A stretch of 59,212 bases of DNA. Origin: Chitinophagales bacterium (GTDB taxonomy: Bacteria; Bacteroidota; Bacteroidia; Chitinophagales; JADIYW01). The stretch is taken from NCBI GenBank assembly GCA_044357355.1, contig JBIKPT010000001.1, forward strand, positions 1 through 59,212, written 5' to 3'. Made by a program: the position numbers and the translations under genes. Of this stretch, positions 1 to 59,212 are shown piece after piece. The number at the start of each line of letters is the position of its first letter. The stretch's first letter is position 1. The notes beneath the pieces were generated by a model. That model ran no database searches, was not told where the DNA came from, and saw nothing but the letters and a program-made list of their open reading frames with translations.

Positions 1-690
1 CTTCAGCATACCATAAACGGCGTGTTTGCATCCAATCCTCTGGAAAATGGAGTAAACGGTTCACTCTGGACAATAGGCTATGAGTTTTCGATGTATCTGT
101 TTATCATTCCATTCATGTTTCTAAAAAAGAAAAAACAAAAAACGCAGGTCCTTTTCTTAGCAGTAATAGTTGTTAGCTTTTTTATTGGAAGAATTGCATT
201 AGGAAATTATCCAAATGATTTGCATATCGGTGTGCTATCACTGAATACCTGGTGGCATTTTGCATTATTATTTATGACGGGTTCTTTATTGTCTGTTCTG
301 AAGATTGAATCTTTCCCTTATAGAATTCCGATGATGGTGGTGTCTTCCATTTTATTTTTTGTGTTTATGAAGGCATCTTATTTTGAATTATTACAATATG
401 TATTATTTCCGCCAATCGTCATTATAGCCGGTGCAGGTGCCGTAAAAGGCATTTCTTCAATTGGAGAAAAAATTGGCGATGTTTCTTACGGAACCTACAT
501 TTATAGTTTTCCGCTGCAACAACTATTGATGTATTATTTTCAGCTTACAACCATAGAGCTGGTATTGATTTCCGTCCCGCTTTCCATCTTTTTTGGCTGG
601 ATTTCCTGGCATCTGATTGAAAAGCACGCATTGGGTCAAAAGAAAGCCATCTATCAGAAATTAAAGAATTGGATGAAGTTTCCTGTTTAA
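1..690 (+). CDS. Acyltransferase family 3 (OafA/YrhL-like integral-membrane O-acyltransferase), C-terminal part; 5' end is off-window
   Basis: The frame stays open back to nt 1 (LQHTINGVF...), so the listed GTG at 22 is not the real start. Multi-TM hydrophobic profile. SLWTIGYEF and DVSYGTYIYSFP-type motifs are typical of acyltransferase_3. Confidence 0.6.
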   Translation, partial: LQHTINGVFASNPLENGVNGSLWTIGYEFSMYLFIIPFMFLKKKKQKTQVLFLAVIVVSFFIGRIALGNYPNDLHIGVLSLNTWWHFALLFMTGSLLSVLKIESFPYRIPMMVVSSILFFVFMKASYFELLQYVLFPPIVIIAGAGAVKGISSIGEKIGDVSYGTYIYSFPLQQLLMYYFQLTTIELVLISVPLSIFFGWISWHLIEKHALGQKKAIYQKLKNWMKFPV

Positions 691-696
691 TAAATT

Positions 697-2613
697 CTAA
701 TTCTTAATAAATTTTCTTGAAACAGCTCCGTCAGAAGTATTGAAAGTAATGATATACTGAGCTGCCGGTAAATCTTCTATCTGCAAAGCATCCTGATGTA
801 ATCCGATTGACTGTGGGCCAAAATCTACTGTTCTGATTTCATTTCCTGATATGTCATAAACAACCACTGTCAATGATTCAGGTATTTTCATAAAATACTG
901 AAAACGCAGATAATTTTCTGTCGGATTCGGATAAACACTTAATAATTCTACCTGATTCTGTTTATTTTTTATGCCGACTGTAAGACCATTATTTCTGGGT
1001 GCATAAGGTACCAACGCCGGGTATGTTTTTGCGGTGTACGTTGGACCGGTGTAAAGCTTAAGATGATTTTCATTCACTTTTGTACACCATGTGCCCAATA
1101 ATTTTAAAGTCGGGCTCAGCAAGCCGCTTAAATCTGTTTGCCAGTAATCTGCACACGCAGAAGTTGGCGTTATATCCAACACAAAATATCCATTTGAATT
1201 TGGGTTAACATATTTTAAGTTGGGATTATTCGTATACATATAAGTCTGCATTCCTCCAAATAAACCACCGTTGACAACATTGTCTCCAACAAACTCTACT
1301 CCTACTGAGCCCTCACCAGTGGTTGGATTGTAAGGAGTCTGTCCGCCTGGTATATCAAATGCCATTGCAACGTGAATATCACCACTGATAACCACCATGT
1401 TTTTAATATTATACTGATTTATAGTATCCAGGATTTTTTTTCTCTCCAAAGGATAGATATCCCAACCTGCTGCACTATGCCAAGGAAAAGAGATTCCCAA
1501 AATAGTTTGTTTGTAGACAAATGATGAAAATACTACCTGGCTTGCAAAAATTTTCCAGGTCGAAGAGGTCGTTTTTAGTTGGTTAGTAATTAAGTCTAAC
1601 TGAGTATTTCCAAACATTGGTTTATCAGGTGTGTCAAAGCTAAGATTGTCAATATTTGTAATCAAATCAAGTCCTTGCTGTGGTGTATTGACATCAATTT
1701 TTCCGGTTCTGTTATCTGCATAATATATGTCTGCCAAATTACCAATCTTCTGAGTCCAGTTAATTACATTTGTTCGGGAAGCGTCTTCTCTCATCGGAAT
1801 CCATTCTTTATATACTCTGATGGCGGTTTCTTTTCTGGCTGCCCATGTTCCTTGTGTGGCAGGATAATGATAAGCAGACGTATCAGCGAAGGCATCATTG
1901 GCAAATTCATGGTCATCCCAAATCACTACCATTGGAAACTGCTGGTGCAACTCACGCAAAGATGGGTCTAAACGATACCACGCATAGCGTTGTCTGTAAC
2001 TCACCAAATCATAGGCGTCATATTCAGGAAAGGTTCTTCGCTTTAACGTGTCAATAGCGTCCGGACCTGTTCTTAAACCATCTTCGTAGATATAATCACC
2101 CAAATGAATTACAAAGTCAACATCGTTTCTTTTTCTGATAGCATCGTAAGCATTAAAATAGCCAAAAGAATAATTAGAACAATTGGCTACTGCAATTCTG
2201 TAGTTCGCCACGTTGCCAACCGGAGTTGTTTTTGTTCTTCCGCGCTGCGAATATCGTCCTAACGCTTCAAACTCATAGTAATAATAAGTATCCGGCTGCA
2301 ATCCGGCAACATCCACTTTAACGGTATAATCTCTGGAAGCATCCGTTGTAAAAACACCTTGTGCCACAATATTTTGCATCATTGTATCTCTGGCCACCCG
2401 CCATTTCACCTGCAAAGATGTCGTATCGGTAGTGACTCTGGTCCAGATGATTACCCTGTCAGTCAAAGGATCACCGGAAGCGACACCATGATAAAATGGT
2501 TGTATAGTAGAATCCAGAACCGAACGGTCATTAGGATAATCTGTGGCTTGTAAACTGCCTGAAAAAAGGCATGAAAAAGATATAAAACAAACTATGTGGT
2601 AAAATAGTCTCAT
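697..2613 (-). CDS. phoD: PhoD-family alkaline phosphatase/phosphodiesterase with a T9SS type-A C-terminal sorting domain
   Basis: Signal peptide. FYHGVASGDPLTDRVIIWTRV N-terminal PhoD signature. HLGDYIYE and WDDHEF metallophosphatase motifs. C-terminal ~80 aa (VYPNPTENYLRF...YIITF...) is a Por/T9SS CTD. Confidence 0.85.
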   Translation of the reverse strand: MRLFYHIVCFISFSCLFSGSLQATDYPNDRSVLDSTIQPFYHGVASGDPLTDRVIIWTRVTTDTTSLQVKWRVARDTMMQNIVAQGVFTTDASRDYTVKVDVAGLQPDTYYYYEFEALGRYSQRGRTKTTPVGNVANYRIAVANCSNYSFGYFNAYDAIRKRNDVDFVIHLGDYIYEDGLRTGPDAIDTLKRRTFPEYDAYDLVSYRQRYAWYRLDPSLRELHQQFPMVVIWDDHEFANDAFADTSAYHYPATQGTWAARKETAIRVYKEWIPMREDASRTNVINWTQKIGNLADIYYADNRTGKIDVNTPQQGLDLITNIDNLSFDTPDKPMFGNTQLDLITNQLKTTSSTWKIFASQVVFSSFVYKQTILGISFPWHSAAGWDIYPLERKKILDTINQYNIKNMVVISGDIHVAMAFDIPGGQTPYNPTTGEGSVGVEFVGDNVVNGGLFGGMQTYMYTNNPNLKYVNPNSNGYFVLDITPTSACADYWQTDLSGLLSPTLKLLGTWCTKVNENHLKLYTGPTYTAKTYPALVPYAPRNNGLTVGIKNKQNQVELLSVYPNPTENYLRFQYFMKIPESLTVVVYDISGNEIRTVDFGPQSIGLHQDALQIEDLPAAQYIITFNTSDGAVSRKFIKN

Positions 2614-2630
2614 AGAGAAAAAGTATTTAA

Positions 2631-2638
2631 CAAATATA
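2631..2638 (-). promoter_or_regulatory. Candidate Bacteroidota -7 box (TAnnTTTG) for phoD
   Basis: The minus strand reads TATATTTG, 17 nt upstream of the ATG. Confidence 0.35.
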
Positions 2639-2728
2639 AACTATTTTTTTTGCTGTACTCTAATCAAAAAACACAGAATGCGCTGTTAAAGTTCTTAAGA
2701 ATTTATTTTTAACACTGTTTAAACAATA

Positions 2729-3733
2729 TCAAACTGCAGTTTTTGTGCTTTTTAAGATTTTGTAAAATTGTTCTGCAGTTGTTTCCCAATTAAATTTTAC
2801 TGCTCTTTTTAATCCTTTCTCCATTAAATCCTGACGCAATAATGCGTTTGCTGCTAACTGACTCATCGCTTCTTTTATAGCAATTACTGATTCCGGATTT
2901 ACCAATACTGCGGCATCACCTGCAATTTCTTTACAAGATGTAGCATCAGAGGTTATGACCGGAATTCCGCAAGCCATCGCTTCTGCAATGGGCAAACCAA
3001 ATCCTTCATGCAGTGAAACAAAAACCAATCCGAGTGCCTGCTGGTAAAAATCTAACAGTTGCTCTTCAGAAATATTGGTATTTATTATCTCTACTCCTTT
3101 AATAGGTTCTTTTAATTCATATGGTTTTACTATAGCAATCAAACGAGGTCGTGTATGTTCGTCCAGTTGTTGATAAGCTTTCAGCAGGCGCTCAAAATTC
3201 TTTTTCTTTTGATAGGAAATAACAGTGAAAAAATAAGGTGCTTCGATTTTTTTCTTTGCTGCCGGTTTGAATTTCTCGTGATCAACGCCATTCCAGACAG
3301 CCGTAATTTTATCTGCAGGAAAGCCAACCGAATTTACGAGTTCACTTTTTGTGTAGTTACTGACTGTCATGACATGCGTAATATGTGCTTGCATCAGACT
3401 CCATTTTATTCGCTCTTTCCATCTTTTCAATTGTCCTGAAATTTGCTGTCGTGGTGTGAAATAAAACGTATCCAAAGGCAGCGTAAACATGGCCATTCCG
3501 TGCACGGTCAGCACCAGCGGTTTTTTTGTTTTCCGAAAGGCTAAAGGCGGTGCAATGCCACCACCGCAACGTGGATCCCAATATATATCTGCCTGCTCAA
3601 CCGGTAGTTCTTGTAAAGTTTTAAAGATGACGAACTCAATATTGTATTTCTCCTGAAGTATACGCATAATATTCCAGGCACAATGTTTCATGCTGTAAGG
3701 TGTATTTTCGGGCAAATAAACAGCTACTTTCAT
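2729..3733 (-). CDS. Glycosyltransferase family 4 (GT1-fold)
   Basis: EGFGLPIAEAMACGIPVITSD (EX7E region). I place the start at the internal ATG (MKVAVYL...), which gives an ATGA overlap with the upstream flippase stop. The ORF-track start at 3820 lies inside that gene. Confidence 0.8.
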   Translation of the reverse strand: MKVAVYLPENTPYSMKHCAWNIMRILQEKYNIEFVIFKTLQELPVEQADIYWDPRCGGGIAPPLAFRKTKKPLVLTVHGMAMFTLPLDTFYFTPRQQISGQLKRWKERIKWSLMQAHITHVMTVSNYTKSELVNSVGFPADKITAVWNGVDHEKFKPAAKKKIEAPYFFTVISYQKKKNFERLLKAYQQLDEHTRPRLIAIVKPYELKEPIKGVEIINTNISEEQLLDFYQQALGLVFVSLHEGFGLPIAEAMACGIPVITSDATSCKEIAGDAAVLVNPESVIAIKEAMSQLAANALLRQDLMEKGLKRAVKFNWETTAEQFYKILKSTKTAV

Positions 3734-5088
3734 TTTTGCTTTTTCAGATTTAAAAATGGCAGATAGACTATATAAAATCCGAATGTTTTTTTTATGTAGA
3801 CCGTTCCAATGATATTCCAAAGTACCATACTGATGGCATTTGCGATGGCAGCACCTTCTATTCCAAATTTTGGTACCAGTATAAGATTCATTGCAATATT
3901 TAGCACGGCTCCTAAGAGAGAAATATTTCTGAATTGTTTATGGTGCCCTGTGGCATTTAACAACTGCGCAACTGGTCCGCAAAACGTATTAAACACCTGA
4001 CCAATGGTTAGTATAGACAGACAAATTGCTCCTCTCATAAACTCAAGCCCATACAACCACATCACGTATTTTGAAAAAAACAACAGAATTATAAAAACCG
4101 GCACACTCAGTAAAAAAATCAATTTTGAAGATTTATACGCAATGCGCTGCACTTCATCTAATTTTTTCTGAGTATACAATTGTGTTATTTTAGGCTGTAC
4201 GGTTGTGTTCAAGGCAACTAACAAAGTAGCAGCAAGCATGGAAATATTCGTGCATGTCTTGTAGATTCCCACTAAGTCTGTGCCAACACCATAGAATTTT
4301 AAAATAAAAACATCAGCACTATTCGTCACTAAAAAAGCAGCATAGGTCATTAACATCGGAAATGCCACAGTCAACACCTGCTGGTGATTGACTGCTTGTA
4401 ATTTTTCTTCTTTTGCCGCTGGCTGATGAAAATATTTATATATCGGAATCAATGAAAATAACCAAGGCAGTAAACACAAAGTACTCCAATGTAGATAAAT
4501 AGGATTGAAGGTGTCAAAAAAATAAAACGTTATTACCAATAAAACCAGCAAACGGGTTATTGTCGGTAAAACCAACGACATATTTGCCGTATGTACTTTT
4601 AATGCAGCACGAAGGCTGAAATAATTCAATTCACCCAACACATAAAACGGCAAAAAAAGTGCAGAAATTCTGAACAGCCATAACATATTCGGCTCGTTCC
4701 AGTAAGTGATTAGCCAAGGTGAAATAAAATAAAGAAGTACAGCAGCTATCAAAGAAAAAAACAGAATCAACTGATTGCCTTTAAAAAAGATAGCATATGC
4801 CGTTTTGAGGTTATATTTTTCTCTTAATTCAGGAATTAATTTTTGCAAGGCTTCTTTTACGCCAAAATTGATAAAGATGGCAAAAATACCCATTACCGTA
4901 ACAATCAATGTAAGCCTGCCGGAAGCTTCGGCACCATAATACCTTCCAATTAAAACACCTGATATAAAACGTAAGCCTTGCACAAAAAACAAGGTAATAG
5001 CAGTGGACAAACTACCTTTCAGTACAAAACCAAAATTCTTGTCCTGTAAGGCATTCTGAAATTTATCTTTATACGATTGAATATTCAA
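3730..5088 (-). CDS. Wzx-type oligosaccharide/polysaccharide flippase (MOP superfamily)
   Basis: 452 aa, about 12-14 predicted TM helices, polysaccharide-biosynthesis-protein-like N-terminus. Translationally coupled to the GT4 gene. Confidence 0.7.
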   Translation of the reverse strand: MNIQSYKDKFQNALQDKNFGFVLKGSLSTAITLFFVQGLRFISGVLIGRYYGAEASGRLTLIVTVMGIFAIFINFGVKEALQKLIPELREKYNLKTAYAIFFKGNQLILFFSLIAAVLLYFISPWLITYWNEPNMLWLFRISALFLPFYVLGELNYFSLRAALKVHTANMSLVLPTITRLLVLLVITFYFFDTFNPIYLHWSTLCLLPWLFSLIPIYKYFHQPAAKEEKLQAVNHQQVLTVAFPMLMTYAAFLVTNSADVFILKFYGVGTDLVGIYKTCTNISMLAATLLVALNTTVQPKITQLYTQKKLDEVQRIAYKSSKLIFLLSVPVFIILLFFSKYVMWLYGLEFMRGAICLSILTIGQVFNTFCGPVAQLLNATGHHKQFRNISLLGAVLNIAMNLILVPKFGIEGAAIANAISMVLWNIIGTVYIKKTFGFYIVYLPFLNLKKQK

Positions 5089-5105
5089 CGGTGCTGTTTA
5101 CTTTG

Positions 5106-5113
5106 CAAAAATA
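5106..5113 (-). promoter_or_regulatory. Candidate -7 box for the flippase-GT4 operon
   Basis: The minus strand reads TATTTTTG, 17 nt upstream of ATG 5088. Confidence 0.35.
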
Positions 5114-5202
5114 GGTAATTGACCTTTATTTACACTACCTTTGAAAAAGTTCTGCATCAAAAGAATATGAACTTTTCCAAAGTTTAATTTCTTATTTTTT
5201 AT

Positions 5203-5210
5203 TATTTTTG
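5203..5210 (+). promoter_or_regulatory. Candidate -7 box for the MBOAT operon
   Basis: TATTTTTG, 32 nt upstream of ATG 5243. A second match, TACCTTTG, lies at 5136-5143. Confidence 0.35.
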
Positions 5211-5242
5211 AAGACGTCTAGAAAATGCGCTAAAAACAGAAC

Positions 5243-6754
5243 ATGCTATTTAACTCCTTACATTTCTTACTATTTTTTCCCGTTTTCTGTTTTCTCTATT
5301 TCAGTGTTCCAAAGCAATACCAATGGAAAATTTTAGTGGCTGGCGGTTATTATTTTTATGGAAACTTCAGTCCGTTTTTTGCTGTCATTTTATTTGTGAT
5401 TACCTGCAATGATTTTTTAGCAGGCATTATGATGGATAAAGCATCAACACAACAAAAAAAGAAAAAATGGTTGTTTTTAAGCATGGTTGGAAATTTAGGG
5501 ATTTTATTTACATTTAAATATCTGGATTTTGCTGATAACAACATTCGGGATTTTTTAGCGGTTTTTAATATCCCATGGTTTGTGCCTGAGCCTTTGTTTA
5601 ACAATTGGATTGTACCTGTTGGTGTTTCGTTTCTTACCTTTCAATCCTTAAGCTACACCATAGATGTTTATAAAGGTGTAACAAAAGCCGAAAAACATTT
5701 CGGGTATTTTGCTTCTTTCACGGCCTTCTGGCCGGTAATGGTGAACGGACCCATTGAGCGTGCTAAAAATTTATTACCACAAATAAAAGAAGAACATCGG
5801 TTTGATTACGACAGAATGCGGCATGGTTTATTTCGTATGGCCTGGGGCTTTTTTAAAAAGGCGGTTATTGCTGACAGACTCGCTTTTTATGTAGACAATC
5901 TTTATTTGCATTATGATGTAATTTCCGGCTGGACTACGTTAATCGGTGGTTTATTTTTCTTTATTCAGGTATATTGCGACTTTTCAGGATATTCTGATAT
6001 TGCATTTGGTGCCGCAAAAGTAATTGGTATTGATGTGATGGAAAATTTCAAACGTCCGTTTTTCTCTAAAAACTTAGCAGACTTCTGGACACGCTGGCAT
6101 ATCTCACTTTCTACCTGGCTGACGGATTATGTATTTTTCTATTTGGGTGCATATAAAGCAAGCGGCGGCAAGGTGATTTTCAACGTTATTTTTGTTTTAG
6201 CTATTTGCGGTTTGTGGCATGGTGCCAACTGGCCGATGGTGCTTTCATTCACGATGGTGGGCGTGTTTATGGCTATCCGCTATTGGTGGCAGGCAAATGT
6301 TGTTCGAGTTATAAAACCAAGCAATTCTTACCGATTGTTTGATAAATATATACCGGATTGGATGCATAGCATTGCAACCATATTATTGTTTCTGTTTTGT
6401 TTCTTATTATTCAGAGTGCATACAGCGCAAATGGCTATCAATCATATGCATCCGGATGCTCCGGTGGAATGGACAACGATTGCCAAAACGCTTTATACTA
6501 ACTTATTTAAGCTTCATACAGCAGGTTATTTCCAGGAATGGATGATTAATAAAGGTATTGTTCAGTTTGCTATTGCCGTTTTCTTTGTCTTTGTTTTATT
6601 TATAACAGAGGCTATTATTGGTGATGCTAAAATTGAATCAATAGTGCTGGCTAAAGAAAAACCGCAACGATGGGGAATTTACATCGTATTAGTAGTGAGT
6701 ATTGTCTGGTTTGGAATTTTTAATAACACTTCTTTTGTTTATTTTCAATATTAA
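5243..6754 (+). CDS. MBOAT-family membrane O-acyltransferase (AlgI/DltB-like)
   Basis: 503 aa polytopic protein. MLFNSLHFLLFFPV N-terminus and FWTRWHISLSTWL...CGLWHGANW (invariant MBOAT His) are characteristic of AlgI/DltB. Confidence 0.85.
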   Translation: MLFNSLHFLLFFPVFCFLYFSVPKQYQWKILVAGGYYFYGNFSPFFAVILFVITCNDFLAGIMMDKASTQQKKKKWLFLSMVGNLGILFTFKYLDFADNNIRDFLAVFNIPWFVPEPLFNNWIVPVGVSFLTFQSLSYTIDVYKGVTKAEKHFGYFASFTAFWPVMVNGPIERAKNLLPQIKEEHRFDYDRMRHGLFRMAWGFFKKAVIADRLAFYVDNLYLHYDVISGWTTLIGGLFFFIQVYCDFSGYSDIAFGAAKVIGIDVMENFKRPFFSKNLADFWTRWHISLSTWLTDYVFFYLGAYKASGGKVIFNVIFVLAICGLWHGANWPMVLSFTMVGVFMAIRYWWQANVVRVIKPSNSYRLFDKYIPDWMHSIATILLFLFCFLLFRVHTAQMAINHMHPDAPVEWTTIAKTLYTNLFKLHTAGYFQEWMINKGIVQFAIAVFFVFVLFITEAIIGDAKIESIVLAKEKPQRWGIYIVLVVSIVWFGIFNNTSFVYFQY

Positions 6755-6760
6755 TATCGG

Positions 6761-7843
6761 ATGCTGAAGAAAACGCTCAAACATATTTTACTGGTTGCAG
6801 TCATTCTGCTGGTCTTATCTTCGCTGGTAAGATATTTTATGCCATTTTATTGGGGCGATTCTACACAGACAGTAAAATATGAATATTATAAAAAAAACGC
6901 TGAAGCGTATAATGCCGTTTATCTGGGTGGAAGTTTAGAGTACAGACATATTGATCCGACGATTATTGATAGCATGGCAATGAAAAATGGAATTGACTTC
7001 CATTCATTTAATTTAGGTATTGATGGTCACGGCATCATTCAGCAGATGAGTGATTTGCAAGGCTTACTGCAAATTCGTAATCCGAATCTCAAATATATCT
7101 TTCTGAGTATAAGCAGTGAGCCGTATTTCTTTAAATCTAATTTACATACTCCAAAATGGGTTTCGTGGCATAGCGCTCAATCAACTTACAATGCATTGAG
7201 TATTATTCCATCTTTAGAAGAACCTTTAAAATTTCGCTCTAAGTTCAGTGGATTCTGGATATCCAGCTGGATAGAGAATCTATTTAATATTGGTACCGTG
7301 CCGGATATGCTGAAATATCATTTGGATAAGACTTATCTGGATTCGAGCTATATCGGAAAAGATTTGAATGGATTTTATCCGTATGATTATGAGGAAAATC
7401 ATTTGTTTATGGAATACAAATGGGAAGACACTTTACTTTTACAGTCGAGAAAACAATTCGAAAGCGGTGACTCCTATTCTGACACCTTGAATAAACGGGT
7501 ACTTGCCTCTTTTTCAAACTACAAAGGTGCTGAAAAACCAAATACAGCCATGGTTAAACTTTGCATGGATGCCTACAATGCCTGTAAAAAACGCGGTATA
7601 CAAGTATTTTTTATTTTGCCGCCAAAGGCTCGAACTACCTATAGTTTATTATTACCGGTATTTAATGCAATGCCTGAAGGTTCAAAAATAGAACTCGCAG
7701 ACATCAGAAAGTATCCTAAATTTTATACTATAGAATATGGTTATAATTTCCATCACTTAAACTACAAAGGTGCCAGATTATTCAGTAATGAAATGGCTAA
7801 GCAAACGATTCAATTATTAAAAGCAGAGAAAGATTCTATCTGA
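6761..7843 (+). CDS. Membrane-anchored extracytoplasmic protein, putative SGNH/DltD/AlgJ-like partner of the MBOAT
   Basis: Starts 6 nt after the MBOAT stop. Single N-terminal TM helix. VYLGGSLEY resembles the DltD GSSE/SGNH block I serine. C-terminal FHHLNYKGARLFS resembles the SGNH block V D/x-x-H...G motif. Pattern-level assignment only. Confidence 0.45.
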   Translation: MLKKTLKHILLVAVILLVLSSLVRYFMPFYWGDSTQTVKYEYYKKNAEAYNAVYLGGSLEYRHIDPTIIDSMAMKNGIDFHSFNLGIDGHGIIQQMSDLQGLLQIRNPNLKYIFLSISSEPYFFKSNLHTPKWVSWHSAQSTYNALSIIPSLEEPLKFRSKFSGFWISSWIENLFNIGTVPDMLKYHLDKTYLDSSYIGKDLNGFYPYDYEENHLFMEYKWEDTLLLQSRKQFESGDSYSDTLNKRVLASFSNYKGAEKPNTAMVKLCMDAYNACKKRGIQVFFILPPKARTTYSLLLPVFNAMPEGSKIELADIRKYPKFYTIEYGYNFHHLNYKGARLFSNEMAKQTIQLLKAEKDSI

Positions 7844-7854
7844 TGTTCAAAAAA

Positions 7855-8364
7855 TCAAATAGGCTCTACGGCTTTATGCACCTTAAATGCATAGATACGT
7901 TGAAGATAATAAGAAGTTGCTACAACGATAACTGATGTAATTAATCTGGATGGCAACGGATAAAAATGCAGTACTTCCACAAAAAATTTCAAAAATCCAA
8001 CATTCATTACTACGCACAAAGCAACCACACTCAGGTAATTGACCACTTGTCGTCTACCTCTAACTATAGAGTTTGTCCATACTACATAACGGCTCAGGTA
8101 AAAGCCTGTTGGCGTACTAATCAGAAATGCTAAAATCAATGATGCAATATGCGGACTGAATGTGAAAAAAGATGTTTTAAAATTTTGCGCAGTAAAAATA
8201 TAGTGATAGGCAACAAAGAAAATGGCCATATCAAATGCCAGATTCAAACCGCCACATGCCATATATAGATAACTTTGTTTGGGAATAAATCTGAAGAACC
8301 ACTCACGTATCGTTAATAAAATGGCTCGTATAAAATTGGCAAGCAGAATCATCTTTACAAACAC
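7855..8364 (-). CDS. GtrA-family small membrane protein
   Basis: 169 aa, 4 TM helices. GGLNLAFDMAIFF and YLSRYVVW motifs are typical of GtrA-like proteins. Confidence 0.7.
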   Translation of the reverse strand: MFVKMILLANFIRAILLTIREWFFRFIPKQSYLYMACGGLNLAFDMAIFFVAYHYIFTAQNFKTSFFTFSPHIASLILAFLISTPTGFYLSRYVVWTNSIVRGRRQVVNYLSVVALCVVMNVGFLKFFVEVLHFYPLPSRLITSVIVVATSYYLQRIYAFKVHKAVEPI

Positions 8365-8391
8365 AAAGATAACAAAAACAAATAAATACGG

Positions 8392-9069
8392 CTATAGCAA
8401 CTGTGGCAACTGAATCAAGTTTATTTTATATTCAAAGTCTTTACTGCTGCAAACACAGCAACTATAGATTGCTTCTATAGATATAAATGCATACACAAAC
8501 TCAGTGGTATCACATAACACTTTGCCGGTCTTGCTCAATGATATCTTATCAGATAACACCACATGTGTATCAGATAGAATTTCCACACCACGTCCATCAC
8601 ATTTTATCGCGCTTTCTTTAAGCGACCAAAAATCAAAAAATGTTTTTTGCGGATTTTCGGACAAATCTATGTTCATGCATTCCATTTTATCAAAATAACG
8701 GTCTGCAACATTCATTTTTAAGATTCGATGCTTTTCAATATCGATTCCAACTTTGGAAAAATCTGAAATGGCAACAATGACATAATCACCGGAATGAGAA
8801 ATATTAAAATCAATTTCTTCATTTATAAATGGTCTGTCTTTTGCACCAATTTTAATATCATGTAATGTGTAGTTTAATGCTAATTGCTGAAATGCTTTTT
8901 TCAAAAGTACTTTACCCAACAAAGAAGCTTGTGCGCTTTGCCAGTGTTTGTAAGCGTTTATGTCTTGTTGAAATGAATCAGGCAATTGCAATAAAAATTG
9001 CTGAAAAATCTTTTCTGGTAATTTTTCTGTTTGTTTGAGGTAGAATATATGAATGGTGCTATTTTTCAA
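8392..9069 (-). CDS. Sfp-type 4'-phosphopantetheinyl transferase
   Basis: FNISHSGDYV, VGIDIE and WSLKESAIK (W/F-x-x-KE-A/S-x-x-K) PPTase motifs. Overlaps the thioesterase gene by 11 nt. Confidence 0.85.
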   Translation of the reverse strand: MKNSTIHIFYLKQTEKLPEKIFQQFLLQLPDSFQQDINAYKHWQSAQASLLGKVLLKKAFQQLALNYTLHDIKIGAKDRPFINEEIDFNISHSGDYVIVAISDFSKVGIDIEKHRILKMNVADRYFDKMECMNIDLSENPQKTFFDFWSLKESAIKCDGRGVEILSDTHVVLSDKISLSKTGKVLCDTTEFVYAFISIEAIYSCCVCSSKDFEYKINLIQLPQLL

Positions 9070-9760
9070 CGGGTAATTTCATTTTTATAAAATCAACAAC
9101 TTCATTGTTTTCGTACATAAAGAAATGTCCGCCTTTAAAATATTTTACTTCAATATCTAATGAAAAGAATTTTTTCCAACCTTGCATTTTTTCTTCTGTC
9201 ACATTTCTGGTGTCTTTATCGCCGAATAAAATGGTTGCAGGAATATTAATTGATTCAATACTTTCAAATGTTTCGTTAAAGTGTTGGAGCATTTCGAAAT
9301 CACTTCGCAAAATCGGCTCGTAAAACTCTTTTAATTCTTTGTGTTGTAATAATTGTTCCGGAACACCATCGTATTGTTGCACAACGTTCCAAAATTCTTC
9401 TGATGAAATCCCAATAATACTCGGTTCGTTTTTGTAGGCATCAGGACTTAAACGCGATGCTAAGAAAAGATGCCTAGGTAAGGATCTGTTTTCCTGTTGT
9501 AATTTGTACGCCAGCAAAAAGCCAATTATAGAGCCCATACTGTTGCCAACAATAAAATACTCTTCAGGCTGTTGTTTTATGAGTTGCTCATATATATCAT
9601 TAACGGCTTCCTGCAAACTTTTAACGAATGGTTCCGCTATTCTGTCACTTCTTCCGGGCAGTTCAAACGCCATACTTTCAATTTCAGGCAACAGCTGTTG
9701 CTGCATCTTTCTGTATGCATATTTGTCGCCGCCAGCATGGTGTAATAAAATTGCTTTCAT
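9059..9760 (-). CDS. Type II (discrete) thioesterase, alpha/beta hydrolase
   Basis: 233 aa. GNSMGS nucleophile elbow (GxSxG) and C-terminal GGHFF histidine motif. Size and layout match TEII/GrsT-like enzymes. Confidence 0.8.
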   Translation of the reverse strand: MKAILLHHAGGDKYAYRKMQQQLLPEIESMAFELPGRSDRIAEPFVKSLQEAVNDIYEQLIKQQPEEYFIVGNSMGSIIGFLLAYKLQQENRSLPRHLFLASRLSPDAYKNEPSIIGISSEEFWNVVQQYDGVPEQLLQHKELKEFYEPILRSDFEMLQHFNETFESIESINIPATILFGDKDTRNVTEEKMQGWKKFFSLDIEVKYFKGGHFFMYENNEVVDFIKMKLPVEK

Positions 9761-9770
9761 TTAAAAAATT

Positions 9771-9958
9771 AACCACATAGATACATAGATTTTTTTTATT
9801 AAAGCATAATGAGTTGGCAGTATTTTTTCGTGCGCTTTAGTGAATCATAGTTATTCATCAAAGATGAATCTATGAAATCTTATCTATTCATTATTATAGA
9901 ACATCCGAAATGGTATGCATATAAAAGAATAACAAGGCTATGCATCTATGTGGTAAAA
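9771..9958. repeat. CATAG-rich inverted-repeat element, copy 1 (terminal arms plus central hairpin)
   Basis: Left arm aaccacatagatacatagatt (9771-9791). Right arm ctatgcatctatgtggtaaaa (9938-9958) is its reverse complement at 17/18 positions. Central hairpin catag-tta-ttcatc-aaa-gatgaa-t-ctatg (9846-9874). Fills the PKS2-to-thioesterase spacer. Confidence 0.6.
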
Positions 9959-12900
9959 CTATTTTATGCTTGGCATCTTTTTATCAAAATTCTTAAACCA
10001 GCGTAACAATTTACCATCTTCCGGTTTTATTTCGTGCCAGTCGCCTATATGTGTGTGTTCCATTTCCTGATTAAACATGATATCTGCCATCGTTATTGCC
10101 TGTGTTGTATCAATTTCTCCACCACCATAATACGTGTCAATTAAATACTGATGCAACTCTTTCGGTGTATTGTGCAAATGAATAACTTCCATTTTTAATT
10201 CAGAACCGATATGCTTTTCCATCAAACTTAAAAACTCACCACTCATCATACTGTCAAATCCTTGCTCTCGATATGGCTTATTGACATCTACTTTTTGTCC
10301 AGCTTCCAAACCTAATACTTTTGCTGCTTCAATTTGCATATAGGCAAGTAAGGTTTCGCGTGTAGCAACCGGTCGATGGCCGATGGCCGATGGCCGATGG
10401 TTTTCTTTAATTTCTATCGACTGTGATCTATCGACTATCGACCCTTTACCAAATACCGGATTTTCCCAATATACTTTCCAGTTCCATCCATACGTTGGCA
10501 AAGCCACGCGGTTTATTTTTTTGTTTTGATAAAACTGACTCCAGTCAACAGCAATTCCTGCACTAAATAATTGCTGCAGAGTTTTATGAAAATACAGCAC
10601 ATCATCTTCCTCTTTTTTTACAGAAGACAACCACAATACATTTGCATTGGTATTCGTTTGTTTCGCCAAACTTACTAAAACAGGATTCGGTCCAACTTCT
10701 AAATATAATTCGATATTTTTTTGTTGCAAATATTCTATGCCATTTGAAAACTGTACTGCATTTCGTATATGATTCGCAAAATAATCTGCATTCAATTCTT
10801 GTTTTGATATGTCTTTCCCGGTAAGATTAGAAATAACAGGAATAGCTGGTTGTTTGAATGAAAACTGTTTTGCAAACAAAGTAAATTTATCCAAGATTGT
10901 TTCCATCAAACGTGAATGAAAGGCGTGCGAAACATTTAAGGCAATTGCTTTTATTTTATGTTCCTGTAGCTTTTCTACAAATGCAACAACGTCTTCTTTC
11001 TTTCCGGAAATAGTGCAGTTTTTTATAGAATTTACTGCAGCCAAATCAATATTGGAATCTTTTAACAAAGGCCATAAATTTTCTTCATTACAGAAAACAG
11101 AAGCCATGCTGCCTTCATTCAGTGGCAATGAATTCATTAGTGCCGCACGTGCAATTACTAACTTTAATGCATCTTGCAATTCGATAGCATTTGCAACCGT
11201 TAAGGCAACTAATTCACCAATGCTGTGACCGATTAATGCAGTTGGTTGCACACCAACACTCATCCATAATTTTGACATAGCATATTCCACCACAAACAAA
11301 ACCGGTTGTGTATACTTTGTTTGATGGATTAGATTTCTATCGATTGTTTCACTCCATAAAATATCTTTGATAGAATGATCGAGATTGGATTTTATAACTT
11401 CATCACATTCATCGATTGCATTTTTAAAAACATCAAAGGTTCCATAGTAGTTTTTGCACATGCCGAAATACTGAGCACCTTGTCCGGTAAATAAAAAAGC
11501 AACTTCCTTATTCCTATTTAATTCAGGATTGGAAACCACATATTTATCTGATTTCATATCTTGTACAAAATCATTCAAACCATCAACAATTGCTAGATTG
11601 TCGTTAGCTATAATAGATAAACTATTATCAAAATGGTTTCTAGCTTTTTGTAGTGTGTAGCAAATTTCTGTCAAGGTGTTTTCCTGCCAGTCGTTTTCGT
11701 TCAGGTATTTTTTTGCGGTATTTTTTAAAGCTGCTGCATCTTTCGCACTCAATACAAAATGATAAGGTGCGTTGATTTCATCTGATTGCTGCTGAGGTTT
11801 CGCTTCTTCAAAAATCATATGCACATTGGTACCGCTGTATCCGGAAAGATTGATAGCTGCACGCAATGGTTTTCCATCATCATTTTTCCAGTCTATAGTT
11901 TCTGTTGTAACTTTTGCATTTATTTTATTCCATTCAACATCTTCATTGAGTGCAGCAATATTAATTTGCGCAGGAATTTTTTTATGTTTTAAGATCTCCA
12001 ACACTTTAAATAACATCGGCATTCCGGTTCCTGCTTCCAGATGGCCAATGTTTGCTTTTACGGAACCCACATAAATTGGTTTTGTTCTTCCATTATAACC
12101 TTCATGAATTGCTTGTATTTCTAACGCATCCGTAAAGCGATTGCCAATTCCGTGTACTTCTACATAATCAATATCATCTATAGTAAGATTGGCATTTTTG
12201 AGTGCTTCTTTTATGGTTTCAATTTGTATTTCAGGATTTGGTGCTGTGAAACCGTTGCTTCGTCCGTTGTGTTTTACAGCAGAACCTTTGATGATGACAG
12301 CAATAGAATCGTTGTCTTTTTCGGCATCGCTTTGTCGTTTCAAAACCACCACACCGCAACCTTCACCACGTACGTAACCTTCTGCATCATTCGCAAATGC
12401 TTTACAAGAATCATTTGGTGAAAGCGAACCTAATTTTGACAAACCCACAAAAGGTTCAGGTGTCAATAATAAATTGGCTGATGCAACGATGGCGATGTCA
12501 ATCACTTTTTTATTCAGTTCATCGTTTGCCAAATGAACCGCTAATAACGACGACGCACAAGCTGCATCAAGTGCATAGCTCGTTCCTTTTAAATCATACA
12601 TGTAGGAAACTCTGCCACAAGCTGTTCCAAATGGAATACCTGTAGTATCATACACATCTACGGTTTCCAGATTGCCGCTGCGAAAACGAGCTTGTATATA
12701 ATCAGAATTTCCGAGTGCGATGAAGACACCTGTGTTTGTTCCTTTTAAAGTATCCGATGCGATACCTGCGTTTTCCAATGCCTCATACACCACTTCTAAA
12801 ATCATTCGTTGTAACGGATCGATTGATTTTGCTTCGCGTGGTGAAATGCCAAAAAAATCTGCGTCGAAAGCACGGACGTCGTTTTGTAAAAAAGCACCAT

Positions 12901-13192
12901 ATTTTGAAACTGTTTTTCCTGCAACAGAAACATCTGCACTATAAATCGCATCTACATCAAATCTGTCATTTGGAATTTTGGTGATGACAGATTTTTGTGC
13001 TTCTAATAAATTCCATAATTTTTTAGTAGATGTAATGTTGCCTGCGAGCCGAACGCCTGTTCCTATGACGGCAATGGGCTCGTTGGGTGCAGTTGTATTT
13101 TCCTTAGCGGTTGCTAATTCCAGTTCTAACTTTTTTATTTTGATAAGAGACTTTTGAAGAATCTCCTGCATTTGTTGTAGTTGTTCGCTCAT
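9959..13192 (-). CDS. Type I polyketide synthase, KS-AT-ACP plus a ~57-aa C-terminal tail
   Basis: N-terminal coiled coil. KS about nt 11813-13081 (DAACASS Cys212, EVHGIG His347, NIGHLE His384). AT about 10628-11506 (GHSIGE Ser657, HAFH 756-759). ACP about 10133-10360 (GFDSMM Ser981). Tail 9962-10132 has no motif I recognise. Confidence 0.9.
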   Translation of the reverse strand: MSEQLQQMQEILQKSLIKIKKLELELATAKENTTAPNEPIAVIGTGVRLAGNITSTKKLWNLLEAQKSVITKIPNDRFDVDAIYSADVSVAGKTVSKYGAFLQNDVRAFDADFFGISPREAKSIDPLQRMILEVVYEALENAGIASDTLKGTNTGVFIALGNSDYIQARFRSGNLETVDVYDTTGIPFGTACGRVSYMYDLKGTSYALDAACASSLLAVHLANDELNKKVIDIAIVASANLLLTPEPFVGLSKLGSLSPNDSCKAFANDAEGYVRGEGCGVVVLKRQSDAEKDNDSIAVIIKGSAVKHNGRSNGFTAPNPEIQIETIKEALKNANLTIDDIDYVEVHGIGNRFTDALEIQAIHEGYNGRTKPIYVGSVKANIGHLEAGTGMPMLFKVLEILKHKKIPAQINIAALNEDVEWNKINAKVTTETIDWKNDDGKPLRAAINLSGYSGTNVHMIFEEAKPQQQSDEINAPYHFVLSAKDAAALKNTAKKYLNENDWQENTLTEICYTLQKARNHFDNSLSIIANDNLAIVDGLNDFVQDMKSDKYVVSNPELNRNKEVAFLFTGQGAQYFGMCKNYYGTFDVFKNAIDECDEVIKSNLDHSIKDILWSETIDRNLIHQTKYTQPVLFVVEYAMSKLWMSVGVQPTALIGHSIGELVALTVANAIELQDALKLVIARAALMNSLPLNEGSMASVFCNEENLWPLLKDSNIDLAAVNSIKNCTISGKKEDVVAFVEKLQEHKIKAIALNVSHAFHSRLMETILDKFTLFAKQFSFKQPAIPVISNLTGKDISKQELNADYFANHIRNAVQFSNGIEYLQQKNIELYLEVGPNPVLVSLAKQTNTNANVLWLSSVKKEEDDVLYFHKTLQQLFSAGIAVDWSQFYQNKKINRVALPTYGWNWKVYWENPVFGKGSIVDRSQSIEIKENHRPSAIGHRPVATRETLLAYMQIEAAKVLGLEAGQKVDVNKPYREQGFDSMMSGEFLSLMEKHIGSELKMEVIHLHNTPKELHQYLIDTYYGGGEIDTTQAITMADIMFNQEMEHTHIGDWHEIKPEDGKLLRWFKNFDKKMPSIK
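10374..10400. repeat. Heptanucleotide tandem repeat (cgatggc x3.9) inside the PKS2 AT-ACP linker
   Basis: cgatggc at 10374, 10381 and 10388, then cgatgg at 10395. GC-rich in an AT-rich gene. Encodes NHRPSAIGHRP on the minus strand. Confidence 0.9.
10415..10442. repeat. Second heptanucleotide tandem repeat (tatcgac / tgtgatc / tatcgac / tatcgac) in the same linker
   Basis: Read directly from the sequence, 14 nt from the first repeat. Encodes GSIVDRSQSIE on the minus strand. Confidence 0.85.
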
Positions 13193-13210
13193 TGGTTAGT
13201 ATTAAAAAAT

Positions 13211-13237
13211 TCACGCAAAGGCGCAAAGTTCGCAAAG
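13211..13237. repeat. Word-triplet spacer element tcacgcaaag-gcgcaaag-ttcgcaaag
   Basis: Fills most of the 47-nt spacer between the PKS1 stop and the PKS2 start. In gene sense it reads ctttgcg-aactttgcg-cctttgcgtgaa, then an A/T run, then ATG. Confidence 0.7.
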
Positions 13238-13239
13238 CA

Positions 13240-16200
13240 TTAATCCACCTTGCTGCTTAATTCTTTCATCAGTTCTTCTAAAGATAAATTTTTCACTTCT
13301 GATTCTATATCGTTTTTCACCAGCACGGGTTCTTCCTTATTTTCTTCTTTCTTAATTGAAAACTGCGCATCAAGATTTAACTCATTGCCAATAAAATCAG
13401 CCAGCTTTTGCACGGTTGGATATTGCCAGACAGCAGCCACATTTATCGACAAACTAAAATCATCTTGCAATTTATTTTTCAACTGTAAAGCATGCAAAGA
13501 ATCCACACCTAATGCTTTAAACGTTTCATCTTCTTTGATTTTAGAAACGGCTAATTTAGTGGCTGAAGAAATATGTTGTTTTATTCTGTCCTTGATGTGT
13601 TTTTTGTAATCGTCTATGCTTGCAAAAGCAGTTTTGTCCGCTACTGTTGTAGAAATTACATCGGTTGATTGACTCACCACTTTACTATAAAAATTATTTT
13701 TTAAAACAGCGTGATTGAATTGCGACCATTTCGTGAAATCAATTTCCATTGCCATCACTTGTGTAGCATCACTTAAAAACAAGCTGTCAAAATAAGCATT
13801 CAATTCGCTTGGCTGAATAGCGGTAACGCCTTGTTCTGCTAATCTGTCGGCTCTATTTTCCTGACGAGCGGCCAAACCAATTTCTGCAATAGTGCCAAAA
13901 TCTACAGACAATGAAGATTGATTATTAGCTTTTCTAAAATGCGCCAGACTATCCATAAAGGTATTGGCAGCATTGTAGTTGGATTGACCTGCAGAGCCAA
14001 CAATACCTGCTGCGGACGAATACAACACAAAGAAATCCAAATTTATACTTTGTGTCAAATGATGCAAATTCCATGCACCGATTGCTTTCGTATTAATTAC
14101 GTTTTCAAATTGTGCTTTCGTTAGGTTCTCAAACGCACCATCATCCAAAATTCCAGCTGCATAAAAAACACCAGCGATATTTAGAACTGAAGAAAGTGCA
14201 TCGTTTAATGAATCTATATTTGTTACATCTGACATTACATCATTTATAAAAATGCCTTCTTCTTTATATTTCTCAAATAAAGCTTGTGTTTCACCTTTTG
14301 CGCCGCTTCTGCTCAGCACTAAGATATTTTTTGCTTTATTTTCTACCAGCCATTTTACTGTAGATAAACCTAAACCGCTGGTACCGCCAACTACCACGTA
14401 GGTTTTATCAGCATAAATCTGTTTTGTTTTCTTTAAAGCGGCAGTAGTTTTCTCAATAGCTGATGTATAAACAGATTGATGTCGTACTGCAATTTCTTTA
14501 TATTTTTTATCTGCAAAAACTAAGCTTGCTATTTGATTAATTTCTTCATCTTTGATTTCATTAGAAACATCGAGTTGAAGGAAATTAATTTCTTCGTGTT
14601 CATTTTCCAAGGTACGCAGCACACCTGTAAACATGGCTGCATTTAGGTTGGCGTTTTTATCCTGATTTAAAATAAAACCACCATTCGTGACCACGCAAAT
14701 TTTCGGATGCTGTTGTGTTGCATTAAAATGATTGATTAATTTTTGCAACGATAAAATGCCACATTCCAGATAAAAACTAAATTCTGTTTCTTTATAAAAG
14801 CTACGCATATGAATCACCATATCCGCTTTTATTCCTTCTAAACTATCATTCAAATCAATAGTTGTAACCGTACAGCCTTTTTCTTTTAATGCACTCTCAA
14901 CATTTTTATAATGTTCATAGGTGTCTTTTATAATCAAAATATTTTGTGCTGAAATTCTTGCGGCTATTTTTATTTCGTTCCAGTTAATCTTGTATAAATT
15001 TTTAGAAATATCTTTCTTAACAACGTTTAAAGTGGAAACAAACTCAGGTTGCTGATCAAACCAATAGCGTTCTTTTTGCCATGCATAATTTGGCAATAGT
15101 ACAAACTCACCGATATTCGGATAAATAGATTTCCAGTCAACCCAAAAATTACCTGCATGCAATTCTCCAATGTTGGAATAGAATTCAGTCAGCTCATCTT
15201 TATCTCGTGCGTACGAAGCAATGGCAACCGCGTTTGCCTCTTGTATATTTTCATTCATTGCATGAATCAGCAATGAATGCGGACTCATTTCTATAAATGC
15301 TACTTGTGATTCTTTTAAAATTTCCTGCACTGCAATTCCAAACTGCACCGGATTTCTTAGGTTTTTTGTCCAGTAATCAGCATTTAAATTTTCACCGTTT
15401 ACCATTTCATTGGTTGCAGTAGAATAAAATTGTATGGTTGAATTTTGTGGTTGAATACTTTCTAATGCCTGAAACAAATCTTGTTTGATTGCATCCATTT
15501 GTGGTGAATGCGATGCTACATCTACTTTTACTTTTCTGTTGAATCTTCCCTGAGATTCCAGTTTGGCAAATACTTCATTTAAAGCGGTTGGCTCACCGGA
15601 AATTACGGTTGAATTTTTGCTGTTCATTACAGCAACCGATAATCTGTCTTCGTAACCTTTCAACAAATCATTAGCTTCCTCCACAGTTAAATCAGTTGCA
15701 CCCATTTCGCCTTTGCCGCTGAGTGGTTTCATCAACTTACTGCGTGTGATGATAATTTTGGCAGCATCGTCTAAGGAAATATTTCCGGCAACGTAAGCAG
15801 CAGCAATCTCACCCATACTATGGCCAATAACCACATCCGGGAAAACACCTTTGCTCATCCACAAAGCTGCCAATGCAATTTCCACTGCAATTAAAACAGG
15901 TTGCACAATATCAATTTCATGCAATCTGCTTTCGCTTTCCGGTTTATTGATTTCTTCAACTAAATTCCAGTCAACATATTTATTAAAAACCGCAGCACAT
16001 TCTTCTAATTCACTTTTATAAACAGGTTCACTTTCCATCAATGCTTTTCCCATGGAAATCCATTGTGCACCTTGTCCGGGAAAAACAAAAACTGTTTTAA
16101 TCTTTTCTTTTGTATCAAATTTCTTTTTGCTTATGTAATTAGAATTTTCAGAAAAGTCTTTTAACTTTTCAATCAACTCTTCTTTAGTAGTTGCTACAAA

Positions 16201-17784
16201 GGTTTCGCGCAAATCAAAATGTGCACGACGCAAAGCAGCCATCGCACAAATATCTATTACTGCCTTTTCACTCTGTTCTATAAAATCAGCATATGTATTT
16301 GCCAAATCTAGTAATGCCTGTTCGCTTTTGGCAGACAATGGCAACACAAAAATATCGTTGCGTAATTTTTGTTTTTGCGGAGGAAACGGATTTTCCGGTG
16401 CATCGCCAATTATTATATGTGCGTTAGAACCTGTTGCTCCAAAACCACTCACACCAGCATAACGAATTTTTCCATTTTCACGTTTCCATGCTATATTGTC
16501 TTTTGCAACTACAATCGGAATCTTATTCCAGTCAATAAGTGTATTGGGTGTATGAAAGTGAATAGATTTTGGAATAATATCGTGTTGTAAAGCGGTGATT
16601 ACTTTAAACATACTTGCCATTCCGGCATTGCATTCCATGTGACCGATATTGGATTTTATAGCACCAATATATAATGGTTTATCTTTTGTTCTATAATTTT
16701 TATAGGCTAATAAAATGCCATTTATTTCTACAGGATCACCAACTTTTGTTCCGGTGCCATGCGCTTCAATGTAATCGATATCTGTTGGTTGCAGTTGTGC
16801 ATTTTTTAAAGCCGCCGCGTGCATCAATCCTTGTGCTGCAGTGCTAGGTGCAGTTAGGCGTTTACTTTTTCCATCCTGATTTACGGCAGAACCTTTGATA
16901 ATGGCCAAAATATTATCACCGTCTTTTTGTGCATCGCTCAGTCTTTTTATAATCATAGCGCATACACCTTCTGAGCGAATGTAGCCATTGGCTGCATCAT
17001 CGAATGATTTGCAGCGAGCTTCCGGTGACAATGCACCTAATCTGCAAAAATTCAGAGACTGATCCGGTTCAGAAATGATGCTGGCTGCACCTACGACTGC
17101 AATTTTACAATCTTTATTGCGCAATGCCTGCATGGCAACATGCGTACAGGTAAGCGCAGAAGAGCACGCCGTATCGATGGTCATGCAGGGACCTCGCAAA
17201 CCCATGGTGTATGAAATTCTGCCGGATGCGCCGGTTGGACCGGTTCCTGTATAGCAATAACCGGAAATTAATTTATAATCTTTAGAGCGAATTTGTCTGG
17301 CTTCGTAGTCTACATTATCGATACCGATAAATACACCGGTATCTGAACCAACTAAAGAATTTACATCGATGCCTGCGTTTTCAAAAGCTTCGTGTGTAAC
17401 TTCTAAGAGCAAGCGCTGTTGCGGATCGGTACTTTCTAATTCTATAGGTGAAATATTAAAAAAAGGTCCGTCTAAATATTCGATATCTTCAATAAAACCG
17501 CCTTCTTTCACATATAGTTTTCCCGGTGCATTTGGATCCGGATCGTACAAGGCATCTTTGTCCCATCGGTTAGCCGGAATTTCTTCTATACAATCAATCC
17601 CATTTACTAAAACATTCCATAAATCACCGGCATTTTTTATTTTGCCCGGTAAGCGCATCGCCATACCAACTATTGCAATTGGTTCTGTGTGAATTGATTT
17701 TTCCTGTTCTAATTGTTGTATCGTTTCAGCAAGCTGACGTTGGATTTCTTCTAACTGGATTTTGTAAGATTCAATATCTTCCAT
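13240..17784 (-). CDS. Type I polyketide synthase, KS-AT-(structural psi-KR)-KR-ACP
   Basis: N-terminal coiled coil. KS about nt 16405-17685 (DTACSS Cys207, EAHGTGT His342, NIGHME His382). AT about 15205-16092 (GHSMGE Ser656, VASH 756-759). KR about 13870-14412 (GGTSGLG Rossmann, LDD 1213-1215, SNYNAAN Tyr1270). ACP about 13375-13602 (GVDSL Ser1429). No DH HxxxGxxxxP motif and no ER. Confidence 0.9.
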   Translation of the reverse strand: MEDIESYKIQLEEIQRQLAETIQQLEQEKSIHTEPIAIVGMAMRLPGKIKNAGDLWNVLVNGIDCIEEIPANRWDKDALYDPDPNAPGKLYVKEGGFIEDIEYLDGPFFNISPIELESTDPQQRLLLEVTHEAFENAGIDVNSLVGSDTGVFIGIDNVDYEARQIRSKDYKLISGYCYTGTGPTGASGRISYTMGLRGPCMTIDTACSSALTCTHVAMQALRNKDCKIAVVGAASIISEPDQSLNFCRLGALSPEARCKSFDDAANGYIRSEGVCAMIIKRLSDAQKDGDNILAIIKGSAVNQDGKSKRLTAPSTAAQGLMHAAALKNAQLQPTDIDYIEAHGTGTKVGDPVEINGILLAYKNYRTKDKPLYIGAIKSNIGHMECNAGMASMFKVITALQHDIIPKSIHFHTPNTLIDWNKIPIVVAKDNIAWKRENGKIRYAGVSGFGATGSNAHIIIGDAPENPFPPQKQKLRNDIFVLPLSAKSEQALLDLANTYADFIEQSEKAVIDICAMAALRRAHFDLRETFVATTKEELIEKLKDFSENSNYISKKKFDTKEKIKTVFVFPGQGAQWISMGKALMESEPVYKSELEECAAVFNKYVDWNLVEEINKPESESRLHEIDIVQPVLIAVEIALAALWMSKGVFPDVVIGHSMGEIAAAYVAGNISLDDAAKIIITRSKLMKPLSGKGEMGATDLTVEEANDLLKGYEDRLSVAVMNSKNSTVISGEPTALNEVFAKLESQGRFNRKVKVDVASHSPQMDAIKQDLFQALESIQPQNSTIQFYSTATNEMVNGENLNADYWTKNLRNPVQFGIAVQEILKESQVAFIEMSPHSLLIHAMNENIQEANAVAIASYARDKDELTEFYSNIGELHAGNFWVDWKSIYPNIGEFVLLPNYAWQKERYWFDQQPEFVSTLNVVKKDISKNLYKINWNEIKIAARISAQNILIIKDTYEHYKNVESALKEKGCTVTTIDLNDSLEGIKADMVIHMRSFYKETEFSFYLECGILSLQKLINHFNATQQHPKICVVTNGGFILNQDKNANLNAAMFTGVLRTLENEHEEINFLQLDVSNEIKDEEINQIASLVFADKKYKEIAVRHQSVYTSAIEKTTAALKKTKQIYADKTYVVVGGTSGLGLSTVKWLVENKAKNILVLSRSGAKGETQALFEKYKEEGIFINDVMSDVTNIDSLNDALSSVLNIAGVFYAAGILDDGAFENLTKAQFENVINTKAIGAWNLHHLTQSINLDFFVLYSSAAGIVGSAGQSNYNAANTFMDSLAHFRKANNQSSLSVDFGTIAEIGLAARQENRADRLAEQGVTAIQPSELNAYFDSLFLSDATQVMAMEIDFTKWSQFNHAVLKNNFYSKVVSQSTDVISTTVADKTAFASIDDYKKHIKDRIKQHISSATKLAVSKIKEDETFKALGVDSLHALQLKNKLQDDFSLSINVAAVWQYPTVQKLADFIGNELNLDAQFSIKKEENKEEPVLVKNDIESEVKNLSLEELMKELSSKVD

Positions 17785-17811
17785 TGTACATTTACTTAAC
17801 AGGATAAAGAA

Positions 17812-17826
17812 GTAACTTAAAGTTAC
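17812..17826. promoter_or_regulatory. Perfect 15-bp palindrome gtaactt-a-aagttac in the wzz-PKS1 spacer
   Basis: Read directly from the sequence. Centred 35 nt upstream of the PKS1 ATG. Candidate operator or RNA hairpin. Confidence 0.3.
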
Positions 17827-17852
17827 ATATTCTCAGAATAAACGACAAAAAT

Positions 17853-18929
17853 TTATTCAGCAGTGGCAGCAGCCAGTTTTGCTGCTTTGATTTTATCTTC
17901 TTCTCTGCCGTCATTGATTGCTTTCTGGATAAGCAGTGGAATAATGATAAATATCAAACTTACTGCAAATCCAATTGCAGCAAATAACAATTTACTTTTA
18001 TGTTTGGGCGATGTAGAAAACATTGGGTCGTCTATAACACGCACAATATTATTTTGCGGTACCATACCAGCTTTAGCATTTTCTTTAGAAGTAGTTGCAT
18101 CGTTATACATCACACCGAGTGTTGCCAGTTCCTGCATAATTTTTTGCTGGTCTACCGTTTCAATTCTTTTCTTGTTAAAAATATTCTGATCTTGCGACTG
18201 AGCAATCATTCTTTGCCGGTAAGCAATTTCTCTGGAAATTGAATCCAAACGTTTAGTTACACTTCCAAGTGAGGTTGCCGCATTTTCTAATTGTTTGGTT
18301 TGATAAAATTTTACGGTATTATTTAACAATGTAGAACCTAAGATTCTGGATACGTCATAATCTGGTGTTTCAATTTCTGCTCTGATGACACCGGATGTTA
18401 AATCGTATTCAGCAACCATTAATCCGCCAAAATAATCATCATACATCATTCCTAAAAAATCCATTTCCATTTTGCTCAGTTCATCTATTGAATTGGCACG
18501 AAATTTAAAATCTTTAAGCAACGAATCTTTTTCAAAGCCGTCATTATATTTAAAAGCACTAAAATAGAAATTGGCTAATTTATCTGTCTTTCCATTTATT
18601 TCTACATCTGTAAGCATGGAATTGAGAAAAACATATCGGGACGTAAATATTCCGGTTAATACATCATTTGATGAACCACCAGCAAAAGAGACACCCATCA
18701 TAGACATGATGCCACCTACAGCACTGGTTCTGGAGTCTACTGCATTGAATGCAATATTGGCAATGTATGCCGGTGGTGATAATTTTGCGAAATAATAACC
18801 GCCTGCGGTTAATGCTGCGACACCTACAATAGAAATATACCATTTCTTCAACAAATAGACGAAGTAACTCCTGAACGATTCAAGAACATCGACTAACCTT
18901 ATATCTTCTTCTGAAAATTGCTGTTGCAT
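17853..18929 (-). CDS. Wzz-like polysaccharide co-polymerase / chain-length determinant (no tyrosine-kinase domain)
   Basis: 358 aa with one TM helix near each end and a long coiled-coil-rich periplasmic segment. Lies 6 nt downstream of the Wza-like gene. Confidence 0.65.
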   Translation of the reverse strand: MQQQFSEEDIRLVDVLESFRSYFVYLLKKWYISIVGVAALTAGGYYFAKLSPPAYIANIAFNAVDSRTSAVGGIMSMMGVSFAGGSSNDVLTGIFTSRYVFLNSMLTDVEINGKTDKLANFYFSAFKYNDGFEKDSLLKDFKFRANSIDELSKMEMDFLGMMYDDYFGGLMVAEYDLTSGVIRAEIETPDYDVSRILGSTLLNNTVKFYQTKQLENAATSLGSVTKRLDSISREIAYRQRMIAQSQDQNIFNKKRIETVDQQKIMQELATLGVMYNDATTSKENAKAGMVPQNNIVRVIDDPMFSTSPKHKSKLLFAAIGFAVSLIFIIIPLLIQKAINDGREEDKIKAAKLAAATAE

Positions 18930-18935
18930 GTATTA

Positions 18936-21374
18936 TTACTGTTTCAAAACAAAAATCAATGTTAAAGTGGTTGCGATGGATGTTATCGCTGCGATAACAC
19001 TTGGCAATACTATATTCCAGTTCAATGCTGACTCCGGTCCCTTAGGTGGTTTTGGTGCTTTCTGTTTCATCTCAACGGTAATTAATGCACCTTCATTATC
19101 TACAGTAGGGTAATTTTTTATACCAATAAAAGAACGTGTGTAGTCAACTTTTCTGTTTGGATAAATAACTAAGGTAGATTTTTTCTTAGCTCCTTTTTTG
19201 AAACCACCACCATAATGTTTAACATACCAGCGCGCACTTTTTCCGGCAACGAATTTTCCGTTTATCGTTTGCGTGCTGTCCATATTAGGGTAACGGATTG
19301 CTCCTTTTATACTTACTAATTGGTTGACAGTAGGAATTTCAATGATATCACCGTTCTTCAGAATTAAATTTGCTCTGGATGCTGTATCTCCAAATGCATC
19401 TTTTAACTGAAAAATGGTTTGTGTTAACCCATTATCCGGTCTTGTTAATCTAGCGTTTTTAATAAAGGCATAAGGTGTTAATCCACCGGCTCTTTCAATA
19501 ACATCTAATACTTTTTCATTCTTATCTAAAATCGGATAGATACCAGGATACTTCACTTCACCTTTTAGTGTTACAACCATTTGCTCGTCAAATCCGTAAA
19601 TTTTTCTAACATACACTCTATCCATTGGTGCTAATGGAAATGCTTTGGACACATCATCTATTTCCAAATTTGGTCCAATTGTGATTGTCTGTACTACGAC
19701 TCTTTGCGGTGTGAATTTTTGTTCTGCACTGGAATCAATATTCATAATACGGGAAATCTCTATTTTTGAATTTGCCGCTTCTTTTTTAAGACCACCTGCA
19801 TAAAACAATAAATCATTTAAATTAATTCCGTCTGTAAACTCCTGTATTGTAGGCTTGATAACAGAGCCATCTATTGACACAACGAATTTCTCTAGGAATT
19901 CATCTTTGGAAAATAACTGAATCTGATCACTGCGTTTAAGCAATAAATTATCTGGTGAACTTTCATCAATTAGAATATTTTTTAGTGAAAATTTCTGGTT
20001 AACAAATGTATTATCATCCAACTTTCTTTTGATGTATGCTCTTTCCAGATAGGTTTCCAGCTTGATACCACCTGCTGCTTTAATGATGTCTGATACGCGG
20101 AATCCTTCTTTTAATTCATATTTTCCCGAATAACGCAATGGTCCGGTAATATTTACAAAGTTTTCTATTCCACCAGGAATATTTGAAATATTTACGATGT
20201 CGCCATCTTTTAATTCAAAGTTCGAGTTGGCACTTAAGATTTGCTCATAATCAACATCAATAATTTGTGCTTTATCATTATTTATTCTGGTTACCTGTAT
20301 GAGCTTAATGTAAGCATCCGGCGCAAATCCACCGGAAAAAGTGACTAACTCATTCAGGTTTTCACCTTTCAATAATTCATATTTGGCGGGACGGCGAACT
20401 GCGCCTGAAATTTTTATTAACTTGCTTTGGGTAGACACATAAATGAAATCTCCTTTTTGCAAGAAGAAATTTTCTACCAGCAACGGATTGAATAAAAACT
20501 CATACACGTCAAAACGCTTGATGGTTTTACCATCTCTGCGCACTTGAATATCACGTACACTACCAATGTCCGTTATACCATTTGCTGCATTTATAGCGTT
20601 GTATACAGAGTTAATAGCAGGAATTTGATAGGTTCCCGGTGCTTTTACTTCGCCAACAATATTTACATCAATGGTTCTCGCATAATTTAATGTTATTTCA
20701 TATTTGGTGTTGGCTGGATTGATAAAAGTGGCCAGCCTTTTTCCAATTTGAGCCTTAACTGCTCCAAACGTTAACCCTTTTACATAAATACGGCCAAATT
20801 CAGGAATTTGAATAAAACCATCGTCATTCACTTTAAAATTGTTGTTGTAATCAGCATAACCCCAAACGGCAATACTTATTTCGTCACCAACATCAAGAAT
20901 GTAAGAATCCGGTGCTTTAGAATCTGATGATTTTGAAAACAAGGCTAATCTTCCGGAACCAAAGAAATCATGTCCGAAAATTTCGTTGGGCTTTATTTCA
21001 TTATTAGGATTGGCAATTTTATCCATTCTTTCCATCATAATTTGCATGGAATCTTGTCTGACTCTCATTTCCAAAACCGTTTGCAACATATCTTGCATCG
21101 GAGTTGATTGATCAGCAGGAGCATCGGTTGCATCAGATTTAGCTTTTAAATACTTTTGAACTGCATTGGGGTCTAAGCCTAGTAACTGCAATTGTGACAG
21201 ATTCGCAGCAGATGTTGGATTACCTGAATTGAATGTTTGTAATTGCCTTGCAGCATTAGCAGCGGCAGCTGTAATGGAAGTACCTGTCATCGACCCGGCA
21301 AAATTACCGAAATTCTGAGGATAAACTACAAATACTGAGCATATTAGAAAACACAGCGTAACTAATTTTTTCAT
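18936..21374 (-). CDS. Wza/BexD-type polysaccharide export protein with multiple SLBB repeats
   Basis: Signal peptide from MKKLVTLCF. YILDVGDEISIAVWGY Poly_export motif. Repeated GD-x-I-x-V/I soluble-ligand-binding beta-grasp units. C-terminal TM helix. ATG 21374 is preferred over TTG 21398 because a TACCTTTG -7 box overlaps 21396-21403. Confidence 0.8.
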   Translation of the reverse strand: MKKLVTLCFLICSVFVVYPQNFGNFAGSMTGTSITAAAANAARQLQTFNSGNPTSAANLSQLQLLGLDPNAVQKYLKAKSDATDAPADQSTPMQDMLQTVLEMRVRQDSMQIMMERMDKIANPNNEIKPNEIFGHDFFGSGRLALFSKSSDSKAPDSYILDVGDEISIAVWGYADYNNNFKVNDDGFIQIPEFGRIYVKGLTFGAVKAQIGKRLATFINPANTKYEITLNYARTIDVNIVGEVKAPGTYQIPAINSVYNAINAANGITDIGSVRDIQVRRDGKTIKRFDVYEFLFNPLLVENFFLQKGDFIYVSTQSKLIKISGAVRRPAKYELLKGENLNELVTFSGGFAPDAYIKLIQVTRINNDKAQIIDVDYEQILSANSNFELKDGDIVNISNIPGGIENFVNITGPLRYSGKYELKEGFRVSDIIKAAGGIKLETYLERAYIKRKLDDNTFVNQKFSLKNILIDESSPDNLLLKRSDQIQLFSKDEFLEKFVVSIDGSVIKPTIQEFTDGINLNDLLFYAGGLKKEAANSKIEISRIMNIDSSAEQKFTPQRVVVQTITIGPNLEIDDVSKAFPLAPMDRVYVRKIYGFDEQMVVTLKGEVKYPGIYPILDKNEKVLDVIERAGGLTPYAFIKNARLTRPDNGLTQTIFQLKDAFGDTASRANLILKNGDIIEIPTVNQLVSIKGAIRYPNMDSTQTINGKFVAGKSARWYVKHYGGGFKKGAKKKSTLVIYPNRKVDYTRSFIGIKNYPTVDNEGALITVEMKQKAPKPPKGPESALNWNIVLPSVIAAITSIATTLTLIFVLKQ

Positions 21375-21395
21375 TATAGTGGGTTGTTGAGTTGA

Positions 21396-21403
21396 CAAAG
21401 GTA
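21396..21403 (-). promoter_or_regulatory. Candidate -7 box for the wza-wzz-PKS operon
   Basis: The minus strand reads TACCTTTG, 21 nt upstream of ATG 21374. Confidence 0.4.
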
Positions 21404-21535
21404 ATAAACTAAGTGTTAATTATATAGTGAAATGTTTATTAAGCATTTATATACTTTCTTAAATTTTGTTATAATTCAAACTACCTGATTATTAGTAAAT
21501 AAATTGTATGTCAGCGCCTATATTCTAAATTTTAG

Positions 21536-21561
21536 TCTATTTGTTATAGTTTTGTGGTTTT
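21536..21561. repeat. Word-doublet spacer element ctatttgt-tatagttttgtggtttt
   Basis: Lies 25 nt upstream of the mnmE ATG. Shares the TTTTGTGGT core with 37522-37546 and 46806-46830. Confidence 0.5.
21547..21554 (+). promoter_or_regulatory. Candidate -7 box for mnmE
   Basis: TAGTTTTG, 31 nt upstream of ATG 21586. Confidence 0.35.
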
Positions 21562-21585
21562 CAAATTCATTTTCTCAATTCAAAA

Positions 21586-22986
21586 ATGATGCATACTAAT
21601 GATTTTTCTGATACCATTGTTGCCCTTTCGACACCGCCTGGTGTAGGAGCTATCGGAGTAATTAGATTATCCGGAAATCAGGCAGTACAAATTATTAATA
21701 GTGTATTTAAAGGCAAAAATCTCCTGAAGCAGCCTTCGCATACGATTCATCTTGGCAATATAATTGGTGATAATCAACTGATTGATGAAGTGCTGGTCAG
21801 TTTATTTCTAGCTCCATCATCTTACACTAAAGAGAATGTGGTCGAAATTTCCTGCCACGGCTCACCCTATATTCTTCAAAAAATAATTGAACTATTACTG
21901 AAAAACGGTGCAAGACTGGCAAAACCGGGTGAATTTACCATGCGCGCTTATTTAAACGGTAGATTTGATTTGTCGCAGGCAGAAGCAGTGGCAGACTTAA
22001 TTGCTGCTGAAACTGAAACACAACAAACGCTTGCCATCAAACAAATGAGAGGCGGCTTTACCAACGACTTAAAGTCATTAAGAGAAAAATTAATCCATTT
22101 TGCCTCAATGATTGAGTTAGAGCTGGATTTTGGTGAAGAAGATGTGGAATTTGCGGACAGAGATGAGCTTAAACAACTGATTATTGAATTACAGCAAAAT
22201 ATTGCCACTCTATTAATCTCATTTAAATTCGGCAATGTTGTAAAAAACGGCATTACCACTGTACTTGCCGGCAGACCAAATGCGGGAAAATCAACCTTAT
22301 TAAACGCTTTATTAAATGAGGAACGTGCCATTGTTTCAGAAATTGCCGGTACAACCCGAGATGTTATTGAAGAAAAAATAGTCATAAACGGACTGATGTT
22401 CCGTTTAATAGATACAGCAGGAATCAGAGAAGCGACAGATATTATTGAAAAGATTGGTGTTCAGAAAACCTACGAGCAAATTGCCAATGCCTCTATTCTA
22501 TTATATATTTTTGATGCCAATGAATCTTCCGAGTTGGTAGTCATTGAAGATATTGAAAAACTAAAACGTGAAAACCTGGAAATTATATTAGTGGCAAATA
22601 AAGCAGACTTATGTCATGAACACCAGCTGGGTATGCTCAATTATTCTATTACCGAACTATATGGATATGACCTTCCTCTTTTTGAAATCAGTGCATTAAA
22701 TAAGCAAAATTTAGAAAGCCTGAAAGAATATCTGGTTGCCGTGGCTTCTGACGGCAAAACATCCTCAGAACAAACGATTGTAACCAATGTAAGACATTTT
22801 CAGTCGTTGCAAAATACCAACCAGGCATTACAACATGCCTTAGATAGCCTGAATAACAAAAATACAGGCGATTTACTGGCACAGGATATCCGGCACGCCT
22901 TGCATGCTTTAGGAGAAATTACCGGAGAAATTACGACAGACGATTTATTAGATAATATTTTTTCAAAATTTTGTATCGGAAAGTAA
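21586..22986 (+). CDS. mnmE: tRNA modification GTPase MnmE (TrmE)
   Basis: IVALSTPPGVGAIGVIRLSG N-terminus, GRPNAGKST and DTAGIR G motifs, C-terminal FCIGK tetrapeptide. Confidence 0.95.
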   Translation: MMHTNDFSDTIVALSTPPGVGAIGVIRLSGNQAVQIINSVFKGKNLLKQPSHTIHLGNIIGDNQLIDEVLVSLFLAPSSYTKENVVEISCHGSPYILQKIIELLLKNGARLAKPGEFTMRAYLNGRFDLSQAEAVADLIAAETETQQTLAIKQMRGGFTNDLKSLREKLIHFASMIELELDFGEEDVEFADRDELKQLIIELQQNIATLLISFKFGNVVKNGITTVLAGRPNAGKSTLLNALLNEERAIVSEIAGTTRDVIEEKIVINGLMFRLIDTAGIREATDIIEKIGVQKTYEQIANASILLYIFDANESSELVVIEDIEKLKRENLEIILVANKADLCHEHQLGMLNYSITELYGYDLPLFEISALNKQNLESLKEYLVAVASDGKTSSEQTIVTNVRHFQSLQNTNQALQHALDSLNNKNTGDLLAQDIRHALHALGEITGEITTDDLLDNIFSKFCIGK

Positions 22987-23152
22987 ATGTATTTGTGAAG
23001 ACTATGAGAACAAAAATCAACATATACAATTTCGTTGCAATAAAAAATGTAATTTTTCGTTTAAAACTCTACAATAAATCAAAAATTAGGCTATTTTTAC
23101 GCCTTCATTAAAACTTTAAATCAACATCTTTTTAAACTTAAATTTACAAATT

Positions 23153-23935
23153 ATGGCACAAGCACAAACAAAAAAGAATTCAGGTGGATTAGGCGCTGGA
23201 ATAGTTGTAATCATCGCAGTAATCATCTGCAATGTTATTTTCTACACTGTATTCAAAGGTCAGGTACAGGAAAAAGGAGAACAAAACGTATTAGGACTAA
23301 TGTATAAAGGTGGTTTTATCGTACCATTCCTAATGGCGATTTTCGTTACTTGTATCACATTTGCCATCGAACGTTTATTAACTATCGCAAAAGCTGCTGG
23401 TACTGGTTCTTTAGAAACATTCTTACAGTCTATAAAATCTAAATTAAGCAGCAATGACATCAACAGTGCTTTAGCTGAATGTAACAAACAAAAAGGTGCA
23501 GTAGCAAATGTTGTTCAGGCAGGCTTACACAAATATGCTGAAATGGAAAAAAACACGGAACTGGAAGGTGAACAAAAAATACTTAATATTCAGAAAGAAG
23601 TAGAAGAAGCTACAGCTTTAGAATTGCCAGCTTTGGAAAAAAACATGTGGATATTAGCTACTATTGCTTCTGTTGGTACATTAATCGCCTTATTAGGAAC
23701 TGTAATCGGTATGATTAAAGCGTTCAAAGGCTTAGCTGGTGCTGGCGGATCTGATCCTGAAAAATTAGCTGAAGGTATCTCTGAAGCGTTAATCAATACA
23801 GCGTTAGGTATCTTTACATCTGCTTTGGCAATTATTTTCTACAACTTATGTACTCAAAAAATCGATAAATTAACTTATGCTATCGACGAATTAGGATACA
23901 CCATTGCACAAACTTTTGCAGGTCGTAAACATTAA
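23153..23935 (+). CDS. exbB: MotA/TolQ/ExbB proton-channel protein
   Basis: 260 aa, 3 TM helices, GTVIGMIKAF...ALINTALGI signature. Followed by two ExbD genes and TonB. Confidence 0.85.
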   Translation: MAQAQTKKNSGGLGAGIVVIIAVIICNVIFYTVFKGQVQEKGEQNVLGLMYKGGFIVPFLMAIFVTCITFAIERLLTIAKAAGTGSLETFLQSIKSKLSSNDINSALAECNKQKGAVANVVQAGLHKYAEMEKNTELEGEQKILNIQKEVEEATALELPALEKNMWILATIASVGTLIALLGTVIGMIKAFKGLAGAGGSDPEKLAEGISEALINTALGIFTSALAIIFYNLCTQKIDKLTYAIDELGYTIAQTFAGRKH

Positions 23936-23959
23936 TAACCAACGTTAAATAACAAGAAA

Positions 23960-24601
23960 ATGCCTAAATTTAAAGTAAAACGTAGTAGCACCTGGGTCGA
24001 TATGACTGCCATGTGTGATGTTGCATTCTTGTTGCTTTCCTTTTTTATCTTAACGGCAAAGTTTAAACCTACAGAAATTGTACCTATCAAATCGCCATCT
24101 TCGAGAGCATCTGAAGAGGTGCTAGAAGATATGGTTACATTTACGGTTGATGCAAACGGAAAGACTTTCATGTCTATTGGAAAACCTGAACGCAAAGTCC
24201 AGATATTGGAGAAGTTCTTTTCTCTGAATAAGGAAAAATATGCAGGTATTCCTATTACAGATCAAACCAAAAAACTGTTTACCAAACTGGAAATATATGG
24301 CACACCTGTAAATCAATTGCCTTCTGTTGTAACTAAAAGTTCTGAAACCTTAATAGAATTACAAAGAAGCGGTGAATTAAAAGGTATTCCTACAGATTCC
24401 ACCGATAACCAGTTAGGTGATTGGATAATGGCAATAAGATATGTATATGCTGAACAGGAAAACAACGACCAGCCGCCAATAGCAATTAAAGGAGATCAGG
24501 AAACGAACATTAAAGGTGTTAAAAGAGTGATTGAAATCCTGAAAGAAAAAGATGTAAATAAATACAAATTAATCACAACACTAGAAGGAAAAGTTGATTA
24601 A
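23960..24601 (+). CDS. exbD: ExbD/TolR biopolymer transport protein (long form)
   Basis: DMTAMCDVAFLLLSFFIL single TM helix, typical of ExbD. Operon context. Confidence 0.8.
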   Translation: MPKFKVKRSSTWVDMTAMCDVAFLLLSFFILTAKFKPTEIVPIKSPSSRASEEVLEDMVTFTVDANGKTFMSIGKPERKVQILEKFFSLNKEKYAGIPITDQTKKLFTKLEIYGTPVNQLPSVVTKSSETLIELQRSGELKGIPTDSTDNQLGDWIMAIRYVYAEQENNDQPPIAIKGDQETNIKGVKRVIEILKEKDVNKYKLITTLEGKVD

Positions 24602-24619
24602 CTAAAAATATAATATTGT

Positions 24620-25183
24620 ATGGCAGATATAGATAGTTCGTCCGGCGGAGGACACGGCAAACATAAAGGCGGTGTCCGTTCCAAAAAAATGTCAACCCGA
24701 GTTGACTTAACACCAATGGTGGATTTGGCATTCTTATTGATTACATTTTTCATGCTTACCACATCTTTAAATAAGTCGGTGGCAATGAATTTATCAATGC
24801 CAAAAAAAGATAAAGATGCACCTCCTACTGAAGTAAAAGAATCTAAAGTACTCAACCTGATTGCAGACAAAGATGATATCTTATGGTATTATCCGGGAAC
24901 TACTGTAGCTGGTTTAAAAAAAATAGATTATTCTCCGGGAGGAATCAGAGATGTTATCCTGAAAAAACAAAAAGAAGTGAAAACACAACACGGACTGGAC
25001 GAAAAAGGCGACAGTCAGTTAATTGTTCTCATAAAGATGACAGACGATGCCAATTATAAAAACATGGTTGACATTTTAGATGAAATGGATATCACCAAAA
25101 CCAAAGTCTATGCCATTCAAGACATTCACCCTCTTGAAATTGAGGCAATGGCCAACGGTGGTAATGCAAAAACTTCTGACTAA
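24620..25183 (+). CDS. exbD: ExbD/TolR biopolymer transport protein
   Basis: DLTPMVDLAFLLITFFML ExbD TM motif and C-terminal periplasmic domain. Confidence 0.8.
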   Translation: MADIDSSSGGGHGKHKGGVRSKKMSTRVDLTPMVDLAFLLITFFMLTTSLNKSVAMNLSMPKKDKDAPPTEVKESKVLNLIADKDDILWYYPGTTVAGLKKIDYSPGGIRDVILKKQKEVKTQHGLDEKGDSQLIVLIKMTDDANYKNMVDILDEMDITKTKVYAIQDIHPLEIEAMANGGNAKTSD

Positions 25184-25201
25184 TTAAAATCTAATCTGAT
25201 T

Positions 25202-26020
25202 ATGAGTAACATAGATTATAAAAATGCATCGTGGGACGATATGGTATTTGAGAACCAGAATAAAGAGTATGGTGCTTACGTTCTTCGAAAACTTGTCAAT
25301 AAACATACCTTAAGAGGGTTTCTCTATACCATGAGCGGATTTCTGGTATTAATGCTGCTTTTAAAATTAAATATTTTTTCTAACATAGGAAGAAATGAGA
25401 AAGTAGTAGACCTTGAAATGACAGACGTTATTTTAGAGGAAACACCGCCACCGGTTGAAGCTGCACCACCGCCACCGCCACCACCGCCACCGCCACCGGT
25501 ACGACCGACGGTTAAGTTTGTGGAAATGATAGCAAAGAAAGATGAAGAAGTAGCGGAAGAAAAAGTGACTAAAGTAGAAGAAACTAAAGAGGTAGCTATT
25601 TCGACTATTACTCAGGAAGGCGATAAAGAAGCTAAAGCAATTATTACAGAAGAAAAAGGAACAGGTCCGGTAGCACCCGAACCTGAAGCTCCGAAAGAAC
25701 CGGAAATTTTTGACAGAGCAGAAGTAATGCCTGGTTATCCGGGTGGCGTTCCTGAGTTAATGAAATTTTTACAAAAAAATATCCGTTATCCGTCATTAGC
25801 ACGTGAAAACGGATTGGAAGGAAAAGTAATTGTAAAATTCTATGTTGATACCGATGGTACCGTGAGAGAACCAACGGTATTAAAAGATGGTGTTGGCGGT
25901 GGCTGCGGAGACGAAGCTATCCGTGTGGTAAAAGCAATGCCAAAATGGACACCTGGCTCTCAACGTGGTAAACCCGTTAAAGTTTACTACACATTGCCGG
26001 TTACCTTTAAATTACAATAA
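25202..26020 (+). CDS. tonB: Energy transducer TonB
   Basis: NKEYGAYVLRK Bacteroidota TonB N-terminus, TM helix, PPPPPPPPPPPVRP spacer, C-terminal AEVMPGYPGG...YYTLPVTFKL TonB_C domain. Confidence 0.9.
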   Translation: MSNIDYKNASWDDMVFENQNKEYGAYVLRKLVNKHTLRGFLYTMSGFLVLMLLLKLNIFSNIGRNEKVVDLEMTDVILEETPPPVEAAPPPPPPPPPPPVRPTVKFVEMIAKKDEEVAEEKVTKVEETKEVAISTITQEGDKEAKAIITEEKGTGPVAPEPEAPKEPEIFDRAEVMPGYPGGVPELMKFLQKNIRYPSLARENGLEGKVIVKFYVDTDGTVREPTVLKDGVGGGCGDEAIRVVKAMPKWTPGSQRGKPVKVYYTLPVTFKLQ

Positions 26021-26040
26021 TAATTAGCGCATACAAAAAA

Positions 26041-26071
26041 ATCCTCAACCTACACGTTGAGGATTTTTTTG
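26041..26071 (+). terminator. Rho-independent terminator after tonB copy 1
   Basis: atcctcaac-ctacac-gttgaggat (9-bp stem, 6-nt loop), then ttttttt. Preceded by an A-run. Confidence 0.8.
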
Positions 26072-26124
26072 TACAACAAACTCAATAAACGAATGATTTA
26101 TACGTTTTACTAAAAACAAACAGT

Positions 26125-26946
26125 ATGAATCTCTATCAAAATTATTCTTTCGATGATATCATATTTGAAGGAAGAAACAAAGAGTATGGCGCATATGTAT
26201 TACGCGCAGAATCTGACAAAAACACCACTAAAGCATTTATAGGTACGCTATTACTAGTTAGCCTTTTGCTTATCTTTTTCAATACTTTTTATGCAGATAA
26301 GGCCAGCGTTGTTATCAACAAAATAATTGTTGAAACTACAGATATTCCTCAACTTATCATTGAACCGAAAAAGCCGGCAATAACAATTCCGCCGGCAAGC
26401 ATCTTGTCTCCTAAAACAATAGACTTCCGCGAAGTGAAACCGGTAGCGGATAATACAGCACCAACGACCGTTGCACCAACCCGACAAGATGCCATACAAG
26501 ATGCTGCTGTGGCTACCGTTACGCAAACTAACAGCTCAGAAGTTAATACAATAACGTCTACTTCTTCTACGGTATCAGAAACCACCAATTCAGTATTGGA
26601 AATAGAGACACCGGTAACCAATACTATCTTAAATATATCTGAGGTGCTTCCCGAATTTACAGGCGGTCAGGCTGCCCTGATGGCTTTTTTAAAGAAAAAT
26701 ATTCGTCCATATGATTCTGATATAGAAAGAGGCATGAGCGGCAAAGTATTTATTCGCTTTTATATTGATAAAAATGGGTTTGTACAAAATCCAACGGTAC
26801 TGAAAGATAATGTGGGCGGCAGATGTGCCGAAGCTGCGCTGATAGCAATAAAGAAAATGCCGCGCTGGAAACCAGGCATGCAAAATGGTGTACCTGTAAA
26901 TGTTTACTATACCTTACCGGTTACATTTAACTTTGAAGCTTATTGA
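26125..26946 (+). CDS. tonB: Energy transducer TonB, second paralogue (Thr/Ser-rich spacer instead of poly-Pro)
   Basis: NKEYGAYVLRA N-terminus, TM helix, C-terminal PEFTGGQAAL...YYTLPVTFNF TonB_C domain. Confidence 0.85.
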   Translation: MNLYQNYSFDDIIFEGRNKEYGAYVLRAESDKNTTKAFIGTLLLVSLLLIFFNTFYADKASVVINKIIVETTDIPQLIIEPKKPAITIPPASILSPKTIDFREVKPVADNTAPTTVAPTRQDAIQDAAVATVTQTNSSEVNTITSTSSTVSETTNSVLEIETPVTNTILNISEVLPEFTGGQAALMAFLKKNIRPYDSDIERGMSGKVFIRFYIDKNGFVQNPTVLKDNVGGRCAEAALIAIKKMPRWKPGMQNGVPVNVYYTLPVTFNFEAY

Positions 26947-27011
26947 AAAATAGCGCCATCTGAATGGTATTTAAATATTGAAAGCTACTCAGGATTGATT
27001 ATTTTTACACC

Positions 27012-27218
27012 ATGAATGCTTTCAATAATCCGGGATTTTTACTGAGAATTGCAATTGCTATCGGATATATCATTATGGGTATAATCCTGTTAATAAACTA
27101 CAAGGAAATGCAGTTGTTAAGCAAAGAATGGAATCTCGCATTAGGAGCATTGCTTACCGCATATGGAGTATTCAGAGCATTCAGGGCAATTCAATTATAC
27201 AAAAACAATGAAGAGTAA
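27012..27218 (+). CDS. Small two-TM membrane protein
   Basis: 68 aa with two clear hydrophobic helices. Its stop overlaps the next gene start by 11 nt. No similarity I recognise. Confidence 0.45.
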   Translation: MNAFNNPGFLLRIAIAIGYIIMGIILLINYKEMQLLSKEWNLALGALLTAYGVFRAFRAIQLYKNNEE

Positions 27219-28107
27219 ATTTACGTGCATGGCAGTTGCCGTGCTATTGTTATTTTCTTGCAATACATCTGTTGATGAATCCAATAAATCAGATTGGAAA
27301 AAAGGGAAAGCTGTCATCGCTGCCGACGAGAATCTGCATCCGTTATTACTTCAGTTTAAACAAATTTTTGAAAATGAATATCCGGAAGCTCAAATAGATT
27401 TTAATTTTCAGGCGAATGACAGTATTATCAATGCCTTTGTACGAGGCAGCTATACCAGCGGAATTATAACCAGAAGCATGTCTGCCGGCGAAATCAATAA
27501 CAGCGGCATCGCACATCAACACAAGATAAAGGAACGTGTTTTTGCTTTCAGTGGAATTGCCCTGATAGCCAACAATGCCTTTCCTGATTCTGTAGTAGAC
27601 CTTTCCCAGGTTCCGGTTTATTTACAAAACGCATCGGCAGAAATTATATTCGACAACGCTTCTTCCGGAATTGCAAGGCATTTGATGCAACTCCTAAAAT
27701 TAAGTTCTGCTGAAATTAAAAAAGCAAAGTCCGTTGGTTCTGCAGAAAGTGTCATAGATTATGTCAGGATAAAAAACAACGCCATCGGATTTATTCCTTA
27801 TTCCTCAATAAGCGACCTAGATAATAAAAAAGTAGTTTCAACGCTGAATTCCATAAAATTAATGGATGTAAAATGGAATGACACCACCTATTCTATATCT
27901 CAACAAGCTATTGCCAAAGAACATTATCCACTTTGGCAGCCGCTTAATTTCCTGCTTAGCGGAAACCAGGAGCCTGTGGCAGAGGCATTTATGAATTTTC
28001 TGCAGAAAGGCAAAGCGTCGAAAATGCTGCTGAAAGCGGGTTTGGTTCCGGCAAATATGCCAATTAGAGAATACATCATCATAGATACCCTACCGGTGAG
28101 CAACTAA
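27208..28107 (+). CDS. PstS-like periplasmic substrate-binding lipoprotein
   Basis: I place the start at MKSKFTCMAVAVLLLFSC (lipobox). PBP type-2 fold pattern. This protein class commonly follows exbBD-tonB in Bacteroidota. Confidence 0.6.
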   Translation: MKSKFTCMAVAVLLLFSCNTSVDESNKSDWKKGKAVIAADENLHPLLLQFKQIFENEYPEAQIDFNFQANDSIINAFVRGSYTSGIITRSMSAGEINNSGIAHQHKIKERVFAFSGIALIANNAFPDSVVDLSQVPVYLQNASAEIIFDNASSGIARHLMQLLKLSSAEIKKAKSVGSAESVIDYVRIKNNAIGFIPYSSISDLDNKKVVSTLNSIKLMDVKWNDTTYSISQQAIAKEHYPLWQPLNFLLSGNQEPVAEAFMNFLQKGKASKMLLKAGLVPANMPIREYIIIDTLPVSN

Positions 28108-28221
28108 GCATTTTTATAAAAATTCTTTTAAAAAACATGGAAAGCACAACCTTTACAATAATGATATGTTAACGTTTTATCTCCAATCTTTTTGTATTTT
28201 TAAACCGTTCAAATTTAAGAT

Positions 28222-29478
28222 ATGTCAGAAAATAAAATCACCATTACACTAGAAGGAAAAACTACAGAATGTCCAGTTTTAGTAGGTACAGAGAATGAAT
28301 ACGCTATCAATATCGATAAATTAAGAGAAGATACAGGCTTTGTAACACTTGATTTCGGTTATAAAAACACCGGTGCTACCACCAGCAAAATCACCTTTTT
28401 GGATGGTGAGTTAGGTATTCTTCGTTATCGTGGGTATGAAATTGCCGACTTAGCTGAAAAATCAAACTTTACAGAAGTTGCATATTTATTGTTGTATGGT
28501 GAATTGCCAAATTCAACACAATTAGCCGATTTCAACCAAAAATTAAAAGACAATTCTGATGTACCTGCAGAAGTTGCTGCCATCTTGAAAGCATTACCAA
28601 AAGGCACGCATCCAATGGCGCAGTTAGCTGCTGTAACGGTTGTTTTATCAGGTGTCTACAAAGACGGTGCAAAATTAAGCGATGAAAATTACATTAATAT
28701 CTTAGCAAAATTTCCGGTTTTAGTAGCCATGGTTATCCGCAACTCTCAAGGATTGGATTTTGTACCAAACGATAAAAATCTGGATTATGTAGCCAACTTC
28801 CTGCAAATGGCATTTGGTAAACCAGCTTCAAATGTATTGATTGATGCTATGGATAAATTACTCATCTTACATGCAGATCACGAGCAAAACTGCTCTACAT
28901 CTACAGTTAGAATGGTTGGTTCTTCCAACGCAAATGTATATGCATCTGTTAGTGCCGGCATCAGCGCACTTTGGGGTCCTTTGCACGGTGGTGCTAACCA
29001 GGCAGTTTTAGAACAATTAGAAGCTATTGAAAAAGATGGTGGCGACACAGCAAAATTTGTGGCGATGGCAAAAGATAAAGCTTCCGGTTTTAGATTGATG
29101 GGTTTTGGACACAGAGTATACAAAAATTTTGATCCAAGAGCAAAAATTCTGAAAAAAGCATGCGATGAAGTGTTAGATGATTTAGGCGTTACCGATAAAA
29201 AATTAACGATTGCTGTAGAATTGGAGCAGGCTGCTTTGAACGATGACTATTTCGTATCCAGAAAACTTTATCCAAACGTTGACTTTTATTCCGGTTTGAT
29301 TTATCAGGCATTAGGATTCCCAACAGACAGTTTCACTACCCTGTTTGCCTTAGGCAGATTACCTGGTTGGGTTTCTCAATGGAAAGAATTGAAAGAAAAC
29401 AAAGAACCAATCGGAAGACCGCGTCAAATCTATTTAGGAGCAACCGTTCGTCCGTATACGGAGTTGACTGAAAGATAA
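28222..29478 (+). CDS. gltA: Citrate synthase
   Basis: LHADHEQNCSTSTVR, GPLHGGANQAV and GFGHRVYKNFDPRA catalytic signatures. Confidence 0.95.
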   Translation: MSENKITITLEGKTTECPVLVGTENEYAINIDKLREDTGFVTLDFGYKNTGATTSKITFLDGELGILRYRGYEIADLAEKSNFTEVAYLLLYGELPNSTQLADFNQKLKDNSDVPAEVAAILKALPKGTHPMAQLAAVTVVLSGVYKDGAKLSDENYINILAKFPVLVAMVIRNSQGLDFVPNDKNLDYVANFLQMAFGKPASNVLIDAMDKLLILHADHEQNCSTSTVRMVGSSNANVYASVSAGISALWGPLHGGANQAVLEQLEAIEKDGGDTAKFVAMAKDKASGFRLMGFGHRVYKNFDPRAKILKKACDEVLDDLGVTDKKLTIAVELEQAALNDDYFVSRKLYPNVDFYSGLIYQALGFPTDSFTTLFALGRLPGWVSQWKELKENKEPIGRPRQIYLGATVRPYTELTER

Positions 29479-29482
29479 TGTT

Positions 29483-29504
29483 AAAGATGATTTGAATCAT
29501 CTTT
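29483..29504 (+). terminator. Possible terminator hairpin after gltA
   Basis: aaagatgat-ttga-atcatcttt (9-bp A/T-rich stem) with a weak T tail. Confidence 0.4.
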
Positions 29505-29522
29505 TCATGTTCTGATTAACTG

Positions 29523-29530
29523 TATATTTG
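29523..29530 (+). promoter_or_regulatory. Candidate -7 box for the metal-motif island (near-leaderless)
   Basis: TATATTTG, only 8 nt before ATG 29539. Confidence 0.3.
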
Positions 29531-29538
29531 TACTATTA

Positions 29539-29928
29539 ATGAAAGCACTTGGTGCCATATTATTTTCTGTTTTTTTCCTGCTTACTACTATGCAGGAAGC
29601 CACTTTCTTGTTTTTATATAAACTGAATGAAAAGGCGATTACAGAGAAATATTGCGTAAATAAAGCCAAGCCAATGGAGCATTGTAATGGAAAATGTCAC
29701 TTAAACAAAACCATTGCAAAAGCAGAAACAGAAACGGCACAAAATCCTTTTTCTGTTTTAAATTTAAAAGTAAAGGAAGTAGAAATTTACATTCAGCAAT
29801 TTTATCAGTTACATGAAGTTTGCAATACTACCAATGTAACTTTTGCCGGATATGGCAGAAATTTTAATGCTCACTTATTAGACGGTGTTTCTTCAGCACC
29901 TGTAAAACCACCAACCGTTTTAGGATAA
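29539..29928 (+). CDS. Hypothetical N-terminally anchored protein with a C-x10-C-x3-C-H motif
   Basis: 129 aa. N-terminal hydrophobic helix, then YCVNKAKPMEHCNGKCHL. First gene of the metal-motif island. Confidence 0.5.
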   Translation: MKALGAILFSVFFLLTTMQEATFLFLYKLNEKAITEKYCVNKAKPMEHCNGKCHLNKTIAKAETETAQNPFSVLNLKVKEVEIYIQQFYQLHEVCNTTNVTFAGYGRNFNAHLLDGVSSAPVKPPTVLG

Positions 29929-29967
29929 ACAACCTAACCCTGATGGGTATTAGGCAAAAACAAAAGT

Positions 29968-29988
29968 CCCTTTAGGGATTTAGGGTTC
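29968..29988. repeat. Word-doublet spacer element ccctttaggga-tttagggttc
   Basis: Period-8 doublet 17 nt upstream of ATG 30006. An inverted partner word aacctaaccct lies at 29931-29941. Confidence 0.5.
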
Positions 29989-30005
29989 AATCTAAAACAA
30001 TATCA

Positions 30006-30944
30006 ATGTATAAATTCATAATAACGGTTATCTGTTGTTATGCTCAGTTCGTCTTTGCATGTGATTTTTGCGGATGTTCTCCGTCTGTGATGAACAGTGA
30101 TTTACTCTCATTACAACCGCAGTCGTCCATTGGAATCAACAGCAATTACAAAGGATATAAATACCTGAGCAACGAAAACGGATTATTAAAATCTCATATG
30201 GTAAGCAACAACCTGATGGTTGCTTATGCACCTAAAAACTGGGTGGAACTGCGTGTAAACTTACCACTTATCTGGATGACGAATCAATATAACGGTGTCA
30301 AAGACAACACATTTGGCATTGGAGATATGAGTTTGCTTTCCAATTTTAAAGTCGTAAACAGATCACCTATTGGAACCAACAAAAAAGTCGGACATACGCT
30401 TTTGCTCGGTTTTGGCATGGAATTTCCAACCGGCAAAAATCAGGTTTCTGATGATGTGCAATTGCAAAATTTCACTTTAGGTTCCAAGAGTATGGATTTC
30501 CTTTTCTCCGTTGTTTATAGCATGAGTTACCGCAAATGGAATGTTATTGGCGCAGGTTTGGTAAAAATAAATACCGAAAACAAAGACAAAGTACGTTATG
30601 GACATCTGTATTCCATTCAGGCAGGTACTGCTTACACGCATACCTTTAAAAAGTGTCAGTTATTGCCAAATATGGGATTGCGCGCTGAGATACAGGAGAA
30701 AAACCTACATAACCGAATTATACAAAAATTCACCGGTAGCTATGCATTATTTATACAATATGGTGCTGATTTAAACATAAAGAATTTTAATCTGGGTGTT
30801 CAGATACAACATCCGCTGGTACAAAATACCGCTTTCAATTCCATTAAACAGCAAAGTAACTTTTCTTTTAAAGTTGCATATATCATTAAAAAGAAAGCAA
30901 AAGTGGTTGCTACTGACAATGAACTTTCAGAAACTAAAAAATAA
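30006..30944 (+). CDS. Putative outer-membrane beta-barrel protein with an N-terminal CDFCGC motif
   Basis: Signal peptide ending FVFA. CDFCGCS lies at the mature N-terminus. Alternating amphipathic strands throughout, aromatic-rich C-terminus before a Lys-rich tail. Confidence 0.5.
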   Translation: MYKFIITVICCYAQFVFACDFCGCSPSVMNSDLLSLQPQSSIGINSNYKGYKYLSNENGLLKSHMVSNNLMVAYAPKNWVELRVNLPLIWMTNQYNGVKDNTFGIGDMSLLSNFKVVNRSPIGTNKKVGHTLLLGFGMEFPTGKNQVSDDVQLQNFTLGSKSMDFLFSVVYSMSYRKWNVIGAGLVKINTENKDKVRYGHLYSIQAGTAYTHTFKKCQLLPNMGLRAEIQEKNLHNRIIQKFTGSYALFIQYGADLNIKNFNLGVQIQHPLVQNTAFNSIKQQSNFSFKVAYIIKKKAKVVATDNELSETKK

Positions 30945-30962
30945 ACAATAAAACAACATAAA

Positions 30963-31346
30963 ATGATAAAGAAAACAGTATTCATCGCATTATTAGCTCT
31001 TGGAGCCATTGCATGTAAAAAAGAAGACGATTCCGAAAATCCGGTTATCACTATCTTTACACCAACCACGAATCAGGAATTCGAATCTGCTGACTCGGTG
31101 AGCATTAACTTCAAAGTAGAAGATGCCGATTTACATGAAGTAGGTTTTACTATTATAAAAGAAGGCACTACAGATACGCTTTATAACAAACCGGCATCTC
31201 ACACGCATGATAGTCCATATGTCATAAACAAAAAATATTTTGTTCCGGCAGACGCACACACGGATGCGACATTAATTGTAAATGCGGAAGATCACAATGG
31301 AAATACGGCAAGTAAATCTGTAAACTTTCATATTCATCCGTTATAA
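30963..31346 (+). CDS. DUF4625-like Ig-fold lipoprotein (His-rich)
   Basis: Lipobox LGAIAC. ITIFTPTTNQEF...HTHD...DHNGN...FHIHP pattern. Paralogue of 35781-36170. Confidence 0.6.
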   Translation: MIKKTVFIALLALGAIACKKEDDSENPVITIFTPTTNQEFESADSVSINFKVEDADLHEVGFTIIKEGTTDTLYNKPASHTHDSPYVINKKYFVPADAHTDATLIVNAEDHNGNTASKSVNFHIHPL

Positions 31347-31355
31347 TTAACAAAT

Positions 31356-31619
31356 ATGGACACTATTGTAACTATTATTTCTGTTGTAATAATGTTGATT
31401 TCGACATTCTTCCTGATGGAGCTGTCTTACAACAAACTTACCGGCAGAAAAATTAACGGTCAGCAGTTCTTAAAATACACATTGTTTTTAACAACAGGTA
31501 TTATGCTGTTTTTTTTACCAACTAACATTGGACTACTTATTTCATTGTTCATGATCTTATTCATCTATTTGATTAGAATGGTCCTTTTAACAAACAAATT
31601 ATCAAAACAACTCGATTAA
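31356..31619 (+). CDS. Small three-TM membrane protein
   Basis: 87 aa, three hydrophobic helices, tightly packed between island genes. Confidence 0.45.
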   Translation: MDTIVTIISVVIMLISTFFLMELSYNKLTGRKINGQQFLKYTLFLTTGIMLFFLPTNIGLLISLFMILFIYLIRMVLLTNKLSKQLD

Positions 31620-31671
31620 ATTTTTTAAAAATGAAAAAAATAACTTCAATCTTAAATAAAAAATCTAGTCT

Positions 31672-32487
31672 ATGAAGTATCTCAGAACTTTGTTGTTTGT
31701 TAACATTTTTGTGTTTGCATTAAATTCCTGTCAAAAAACAGATGTTAATGACATCACACCTGAAAATAATTTGGGAGCCATAGAATTTCAATTCGACAAT
31801 AAAATTGGTAGTGAAGAACTAACACTCAATGCAGATTGGTATTTGAATGCTAATGGTGACTCTATGAAGTTTAGCACAGTTAAATATTTTGTCAGCAATT
31901 TTAAACTTACACGCGAAGATGATAGTGTTTTTATTGTACCAAAAGATTCATGTTATTTTTTAATAAGCGAAGCTGAAGATTCAACACAAACAGTGATTAT
32001 TAAAAATGTTCCTTTTGGTAAATACAAAAAAGTGGCATTTATCATCGGTGTAGATTCTGCAAAATCATGCTCGCCTATCACAGAAAGAACTGGTTCACTC
32101 AGCACATCAGGCGGTATGGTTGCTGGTATGTATTGGCAATGGAATTCTGGCTATATTTTTGTTAAAGTAGAAGGCATTTCACCGCAATCCACCAACATAG
32201 ATAAATCATTCAAATACCATATCGGATTATTTGGTGGTTATTTGACTCCAACTATTAATAACATCAAAAATGTTGAGTTGACAGTTCCTTCTGGTGGCAC
32301 CATTAATGTGTTGAATAAAAACACGATTCCAAATGTACACATGAACGTTGATATTCTTCAGGTTTTTAATGGCGATACCAATATTAACATCAATGCCAAT
32401 TCAGAAATTATGGTGAGTACGCTATCTGCGTTCGTAGCAAACAATTACAAAAACATGTTCACAATTGACCATGTTCACAACAATTAA
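31672..32487 (+). CDS. MbnP-family protein (lipoprotein), copy 1
   Basis: Lipobox ALNSC. VKYFVSNFKL, GKYKKVAFIIGVD, MYWQWNSGYIFVKVEG and YHIGLFG blocks match the MbnP family pattern. Precedes the MbnH-like peroxidases. Confidence 0.65.
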   Translation: MKYLRTLLFVNIFVFALNSCQKTDVNDITPENNLGAIEFQFDNKIGSEELTLNADWYLNANGDSMKFSTVKYFVSNFKLTREDDSVFIVPKDSCYFLISEAEDSTQTVIIKNVPFGKYKKVAFIIGVDSAKSCSPITERTGSLSTSGGMVAGMYWQWNSGYIFVKVEGISPQSTNIDKSFKYHIGLFGGYLTPTINNIKNVELTVPSGGTINVLNKNTIPNVHMNVDILQVFNGDTNININANSEIMVSTLSAFVANNYKNMFTIDHVHNN

Positions 32488-32524
32488 AATCAATTATTAA
32501 ACAAATCAATTAAATTTTTAAAAA

Positions 32525-33301
32525 ATGAAAAAAACAATCTTATTTCAAGTAGCAGTAATTGCATCTTTGTTATTTACATCTTGCAAAAAAGAAAGCGTTA
32601 ATGTTTATGATGGAAAAATCAACTTAACTATCGACTCTAAAGTGGATGCTGCTGATTTTAAATTAAATCAAGACTTTACTATCAGTGGTAAAACTTACAA
32701 CTTCGATAAATTACGTTATTGGGTAAGTAATGTTGTCTTAATCAAAAGTGACGGCACTGAATTACCTATTCCAAATTCTTATTTCTTAGTAGAAGAAACA
32801 AATGCTGTTGGTATCGATGAAGGTTATACTTATCCAGCGAAAAAAAGAGAAGATATTGCTTTAAGTAGCATTCCTGCCGGTGATTACAAAGGCATTAAAC
32901 TTTCTATAGGTGTTGAACAAAAATACAACGACAATTTAAGTTTGCAAATTGGTGAGTTATCGCAAATGAATGGCATGACTAATATTGCTTGGATGTGGCG
33001 TACCAGCTATATTTTCTTAGCATTACACGGAAATGTTACTTCTGGTGCAACCTCAAAAACTTTTGTTGCAGAAACTGGTTTAAACGCAAACTACAAAACC
33101 AAAACTATCGACTTCGCAAAAACATTACGTGTTGATGGTGACAAAACCGCTAACATTAAATTAGATTTCAATGTAGCTAGTTTATTAACTGGTTTAGATG
33201 TATTAACAGACAATGTAATTGGTGGTGATACGCCAACACAAATGAGCACTTTAGCTACTAATTCTGTTGCAGCCATCTCATTAATGAGCGCAAGCAATTA
33301 A
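32525..33301 (+). CDS. MbnP-family protein (lipoprotein), copy 2
   Basis: Lipobox LFTSC. LRYWVSNVVL, GDYKGIKLSIGVE and IAWMWRTSYIFLALHG blocks are collinear with copy 1. Confidence 0.65.
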   Translation: MKKTILFQVAVIASLLFTSCKKESVNVYDGKINLTIDSKVDAADFKLNQDFTISGKTYNFDKLRYWVSNVVLIKSDGTELPIPNSYFLVEETNAVGIDEGYTYPAKKREDIALSSIPAGDYKGIKLSIGVEQKYNDNLSLQIGELSQMNGMTNIAWMWRTSYIFLALHGNVTSGATSKTFVAETGLNANYKTKTIDFAKTLRVDGDKTANIKLDFNVASLLTGLDVLTDNVIGGDTPTQMSTLATNSVAAISLMSASN

Positions 33302-33306
33302 TAAAA

Positions 33307-34353
33307 ATGCAACTCAAATCTTACATACCAATTATACTTATTACATTTTTATATGGATGTAAGAAAGAAACTATTACTCAGGAACAGCCATACAAATTGG
33401 CTGTTCCTGTTAATTTTCCTTCAATCAATACTTATTATGCAGATAATCCTTTAAGCAAAGATGGTATTGAATTAGGTAGAAAATTATTTTATGATGTTCG
33501 GCTTTCTGGAAATAATCAAGTAAACTGCGCTTCTTGTCATCAACAAAACAAGGCTTTCAGCGATGGCATAGCATTAACAAACGTTGGTGTTTCAGGCATT
33601 ACATTGCATCGACATTCGCCATCGTTAATAAACGTTGCTTGGCATAACAACGGATTATTTTGGGACGGTGGTTCTACCAACTTAGAATCTCAAGCATTTG
33701 CACCTATTACCAATCCTGATGAAATGGCGCAAAATCTTTATGAACTCGAAGATGAATTAAAACAAGTACCTGAATATGTTTCTTTATTTAGAAAAGTATT
33801 TAATGACACTATAAAATCAAATTATGTAGCACGTGCTTTGGCGCAATTTCAACGCACGCTTATTTCTTCAAATGCAAAATATGATAAGTATGTTCGTAGA
33901 GAAAACAATACATCTTTAACTGCGCAAGAATTACAAGGACTATCATTAGTAAAAACAAAATGTCAGCACTGTCACAGCACTGATTTATTTACAGATGATC
34001 AATATCATAACAACGGAATTGACGATGACTTTTCGAACACTTCATTTTCAAATCTATTTTTAGGAAGATTCAGAATTACCAATAATATAGCAGACATCGG
34101 AAAATATAAAACACCAACACTACGCAATGTGATGCTAACAGCACCTTATATGCACGATGGTCGTTTTGCAAGTATCGAAGATGTTTTAAATCATTATAGT
34201 AATGGTGTTAAAATCACCACTACAACAGATCCATTTTTAATTCCAAATAATGGAATTCCATTAACGAATACGGAAAAACAAGCAATCATCGCTTTCTTAC
34301 ATACGTTAACTGATTACGATTTTATTTCTAATCCAAATTTTGCGCAACCATGA
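33307..34353 (+). CDS. Di-haem cytochrome c peroxidase family protein (MbnH/MauG-like), copy 1
   Basis: Two CxxCH sites (CASCH, CQHCH) and TPTLRNVMLTAPYMHDGRF. Confidence 0.8.
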   Translation: MQLKSYIPIILITFLYGCKKETITQEQPYKLAVPVNFPSINTYYADNPLSKDGIELGRKLFYDVRLSGNNQVNCASCHQQNKAFSDGIALTNVGVSGITLHRHSPSLINVAWHNNGLFWDGGSTNLESQAFAPITNPDEMAQNLYELEDELKQVPEYVSLFRKVFNDTIKSNYVARALAQFQRTLISSNAKYDKYVRRENNTSLTAQELQGLSLVKTKCQHCHSTDLFTDDQYHNNGIDDDFSNTSFSNLFLGRFRITNNIADIGKYKTPTLRNVMLTAPYMHDGRFASIEDVLNHYSNGVKITTTTDPFLIPNNGIPLTNTEKQAIIAFLHTLTDYDFISNPNFAQP

Positions 34354-35381
34354 AAATAAACTATTTATTGATCATTAGTTTTTTATTTACAACTATTGTT
34401 GCCTGTACAAAAGAAGGCGCTAATGATATTTCAGAAAATGATACTCTTGAAATTCCTGGCAATTTTCCGGCAATGAAATACAATATCAACTTAAATGCTT
34501 ACTCAAAAGAAAAGCAAGAGCTCGGTAAAAAACTATTTTACGATGGAAGGCTTTCCAGTGATGGAAATATATCATGTGGCAGCTGTCACCAACAGTTTGC
34601 TGCATTTGCACATGCAGATCACAATGTAAGTCATGGTGTAGAAGACAGATTAGGCACTCGCAACTCTCCAGCTTTATTTAATTTAGCCTGGCAATCTTCT
34701 TTCTTTTGGGATGGCGGCGTTTTTAATTTAGATTTATTTCATGTTAGTCCAATTGAAAATCCGGTTGAAATGAATAACAAAATTGATTCGGTGGTAAATA
34801 TGTTAAAGAGAGACAAAGACTATCCAACATTATTTAAAAAAGCATTTAACACCAACAATATCACTTCAATAAATCTATCTCAAGCATTATCAGCATTTTT
34901 AGTTTCTATGGTTTCTAACGATTCTAAATACGATGAATATTTAGCAGGAAAAACTACCTTAACGACTGCAGAAACTGAAGGCATGCAATTATTTGAACAG
35001 AAATGTGCTTCGTGCCATTCAGGCATTTTATTCTCAGATTTTGATTTTAGAAATAATGGCTTATCTACACGGTTTGACTTAGGCAGATTTCACATAACTT
35101 TGGTAGAAACAGATAGTTTTAAATTTAAAACACCAAGCTTACGTAATATCGAAAAATCATCACCATATATGCACGATGGCAGGTTCAACACATTAGAGCA
35201 AGTGTTGAATCATTACAGCAGTGGCGTTGTTAAAACAACAACAACTTTAGATACTATTCTGCAAAGAAACAGCCAACTCGGCATTGCATTAACTGCTGAT
35301 GAAAAAACAAAAATCATTGCTTTCCTAAAAACATTAACGGATAATAAATTCTTAACTGACAGCAGATTTTCTGAGTTCTAA
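34350..35381 (+). CDS. Di-haem cytochrome c peroxidase family protein (MbnH/MauG-like), copy 2
   Basis: CGSCH and CASCH haem sites, TPSLRNIEKSSPYMHDGRF. ATGA start/stop overlap with copy 1. Confidence 0.8.
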   Translation: MKINYLLIISFLFTTIVACTKEGANDISENDTLEIPGNFPAMKYNINLNAYSKEKQELGKKLFYDGRLSSDGNISCGSCHQQFAAFAHADHNVSHGVEDRLGTRNSPALFNLAWQSSFFWDGGVFNLDLFHVSPIENPVEMNNKIDSVVNMLKRDKDYPTLFKKAFNTNNITSINLSQALSAFLVSMVSNDSKYDEYLAGKTTLTTAETEGMQLFEQKCASCHSGILFSDFDFRNNGLSTRFDLGRFHITLVETDSFKFKTPSLRNIEKSSPYMHDGRFNTLEQVLNHYSSGVVKTTTTLDTILQRNSQLGIALTADEKTKIIAFLKTLTDNKFLTDSRFSEF

Positions 35382-35428
35382 TTTTTCCAAAATATAAATG
35401 ATAATTTGATGCAATAAATGGTTCGTAA

Positions 35429-35749
35429 AATGGTACTTTTTTATTTACAGACAACAGTTTTCAGAATAATGGTATTTATGAATATTATGCAGATTCTGGT
35501 CGCGCAAGAATAACGCTCAACCAGGATGATGTAGGTTTGTTCAAAGTACCTTCATTACGCAATATAGAAAAAACAGCACCATACATGCACGATGGATCTT
35601 TTGCAACATTAGAAGAAGTGATAGAACATTATAACAGCGGTGGCAAATCGCATCGAAATAAAAGCTCTATTCTGAGACAATTAAATCTTAGCACACAAGA
35701 CAAACAAGATTTAGTTGCTTTCTTAAAAGCTTTGACTGATGAAAAATAA
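35429..35749 (+). pseudogene. 3' remnant of a third cytochrome c peroxidase gene (both haem sites missing)
   Basis: In-frame translation from 35429 reads NGTFLFTDNSFQNNG...GLFKVPSLRNIEKTAPYMHDGSFATLEEVIEHYNSGG. This matches only the last third of a peroxidase. A stop at 35426 and no CxxCH. The ORF track shows only a TTG-started 70-aa piece. Confidence 0.75.
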
Positions 35750-35780
35750 ACAATATTATTTAATCTAAATTTAAATAAAA

Positions 35781-36170
35781 ATGAAAAATTTTCTAAAAAC
35801 AGCCTTAATATTATTATCGTTTACTGCTTTTTCTTGTAAAAAAGTAACAACCAATACCATACAAGACGTAACGATAGATATTTTATCTCCAACACCAAAT
35901 CAACAATTTGCTTTAGGTGATACGATAAAAGTTATAGCAAAAGTTACTTCTAATAAGGAAATTCATGGTTATTCATTAGTTATAAAAAAGATTAGTGGAG
36001 GACAAGTAAAAAACAATTCTGACCATGAACACGGAACCTCTTTAACAATCAACAAATACTGGGTAAATAATTTAACTGAAAGTTCAGACATGATTGCAGA
36101 TATAACTGTTGAATTAGATCATGACGGCAGCACAACAACAAAATCAGTAATATTCAAATGCCATCCATAA
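35781..36170 (+). CDS. DUF4625-like Ig-fold lipoprotein (His-rich), second copy
   Basis: Lipobox AFSC. IDILSPTPNQQF...HEHG...DHDGS...FKCHP, collinear with 30963-31346. Confidence 0.6.
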   Translation: MKNFLKTALILLSFTAFSCKKVTTNTIQDVTIDILSPTPNQQFALGDTIKVIAKVTSNKEIHGYSLVIKKISGGQVKNNSDHEHGTSLTINKYWVNNLTESSDMIADITVELDHDGSTTTKSVIFKCHP

Positions 36171-36226
36171 TTTTATATTATTAATTAATGAGAAAAGTAT
36201 CTAAAAATCTTAAGATTTAGACGTTT

Positions 36227-36265
36227 AAATGGTCAATCATATACAGATTGACCATTTTTATTTTC
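36227..36265 (+). terminator. Rho-independent terminator closing the MbnP/MbnH island
   Basis: aaatggtcaatc-atataca-gattgaccattt (12-bp stem), then ttatttt. Confidence 0.75.
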
Positions 36266-36266
36266 A

Positions 36267-36274
36267 TACCTTTG
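36267..36274 (+). promoter_or_regulatory. Candidate -7 box for hflX
   Basis: TACCTTTG, 17 nt upstream of ATG 36292, just after the island terminator. Confidence 0.4.
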
Positions 36275-36291
36275 CAGTTCAATAATTATTA

Positions 36292-37476
36292 ATGCACGAA
36301 GTCAATCCACTGATAGAAGAACGCGCCATTTTGGTTGGTATCATTCGCGATAACCAAACGCCTGAACAAGTAGATGAATACCTGGATGAACTCGCATTTC
36401 TGGCAGAAACGGCTGGTGCTGTTACTGTAAAAAAATTCACACAAAAATTAAAACATCCTGATGTACGTTATTTTGTTGGCAAAGGAAAAATGGAAGAAAT
36501 AAAAGCATACAAAGAATATGCTGATGTAAACACCATTATTATTGATGACGAAATTTCACCGGCACAACAGCGCAATTTAGAAGAAGAAATGAAGTGCAAA
36601 ATCTTAGACAGAACCAGTTTAATCTTAGATATTTTTGCCATGCGTGCACAAACGGCACAGGCACGCACACAAGTAGAGTTAGCACAAATGCAGTATTTGT
36701 TGCCACGCTTAAAAGGTTTGTGGACACACTTGGAACGTCAACGTGGTGGAATTGGTATGCGTGGTCCCGGTGAAAAGGAAATTGAAACCGACAGACGTGT
36801 CATCAACGATAAAATTGCCAAGTTAAAAGATGATTTACAAATTTTAGATAAACAAGAGGCCACTCGAAGAAAAACACGAGGCGAACTGATTCGTGTGGCT
36901 TTGGTTGGTTATACCAATGTAGGCAAATCTACCATTATGAATTTGATGAGTAAGAGTGAAGTGTTGGCAGAAAATAAACTATTTGCTACTTTAGATACAA
37001 CTGTTAGAAAAGTAGTTATAGAAAACATCGCATTTTTATTAAGTGATACGGTTGGTTTTATTCGCAAATTGCCACATAATTTGGTGGAAAGTTTTAAATC
37101 TACTTTAGATGAAACCAAAGAATCTGATATTATTGTGCATGTAGTAGATGCTTCACACGAAAATTTCAGAGACCAAATTAATGTAGTGAATGAAACATTA
37201 TCCGATTTAAGTGTTACGCGTCAGCCGCGTTTGGTGGTGTTTAATAAAATGGATTTATACCGCGAGAAACATTTCGACCGTTTTTTACCGGAAGAAATCA
37301 AAAAAGAATTGTCAGAAGATTTTGAAAAAAATATGCGTTCGTGGATGAACTGCAACTGCGTTTTTATTTCTGCTACCAACAAAGAAAACCTGGAAGAATT
37401 AAGAAACACAATGATATTAATGGTGCAGGATATGTATCACAAACGTTATCCTTACAAAACGAATTTTTATAATTAG
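36292..37476 (+). CDS. hflX: GTPase HflX
   Basis: ERAILVG N-terminal HflX domain, GYTNVGKST G1 motif, DTVGFI G3 motif, NKMD G4 motif. Confidence 0.9.
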   Translation: MHEVNPLIEERAILVGIIRDNQTPEQVDEYLDELAFLAETAGAVTVKKFTQKLKHPDVRYFVGKGKMEEIKAYKEYADVNTIIIDDEISPAQQRNLEEEMKCKILDRTSLILDIFAMRAQTAQARTQVELAQMQYLLPRLKGLWTHLERQRGGIGMRGPGEKEIETDRRVINDKIAKLKDDLQILDKQEATRRKTRGELIRVALVGYTNVGKSTIMNLMSKSEVLAENKLFATLDTTVRKVVIENIAFLLSDTVGFIRKLPHNLVESFKSTLDETKESDIIVHVVDASHENFRDQINVVNETLSDLSVTRQPRLVVFNKMDLYREKHFDRFLPEEIKKELSEDFEKNMRSWMNCNCVFISATNKENLEELRNTMILMVQDMYHKRYPYKTNFYN

Positions 37477-37521
37477 ATTGTATTTAAATACAAAAAAACA
37501 AAAGCATTTTTTCATTTTTTT

Positions 37522-37546
37522 CCTTTGTATCTTTTGTGGTAAAAAA
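37522..37546. repeat. Word-doublet spacer element cctttgta-tcttttgtggtaaaaaa
   Basis: Lies between the convergent hflX and metzincin stops. Near-identical core to 46806-46830. Confidence 0.55.
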
Positions 37547-37548
37547 GA

Positions 37549-38220
37549 CTAAGTAACATTATTTTCTTTCACATGCGCCTCATGATATCTATTCGTGAAT
37601 TTACCAACTACAAAAATTCCTCTTTCAATCAACTTGTTTAATAGCAAATTATCAATATCAACCTGCATCACTTTTCTGTTTTGCGGATTTAATGTGCCGC
37701 CTGGTCCGGCAGGCAATGCAGTAACATCATTTTGAAATTCCCGGTCGACCAAAGAACCTCTTGGATACATAATACCTGGTCTGCCTTTGCCAACTATATT
37801 TAACTCCGTTGGATGCAGTAAGCCTAACGAGTGACCATATTCGTGTGCCGCTGTGGTGGAGCCTTTGTATAAATTTGCCAGCTTAAAATAACCGGTATTG
37901 CTTCCAATTCCATCTACGTAAGAAATATCTTTTTTGCTGTATTCTTCAATCCTGAAATAATTGTTTTTGGGATTCACATTTTCTGTTACCGTTTGTGGCT
38001 GCAGCCAACTGTTATATTGAGCTGTAATTTCAAATCGGACAAAAAATGAAGTATTGTTGAATTCAATAATAGCATTCGGTTCATTCCACATCGTTTCAAT
38101 TTCTTCTGCAAGTTGTTTACTAATTTCAAAATCAGCCGCATTTCCATAGCAAATAATATTCGACACAATCGTAATTATTTTTGAGGATGTATTAATTTCA
38201 ATTGTTCCCATATCAGACAA
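37549..38220 (-). CDS. Small metzincin-type zinc metallopeptidase without a signal peptide or propeptide
   Basis: HEYGHSLGLLH (HExxHxxGxxH) followed by a GIMYP Met-turn. 223 aa. The N-terminus MSDMGTIEINTSS is not hydrophobic. Confidence 0.7.
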   Translation of the reverse strand: MSDMGTIEINTSSKIITIVSNIICYGNAADFEISKQLAEEIETMWNEPNAIIEFNNTSFFVRFEITAQYNSWLQPQTVTENVNPKNNYFRIEEYSKKDISYVDGIGSNTGYFKLANLYKGSTTAAHEYGHSLGLLHPTELNIVGKGRPGIMYPRGSLVDREFQNDVTALPAGPGGTLNPQNRKVMQVDIDNLLLNKLIERGIFVVGKFTNRYHEAHVKENNVT

Positions 38221-38229
38221 GATAAAAAA

Positions 38230-38262
38230 CTAATCACTATTCACCAATCACTAATCACTATT
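38230..38262. repeat. Heptamer word array taatcac-tattcac-caatcac-taatcac-tatt
   Basis: Period-7 array of 4.5 units in the divergent metzincin/gmhA spacer. Confidence 0.75.
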
Positions 38263-38277
38263 TCTTATCTTTACACC

Positions 38278-38856
38278 ATGCAAGCAGAAATTAAGGAAAT
38301 ATTAAACGCTTCTATTTCGGTGAAACAGCAAGTACTGGAAAATGAAACGTTATTAAATACAATACAAGCCGTTACAGATGCCATCGTGGCCTGTTTTAAA
38401 AACGATGGAAAATTATTGTTTTGCGGAAATGGTGGTTCCGCAGCAGATGCACAACATTTAGCAGCAGAATTTTCCGGCAGATTTTACACCGACAGAGAAC
38501 CTTTAGATGCAGAAGCATTGCACGTAAACACGTCTTATTTAACAGCAGTTGCCAACGATTACAGCTACAACGAAGTATACGCACGCATTGTAAAAGCAAA
38601 AGGCAGAAAAGGCGATATTTTAGTAGGTTTGTCCACGTCCGGAAATTCAGGAAATATTGTAGAAGCGTTTAAAGTGGCAAAAGAGCGAGGCTTGATTATT
38701 GTAGGATTTACTGGCGAAACAGGTGGGAAAATGAAGCAATATTGCGATTATTTAATCAATATTCCATCTACCGATACACCACGTATTCAGGAATGCCATA
38801 TCACCGTTGGTCATATTATCTGCCAACTAGTAGAAGAAAAGTTTTTCGACTTATAA
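38278..38856 (+). CDS. gmhA: D-sedoheptulose-7-phosphate isomerase (SIS domain)
   Basis: LFCGNGGSAADAQHLAAEF and GLSTSGNSGN SIS motifs. 192 aa. Followed by heptose-pathway genes. Confidence 0.8.
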   Translation: MQAEIKEILNASISVKQQVLENETLLNTIQAVTDAIVACFKNDGKLLFCGNGGSAADAQHLAAEFSGRFYTDREPLDAEALHVNTSYLTAVANDYSYNEVYARIVKAKGRKGDILVGLSTSGNSGNIVEAFKVAKERGLIIVGFTGETGGKMKQYCDYLINIPSTDTPRIQECHITVGHIICQLVEEKFFDL

Positions 38857-38859
38857 AAC

Positions 38860-38879
38860 TTCGCGTCTTTGCGTGAACT
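38860..38879. repeat. Word-doublet spacer element cttcgcgt-ctttgcgtgaac
   Basis: In the 30-nt gmhA-hddC spacer. Shares the 11-mer ctttgcgtgaa with the reverse complement of 13211-13237. Confidence 0.65.
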
Positions 38880-38886
38880 ATAAAAA

Positions 38887-39570
38887 ATGAAACAAGATAC
38901 ACCAGTCATAATTTTAGCAGGCGGTTTCGGCACACGCTTAAGTACTGTCGTCAAAGATGTGCCTAAGCCAATGGCACCGATTAACGGCAAACCTTTTTTA
39001 CATTATATTTTTAAGGAATTACAACATCAGAAAATAAAGCAGGTGGTGCTTTCCGTTGGGCATTTAAAAGAAGTCATTCAGGATTATTTTCAAGATAGTT
39101 ATCATGGAATTTCTATTCAATATGCCATCGAAAATGAACCACTCGGCACCGGTGGCGGCATCAAGCATGCTTTTAATTTTGTAGAAGACGATGCCTTTGT
39201 GCTCAACGGCGATACTTTTTTTGATATCGAATTATCCAAACTAAAAAAAACTGTCGCAGATATTTCCATTGCACTGAAACCGATGTTTAATTTCGACCGA
39301 TACGGAACCGTTGAGTTAAATAATGAGAACAGAATTGTTTCTTTTAATGAAAAAAAATACTGCGAACATGGTTTAATAAATGGTGGTGTTTATTATTTCA
39401 AAAAAAGCTTGTTTGATAAAATTGAAACCACAAAAAAATTCTCTTTTGAGAAAGATATTTTAGAAAAGCATCTGCATGTTTTACAAATCCAGGGCACTGT
39501 TTTTGATAATTATTTCATTGACATCGGCATTCCTGAAGATTATAAACAAGCTCAAATTGATTTTAAATAA
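38887..39570 (+). CDS. hddC: D-glycero-alpha-D-manno-heptose-1-phosphate guanylyltransferase-like nucleotidyltransferase
   Basis: IILAGGFGTRL...KPMAPINGKPFL sugar-1-phosphate nucleotidyltransferase N-terminus. 227 aa. Sits between gmhA and gmhB. Confidence 0.65.
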   Translation: MKQDTPVIILAGGFGTRLSTVVKDVPKPMAPINGKPFLHYIFKELQHQKIKQVVLSVGHLKEVIQDYFQDSYHGISIQYAIENEPLGTGGGIKHAFNFVEDDAFVLNGDTFFDIELSKLKKTVADISIALKPMFNFDRYGTVELNNENRIVSFNEKKYCEHGLINGGVYYFKKSLFDKIETTKKFSFEKDILEKHLHVLQIQGTVFDNYFIDIGIPEDYKQAQIDFK

Positions 39571-39577
39571 TCAACTA

Positions 39578-39657
39578 TCACAGAGAGCTCAAAGTAGCAC
39601 AGAGATTAGCAGCGCTTCTTTGTCCTTTGTGAAAATCTCTGCGTAACTTTGTGAAAC
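39578..39657. repeat. Composite spacer element: cacagag-type words, loop, then inverted ctttgtg-type words
   Basis: The left arm ctcaaagtagcacagagatt (39588-39607) matches the reverse complement of aatctctgcgtaactttgtg (39634-39653) at about 15 of 19 positions. Fills the hddC-gmhB spacer. Confidence 0.6.
39644..39651 (+). promoter_or_regulatory. Candidate -7 box for gmhB with a -33 TTTG at 39619-39622
   Basis: TAACTTTG with a TTTG 21 nt upstream, which is canonical -33/-7 spacing. Lies 12 nt before ATG 39664 and is embedded in repeat element 39578-39657. Confidence 0.4.
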
Positions 39658-39663
39658 AAAAAT

Positions 39664-40200
39664 ATGTTGCAAATAGACAATTCCTGGACACTTTTTCTCG
39701 ACCGCGATGGTGTCATCAACAAAAATATTGATGGCAGTTATGTGCTCGACTGGGACCAGTTTGAGTTTTTAGATGGTGTTCTGGATACCTTGCCGAAATT
39801 GGCTAAATTATTCCATAGAATCATTGTTGTTACCAACCAGCAATGTATTGCTAAAGGCTTGCTGACAGAAGAAACACTCAACGAAATTCATCAGAATATG
39901 ATGAATATGGTAGAACTCAACGGTGGCAGAATTGATGCCGTATATTTTGCACCAGAATTAGAATCTGAAGAAAATACGTTGAGAAAACCGAAAAACGGAA
40001 TGGCTTTGCTGGCAAAAAACGACTTTCCGGAAATTGATTTCACTAAATCTATTATGATTGGCGATAAACTTTCTGACATGAAATTTGGCAAATCTGTTTC
40101 AATGACAACATTCTGCATATCAACTAGTTATAAAAATTCTTCGTTAATAGATTACAAAATCAGTTCACTGACTGCTTTATCGGCACATCTTATTTATTAA
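39664..40200 (+). CDS. gmhB: HAD-IIIA D,D-heptose-1,7-bisphosphate phosphatase
   Basis: LFLDRDGVIN (DxDG nucleophile), VVTNQ, KPKNGM and GDKLSDM HAD motifs. Confidence 0.75.
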   Translation: MLQIDNSWTLFLDRDGVINKNIDGSYVLDWDQFEFLDGVLDTLPKLAKLFHRIIVVTNQQCIAKGLLTEETLNEIHQNMMNMVELNGGRIDAVYFAPELESEENTLRKPKNGMALLAKNDFPEIDFTKSIMIGDKLSDMKFGKSVSMTTFCISTSYKNSSLIDYKISSLTALSAHLIY

Positions 40201-40299
40201 TTTAAAAAAAAAATGGCATAGATATTGACTTTTGTACGAAAAATGCATATATTTATGATCACAAATTTTGTTAACAACCGAAAAAATTCGCAAAAGCCT

Positions 40300-40674
40300 A
40301 TGTGTAGAACGTTTACATTATTGTTTTTATTGTTTGCTTCGATAATTTTTATTCCGAAATCTTCAAGTGCTGCTTCTATGTTTGAAATTTCAAACGCAGA
40401 TGCAAAATTTGGCGAAAAGGATTTAATTAAATTTTATCCAAATCCGATGATTACGGATGCCAATATCAAAATCAGTGAGGAAGTTGATTTGGAAAGAAGC
40501 AAAGTTTCTGTTATTTTTTACAATATCGTTGGAAGCGAAGTGTATAAAATTAATCAGGTAAAAGAGTACGATTTAAAAATATACAGAGAGATATTTAAAA
40601 ATGCCGGCATTTATTTTTATCAGTTGAAAGTAGATGAAAGCGTGATGAGTACCGGAAGAATTACCGTAAAATAA
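40300..40674 (+). CDS. Secreted protein consisting almost only of a T9SS type-A C-terminal sorting domain
   Basis: I place the start at MCRTFTLLFLLF (signal peptide). After about 25 mature residues comes KFYPNPMITDANIKI...GIYFYQLKV...GRITVK, a Por/T9SS CTD. Confidence 0.6.
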   Translation: MCRTFTLLFLLFASIIFIPKSSSAASMFEISNADAKFGEKDLIKFYPNPMITDANIKISEEVDLERSKVSVIFYNIVGSEVYKINQVKEYDLKIYREIFKNAGIYFYQLKVDESVMSTGRITVK

Positions 40675-40695
40675 ATACTCTTTAAAAATAGACAA

Positions 40696-40727
40696 AAAGA
40701 CCAATTTAAAGATTGGTCTTTTTTTAT
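40696..40727 (+). terminator. Rho-independent terminator after the CTD-only gene
   Basis: aagaccaat-ttaaag-attggtctt (9-bp stem), then tttttatt. Confidence 0.75.
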
Positions 40728-40736
40728 TCAAACCAA

Positions 40737-41207
40737 ATGAAGAAAATAGTTGTCATATTTATACTACTGTTGTTTGGATTTTTATTGGCGTGTAAAAAAA
40801 CTACCAACAAACCAACTGACGATTATTTATCTGGAACATTTACGGAACACGTACCTGATGGTACTGCGTATTTTGAAGCTACGTTACAATCATTTTCTTT
40901 TAAGAAAGATAGCTTTACGGCAAAAATTATTTTTTGGATAGATGCTATCGTTATACTTCCAGGAGATCCTTGTCCTAATAAAGGCTACGAAGAAACTTAC
41001 ATAAAAGGCAACTATTCATTAGCAAACGACAGCATTTATTTTACCGGAAAATTATGCGACTCTCTTTACCAGCATTTACAACCTTCTTGCAGTGGTGTGA
41101 GTAATTATAACAAAGCTTTTAAATTTACACAAAACGATACGGCTATTGTTTTAAATGCCGACCGCCAATCGAGTTTTGGGTTAGGTATTATTTTGAGGAA
41201 AGAATAA
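40737..41207 (+). CDS. Hypothetical lipoprotein
   Basis: I place the start at MKKIVVIFILLLFGFLLAC (lipobox), just after a terminator hairpin. No family I recognise. Confidence 0.5.
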   Translation: MKKIVVIFILLLFGFLLACKKTTNKPTDDYLSGTFTEHVPDGTAYFEATLQSFSFKKDSFTAKIIFWIDAIVILPGDPCPNKGYEETYIKGNYSLANDSIYFTGKLCDSLYQHLQPSCSGVSNYNKAFKFTQNDTAIVLNADRQSSFGLGIILRKE

Positions 41208-41287
41208 TTTTTACAAAGAAAATCAGTTTGCGTCAGGCAATAATCTTTCCTGCTTATCTGCTATTTTCAATGCAACGAAAACAATCG

Positions 41288-42367
41288 TTAAACATGCAGT
41301 TTTGAATAATTTGTTTTCTCGCAACCAAATTCATGTACAAAATAATCATCCATTTCATTAGCCTTCACAATCAGGTTGCTCAGGTTTTGTTGTATGTCGC
41401 CGGCAAGTGCCGAAAAAACATCACTCATTCTTACTCTGTAGGATAAATAAATCTGATTGTTGTAAACCGCCAGCTGATAAGGCGACACCGGATTGCTCAG
41501 AATATATTTCAGCAGTGTTTCTAAATTTCCCGTTGGCAGATTATTAATTGGTGATGTTGCATAAAGGTAGTTTTTATCGTACACAAAAATCCGAATCAAG
41601 GCACTTCCGGAATGAAATTCCCAGAATTCATTGCCACTGCGAGCCAGCACCGGATCGATGCCCATATTGCGGATAGCCGTTTCCACAAAGAGAGAAAACT
41701 TGCTGATTTCTTTATCGTCAAAAATTTTCTCGTCAATATTGGCACCGCAGTTCGGACAGTAATCCGTCTTTTCATAAATCAGTGATTTGCACGAATGGCA
41801 TTTCATTGAATACGCATCGGTAGTATTTTGTGCAAAAGTAGCCAGCTCTTCCTGCACTATCTTTGCAGGAATGGCAAACCCAACATTATCTGCTTCGGTA
41901 AATTTTGCAGTGGTGACGCCCACCAGTAAGCCTTCTGCATTCACAACAGGTCCTCCGCTGTTGCCCGGATTAACAGCAGCATCCGTTTGTATGAAATGCT
42001 GTCCGTCCAGCAACTGCCTTTCATTTGATACAATTCCTTCTGTAATGGTATAAGGCATACCAAATGGATAACCCAACACAAAAACCTTATCTCTGCTATG
42101 TACTTCCTGAACAGTATCAAACGGAATATCTGCTGCTGGTGTATGTTGCAGGCTACGCAAAAACGCAATATCTGCTTCCGTATTTACATATACTACTTTT
42201 GCAGGATATCGATTCTGTTGCTGGTTCTCAATTGCTACACTCTTATTGCCTTCTATCACATGGTAATTGGTAACAAAAATATTTTGTGCTTTTAAATAAA
42301 AACCACTGCCGCTGCCGCTTGCCGTGTTTATTTTATATACCGCTTGTTTTAATTCTTCGTGATTCAT
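41288..42367 (-). CDS. Cytoplasmic trypsin-like (S1/HtrA-like) serine protease, then a C4 zinc ribbon, then a module shared with the upstream gene
   Basis: No signal peptide. Triad His36 (TNYHV), Asp66 (EADIAFL), Ser137 (GNSGGPV). CHSC-x10-CPNC at aa 190-207. The aa 222-348 module is homologous to aa 25-161 of 42413-43609. Confidence 0.8.
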   Translation of the reverse strand: MNHEELKQAVYKINTASGSGSGFYLKAQNIFVTNYHVIEGNKSVAIENQQQNRYPAKVVYVNTEADIAFLRSLQHTPAADIPFDTVQEVHSRDKVFVLGYPFGMPYTITEGIVSNERQLLDGQHFIQTDAAVNPGNSGGPVVNAEGLLVGVTTAKFTEADNVGFAIPAKIVQEELATFAQNTTDAYSMKCHSCKSLIYEKTDYCPNCGANIDEKIFDDKEISKFSLFVETAIRNMGIDPVLARSGNEFWEFHSGSALIRIFVYDKNYLYATSPINNLPTGNLETLLKYILSNPVSPYQLAVYNNQIYLSYRVRMSDVFSALAGDIQQNLSNLIVKANEMDDYFVHEFGCEKTNYSKLHV

Positions 42368-42374
42368 GAAATTA

Positions 42375-42401
42375 ATTGTTGAATTGCTGAGTTGCTGAAT
42401 T
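42375..42401. repeat. Word-triplet spacer element attgttga-attgctga-gttgctga
   Basis: Period-8 triplet in the 45-nt spacer between 42413-43609 and the protease gene. Confidence 0.6.
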
Positions 42402-42412
42402 ATAGAATGCGA

Positions 42413-43609
42413 CTAGTTGCCGAATAGTTTGCTGAAAAAACCTTTCTTTTCTTGCTGGTTAGATGTTTGTTGTGTACTGGATGGTGATGCTGTATTTAAA
42501 AATGTGTCTGTTGTAGAAATTTTCTTTACCGCATCAAATAAAATACCTGAAGCTTGTTGCATCGATTTTGCTGAGGCTTCTTCCATAGCTTTGGTTAAGA
42601 CTTCAGCAATTGAATCTTCCACATTATTGCTGTAAAATAAGTTCAGGATTCCATATTCTAAGGTGCAGGTTGCGCCGATATAGTCCATTGCCTTTAATTC
42701 TTTCTCGGCAGTCTCATGTGCATATTTCAAAATATTGCGAATGCTTTCAAGGTTGGTTCTGAATTTATACGGAACAAAAACGTCTATCTTGTACAAATCA
42801 TTCTCAAGTTTTGACTGCTCATAGTTTTGCAGTTTTTTAAGATATTCTTTTCCGCCACTCAGTCGCTGATAATAATCGTCTTTGCTGTTCAGATAAACGA
42901 TTGTTTTTTCAATTTCATTTCTTAAGGTTCCCTGCGGTGCACAGAAATAATCTATTTTCAGTAAGGTAATCACCAACACATCCCAGAGATAACTGGTCAA
43001 TCGCTTATTTTCCAGTTGTTCGTATGCTTCAAAAGCTTCTTTAATGTACTGTTGTATGGTTGTCCAGGCTGCTGCTTTTTGTTCCGATGTGTAAGCATAA
43101 ATTTTCGGTTCCTGTATGCGTTTTGCGCCAAATTTTGAAATAAATTCATCGTCATAATTATCTGCATTAATACAGATTTCGCGCAGCACATCATAAATTT
43201 TGTAAGGCTCGGCAACATTCAAAGGACAACGAAACTTAAAATACAATTGATCGCCTTGCAGTTCAATTCTGGAAACCGATAACGGTGTGAAATTCAATTG
43301 CGCAACCTGTCTTAAGATGGGAACTTGTTTTGCTCCGTCAATAGTTAAGAAAGGTGCTTCAACTATAAATTCAGTATCTGTAATTTTCAAATGCACAATT
43401 ACCGAACCGTGCGGAACATAATATTCTGTTTTGTCGGCATTGGCGAATTTTTTTTCAATTGCAGGATCTATATAATTGATACAGTCGCGAATGGCATCTT
43501 TATAATTTCCATTTTCGTACTGACTGATGACTTTATCCCAAATAGCCACATCTATATTGCTTTTCAGCGATCCTGCCATTGTTCTGTGAAACGATAAGTT
43601 AGTCTGCAT
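42413..43609 (-). CDS. Hypothetical protein: N-terminal module shared with the adjacent protease, a helical domain, and a Ser/Gln-rich tail
   Basis: 398 aa, no TM helix or signal peptide. The N-terminal module ends NADNYDDEFISKFG, against ANEMDDYFVHEFG in the protease. Lies 45 nt upstream of the protease gene on the same strand. Confidence 0.6.
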   Translation of the reverse strand: MQTNLSFHRTMAGSLKSNIDVAIWDKVISQYENGNYKDAIRDCINYIDPAIEKKFANADKTEYYVPHGSVIVHLKITDTEFIVEAPFLTIDGAKQVPILRQVAQLNFTPLSVSRIELQGDQLYFKFRCPLNVAEPYKIYDVLREICINADNYDDEFISKFGAKRIQEPKIYAYTSEQKAAAWTTIQQYIKEAFEAYEQLENKRLTSYLWDVLVITLLKIDYFCAPQGTLRNEIEKTIVYLNSKDDYYQRLSGGKEYLKKLQNYEQSKLENDLYKIDVFVPYKFRTNLESIRNILKYAHETAEKELKAMDYIGATCTLEYGILNLFYSNNVEDSIAEVLTKAMEEASAKSMQQASGILFDAVKKISTTDTFLNTASPSSTQQTSNQQEKKGFFSKLFGN

Positions 43610-43699
43610 AACTGATATTGAATGGCTAAAATACCATTTTTATTATTTTATTTTATTTTAATCAACTTAAAACTCGTGCAGATTTTAATCTTTATTGCC

Positions 43700-43707
43700 T
43701 ATTTTTG
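43700..43707 (+). promoter_or_regulatory. Candidate -7 box for the response regulator (near-leaderless)
   Basis: TATTTTTG, 7 nt before ATG 43715. Confidence 0.3.
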
Positions 43708-43714
43708 ATGTCTT

Positions 43715-44374
43715 ATGATTAATATCCTTATTGCAGATGCACAATATTTAGTCCGTATCGGATTAAAAAGCCTGTTGTCTACAGTAAAGGATTTTAACGT
43801 CATTGGTGAAGCTGCCAACACAAAAGAATTGCTTGATTTAATAAGCACACATCATCCGGATGTCGTTATTTTTGATTATTACAGTGAGCATAATTTTTTG
43901 CCGGAAGATATTCAGGCTGTAAAAAGAATTTCGCCTAAAACCAATTTCTTAATTATTTCTGCTGATTCCTCAAAAACTACCATCTATAAAGTGATAGAAT
44001 TAGGCGCTGTAAGTTTTTTAACTAAAGAATGCGATAAAGAGGAAATTGTAGGAGCCATTTATGCCACTGCAAAAAGTGAGAAATTTTTGTGTCACAAAGT
44101 GATTGATATCATTATTGAGAAACATATGCACACAGATGAAGACAATTGCAAGGCCTTCAATTTATCACTGCGAGAAACAGAAATCATCAAACTGACGGCA
44201 AAAGGCTGGACTGCTAAAACTATAGCCGGACATCTTTTCCTAAGTACACACACTGTATATACACACAAAAAAAACATTATGAAGAAGTTAAAAATTAATT
44301 CTTCTTCAGAAATGATTGTATACGCCATCCAAAACGGCCTTGTAACCAAAGAGGAAATGGCAGCATCTGCTTAA
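43715..44374 (+). CDS. NarL/FixJ-type response regulator (REC + LuxR HTH), with no adjacent kinase
   Basis: ILIADAQ...DVVIFD...LIISAD...FLTK receiver landmarks. C-terminal LSLRETEIIKL...TIAGHLFLSTHTVYTHKKNIMKKL LuxR-type HTH. Confidence 0.8.
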   Translation: MINILIADAQYLVRIGLKSLLSTVKDFNVIGEAANTKELLDLISTHHPDVVIFDYYSEHNFLPEDIQAVKRISPKTNFLIISADSSKTTIYKVIELGAVSFLTKECDKEEIVGAIYATAKSEKFLCHKVIDIIIEKHMHTDEDNCKAFNLSLRETEIIKLTAKGWTAKTIAGHLFLSTHTVYTHKKNIMKKLKINSSSEMIVYAIQNGLVTKEEMAASA

Positions 44375-44376
44375 AG

Positions 44377-44392
44377 TACCTAATTTTAGGTA
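44377..44392. other. Palindrome tacctaa-tt-ttaggta 3 nt after the response-regulator stop
   Basis: 7-bp arms and a 2-nt centre with no T tail. Either a weak terminator or a protein-binding site. Confidence 0.3.
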
Positions 44393-44436
44393 TCAAAATC
44401 ACAATTTTCATGATTGTTTAGACTAGTTCCATATAG

Positions 44437-44444
44437 TATTTTTG
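44437..44444 (+). promoter_or_regulatory. Candidate -7 box for the DUF4856-imelysin-HTTM-receptor locus, bracketed by a 9-bp inverted repeat
   Basis: TATTTTTG with ATTG 20 nt upstream. tttagacta (44417-44425) and tagtctaaa (44461-44469) flank it. Confidence 0.4.
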
Positions 44445-44479
44445 TCTTATTATTTTAAATTAGTCTAAATAAGGATAGA

Positions 44480-45583
44480 ATGAAAAAATTATTAATTGCT
44501 TTTTGCGGTTTAGCTGTATTTCTTGGTGCTTGCGAAAAAGAAGATACAACTATTGCATTGCCGGCTTCTTACAACTTTGAAAATGTAAGTTTCAGTGGTC
44601 AAACAGTGCGCATAAACATGTTAAGTGAGATTGCCGCAGAATTAAGTAAAGGAAAATCACAAACACTTTCTTACACTCGACTAATTAACATGTATTCCAA
44701 TACAGGAAATGAATTTACGGATGCAGCCTTAAATTCTTCAGGAAAACAATTGCGCGACAAAACATTTGCTACCGATATTCCGTTCTTTGAGTCTATGCTT
44801 CAGGCAGCAGAAGATAACAGTACGGCATATAACGTGTCTGTAACCGGAAACGGCACAGCCGGTGTGGCTACTTCAATATTTGATGCTACTAAAAAATATC
44901 TGGTAGATAGCAATGGTGTCGAATATGCACAAATTATACAGAAAGGTTTAATGGGTGCAATTTTCTATTACAGAATAGCAGAAGAATACACCACAAAAGA
45001 TAAATTAGATCCAGCGGATAACATTACAGTAGTGCCTGGCGAAGGCACAGCGATGCAGCATTACTGGGACGAAGGATTTGGCTATTTTGGTGCACCAACC
45101 ATGCTTTCCGTTACCAACTATGATTCTTTAAATACGGCAAAGGCCCTAAAATTCTATGCAACTTATGCGTCTAAAGGAATGCCTGTCGGAACCATAGAAA
45201 ATACCTTAAAAGCTTTTATAAAGGGCAGAGATGCCATCAACAGAAAAGATTATACCACCAGAGATGCAGCAGCTGTTGAAATAAGAAAAAATCTGGAACT
45301 CATCAATGCCTGTGCCTTTATCAGTTATATGAATCAGTCGAAAGCGGCTATTGGCAACTATGCGGTTAAATGTCACACGCTTTCTGAAGGTCTTGGATTT
45401 TTATTGTCTTTAAAATACAACTCTGAACGAAAAATCAGCCAAACGGATTTCAATACTCTTGAAGCGAATTTCTACAGAAACGGTAATTTATCGACCTATC
45501 ATTTAACTGCAACTGAAATCAATACCATGATAGATAAAATCAGTAGTGTTTACGGTTTGGATGCAGTAAAAGCAACCTTATAA
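44480..45583 (+). CDS. DUF4856-like lipoprotein (accessory protein of an imelysin-type locus)
   Basis: Lipobox LGAC. LPASYNFENVSFSGQT N-terminus is typical of DUF4856. Precedes imelysin, HTTM and a TonB-dependent receptor. Confidence 0.6.
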   Translation: MKKLLIAFCGLAVFLGACEKEDTTIALPASYNFENVSFSGQTVRINMLSEIAAELSKGKSQTLSYTRLINMYSNTGNEFTDAALNSSGKQLRDKTFATDIPFFESMLQAAEDNSTAYNVSVTGNGTAGVATSIFDATKKYLVDSNGVEYAQIIQKGLMGAIFYYRIAEEYTTKDKLDPADNITVVPGEGTAMQHYWDEGFGYFGAPTMLSVTNYDSLNTAKALKFYATYASKGMPVGTIENTLKAFIKGRDAINRKDYTTRDAAAVEIRKNLELINACAFISYMNQSKAAIGNYAVKCHTLSEGLGFLLSLKYNSERKISQTDFNTLEANFYRNGNLSTYHLTATEINTMIDKISSVYGLDAVKATL

Positions 45584-45602
45584 TTTATTGACAGATTCAG
45601 AT

Positions 45603-45610
45603 TATCTTTG
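45603..45610 (+). promoter_or_regulatory. Candidate internal -7 box before the imelysin gene
   Basis: TATCTTTG, 24 nt upstream of ATG 45635. Confidence 0.3.
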
Positions 45611-45634
45611 CACCTCTTCAAATAAATCAGTTTT

Positions 45635-46747
45635 ATGAAAAAATTCAGTAACATACTCTTTATTACCGCCATAAGTACTTTCCTTTTTTCCTGCGGAAAA
45701 ACAGAAGACACCGATAATTTTGGCAAGAAAGAAATGTTTACCAACTACGCTGACAACCTGATTTTACCTGCGTATACAACTTATGGAAACAGTATTAGTG
45801 CATTGCAAACAGCATTAAGGAATTTCAACGCATCTGCAGATTTATCTACGCTTTCTGCATTGCAAACCGCTTTCTTAACTACCTATGCGGCATGGCAGAA
45901 TTGTGAAATATATGATAAAACAGCGCCGGCTGATGCCGTTATGGCACTTGAAAACACGAATTATTTTCCTTGCAGAACCGACAGTATCGAAGCCTATATA
46001 AATAGAAACGATAACAGCGCTGCAGCCATAAAAAACAAAGTTAAATCTGATAAAGGACTTGCAGCTATTGAATACTTACTTTTTAGCAGAACACTTACAC
46101 AGCAGCAAATTCTGGATAGATTTACGACTAACTTAAATGCAACTTCTTATAAAACTTACATGAGTGCATTAATAAGCAATGTAGCGGAAGTGCAATCGTC
46201 CATCATTGCTGCTTGGGCAGCCTACAGAGATATTTTCATCAACAGTTTAGGCACCGATGCATCCGGTTCATTTAGCGTGATGGTCAACTCCATTGCGCAA
46301 CGCACCGATGACTTTAAAAGAATGCAGGTAGGAATTCCTGCCGGTTATCTTGGAAATGTGGCAACTGTAAATGTGCTACCTTCGGCTGTGCAAGCATATC
46401 ATTCCAACAACAGCACCAACTACATGCTGCTTACTTTAAACAACATGAAAGATGTATTGAACGGAAAAGGAACCACAGACGGAAAAGGCTTAATTGATTA
46501 TATCCGAACGTTGAATGTAACCAGCACTTTTGGCGGTAATCTGGCAGATGATATTCTTTCGCAAATAGATATTTGCATTACGAAAGTAAACGATTGTGCA
46601 CCGGATTATTCAACAACGGTGGTTTCAAACAAAGCCAAAGCAGATGCGTTGTTTTTAGAAGCAAAAAAATTGCTGGTGCTGATAAAGGTAGATGTGCCAT
46701 CAGCATTAGGTGTTTCTATTACGTATACAGATAGTGATGGTGATTAG
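45635..46747 (+). CDS. Imelysin-family lipoprotein
   Basis: Lipobox LFSC. NYADNLILPAYTTYGNSISALQTAL helical imelysin-like pattern. Locus context. Confidence 0.6.
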   Translation: MKKFSNILFITAISTFLFSCGKTEDTDNFGKKEMFTNYADNLILPAYTTYGNSISALQTALRNFNASADLSTLSALQTAFLTTYAAWQNCEIYDKTAPADAVMALENTNYFPCRTDSIEAYINRNDNSAAAIKNKVKSDKGLAAIEYLLFSRTLTQQQILDRFTTNLNATSYKTYMSALISNVAEVQSSIIAAWAAYRDIFINSLGTDASGSFSVMVNSIAQRTDDFKRMQVGIPAGYLGNVATVNVLPSAVQAYHSNNSTNYMLLTLNNMKDVLNGKGTTDGKGLIDYIRTLNVTSTFGGNLADDILSQIDICITKVNDCAPDYSTTVVSNKAKADALFLEAKKLLVLIKVDVPSALGVSITYTDSDGD

Positions 46748-46805
46748 TAAGACTTGAGATTTTATCTTAGCGTACATTCTACAAAATGTATGCATCTAAA
46801 TCAGA

Positions 46806-46830
46806 TCTTTTGTTTCTTTTGTGGTTTATA
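46806..46830. repeat. Word-doublet spacer element tcttttgt-ttcttttgtggttta
   Basis: Ends 8 nt before the HTTM ATG at 46839. Confidence 0.55.
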
Positions 46831-46838
46831 ATCTTTCC

Positions 46839-48194
46839 ATGCAGAAAATCAAAACATTTCTCTTTCGTTCAGTTTCTATTGCACCTTTAGCATCGTTTAG
46901 AATTTTATTTGGTGCCATGTTACTGTTCAGCACGGTTCGGTTTTGGGTTAAAGGCTGGATAGATACATTATACATACAACCCAAATTTTTCTTTGCTTAT
47001 GAAGGTTTTGAATGTATAAAACCACTTAGCGGAAATGGCATGTACCTTGTTTTTGCGTTTATGATTATTGCTGCAATCGGCATTTTGCTGGGTTTGTTTT
47101 ATAGAGTCGCAATCATTTTATTTTTCCTTTTGTTTACCTATGTTGAGTTATTAGACAAAACTAACTACCTCAACCATTATTACTTTGTCAGTATCATCAG
47201 TTTGATGTTGTGCTTCTTGCCAGCCAATAAATATGCAGCATTAGATGTAAAATTTGGCATCACAAAAAAAGCAACTTTAATTCCGTTTTGGTGCATTGGT
47301 ATTATTCAATTACAAATTGGGCTGGTCTATTTTTTTGCAGGCATTGCCAAAATAAATACCGATTGGCTGCTGCATGCACAACCCTTAAAAATATGGCTGA
47401 AAAGCAGAGATTTTTATCCGGTAATCGGACAATTATTCAATTATGAAATTACACCTTACTTGTTTTCCTGGTTTGGAATGTTGTTCGATATCAGTATTTT
47501 CTTCTTTCTAATCAACAAAAAAACTAGACCATTTGCCTACACCGCTGTTGTGGTTTTTCACTTACTAACCGGTTATTTATTTCAGATTGGTGTATTCCCA
47601 TATGTTATGATAGTGGCTACCTGGATTTTCTTTTCTGCAGCATTTCATCAAAAATTTCTATCAATATTTTATAAAGACGATACTCAAACAACATCTAACT
47701 ATCAACCAAAATTTGCTTCTTTTTTTGTATTGATTTTTCTTCTTCATTTTATAATACAAATCGTTCTGCCGTTTAGATACTTGCTCTATCCGGATAAATT
47801 ATTCTGGACAGAACAAGGTTATCGTTTTTCGTGGCGCGTGATGTTGATGGAAAAAAATGCCTATACGACTTTTGTGGTTAAAGATAAAACCGGAAAAATA
47901 GAAGAAGTACGTAACCGTGATTACCTGACGCCACAACAAGAAAAACAAATGAGCACACAGCCGGATATGATATTGCAGTTTGCTCATTTTTTAGCGAAAG
48001 AGTACAATAAAAACAAAGGATTTACAGCTGCAGAAGTTTATGCAGACAGTTATGCAGCATTAAACGGACATCCAGGTCAACCTTTTATTGACAACACTGT
48101 TGATTTAGCCAAACAACCTGTTAACTTTGCACCGAAAAAATGGATACTGCCTTTTGATACTAAACCACATAGAAACATAGAACATCATGAATAA
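46839..48194 (+). CDS. HTTM-domain integral membrane protein
   Basis: I place the start at ATG 46839 (MQKIKTF). LASFRILFGAMLLFSTVRF opening and a polytopic profile are typical of HTTM proteins. The last ~10 codons overlap a repeat element. Confidence 0.7.
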   Translation: MQKIKTFLFRSVSIAPLASFRILFGAMLLFSTVRFWVKGWIDTLYIQPKFFFAYEGFECIKPLSGNGMYLVFAFMIIAAIGILLGLFYRVAIILFFLLFTYVELLDKTNYLNHYYFVSIISLMLCFLPANKYAALDVKFGITKKATLIPFWCIGIIQLQIGLVYFFAGIAKINTDWLLHAQPLKIWLKSRDFYPVIGQLFNYEITPYLFSWFGMLFDISIFFFLINKKTRPFAYTAVVVFHLLTGYLFQIGVFPYVMIVATWIFFSAAFHQKFLSIFYKDDTQTTSNYQPKFASFFVLIFLLHFIIQIVLPFRYLLYPDKLFWTEQGYRFSWRVMLMEKNAYTTFVVKDKTGKIEEVRNRDYLTPQQEKQMSTQPDMILQFAHFLAKEYNKNKGFTAAEVYADSYAALNGHPGQPFIDNTVDLAKQPVNFAPKKWILPFDTKPHRNIEHHE

Positions 48195-48251
48195 AAGAAA
48201 GAATATAGTAAAAACATAGCATTCATCTTTGATGAATTTCTATTGTGAAAC
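48164..48251. repeat. CATAG-rich inverted-repeat element, copy 2 (shorter)
   Basis: Left arm accacatagaaacatagaa (48164-48182). Hairpin catag-ca-ttcatc-ttt-gatgaa-ttt-ctattg (48215-48245). Degenerate right arm tttctattgtgaaac (48237-48251). The left arm encodes the last residues of the HTTM protein. Confidence 0.55.
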
Positions 48252-48277
48252 TCTTGAAAATTTAATTTTAGCACTGA

Positions 48278-50503
48278 ATGAAGAAACTTTACAAAATACT
48301 ATGTGTCTATGTGGTTAATAAAATCGCAGTTAGATTTATACTATTTGTGTTGAATATTCTTATAGTTTTAAATGCGTTTAGTCAATCTACGGATTCGTTA
48401 GCTAATAGTGGTGATTCCATGCAGAGTACTATAGATGAAGTAACCATACAGGCAGAAAAAATGAAAGAAATCAGGCTGAAAAGTGTGGAAGGAACGGTCA
48501 TTTTTGAAGGCAAGAAAACAGAGATTGTTGATTTAACGAATATCCAAGCAAATGTTGCAACTAATAACGGCAGGCAGATTTTCAGTAGAGTCGCGGGTTT
48601 GAATGTATGGGAAAACGATGCAGCTGGCATGCAGCTCGGCATTGGCGCCCGTGGTTTAAATCCGAACCGTTCTGCAGAGTTCAACATCCGGCAAAATGGC
48701 TATGATATTACAGCAGATGCCATCGGATATCCGGATGCTTATTTTACACCACCAACGGAAGCAATGGACAGAATCGAAATCGTTCGTGGCGCTGCTTCCT
48801 TGCAGTTTGGTACACAGTTTGGCGGTTTGATTAATTTTAAAACACACCAACCGGTTGCCAAAAAATTTCAGCTAACCTCACAAACCACAGCCGGTTCTTT
48901 CGCCACCGTAAGTGCCTACAATGCCATTGAAGGAACGTATAAAAAACTTTCTTATTTTGCCTATTATCAGTATAAATTTACCAAAGGCTGGCGACCAAAC
49001 TCCAGGTTAAATGCACATACAGCATTTGCAAATATATCTTACCAGATAACTACTAAACTAAAACTATCTGCAGAATTCACCCATCAGAATTATGTGATGC
49101 AGCAACCCGGTGGCTTAACGGATAATCAATTTAATCAAAATCCGAAACAGTCAACGAGAGAACGAAACTGGTTTGGTATTAACTGGAATATTCCTTCTTT
49201 AAAACTGGAATACCAGCCAAAAGAAAACATACGCTGGAACACCGTTTTATTCGGATTAATCGGCTCCAGAAATGCACTGGGCTTTTTAAGTTATGCTAAC
49301 AGAAACGACGATTTAAGAGAACGGGATTTAATAAAAGATCAATACAAAAATTTTGGAATGGAATCTCGCGTATTGTATCAATACAAACTGGGCAAACAAA
49401 AATCTTCTCTTAGTGTCGGATTGCGCTATTTTAAAGGCTTCACCAATAAACAACAAGGACTTGGAAATAATGAAGACGATGCAAATTTCAGCTATTTAAA
49501 TCCGGACGATCTGGAAAGTTCAGATTATCAGTTTAACAGTCACAATCTAGCATTCTCTGCAGAAAATATTTTTAAGATTACCTCTAAACTCAGCATCACA
49601 CCAGGCATGCGTGCAGAGTTTTTGTTTACGGATGTGGATGGTTATTATAAAACGGATACTTTCCGTTACAATGATGCCAGAAAACGCAATCGTATTTTCC
49701 CGTTATTTGGCATCGGCATCACCTACAAAGCACATTCTCTGGCAGAAATCTATGCTAATATCTCTCAAAACTACCGTGGAATAAATTTCACCGATTTAAG
49801 AATCACCAATCCGAATGTACGCGTGGATCAAAACCTACAGGACGAAAAAGGATTTAATGGCGACATAGGTATTCGTGGAAAAAACGGAGAAAAATTCAAT
49901 TACGATGTCAACTTTTTTTCTTTGTATTACAATAAAAAAATCGGTTCCATTCAGCAAGTGGATTCAGCATTTAATATTTACCGCTTTAAAACAAACTTAT
50001 CCAATTCCAGAAGTCTGGGTGTTGAATCTTTTGTAGAAGTTGATATCCTGAAATGCATACAGGAAAACAGCGATTTCGGTGTTTCTTTATTTTCCAATTT
50101 CACCTATACCAATGCCGTTTATTTAAAATCTCAGAACAAGCAAATTGAAAATAAAAAAGTAGAATTTGCGCCGCAATTTGTATTCAGAGGCGGTGCCGGT
50201 TTCAAATATAAAACATTTGCTATCAGCTGGCAGATTTCATACATTTCGAAACAATTCACAGATGCCACCAATGCTACGTATGCTTCAACGGCTGTTATAG
50301 GCTCTATTCCTGCCTACTATGTGATGGATGTCACTACTTCATACACGTACAAATGGTTTAAATTCAGCTGCTCGGTGAACAATCTTTCCAATAATAAATA
50401 TTTCACGCCACGAGCAGAAAGCTATCCGGGTCCGGGCATTATTCCAAGCGATGGCATTGGTGTCTTCGGAACCATTGCTTTCAAATGGCATACTAAGAAT
50501 TAG
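48278..50503 (+). CDS. TonB-dependent outer-membrane receptor
   Basis: Plug-domain motifs (IEIVRGAASLQFGTQFGGLINFKT), a long beta-barrel with alternating strands, and an aromatic-rich C-terminal strand. Confidence 0.85.
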   Translation: MKKLYKILCVYVVNKIAVRFILFVLNILIVLNAFSQSTDSLANSGDSMQSTIDEVTIQAEKMKEIRLKSVEGTVIFEGKKTEIVDLTNIQANVATNNGRQIFSRVAGLNVWENDAAGMQLGIGARGLNPNRSAEFNIRQNGYDITADAIGYPDAYFTPPTEAMDRIEIVRGAASLQFGTQFGGLINFKTHQPVAKKFQLTSQTTAGSFATVSAYNAIEGTYKKLSYFAYYQYKFTKGWRPNSRLNAHTAFANISYQITTKLKLSAEFTHQNYVMQQPGGLTDNQFNQNPKQSTRERNWFGINWNIPSLKLEYQPKENIRWNTVLFGLIGSRNALGFLSYANRNDDLRERDLIKDQYKNFGMESRVLYQYKLGKQKSSLSVGLRYFKGFTNKQQGLGNNEDDANFSYLNPDDLESSDYQFNSHNLAFSAENIFKITSKLSITPGMRAEFLFTDVDGYYKTDTFRYNDARKRNRIFPLFGIGITYKAHSLAEIYANISQNYRGINFTDLRITNPNVRVDQNLQDEKGFNGDIGIRGKNGEKFNYDVNFFSLYYNKKIGSIQQVDSAFNIYRFKTNLSNSRSLGVESFVEVDILKCIQENSDFGVSLFSNFTYTNAVYLKSQNKQIENKKVEFAPQFVFRGGAGFKYKTFAISWQISYISKQFTDATNATYASTAVIGSIPAYYVMDVTTSYTYKWFKFSCSVNNLSNNKYFTPRAESYPGPGIIPSDGIGVFGTIAFKWHTKN

Positions 50504-50539
50504 CAATTTTATGTTTATATTTAAACATCCGAACCTAAT

Positions 50540-51673
50540 ATGAAACATACGCTTCCATATATTCTTTTATTTTCTCTGTTTCTTGTTAGCTGCAAAAGAG
50601 ACAACAATAATGAAAACCAACCTTTCTATTATGCATCAGAAGAAGAATTTATCAATAACAATGAAGGTCTTTCGGATTCGGCACTCATAGGTAAACTAAT
50701 CTTCTTTGACAAAAATCTGTCTGAGCCGGCCGGTGTAAGTTGTGCTTCTTGTCATTCACCGATGACTGGCTTTTCCGATCCGCGACACACTTCTTTTTCT
50801 GAAGGCTCTGCCGGCCAGAGAGGAAACAGAAATGCCAACGCTATTGCATATATGGGATTTGCACCCAACAGAAGAGCGGAACTGGTGCGTGGAATCTGGG
50901 AAACGGTAGGTGGGTTTTTCTGGGACGGCAAAGCGGAATTTTTAAACCAGCAGGCTTTGTTTCCGCTGATGAATCCGCATGAAATGAATATTCCGAATTT
51001 TGGAATTGCTTCTACTAAAATCAAACATGCACCGTATTATTCCAAACTGGAAAAATTGTTTGGCCGTGCAGCATTGGCAGATAGTCAGACAATTGTTTTT
51101 TATGCTGTCAGTTGCATACAAGCCTTTGAACAATCTCATCAGGTCAATCAGTTTACCAGCAAATTTGATTTTTACCTGAAAGGCAAAGCAACGTTAACGG
51201 CACAGGAAATGCGCGGAATGCAATTGTTTAATGACACCACAAAAGCAAAGTGCAGTTTGTGCCATATGTCATCGCCAACTTATTACGCAACGACAGATAA
51301 AATTTTATTTACAGACTATTCGTACGATAACATCGGCCTGCCTAAGCATCCTGATTTAGCAGGCACTCCGGTTGACAGCGGACTATCAAAGTTTGAAATG
51401 AACAATCCGTTAGAAGTTGGAAGATTTAAGACGCCAACGTTGCGAAACATAGAGAAAACAGCACCTTACATGCATTCAGGAATTTTTAATACACTGGAAG
51501 AAGTCTTGAAATTTTACAACGAAAGAGATATAAATCCGGAATTTTCACATCCGGAAGTTGCAGAAAATATCAACACTCAGGATATGGGAAATTTAGGATT
51601 AACACAGCAGGAAATTGATGATATTATTGTATTTTTAAAAACATTAACAGACGGATATAAAATAAGTAAATAA
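50540..51673 (+). CDS. Di-haem cytochrome c peroxidase
   Basis: CASCH and CSLCH sites, TPTLRNIEKTAPYMHSGIF. Lipoprotein signal FLVSC. Confidence 0.85.
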   Translation: MKHTLPYILLFSLFLVSCKRDNNNENQPFYYASEEEFINNNEGLSDSALIGKLIFFDKNLSEPAGVSCASCHSPMTGFSDPRHTSFSEGSAGQRGNRNANAIAYMGFAPNRRAELVRGIWETVGGFFWDGKAEFLNQQALFPLMNPHEMNIPNFGIASTKIKHAPYYSKLEKLFGRAALADSQTIVFYAVSCIQAFEQSHQVNQFTSKFDFYLKGKATLTAQEMRGMQLFNDTTKAKCSLCHMSSPTYYATTDKILFTDYSYDNIGLPKHPDLAGTPVDSGLSKFEMNNPLEVGRFKTPTLRNIEKTAPYMHSGIFNTLEEVLKFYNERDINPEFSHPEVAENINTQDMGNLGLTQQEIDDIIVFLKTLTDGYKISK

Positions 51674-51780
51674 AAATCAATAAAATTTGCATGCGTATTC
51701 GCACACTAAACAGAAAAAACATTTACGAATTCCTTCTGAATAATCGGAATACAACATTAAAAACAATAAAAAATAATAAG

Positions 51781-52095
51781 ATGAAAAAATTGATGACCAT
51801 CAGCCTGCTTTCTTTAATCGTATTTGCCTGCTCTAAAAAAACGGCAAGCACTGTAGCAAAAACGGAAGTAAGCGTCAAAACGGAAAGTGCCACTGTAAGC
51901 AATGCACAATACCTCGCGGGAAAGGTAGTATATGAAGCTAAATGCGGCAAATGCCATAAATTACATAGTCCGGACAGGGGCAATATGGAACAGTGGACTA
52001 AATGGATTGGCAGAATGGCACCAAAAGCTAAGCTTACGGAAGAAGAGAAACAACTCGTGACGGATTATGTATCCGTGAATGCGTTGGCTAATTAA
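51781..52095 (+). CDS. Small mono-haem c-type cytochrome-like lipoprotein
   Basis: I place the start at MKKLMTISLLSLIVFAC (lipobox). Single CGKCH haem-binding motif. Confidence 0.55.
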   Translation: MKKLMTISLLSLIVFACSKKTASTVAKTEVSVKTESATVSNAQYLAGKVVYEAKCGKCHKLHSPDRGNMEQWTKWIGRMAPKAKLTEEEKQLVTDYVSVNALAN

Positions 52096-52106
52096 TATTT
52101 TGATAA

Positions 52107-52127
52107 ATCCTGAAACAAGTTCAGGAT
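52107..52127. terminator. Hairpin between the convergent cytochrome c and hddA genes (possible bidirectional terminator)
   Basis: atcctgaa-acaag-ttcaggat (8-bp stem) in a 62-nt convergent spacer. No strong T-run on either side. Confidence 0.45.
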
Positions 52128-52157
52128 GACGCGATGCGAATATTGATTCTAAAAATG

Positions 52158-53180
52158 TTAAACCGTCCAGGTTGTCAATCCTTCTGTAGTTAATGAGTAA
52201 TTCATTACAGTTCCGCCAAGTTCACTCAGTTTTTTTATCAGTTGATATTTGTGAATATAAGGTGCGTAGAAAATCATAAAGCCACCACCACCGGCACCTG
52301 AAATTTTTCCACCGGTGGCACCGCTTTGTAAAGCCGCTTCATAAATGGCATCTATAGATGCGTTGGAAATGCCATCAGCCATTTGTTTTTTATGCATCCA
52401 GCCATCGTGGAGAATTTTACCGATATGGTCAACTTCACCTTTTAAAATAGCTTCTTTCATGAGAATACTTTGCTCTTTAAGCTGATGCATCGCATCTATG
52501 GAAGATGATTTCTTGGCGTTGACATTATCCGTTTGTTCCTGAATGATTTTGGAAGACAAACGCGATGTTTGCGTATAAAACAAAACCAGATTATGTTCCA
52601 GTTCGTGCAAAAATTTGGATTTGATGCGCAGCGGATTGACAATTACTTTATCGTTGGCATAAAATTCCATGTAGTTCACACCGCCAAAAGTGGCTGCATA
52701 CTGATCTTGTTTTCCGCCAGCCATTTTCAAATCTTCACGTTCAATGACATAGGCTAAATGTGCAATATCATATTCACCTAAAGGCAATTTCAGCCATTCT
52801 ACAAAGGCACCTAAGATGGCAACGACTAATGTGGATGATGAGCCTAAGCCTGAACCTGGTGGTGCATCTACATAGGTATTGATTTCAAAGGATAAAGGCT
52901 TTTTGACAAAATCTTTTACGATTCGATTGTACACACCTTTTATCAAATCTAATTTTCCGTCGATAGCTAAATATGCTTCGCTTTTCAGTTCTATGATTTC
53001 ATTTCTGTCGATGGCATTTATAATTATTTTCCCATCTTCACGCGGTTTGATGGATGCATAGGCATATAAACTCAGCGTCGCATTTAAGATAGCGCCGCCA
53101 TAAATATCAGAATACGGAGAAACATCGGTGCCACCACCGGCTAAACCGATACGTAAAGGTGCTTTTGAACGGATAATCAT
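52158..53180 (-). CDS. hddA: GHMP-family D-glycero-alpha-D-manno-heptose-7-phosphate kinase
   Basis: IRSKAPLRIGLAGGGTDVSPYSDIYGGAILNATL N-terminus, PPGSGLGSSS GHMP motif II, C-terminal ISGAGGGGF. Confidence 0.75.
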   Translation of the reverse strand: MIIRSKAPLRIGLAGGGTDVSPYSDIYGGAILNATLSLYAYASIKPREDGKIIINAIDRNEIIELKSEAYLAIDGKLDLIKGVYNRIVKDFVKKPLSFEINTYVDAPPGSGLGSSSTLVVAILGAFVEWLKLPLGEYDIAHLAYVIEREDLKMAGGKQDQYAATFGGVNYMEFYANDKVIVNPLRIKSKFLHELEHNLVLFYTQTSRLSSKIIQEQTDNVNAKKSSSIDAMHQLKEQSILMKEAILKGEVDHIGKILHDGWMHKKQMADGISNASIDAIYEAALQSGATGGKISGAGGGGFMIFYAPYIHKYQLIKKLSELGGTVMNYSLTTEGLTTWTV

Positions 53181-53182
53181 GA

Positions 53183-53198
53183 ACGAATTTACGAATTT
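53183..53198. repeat. Perfect octamer doublet acgaattt-acgaattt
   Basis: Lies 2 nt from the hddA start codon (minus strand: aaattcgt-aaattcgt-tc-ATG). Confidence 0.7.
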
Positions 53199-53221
53199 TT
53201 GTTTCTGAAAAAAATTATAGC

Positions 53222-53632
53222 TTAAGACAATTTAAAGGTTATTGGCAATACGAAATAACAATTTACAGCTTTTCCTCTCAGTAATCCTGGTTCCCATTTA
53301 GGCATAAGACCTATAACACGTAAAGCTTCTTTCTCTAAACTACTATCAACTTTATTTAATATTATTGGTTCTCTAATGGCACCTGTTTTGTCAATATAAA
53401 ATTTAACTATAACTATTCCTTCCAGAGTATTTTCTCTTGCATACTTTGGATATTTAATATTTTGTAGAAGAAATTTCTGTAAACTCTGTGTTCCAACGGG
53501 AAAAGACGGCATTACTTCTACTCTTTCAAAGATTTCAACTTCCTTTATATTTATAGAATCACCTGAAGTATTATTTGCAGAAATCACACCGTAAGAGATT
53601 ATCAATAATATTATTAAAAATACTTTTTTCAT
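53222..53632 (-). CDS. Secreted TonB C-terminal-domain-only protein
   Basis: 136 aa. Signal peptide, then VEVMPSFPVG...GIVIVKFYIDKTG...YFVLPITFKL. No TM/Pro-rich region. Confidence 0.65.
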   Translation of the reverse strand: MKKVFLIILLIISYGVISANNTSGDSINIKEVEIFERVEVMPSFPVGTQSLQKFLLQNIKYPKYARENTLEGIVIVKFYIDKTGAIREPIILNKVDSSLEKEALRVIGLMPKWEPGLLRGKAVNCYFVLPITFKLS

Positions 53633-53642
53633 AATTCTAAAT

Positions 53643-54764
53643 TTACACCAAACTCTTCACTTTTTCCACCATCACTTGCCAGCTATATTTTTTCTTTTCT
53701 TCTAAAATATTTTGGATGAATTCAGACTCTTTGTTTTCCTTATAAAACTTAAGAATGGCATTTGCCACATCTTGTTCGTTTGGTTCTACCACAAAACCAA
53801 CTTTATTGTTCGGCACAATTTCCGGCAGTCCGCCAACATTGGTGACCAGCATCGGTTTATTAAAATGATAGCAGATTTGCGTGACACCGCTTTGCGTTGC
53901 ATGTTTATAGGGTTGCACCACCATATCCGCCGCACAAAAATAGTTCACCACTTCATTATCAGGAATAAAGCGTGTGTGTAACTCCAACTTATCTTTCAAA
54001 TTCAAATCCTGGATTAATTTTTCATATTCTTCCTTGTTGGAATAATATTCACCGGCAACAATCAGGTGTATATCAAAATTTCTCAATCCGTCTGTCGCCA
54101 TGGCTTTCAGCAAAATATCCAAGCCTTTATAATCACGTATCAATCCAAAAAATAAAATGTATTTTTTAGCAGTATCTAATTTTAATTGCTGAATAGCATC
54201 TTGTTTTGAAATCGCTTCACCATAATTATCAAACAACGGATGCGGATTTAATAAACGTGGTTTTGTTTTATCAAACACACTTAAATCATTGCACACCGAA
54301 GCACTCATCGCAATAAATCCATCAACACTATTTACAAAATACTGCGTGAAAAATGTATCGCCGATTCGTTTTTCGTGTGGAATGATATTATCCAAAATGG
54401 AAATAATCTTAGTGTGTTTATTGCTTTTCACGATTCGGCAAATAGTACCTAAACAGGGTGCCATAAACGGCAACCAGAATTTCACCACTAAAACATCCGG
54501 TTTTTGTTTCCTGATTTTTAAACCCACTTTTATCCAGTTAAACGGATTGATGGAATTCACAGAAACATGTATCGTTAAATTTTCAGGTTTTGGCAACGAT
54601 GAATATTGCGTGGTGCCCGGAAATAAAAACTCTGGATACTGCAAGGAAAATGTTTCAATCGTTACCTGATCTTTCTCTTGTAGAAATTCATTTGCCAGAC
54701 GTTCATTGTACGCTGCCAAACCACCACGCAATGGATGCGCCGAACCAAGAATTACTACTTTCAT
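53643..54764 (-). CDS. Glycosyltransferase family 4 (GT1-fold)
   Basis: 373 aa. MKVVILGSAHPLRGG N-terminus and VGGLPEIV...GFVVEP C-terminal GT-B pattern. Confidence 0.7.
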   Translation of the reverse strand: MKVVILGSAHPLRGGLAAYNERLANEFLQEKDQVTIETFSLQYPEFLFPGTTQYSSLPKPENLTIHVSVNSINPFNWIKVGLKIRKQKPDVLVVKFWLPFMAPCLGTICRIVKSNKHTKIISILDNIIPHEKRIGDTFFTQYFVNSVDGFIAMSASVCNDLSVFDKTKPRLLNPHPLFDNYGEAISKQDAIQQLKLDTAKKYILFFGLIRDYKGLDILLKAMATDGLRNFDIHLIVAGEYYSNKEEYEKLIQDLNLKDKLELHTRFIPDNEVVNYFCAADMVVQPYKHATQSGVTQICYHFNKPMLVTNVGGLPEIVPNNKVGFVVEPNEQDVANAILKFYKENKESEFIQNILEEKKKYSWQVMVEKVKSLV

Positions 54765-54769
54765 ACCTT

Positions 54770-54787
54770 AAATCCCTAATGGGATTT
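54770..54787. other. Short hairpin aaatccc-taat-gggattt in the leuB-GT4 spacer
   Basis: 7-bp stem and 4-nt loop. The T-run follows on the plus strand only, so it is not a classic terminator for the minus-strand genes. Shares the ccctaa/tagggat word with 29968-29988. Confidence 0.4.
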
Positions 54788-54789
54788 TT

Positions 54790-55854
54790 TTAATTATTTA
54801 AAACGAATTCTACAATTTTATCACCAACTTGCGAAGTTGAATATTTTCCGTGATTGATATCTTCTGTAACAAAATTTTCGTTCATAGCTTTGTCTACTGC
54901 ATCTACGATGGCTTTGCTTTCTTCCAGTAAACCAAAACTATATTCTAACAACATGGCTGCTGACAAAATCGTTGCCATCGGATTGGCAATATTTTTTCCG
55001 GCTGCCTGCGGATAAGAACCGTGGATTGGTTCATACAACGCAATCTTATGACCAATAGATGCCGAAGGCAAAACGCCTAAACTACCTGCAATTACAGAAG
55101 CTTCATCGCTAATGATATCGCCGAATAAATTTTCGGTCAGAATCACATCAAACTTACTTGGTTTGGTAATGACTTCCATCGCCGCACTATCAATATAATT
55201 GCATTCCAATTCTATATCTGGAAATTGTTTCGCATATTCCGTTACGGTTTCACGCCACAAACGTGAGGTTGCCAGCACATTGGCTTTGTCTAACAAGGTT
55301 ACTTTTTTTCTTCTATTCATGGCAAACTGAAATGCCTTTTCTGTGATCCGTAAAATTTCATCTTTGGTGTATACACAGGTATCATATGCAATAGTTTGGT
55401 CTTCGCTTCTGCCGCGTGGTTTTCCAAAATAAATTCCGGAAATTAATTCACGCACCACCACAAAATCAACCCCTTTTATTCTGTCATTTTTTAAAGGTGA
55501 AGCATCTAATAATGCGTCATAACTTTTCACCGGACGAATATTTGCATATAACCCTAAATTACTGCGCATTTTCAACAAACCTTGTTCAGGACGAATTTTT
55601 GCTGTTGGGTCATTATCGTATTTCGGGTCGCCAATGGCACCAAATAAAATGGCATCGCTGGTTAAACATAATTCGTGTGTATCATCAGGATATGGATTTC
55701 CCGTTTTATAAATAGCAGCTGCACCAATTAAACCATACTCATATGAAAATTCATGATGGTACTTTTTTTCAATCGCTTTTAATACCTTAACTGCCTGTTC
55801 AATAATTTCAGGACCAATGCCATCTCCGGGCAAAACTGCAATCTTCTTGTTCAT
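54790..55854 (-). CDS. leuB: 3-isopropylmalate dehydrogenase
   Basis: KIAVLPGDGIGPEI N-terminus and NLFGDIISDEASVIAGSLG isocitrate/isopropylmalate dehydrogenase signature. 354 aa. Confidence 0.9.
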   Translation of the reverse strand: MNKKIAVLPGDGIGPEIIEQAVKVLKAIEKKYHHEFSYEYGLIGAAAIYKTGNPYPDDTHELCLTSDAILFGAIGDPKYDNDPTAKIRPEQGLLKMRSNLGLYANIRPVKSYDALLDASPLKNDRIKGVDFVVVRELISGIYFGKPRGRSEDQTIAYDTCVYTKDEILRITEKAFQFAMNRRKKVTLLDKANVLATSRLWRETVTEYAKQFPDIELECNYIDSAAMEVITKPSKFDVILTENLFGDIISDEASVIAGSLGVLPSASIGHKIALYEPIHGSYPQAAGKNIANPMATILSAAMLLEYSFGLLEESKAIVDAVDKAMNENFVTEDINHGKYSTSQVGDKIVEFVLNN

Positions 55855-55858
55855 AAAT

Positions 55859-55866
55859 CAAAAATA
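55859..55866 (-). promoter_or_regulatory. Candidate -7 box for leuB (leaderless)
   Basis: The minus strand reads TATTTTTG, 4 nt before ATG 55854. Confidence 0.3.
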
Positions 55867-55930
55867 AACAAGATTAAAGTATAAATTATCTAAGTTGTGT
55901 TATTAAATTTATATTGATAGAATTCATGGA

Positions 55931-58900
55931 TTGAAACTATTTCCCTTCATAGCGATATTACTGGCTGCAATGAGTCATTCATACGGCAAAGGCAATGACA
56001 TGTCTGCACAGAAAGTAAAAGCCATTAAATTGCTGGTGTACGATGAACAAAATGTATCTGCATTAAAGATATTCACTCAGGAAATTACAGAATCCGGACA
56101 GCAGAAAAATGCAAAAGAAACAGCCGACAACATCTATTGGATCAGTGAATGTCTTTTCAGGCTAAAGAAGTTTACATTCCTGGATACGTTGCTGCAAACA
56201 GGAATACCTTTTACACAAAATCATAAATCGGATGCATTTTTAAAACTGAAGACAATAGAAGCAAAATACCTTATAGAAAAAGGGAATTACAAGAAAGCTA
56301 TTCAACTTTTAAGCGAACTGTCTTCACAGATAAAAGACATTAGTCAGCTTTGCGAAATACGACTGACACTGGCAGATGCCAACCAGCGGCTGCAGTTGTT
56401 GGATCAAAGCAAACTCCATTATGACTATGTGCTAAAAAATGCCACAGATATTGCACAACAGGCCAGAGCAAACAATGGATTAGGCAGTTATTATTGCATA
56501 TTATCTGATTTTGATTCTGCCGTTATCTACTACAACAGTGCCTTCAAACAGTTTCAGCAGGAACTGGGTGAACAACATTCCAGAATCGGGCAAGTGCATT
56601 ACAACCTGGGATTAATTTCAGATCGCAGGTTTGATTTATATGAGGCAGAACAGCATTTCACTAAAGCATTGCAGCTTTACAAAAACCGGCTCGGCGATTT
56701 GCACCCAAGAACGGCAGAAACCTATGGTTCTTTGGGCAGCTTGTTTTTCATGAAAGATAACCCGGGCAAAGCACTAAATTACTCCATAAAGGAACAGGAT
56801 ATTTTACTGGAATTATACGGCAAAGACAATCCTGATTTAGCTTATTCCTATCTCAGTTGCGGCAAAATATTTTATTTGCTGGGTGACAAAATACAATCGG
56901 AACAGCAACTTTTGTTTGCGCTTGATTTGGTGAAAAAATATTTTGGTGTAAATCACAATTTATACCCGCAATGTGTTGTTGAACTATCGAAAATATATAC
57001 TGAAAGGAAGCAGTTCAGCGAAGCCGAAATGATATTAATCGCATGTATAAAACTCAAACAAAACGATCCTGACGAACTTCTGGCTGACCTGTACTTACAG
57101 TTTGCACAGAATTATTTACAACAACATAAGACAGACAAAGCACACAAGCATTTTGCACTGGCAAACAGGATTTATATTCGTATTTATGGTGATAAAAATA
57201 CGCATTCCGTTGAGGCCGTACTAGGATTATCAGATTCCTATTTACAAAAAGGAGATTTTAAAACGGCATATTCTTATGCAAAACTTGCATATGCAAAAAC
57301 AACCCAAAACAATAAAATCACATTACCCTACGACCATTGGGAATGTTTGCTGCATGCAATAGCCTGTAAAAAAGAATTATTAACCCGAAATCTAATAAGG
57401 CATCCCGACATAAAACTGTACATTGAAAACATAAAAGATGTCATTAGAGAAGCAACCCTTATCAAACAAACTTACTATTCTACCAGCAGTCATTTATACT
57501 ATGCGGAACGGATGGCAGAACTGAACCAGTTGGGCATTTATTATCTCACCCATTTTTACAACAAAACAGATACTTATTTTCTGGATAACTTGCTATTCTT
57601 TGCAGAGAACAATAAGGCCAACTTACTTCGAAATAAAATCATTAATTACAAAGCAACTGAAATTTTGCCCTTGGCTGAAAAAGCCAAATCATCAGTTATA
57701 ACCGGCAGGTTGAATTATTTTATTTCCCTGAACGAAAACCAGGAAACCACACAATACAACATTAATGACTCCATTTTATTTTATCAAAATCTGTATGAAA
57801 CATTTTCTAAATCAATAGAAAAAAAATATCCTAAAATTTATCGGTTGAAATATGGTGAGAAACCGTTAACCGCCAAACAAATACAAGATAAGCTGGACGA
57901 AAATCAAACGTTTCTTGAGTACATCAGTGACAATGAACGCTATTATTTGCTGGCAATTTCCAAAAAGAATATCACTTACAAAATTTGTGGCGACAAACAA
58001 CATATTGACTCATTAATTTCATTGCAAAACGTACACACGATTCTTCAAAAATCAAACAGTAACATCAACAAGCAAATCGCTAAACATTTGCTTCCAACAA
58101 CAATGTTTAAAGAGTTGATAATATCACCAGATGGAAAAATACACTTCCTTGCATTTGACATGTTGCCAACTGAAACAGAAAAGCTGCTAGTCTGTGAACA
58201 TCCTACTCAATTTGCATTTTCAGCCAATACTTATTTTAATCATCAACCGAACAACGAAAAGAAAAATATATTCGGGTTTTATCCTGATTTTTCCAACTCT
58301 TCTTATGCTGTCTTAAACAGTACAAAAGAACACAAGGCACTAAAATTATTTTCCAATTACAATGTATATCATCAGCAAAATGCTACTAAATCTAATTTTA
58401 TCAAAACCGCCAATAACACCGGAATTATACATATTGCTTCTCATTTAATTATTGACACCATATCTCCGTTATATTCTTATTTAGTCTTTCAGCCTTCGCA
58501 AAATAACACGTTATCTATACATGAGATCTGGAAACTAAGCACCAACACTCAATTGATATCATTAGCCTGCTGTCATAGTAATTTCGGAAAACAACAATCG
58601 GGTGAAGGTGTACAAAATTTTGCCTGGGCATTTCATTATGCAGGCGCACACAATATTCTTTCCACTCAATGGAATGCGCCTGACAAATCCACGGCTGCCA
58701 TTATCAGTGATTTTTACAGGAACCTGCATATCGGAATTCCTAAACAGGAAGCCTTGCGATTAGCAAAAATAAGCTATCTCGAAAACTCTGATGCTATTGG
58801 AAAAGAACCGTATTTTTGGGCAAACCTTAATTTATACGGCGACAAAAGTGCTATCGTTATTCATCCTTATTTCTTTGTAAAATTTTGGTGGATACCTGTT

Positions 58901-58978
58901 TTAGTGCTATTACTTTGTTATCTTGCAATTGTAACTTACAATAAACTCTGCAGAAAAAAGAAATATGACCATCTATAA
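55931..58978 (+). CDS. Secreted or membrane-tethered TPR-repeat CHAT-domain (caspase-like) protein
   Basis: TTG start, signal peptide, about 450 aa of TPR-like repeats. CHAT dyad context GIIHIASHLI (His) and LISLACCHSNFG (Cys). C-terminal TM helix WWIPVLVLLLCYLAIV plus a basic tail. Confidence 0.75.
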   Translation: MKLFPFIAILLAAMSHSYGKGNDMSAQKVKAIKLLVYDEQNVSALKIFTQEITESGQQKNAKETADNIYWISECLFRLKKFTFLDTLLQTGIPFTQNHKSDAFLKLKTIEAKYLIEKGNYKKAIQLLSELSSQIKDISQLCEIRLTLADANQRLQLLDQSKLHYDYVLKNATDIAQQARANNGLGSYYCILSDFDSAVIYYNSAFKQFQQELGEQHSRIGQVHYNLGLISDRRFDLYEAEQHFTKALQLYKNRLGDLHPRTAETYGSLGSLFFMKDNPGKALNYSIKEQDILLELYGKDNPDLAYSYLSCGKIFYLLGDKIQSEQQLLFALDLVKKYFGVNHNLYPQCVVELSKIYTERKQFSEAEMILIACIKLKQNDPDELLADLYLQFAQNYLQQHKTDKAHKHFALANRIYIRIYGDKNTHSVEAVLGLSDSYLQKGDFKTAYSYAKLAYAKTTQNNKITLPYDHWECLLHAIACKKELLTRNLIRHPDIKLYIENIKDVIREATLIKQTYYSTSSHLYYAERMAELNQLGIYYLTHFYNKTDTYFLDNLLFFAENNKANLLRNKIINYKATEILPLAEKAKSSVITGRLNYFISLNENQETTQYNINDSILFYQNLYETFSKSIEKKYPKIYRLKYGEKPLTAKQIQDKLDENQTFLEYISDNERYYLLAISKKNITYKICGDKQHIDSLISLQNVHTILQKSNSNINKQIAKHLLPTTMFKELIISPDGKIHFLAFDMLPTETEKLLVCEHPTQFAFSANTYFNHQPNNEKKNIFGFYPDFSNSSYAVLNSTKEHKALKLFSNYNVYHQQNATKSNFIKTANNTGIIHIASHLIIDTISPLYSYLVFQPSQNNTLSIHEIWKLSTNTQLISLACCHSNFGKQQSGEGVQNFAWAFHYAGAHNILSTQWNAPDKSTAAIISDFYRNLHIGIPKQEALRLAKISYLENSDAIGKEPYFWANLNLYGDKSAIVIHPYFFVKFWWIPVLVLLLCYLAIVTYNKLCRKKKYDHL

Positions 58979-59212
58979 AATTCTATGGCGAAATGCCTTG
59001 GTTTATTTGATGTTATTTGTAGTACTGCTGGTAGCAGGAACCTCAGGTTATATGCTGCTGCAGGATTTTCCGTTTCTAGATGCGCTGTACATGACCACTA
59101 TAACACTGGCATCCGTTGGCTTTTCCGAGACCCGACCGCTGGACAACACCGGAAGAGTTTTCACCATTGTTCTTATTTTAGCCAACCTTGGAATTCTCAC
59201 CTATGTAATAAC
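58965..59212 (+). CDS. Potassium channel family protein, N-terminal part (3' end off-window)
   Basis: ATG at 58965 overlaps the CHAT stop by 14 nt. MTIYKILWRN...TITLASVGFSE pore-loop-like motif between two TM helices. The frame is open to the window end. Not in the ORF track because no stop is reached. Confidence 0.55.
   Translation, partial: MTIYKILWRNALVYLMLFVVLLVAGTSGYMLLQDFPFLDALYMTTITLASVGFSETRPLDNTGRVFTIVLILANLGILTYVI

Follow-up and report, generated by a model that had tools for sequence, protein, structure and literature searches.

In the genome of a Chitinophagales bacterium, two type I polyketide synthase (PKS) genes are embedded among genes for the assembly and export of a surface glycan. 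What would a polyketide do in such a setting? The window analysed here, a stretch of 59,212 nucleotides, had previously been interpreted without database searches (hereafter the sequence-only reading), and the polyketide was then proposed to be built for, and exported with, a surface glycan. In this study, we annotated the locus and compared it with related loci from other genomes. Our results suggest that it serves a glycolipid, or a surface glycan linked to a lipid, of a kind not yet characterised.

Gene content and layout of the locus

All eleven genes of the sequence-only reading lie at the coordinates given there. A Pfam scan covered 44 open reading frames (ORFs) of the window; about ten further ORFs of at least 120 aa (40225-41207, 51691-52095, 53222-53632, 54790-58978 and overlapping ones) and the shorter ORFs (<120 aa) lay outside the scan. 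The core of the locus is a series of seven minus-strand genes, and the ORF coordinates bear out the order and spacing proposed for them, with gaps of 6, 68, 47, 198, -11 and 27 nt from wza to gtrA. The TAnnTTTG box pointed out ahead of the first gene is also present: TACCTTTG (21396..21403, minus strand), a candidate Bacteroidota -7-like promoter, lies 22 nt ahead of the ATG at 21374 that is the probable start of wza, and between wza and the thioesterase gene none of the four gaps contains a minus-strand promoter-like box. However, the motif occurs in the window at chance frequency (99 matches versus 93 +/- 9 expected), which makes a lone box weak evidence and leaves TACCTTTG as only a candidate. 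In addition, a second minus-strand TAnnTTTG box (8364-8371) is located at the junction between the phosphopantetheinyl transferase and gtrA genes, and the box TATTTTTG (5106-5113, minus strand) lies upstream of the wzx flippase gene.

The first gene of the series (18936..21398) codes for a Wza/OPX outer-membrane polysaccharide export protein of about 812-820 aa, in which Pfam detects Poly_export, five SLBB and three SLBB_2 stretches; its NCBIfam matches, to EpsE and to the PEP-CTERM exporter, are both below the cut-off. The adjacent gene (17853..18929) encodes a 358-aa protein with no Pfam or NCBIfam match. This protein is predicted to have a coiled-coil periplasmic domain between two transmembrane helices and ends after the second helix, with no C-terminal tyrosine kinase, unlike Wzc of the PCP-2a type. 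When its AlphaFold model (pLDDT 80.9) was compared with the PDB using Foldseek, the best 39 matches were all Wzc, KpsE or WzzE (E 1e-7 for Wzc); the target-normalised TM-score for KpsE (8tsh) was 0.54-0.60, and Wzc and WzzE matched equally well. On its predicted fold, then, the 358-aa protein is a polysaccharide co-polymerase (PCP) without a kinase, and both the Wza-like and the Wzz-like assignments hold. A profile search retrieved 1160 relatives of the co-polymerase at E<=1e-10, some of them with weak Wzz and GNVR domains. The close subfamily is small: clustering at 90% identity gives 64 clusters, and of 1.8 billion proteins about 9 representatives reach E<=1e-77.

Domain calling with Pfam on the next two minus-strand genes, previously described as canonical modular PKS, gave KS-AT-KR-ACP for PKS1 (13240..17784) and KS-AT-ACP, with no reductive domains, for PKS2 (9959..13192), with E-values of 1e-7 to 1e-88. 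PKS1 combines the KS motifs DTACSS, HGTGT and NIGH (a Cys-His-His triad), an AT with GHSMG and a branched-extender-like 'VASH' signature, a KR with GGTSGLG, LDD (B-type) and YxxxN, and an ACP with GVDS; both its termini are coiled-coil and docking-like. In PKS2, the KS retains the Cys, His and His residues in the unusual motifs DAACAS and HGIGN and in NIGH, the AT carries GHSIG and HAFH (malonyl type), the ACP carries GFDS, and a C-terminal tail of about 60 aa (9962-10150) follows the ACP. These motifs and the tail are kept in all PKS2 orthologues, and PKS1 orthologues keep its KS motifs and share its architecture at 44-94% identity. The best PDB match of PKS2 is the CurL KS-AT (E 2.5e-194, residues 4-909). 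Altogether, the KS triad, the integrated AT, the ACP serine and the KR NADPH site with its catalytic Tyr identify modular cis-AT type I PKS.

Pfam also agrees with the identities proposed for the remaining glycan and PKS accessory genes. On the minus strand, a discrete, type II-like thioesterase (9059..9760; PF00975), whose best PDB matches are RifR, surfactin TEII and human FAS TE2, overlaps by 11 nt with an Sfp-type 4'-phosphopantetheinyl transferase (PPTase; 8392..9069; AASDHPPT_N and ACPS), and the series ends with a small GtrA-family membrane protein (7855..8364; GtrA_DPMS_TM, 2.9e-12). The MOP-superfamily (Wzx-like) flippase gene (3730..5088, minus strand; Polysacc_synt, MatE and MurJ) is followed by that of a GT4 glycosyltransferase (2729..3733, minus strand; Pfam-scanned ORF 2729-3820; Glycos_transf_1 and Glyco_transf_4), whose start overlaps the wzx stop codon in an ATGA at 3733-3730, as the sequence-only reading had it.

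Two plus-strand genes encode an MBOAT acyltransferase of 503 aa (5243..6754) and a DltD-like extracytoplasmic acyltransferase of 360 aa (6761..7843) with an N-terminal helix as its putative membrane anchor. The MBOAT retains the RWH and WHG histidines and matches DltB best, both in NCBIfam (1.5e-37, below cut-off) and in the PDB (6bug, E 2.6e-20). Its C-terminus (...SFVYFQY*) is a fused acyl-shuttle motif of the FxYxxF type with the last Phe changed to Tyr. Such a C-terminal shuttle marks acyl-CoA-using MBOATs of the PatA/AlgI type, whereas DltB, whose donor is a carrier-protein thioester, has no fused shuttle and is served by the separate microprotein DltX (PMC12148441). The partner protein has weak DltD matches in Pfam (E 0.007) and NCBIfam, and none that is significant in Pfam. 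Its AlphaFold model (pLDDT 88.9) significantly matches DltD alone in the PDB (E 3e-5 to 1e-3), in keeping with the SGNH/DltD-like call, and its invariant residues include GGSLE, HH.N, S58 and H332.

Beyond GT4 lie two syntenic neighbours whose membership in the locus is uncertain. A PhoD-like phosphatase gene with a type IX secretion tail (697-2613, minus strand), absent from the earlier list, sits between GT4 and the Acyl_transf_3 gene (22-690, plus strand), which Pfam confirms and which is cut by the window edge. The order past GT4 is the same in the related loci L040 and L048, and the PhoD-GT4 pair is also found in L049.

As the sequence-only reading stated, neither a Wzy_C domain nor an initiating phosphoglycosyltransferase was found among the 44 ORFs scanned; the called genes of the related loci whose Pfam tables were read have no Wzy or initiating phosphoglycosyltransferase either. 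This fits a non-classical lipid acceptor, and both genes may be located elsewhere in the genome.

Recurrence in other genomes

By its own criterion, the sequence-only reading would have been refuted had the adjacency been found in no other genome. The opposite emerged clearly from our neighbourhood comparison, in which Wza and co-polymerase genes directly followed by PKS genes were contiguous in 21 of the 24 informative GTDB species-level genomes, all from uncultured Chitinophagales/Saprospirales; every carrier of the locus is an uncultured MAG. The wza gene lies directly upstream of the co-polymerase gene in each of the 25 related loci with upstream DNA. The contiguity is maintained in L006, whose co-polymerase shares only about 32% identity with that of the window, and in L065 and L066, which have a more distant member of the co-polymerase subfamily (profile E 1.6e-82). 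In L067, which has a more distant relative still (E 4e-48), there is no PKS, and hence the PKS link is specific to this subfamily.

The downstream set of thioesterase, PPTase, GtrA, DltD-like, MBOAT, Wzx and GT4 genes recurs as well, also in loci anchored independently on the DltD-like gene. The position of gtrA is conserved in most related loci, with an Acyl_transf_3 gene there instead in L003, and the thioesterase gene is absent in L010 and L028 and truncated in L009. In the distant locus L057, MBOAT, DltD-like, PPTase, thioesterase and PKS2-like genes are found together at a PKS identity of only 37%. The PKS content varies between one, two and three synthases within a constant export and glycan frame: L006, L016 and L017 have three, the window has two, and the single-synthase variant is a 2169-aa KS-AT-DH-ER-KR-ACP protein. 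Furthermore, the first PKS module is swapped in L010, L026 and L027, and PKS relatives of 1615-1650 aa carry two ACPs. The block is kept in L003, L010 and the window, and the DNA outside the block differs among these.

In one sublineage (L029, L030 and L036), the PKS pair is inverted and lies about 8 kb from wza, and the thioesterase, PPTase and MBOAT genes do not follow it. Co-transcription with wza is therefore not obligatory. The loci all come from a single clade in which mnmE stays beside wza, and common descent rather than selection therefore accounts for part of the conservation. Together with the variants with one, two or three synthases, the uncoupled sublineage offers a comparative handle on the purpose of the lipid. 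Activated sludge and freshwater are the main sources of the carrier MAGs. In such bacteria, a surface glycan with a lipid could influence floc formation, hydrophobicity and resistance to phages or predators.

A proposed lipid for an exported glycoconjugate

The explanation that we prefer, with a probability of roughly 0.45, is that this ~19-kb locus is a vertically inherited one for envelope biogenesis. The lipid of a glycoconjugate, either its aglycone or its anchor, would be the product of a cis-AT type I PKS with two modules, and the co-polymerase and Wza would be the dedicated pair that brings it to the cell surface. Given the established function of its family, the Sfp-type PPTase would activate both ACPs. 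Because PKS1 has no loading module, it would be primed with a pre-made acyl chain; its active KS, its B-type KR with LDD and its AT with 'VASH' suggest the addition of one extender and reduction to a D-3-hydroxyacyl group. PKS1 would dock to PKS2 via the conserved terminal coiled coils, and PKS2, judging from its domain content and assuming colinear use, would add one malonyl unit that stays unreduced, giving a 5-hydroxy-3-oxoacyl-ACP. The TEII-like thioesterase or another partner may release the chain, a weak step in the scheme, as one lineage lacks this enzyme. The remaining steps are drawn from what these families do and from their conserved linkage: GT4 would glycosylate either the lipid itself or an intermediate bound to a lipid, the MOP flippase would carry the product across the inner membrane, the MBOAT/DltD-like pair would O-acylate it outside, most likely from acyl-CoA, and the kinase-less co-polymerase and Wza would pass it through the periplasm and the outer membrane.

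Some known traits of these families count against the lipid-glycoconjugate scheme. A Wza/co-polymerase pair normally exports polymers, and no polymerase was found in the scanned ORFs; MOP flippases are known for polyprenyl-diphosphate-linked substrates; and a polysaccharide is beyond the reach of a single GT4. The proposal of a polyketide built for and exported with a glycan stands in part: the recurrent linkage and the constant frame favour it, whereas the split seen in the L029-type loci, the PKS-free MBOAT/DltD-like pairs and the acyl-CoA-type shuttle count against it. A bolder version, which we regard as unlikely, is that the Chitinophagales OPX/co-polymerase subfamily is specialised for cargo whose lipid is PKS-made and not drawn from the polyprenol or phospholipid pools; the primer or anchor for GT4 would be the PKS product. 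If true, this would account for why neither an initiating transferase nor a polymerase was found, and the locus would offer a tractable parallel to WcbR/RkpA and their part in proteobacterial capsules.

A serious alternative, although a somewhat unlikely one, is that the two gene sets are neighbours only. The PKS, thioesterase and PPTase genes would then be a small, ordinary gene cluster making a free, lipid-like metabolite (for instance an alkyl-dihydropyrone or a hydroxy-ketone), the Wza/PCP and MBOAT/DltD-like/Wzx/GT4 genes would belong to a dispersed exopolysaccharide pathway, and their adjacency would reflect shared ancestry. The confinement of all loci to the clade with mnmE beside wza agrees with this, and so does the L029-type rearrangement, which parts the PKS pair from both flanks. 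Moreover, L042 has the MBOAT, DltD-like, Wzx and GT4 genes with no PKS within 10 kb, and MBOAT/DltD-like pairs occur without any PKS elsewhere in Chitinophagales (L037, L038, L055 and L059). Kinase-less co-polymerases of ~350 aa beside Wza are common, as the 1160 relatives indicate, and Wzy and the initiating transferase must be encoded elsewhere anyway. What mere neighbourhood accounts for poorly is that in nearly all genomes the PKS genes have a glycan gene set on either side, across short gaps on the same strand, and that PKS genes accompany the co-polymerase subfamily even at about 32% identity, whereas a relative from outside the subfamily has none. Likewise, PKS modules were exchanged in place without the cluster being moved, and the block was retained while its housekeeping flanks were rearranged.

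The polyketide could also be an O-acyl decoration, in which case the chain on the PKS2 ACP would pass to the DltB-like MBOAT, as D-alanine does from DltC, then to the tyrosine shuttle and to the DltD-like enzyme, ending as an ester on the glycan outside the membrane. That the MBOAT and its partner match DltB best and DltD alone, respectively, and that DltB takes a carrier-protein thioester as donor (PMC12148441), speak in favour of this route, as do the adjoining ACP domains and PPTase with neither DltA nor DltC, the dispensability of the thioesterase in one lineage, the conserved post-ACP tail of PKS2 and the linkage in L057 at only 37% PKS identity. Nevertheless, we consider it quite improbable. 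The fused FVYFQY is typical of acyl-CoA-using O-acetyltransferases and thus argues against direct transfer from an ACP, homologous MBOAT/DltD-like pairs occur with no PKS nearby, and the literature searched yielded no long-acyl transfer by a bacterial MBOAT-SGNH pair. Very improbable, in our view, is a PKS product that replaces undecaprenyl phosphate as the membrane carrier for glycan assembly, a role once reportedly proposed for RkpA. GtrA proteins are associated with the flipping of lipid-phosphate-sugars, and the presence of one here would fit, as would the initiating polyprenyl-phosphate transferase not found in the 44 scanned ORFs and the relatives that have only a fully reducing, iterative-type PKS. 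There is also a precedent in mycobacteria, where mycoketide phosphate made by Pks12 is the carrier for mannose (PMC8511953). However, a chain of polyprenol length is beyond two non-iterative modules, the locus has no lipid kinase or phosphotransferase, and the idea is speculative.

Comparison with known systems

The PKS pair resembles cis-AT PKS of the curacin type (CurL) in its canonical domains and docking termini, and differs in having two modules only, no loading module, no C-terminal thioesterase domain, unusual KS motifs and a conserved post-ACP tail. With Wzx/Wzy pathways (E. coli group 1; Bacteroides CPS), the locus shares the Wza exporter, co-polymerase, MOP flippase, GT4 and O-acylation genes. 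Unlike these pathways, it has no Wzy or initiating transferase in the scanned ORFs, a single glycosyltransferase and a co-polymerase without a tyrosine kinase. The MBOAT histidines, the C-terminal FxYxxF-type shuttle and the DltD-fold partner with its invariant serine recall PatA/PatB, AlgI/AlgJ and DltB/DltD/DltX, and the mechanism of MBOAT-SGNH acylation has been described (PMC12148441). Yet the pair is a hybrid and lies beside a PKS, and a DltD-type partner combined with a PatA-type fused tyrosine shuttle makes it a useful test case for the general MBOAT-SGNH mechanism. The Dlt pathway itself has a similar DltB-type MBOAT (the best match, below the equivalog cut-off) and DltD-fold protein, whereas the locus has no DltA, DltC or DltX and no AMP-binding or stand-alone carrier gene.

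In the heterocyst glycolipid system of Nostocales (hgl genes, HetI, HglT and DevBCA-HgdD), PKS/FAS-like synthases, a PPTase and a glycosyltransferase produce an envelope glycolipid, which carries 3-hydroxy or 3-keto oxygenation. Similarities extend to the Sfp-type PPTase, for which HetI is the best NCBIfam match (below cut-off), and to the tandem ACPs and fully reducing synthase of some locus relatives. The difference from heterocyst loci noted earlier is upheld, as the locus has no terminal thioester reductase or chain-length-factor KS and all KS domains keep the active Cys. Export differs too, relying on ABC/MFP/TolC in heterocysts and on the OPX/co-polymerase pair here; no ABC or MFP genes of the DevBCA type were found in the 44 ORFs scanned. 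PUFA synthases had also been set apart, rightly so, as both PKS of the window have just one ACP apiece and lack DH domains.

Type I PKS genes among capsule biosynthesis and export genes have a proteobacterial precedent in WcbR/RkpA (PMC3908369). The Burkholderia wcb and Sinorhizobium rkp loci resemble ours in gene content, and neither WcbR nor RkpA is named among the best 120 PKS matches. The OPX/co-polymerase pair belongs to the same two families as the Kps export pair (the OPX protein KpsD and the kinase-less KpsE), and KpsE is one of the top structural matches for our co-polymerase. While the WcbR/RkpA loci are proteobacterial and have a KpsMT ABC transporter and a single large PKS, the window has a MOP flippase, two docked PKS proteins, a discrete thioesterase, a PPTase, GtrA and the MBOAT/DltD-like pair, and its 44 scanned ORFs contain no ABC transporter, of the KpsM/KpsT kind or any other, and no KpsC/KpsS-type domains. 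Hence, a PKS in a capsule locus is not new in kind; for this gene set, our literature searches returned no characterised counterpart, in Bacteroidota or otherwise, which is in agreement with the sequence-only reading. The link between PKS and export pair is now seen in at least two dozen species, from a phylum other than that of the WcbR/RkpA hosts.

Gene order and recurrence of the locus

The ORF map reproduces the run of seven co-directional minus-strand genes described in the sequence-only reading, with gaps of 6, 68, 47, 198, -11, and 27 nt. Moreover, Pfam backs the identities proposed there for Wza (820 aa; Poly_export and repeated SLBB domains), both polyketide synthases (PKS1, 13240-17784, 1514 aa, KS-AT-KR-ACP; PKS2, 9959-13192, 1077 aa, KS-AT-ACP), the thioesterase (PF00975), the two-domain Sfp-type PPTase, and GtrA, all on the minus strand. 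The same holds for the MBOAT (5243-6754), encoded on the strand opposite to this run, the MOP/Wzx flippase (3730-5088, minus), the GT4 glycosyltransferase (2729-3733, minus), and an Acyl_transf_3 gene truncated at the window edge. The ATGA proposed to couple wzx to the GT4 gene is also found, the stop of the former overlapping the start of the latter (3733-3730). Between the GT4 and Acyl_transf_3 genes lies a PhoD-like phosphodiesterase/phosphatase whose C-terminal sorting domain is of the type IX secretion kind (697-2613, minus). Both of these genes adjoin GT4 in two related loci from other genomes or metagenomes (L040 and L048; such loci carry L numbers throughout), and PhoD alone does so in L049.

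A TAnnTTTG box, TACCTTTG, occupies 21403-21396, and a plausible wza ATG (21374) follows it at a distance of 22 nt. A second minus-strand box occurs at the PPTase/GtrA junction (8364-8371). We rejected the promoter box as proof of a single operon because the motif occurs in the window at chance frequency (99 matches versus 93 +/- 9). Likewise, scans of the window revealed no excess of sigma-70 promoters over shuffles (69 versus 72), no enrichment of terminator-like hairpins (18 versus 13 +/- 3.5), and no match to any Rfam family; a weak hairpin is located within the PKS1/PKS2 gap (13227-13210). GC content is even throughout the region, and the block shows no sign of recent acquisition.

Orthologues of PKS1 are 44-94% identical, share its architecture, and are carried only by uncultured Chitinophagales or Bacteroidota. 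The close co-polymerase family comprises 64 clusters and the DltD-like family 81. A scan anchored on the co-polymerase, with one genome per GTDB species and gene order read from a tblastn map, yielded 26 loci, all from MAGs whose labels read Chitinophagales, Saprospirales, Sphingobacteriales, or a broader Bacteroidota/Bacteroidetes/Bacteroidia. A divergent mnmE followed by Wza and the co-polymerase was found in every locus with upstream DNA (25/25), and a same-strand PKS gene begins about 70-170 nt past the co-polymerase in 21 of the 24 loci that extend downstream. Loci that reach farther usually go on with PKS2, thioesterase, PPTase, and GtrA. In addition, a metagenome scan anchored on the DltD-like protein recovered once more the order GT4, Wzx, MBOAT, DltD-like, GtrA, PPTase, thioesterase, PKS2, PKS1 (L039, L041, L048, and others). 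The block is kept where the DNA outside it differs, as in L003, where an RHS-type protein and a PALP enzyme lie past mnmE, and in L010, where the region of TonB and citrate synthase is rearranged. The PKS-Wza adjacency noticed in the window thus recurs elsewhere, and this gene arrangement is real, well beyond chance.

Export, acylation, and polyketide synthase proteins

The 358-aa co-polymerase (17853-18929, minus) gave no Pfam, NCBIfam, or PDB sequence match, all hits being at chance level, including those of a PDB profile search. Identification at the sequence level therefore failed, and the matter was settled by structure prediction and transitive HMM matches. An AlphaFold model built from 48 homologues (pLDDT 80.9) has a transmembrane helix at either end and a long coiled coil between them, and its top 39 Foldseek matches in the PDB are, without exception, polysaccharide co-polymerases (Wzc, E 1e-7; KpsE, target-normalised TM-score 0.54-0.60; WzzE). 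An exhaustive profile search retrieved 1160 relatives at E<=1e-10, mostly of about 350 aa, and several of them bear weak Wzz and GNVR Pfam domains. These fold matches, together with the Wzz/GNVR domains of the relatives, argue that the protein is, as modelled, a divergent co-polymerase devoid of kinase, which bears out its earlier description as Wzz-like.

The 360-aa DltD-like protein (6761-7843, plus) shows marginal matches to DltD at the sequence level, and its model (pLDDT 88.9) has significant structural matches to DltD crystal structures only. It contains an invariant serine in GGSLE and a C-terminal HH.N motif. The best NCBIfam and PDB matches of the 503-aa MBOAT are to DltB, both conserved histidines are retained, and its C-terminus reads ...SFVYFQY. 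Fusion of a C-terminal FxYxxF tyrosine "acyl shuttle" to the enzyme distinguishes acyl-CoA-using MBOATs such as PatA and AlgI, whereas DltB, for which the carrier protein DltC is the acyl donor, has, instead of a fused motif, the separate microprotein DltX (PMC12148441). Hence, given the fused FVYFQY shuttle, the pair is a hybrid of a DltD-type partner and a PatA-type fused shuttle, mechanistically grouped with the PatAB, AlgIJ, and Dlt systems. Our default reading is that the pair would O-acylate, probably by acetylation, an extracytoplasmic polymer or glycolipid. Direct transfer from the PKS ACP to the MBOAT was initially preferred, as both proteins appear Dlt-like, and was downgraded because of the fused motif and of homologous pairs without a PKS. 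Such distant pairs (33-40% identical) occur in other, PKS-free glycan contexts in L037, L038, L055, and L059; that of L057 (37%) adjoins a PPTase, a thioesterase, and a PKS. In L042, the MBOAT, DltD-like, Wzx, and GT4 genes are present with no PKS within 10 kb.

Our results indicate that the PKS pair is an ordinary cis-AT assembly line. The Cys-His-His triad is intact in both KS domains, and the KS motifs of PKS2 (DAACAS, HGIGN[RK]FTDA) are unusual yet strictly conserved. The AT of PKS2 has the malonyl-type signature HAFH and that of PKS1 has VASH, which we take to be nearer the branched-extender YASH type; the KR of PKS1 carries an LDD motif, as in B-type reductases. Among solved structures, CurL is nearest to the KS-AT of PKS2, and the discrete thioesterase is nearest to type II thioesterases (RifR, surfactin TEII, FAS TE2). 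The pair has neither a loading module nor a C-terminal thioesterase domain, and DH, ER, and thioester reductase are likewise absent. The C-terminal end of PKS1, LSLEELMKELSSKVD, and the N-terminal coiled coil of PKS2 are both conserved and would fit, as expected, a docking pair. Used colinearly, the two proteins would extend a pre-made acyl chain to a 5-hydroxy-3-oxoacyl thioester. After its ACP, PKS2 continues in a tail of ~60 aa (9962-10150, minus; residues 1015-1077; ..ADIMFNQEME..DWHEIKPEDG.LLRWFKK.DK..PSVK) that has no Pfam match and is kept in 10/10 aligned sequences (the window and nine orthologues), including the 50%-identical protein of L006. This tail may serve the release partner as a docking or membrane-contact element.

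Variation among related loci and adjoining genes

The PKS content varies among loci. An extra synthase of 2139-2183 aa (KS-AT-DH-ER-KR-ACP) stands ahead of the other two in L006, L016, and L017, a fully reducing synthase is the sole PKS after the co-polymerase in L065 and L066, and the first module of L010, L026, and L027 is swapped for one with a KS similar to that of the fully reducing type. The co-polymerase-PKS link holds as far as distant members of the co-polymerase subfamily and not past them; it is seen in L006, where the co-polymerase shares about 32% identity with that of the window. L010/L028 have no thioesterase and L009 has a truncated one; this enzyme is dispensable. Single KS-AT-KR relatives with two tandem ACPs were also seen in L005 and L007 (PKS of 1618-1650 aa) and as the middle PKS of L006. 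These two-ACP relatives sit in unrelated contexts in other Chitinophagales genomes, on contigs that appear to bear MBOAT/DltD-like pairs at other sites.

In L067 (10001-12734), with a relative outside the co-polymerase subfamily (E 4e-48), the gene after Wza and the co-polymerase encodes an FAD oxidase (FAD_binding_4/FAD-oxidase_C), and no PKS is present. Because this family includes alkyl-DHAP synthase, L067 may represent another lipid-linked variant of the export pair.

A rearranged sublineage is represented by L029 (= L008/L001), in which Wza and the co-polymerase precede a GHMP kinase, a GT4, an isocitrate/isopropylmalate-type dehydrogenase, a CHAT protein, and a further two genes; these intervening genes are found at 52-59 kb in the window. 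The PKS pair comes after these genes, inverted, and no thioesterase, PPTase, or MBOAT follows it. L030 and L036 begin in the same way and end before this point. Comparison of L008/L029, L030, L036, and L001 with window positions 50540-58978 places the breakpoint exactly at the co-polymerase/PKS1 junction. In the rearranged relatives, the inverted PKS pair lies between a cNMP-binding gene and a CCP_MauG/HTTM cluster, which in the window is about 31 kb from the locus.

Several genes farther along the window deserve mention. A SIS-domain isomerase, a nucleotidyltransferase, and a HAD-type phosphatase (38278-40200, plus) and, 12 kb away, a GHMP kinase adjoining a second GT4 (52158-54764, minus) are encoded there; together, they resemble a nucleotide-activated heptose pathway. 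The kinase and second GT4 may serve the same glycan as the locus, since they directly follow Wza/co-polymerase in L029, L030, and L036. The 1015-aa ORF at 55931-58978 (plus) is homologous to large TPR and CHAT-domain (caspase-like) proteins of related loci and adjoins an isocitrate/isopropylmalate dehydrogenase-family gene, a pairing kept in L001, L008, and L030. Two tandem MbnP-family genes and, after them, two genes for di-haem cytochrome c peroxidases (MauG/MbnH-like), also in tandem (31672-35381, plus), constitute a putative duplicated MbnPH-like pair; such pairs are usually tied to copper acquisition. Finally, a cluster syntenic in L001 (43715-51673, plus) encodes, besides a LuxR-type response regulator and DUF4856, an imelysin (Peptidase_M75), an HTTM/vitamin-K-carboxylase-like membrane protein, and a TonB-dependent receptor, as well as a further di-haem peroxidase, and looks like a metal-uptake system.

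A candidate glycoconjugate system and its nearest relatives

The pattern of the locus favours a functional unit, because the co-polymerase subfamily tracks the PKS, modules are exchanged within a constant frame, and decay has affected the flanks but spared the block. The main rival is that the adjacency is inherited and two unrelated functions lie side by side, a reading supported by the confinement of the carriers to a single clade and by the rearranged sublineage. In the simplest model of a functional unit, the PKS would make the lipid portion of a glycoconjugate, GT4 would glycosylate it, and the MOP protein would flip the product; the MBOAT/DltD-like pair would then O-acylate it outside the membrane, and the co-polymerase and Wza would pass it outward. 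As noted before, neither a Wzy nor an initiating transferase is visible among the window ORFs scanned; possibly, the lipid acceptor is non-classical or these genes lie elsewhere in the genome. As for the proposal that the polyketide is built for, and exported with, a surface glycan, the recurrence of the adjacency lends it comparative support, and it is a plausible reading with a predicted chemistry.

The locus resembles heterocyst glycolipid synthesis in its logic of PKS, PPTase, and glycosyltransferase. However, a reductase, a chain-length-factor KS, and export by DevBCA/TolC belong to the heterocyst system, and the locus is without all three. Membership in the heterocyst-glycolipid, PUFA-synthase, and classical Wzy-pathway classes was rejected, a defining feature failing for each, in agreement with the earlier view that the layout is unlike the first two. 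Our literature search found no characterised system combining PKS, Wza-type export, MBOAT, and the remaining parts, nor a described equivalent in Bacteroidota, as had been supposed. The nearest concept is that of WcbR/RkpA, the PKS encoded in the capsule clusters of Burkholderia and Sinorhizobium (PMC3908369). Unlike the locus described here, these clusters use an ABC transporter (Kps) and have a single PKS. We know of no product of WcbR or RkpA. Therefore, a PKS inside a capsule-type export locus is, as such, of an already known kind; what is new is a capsule-type export locus with an embedded PKS in a phylum and an architecture without earlier description.
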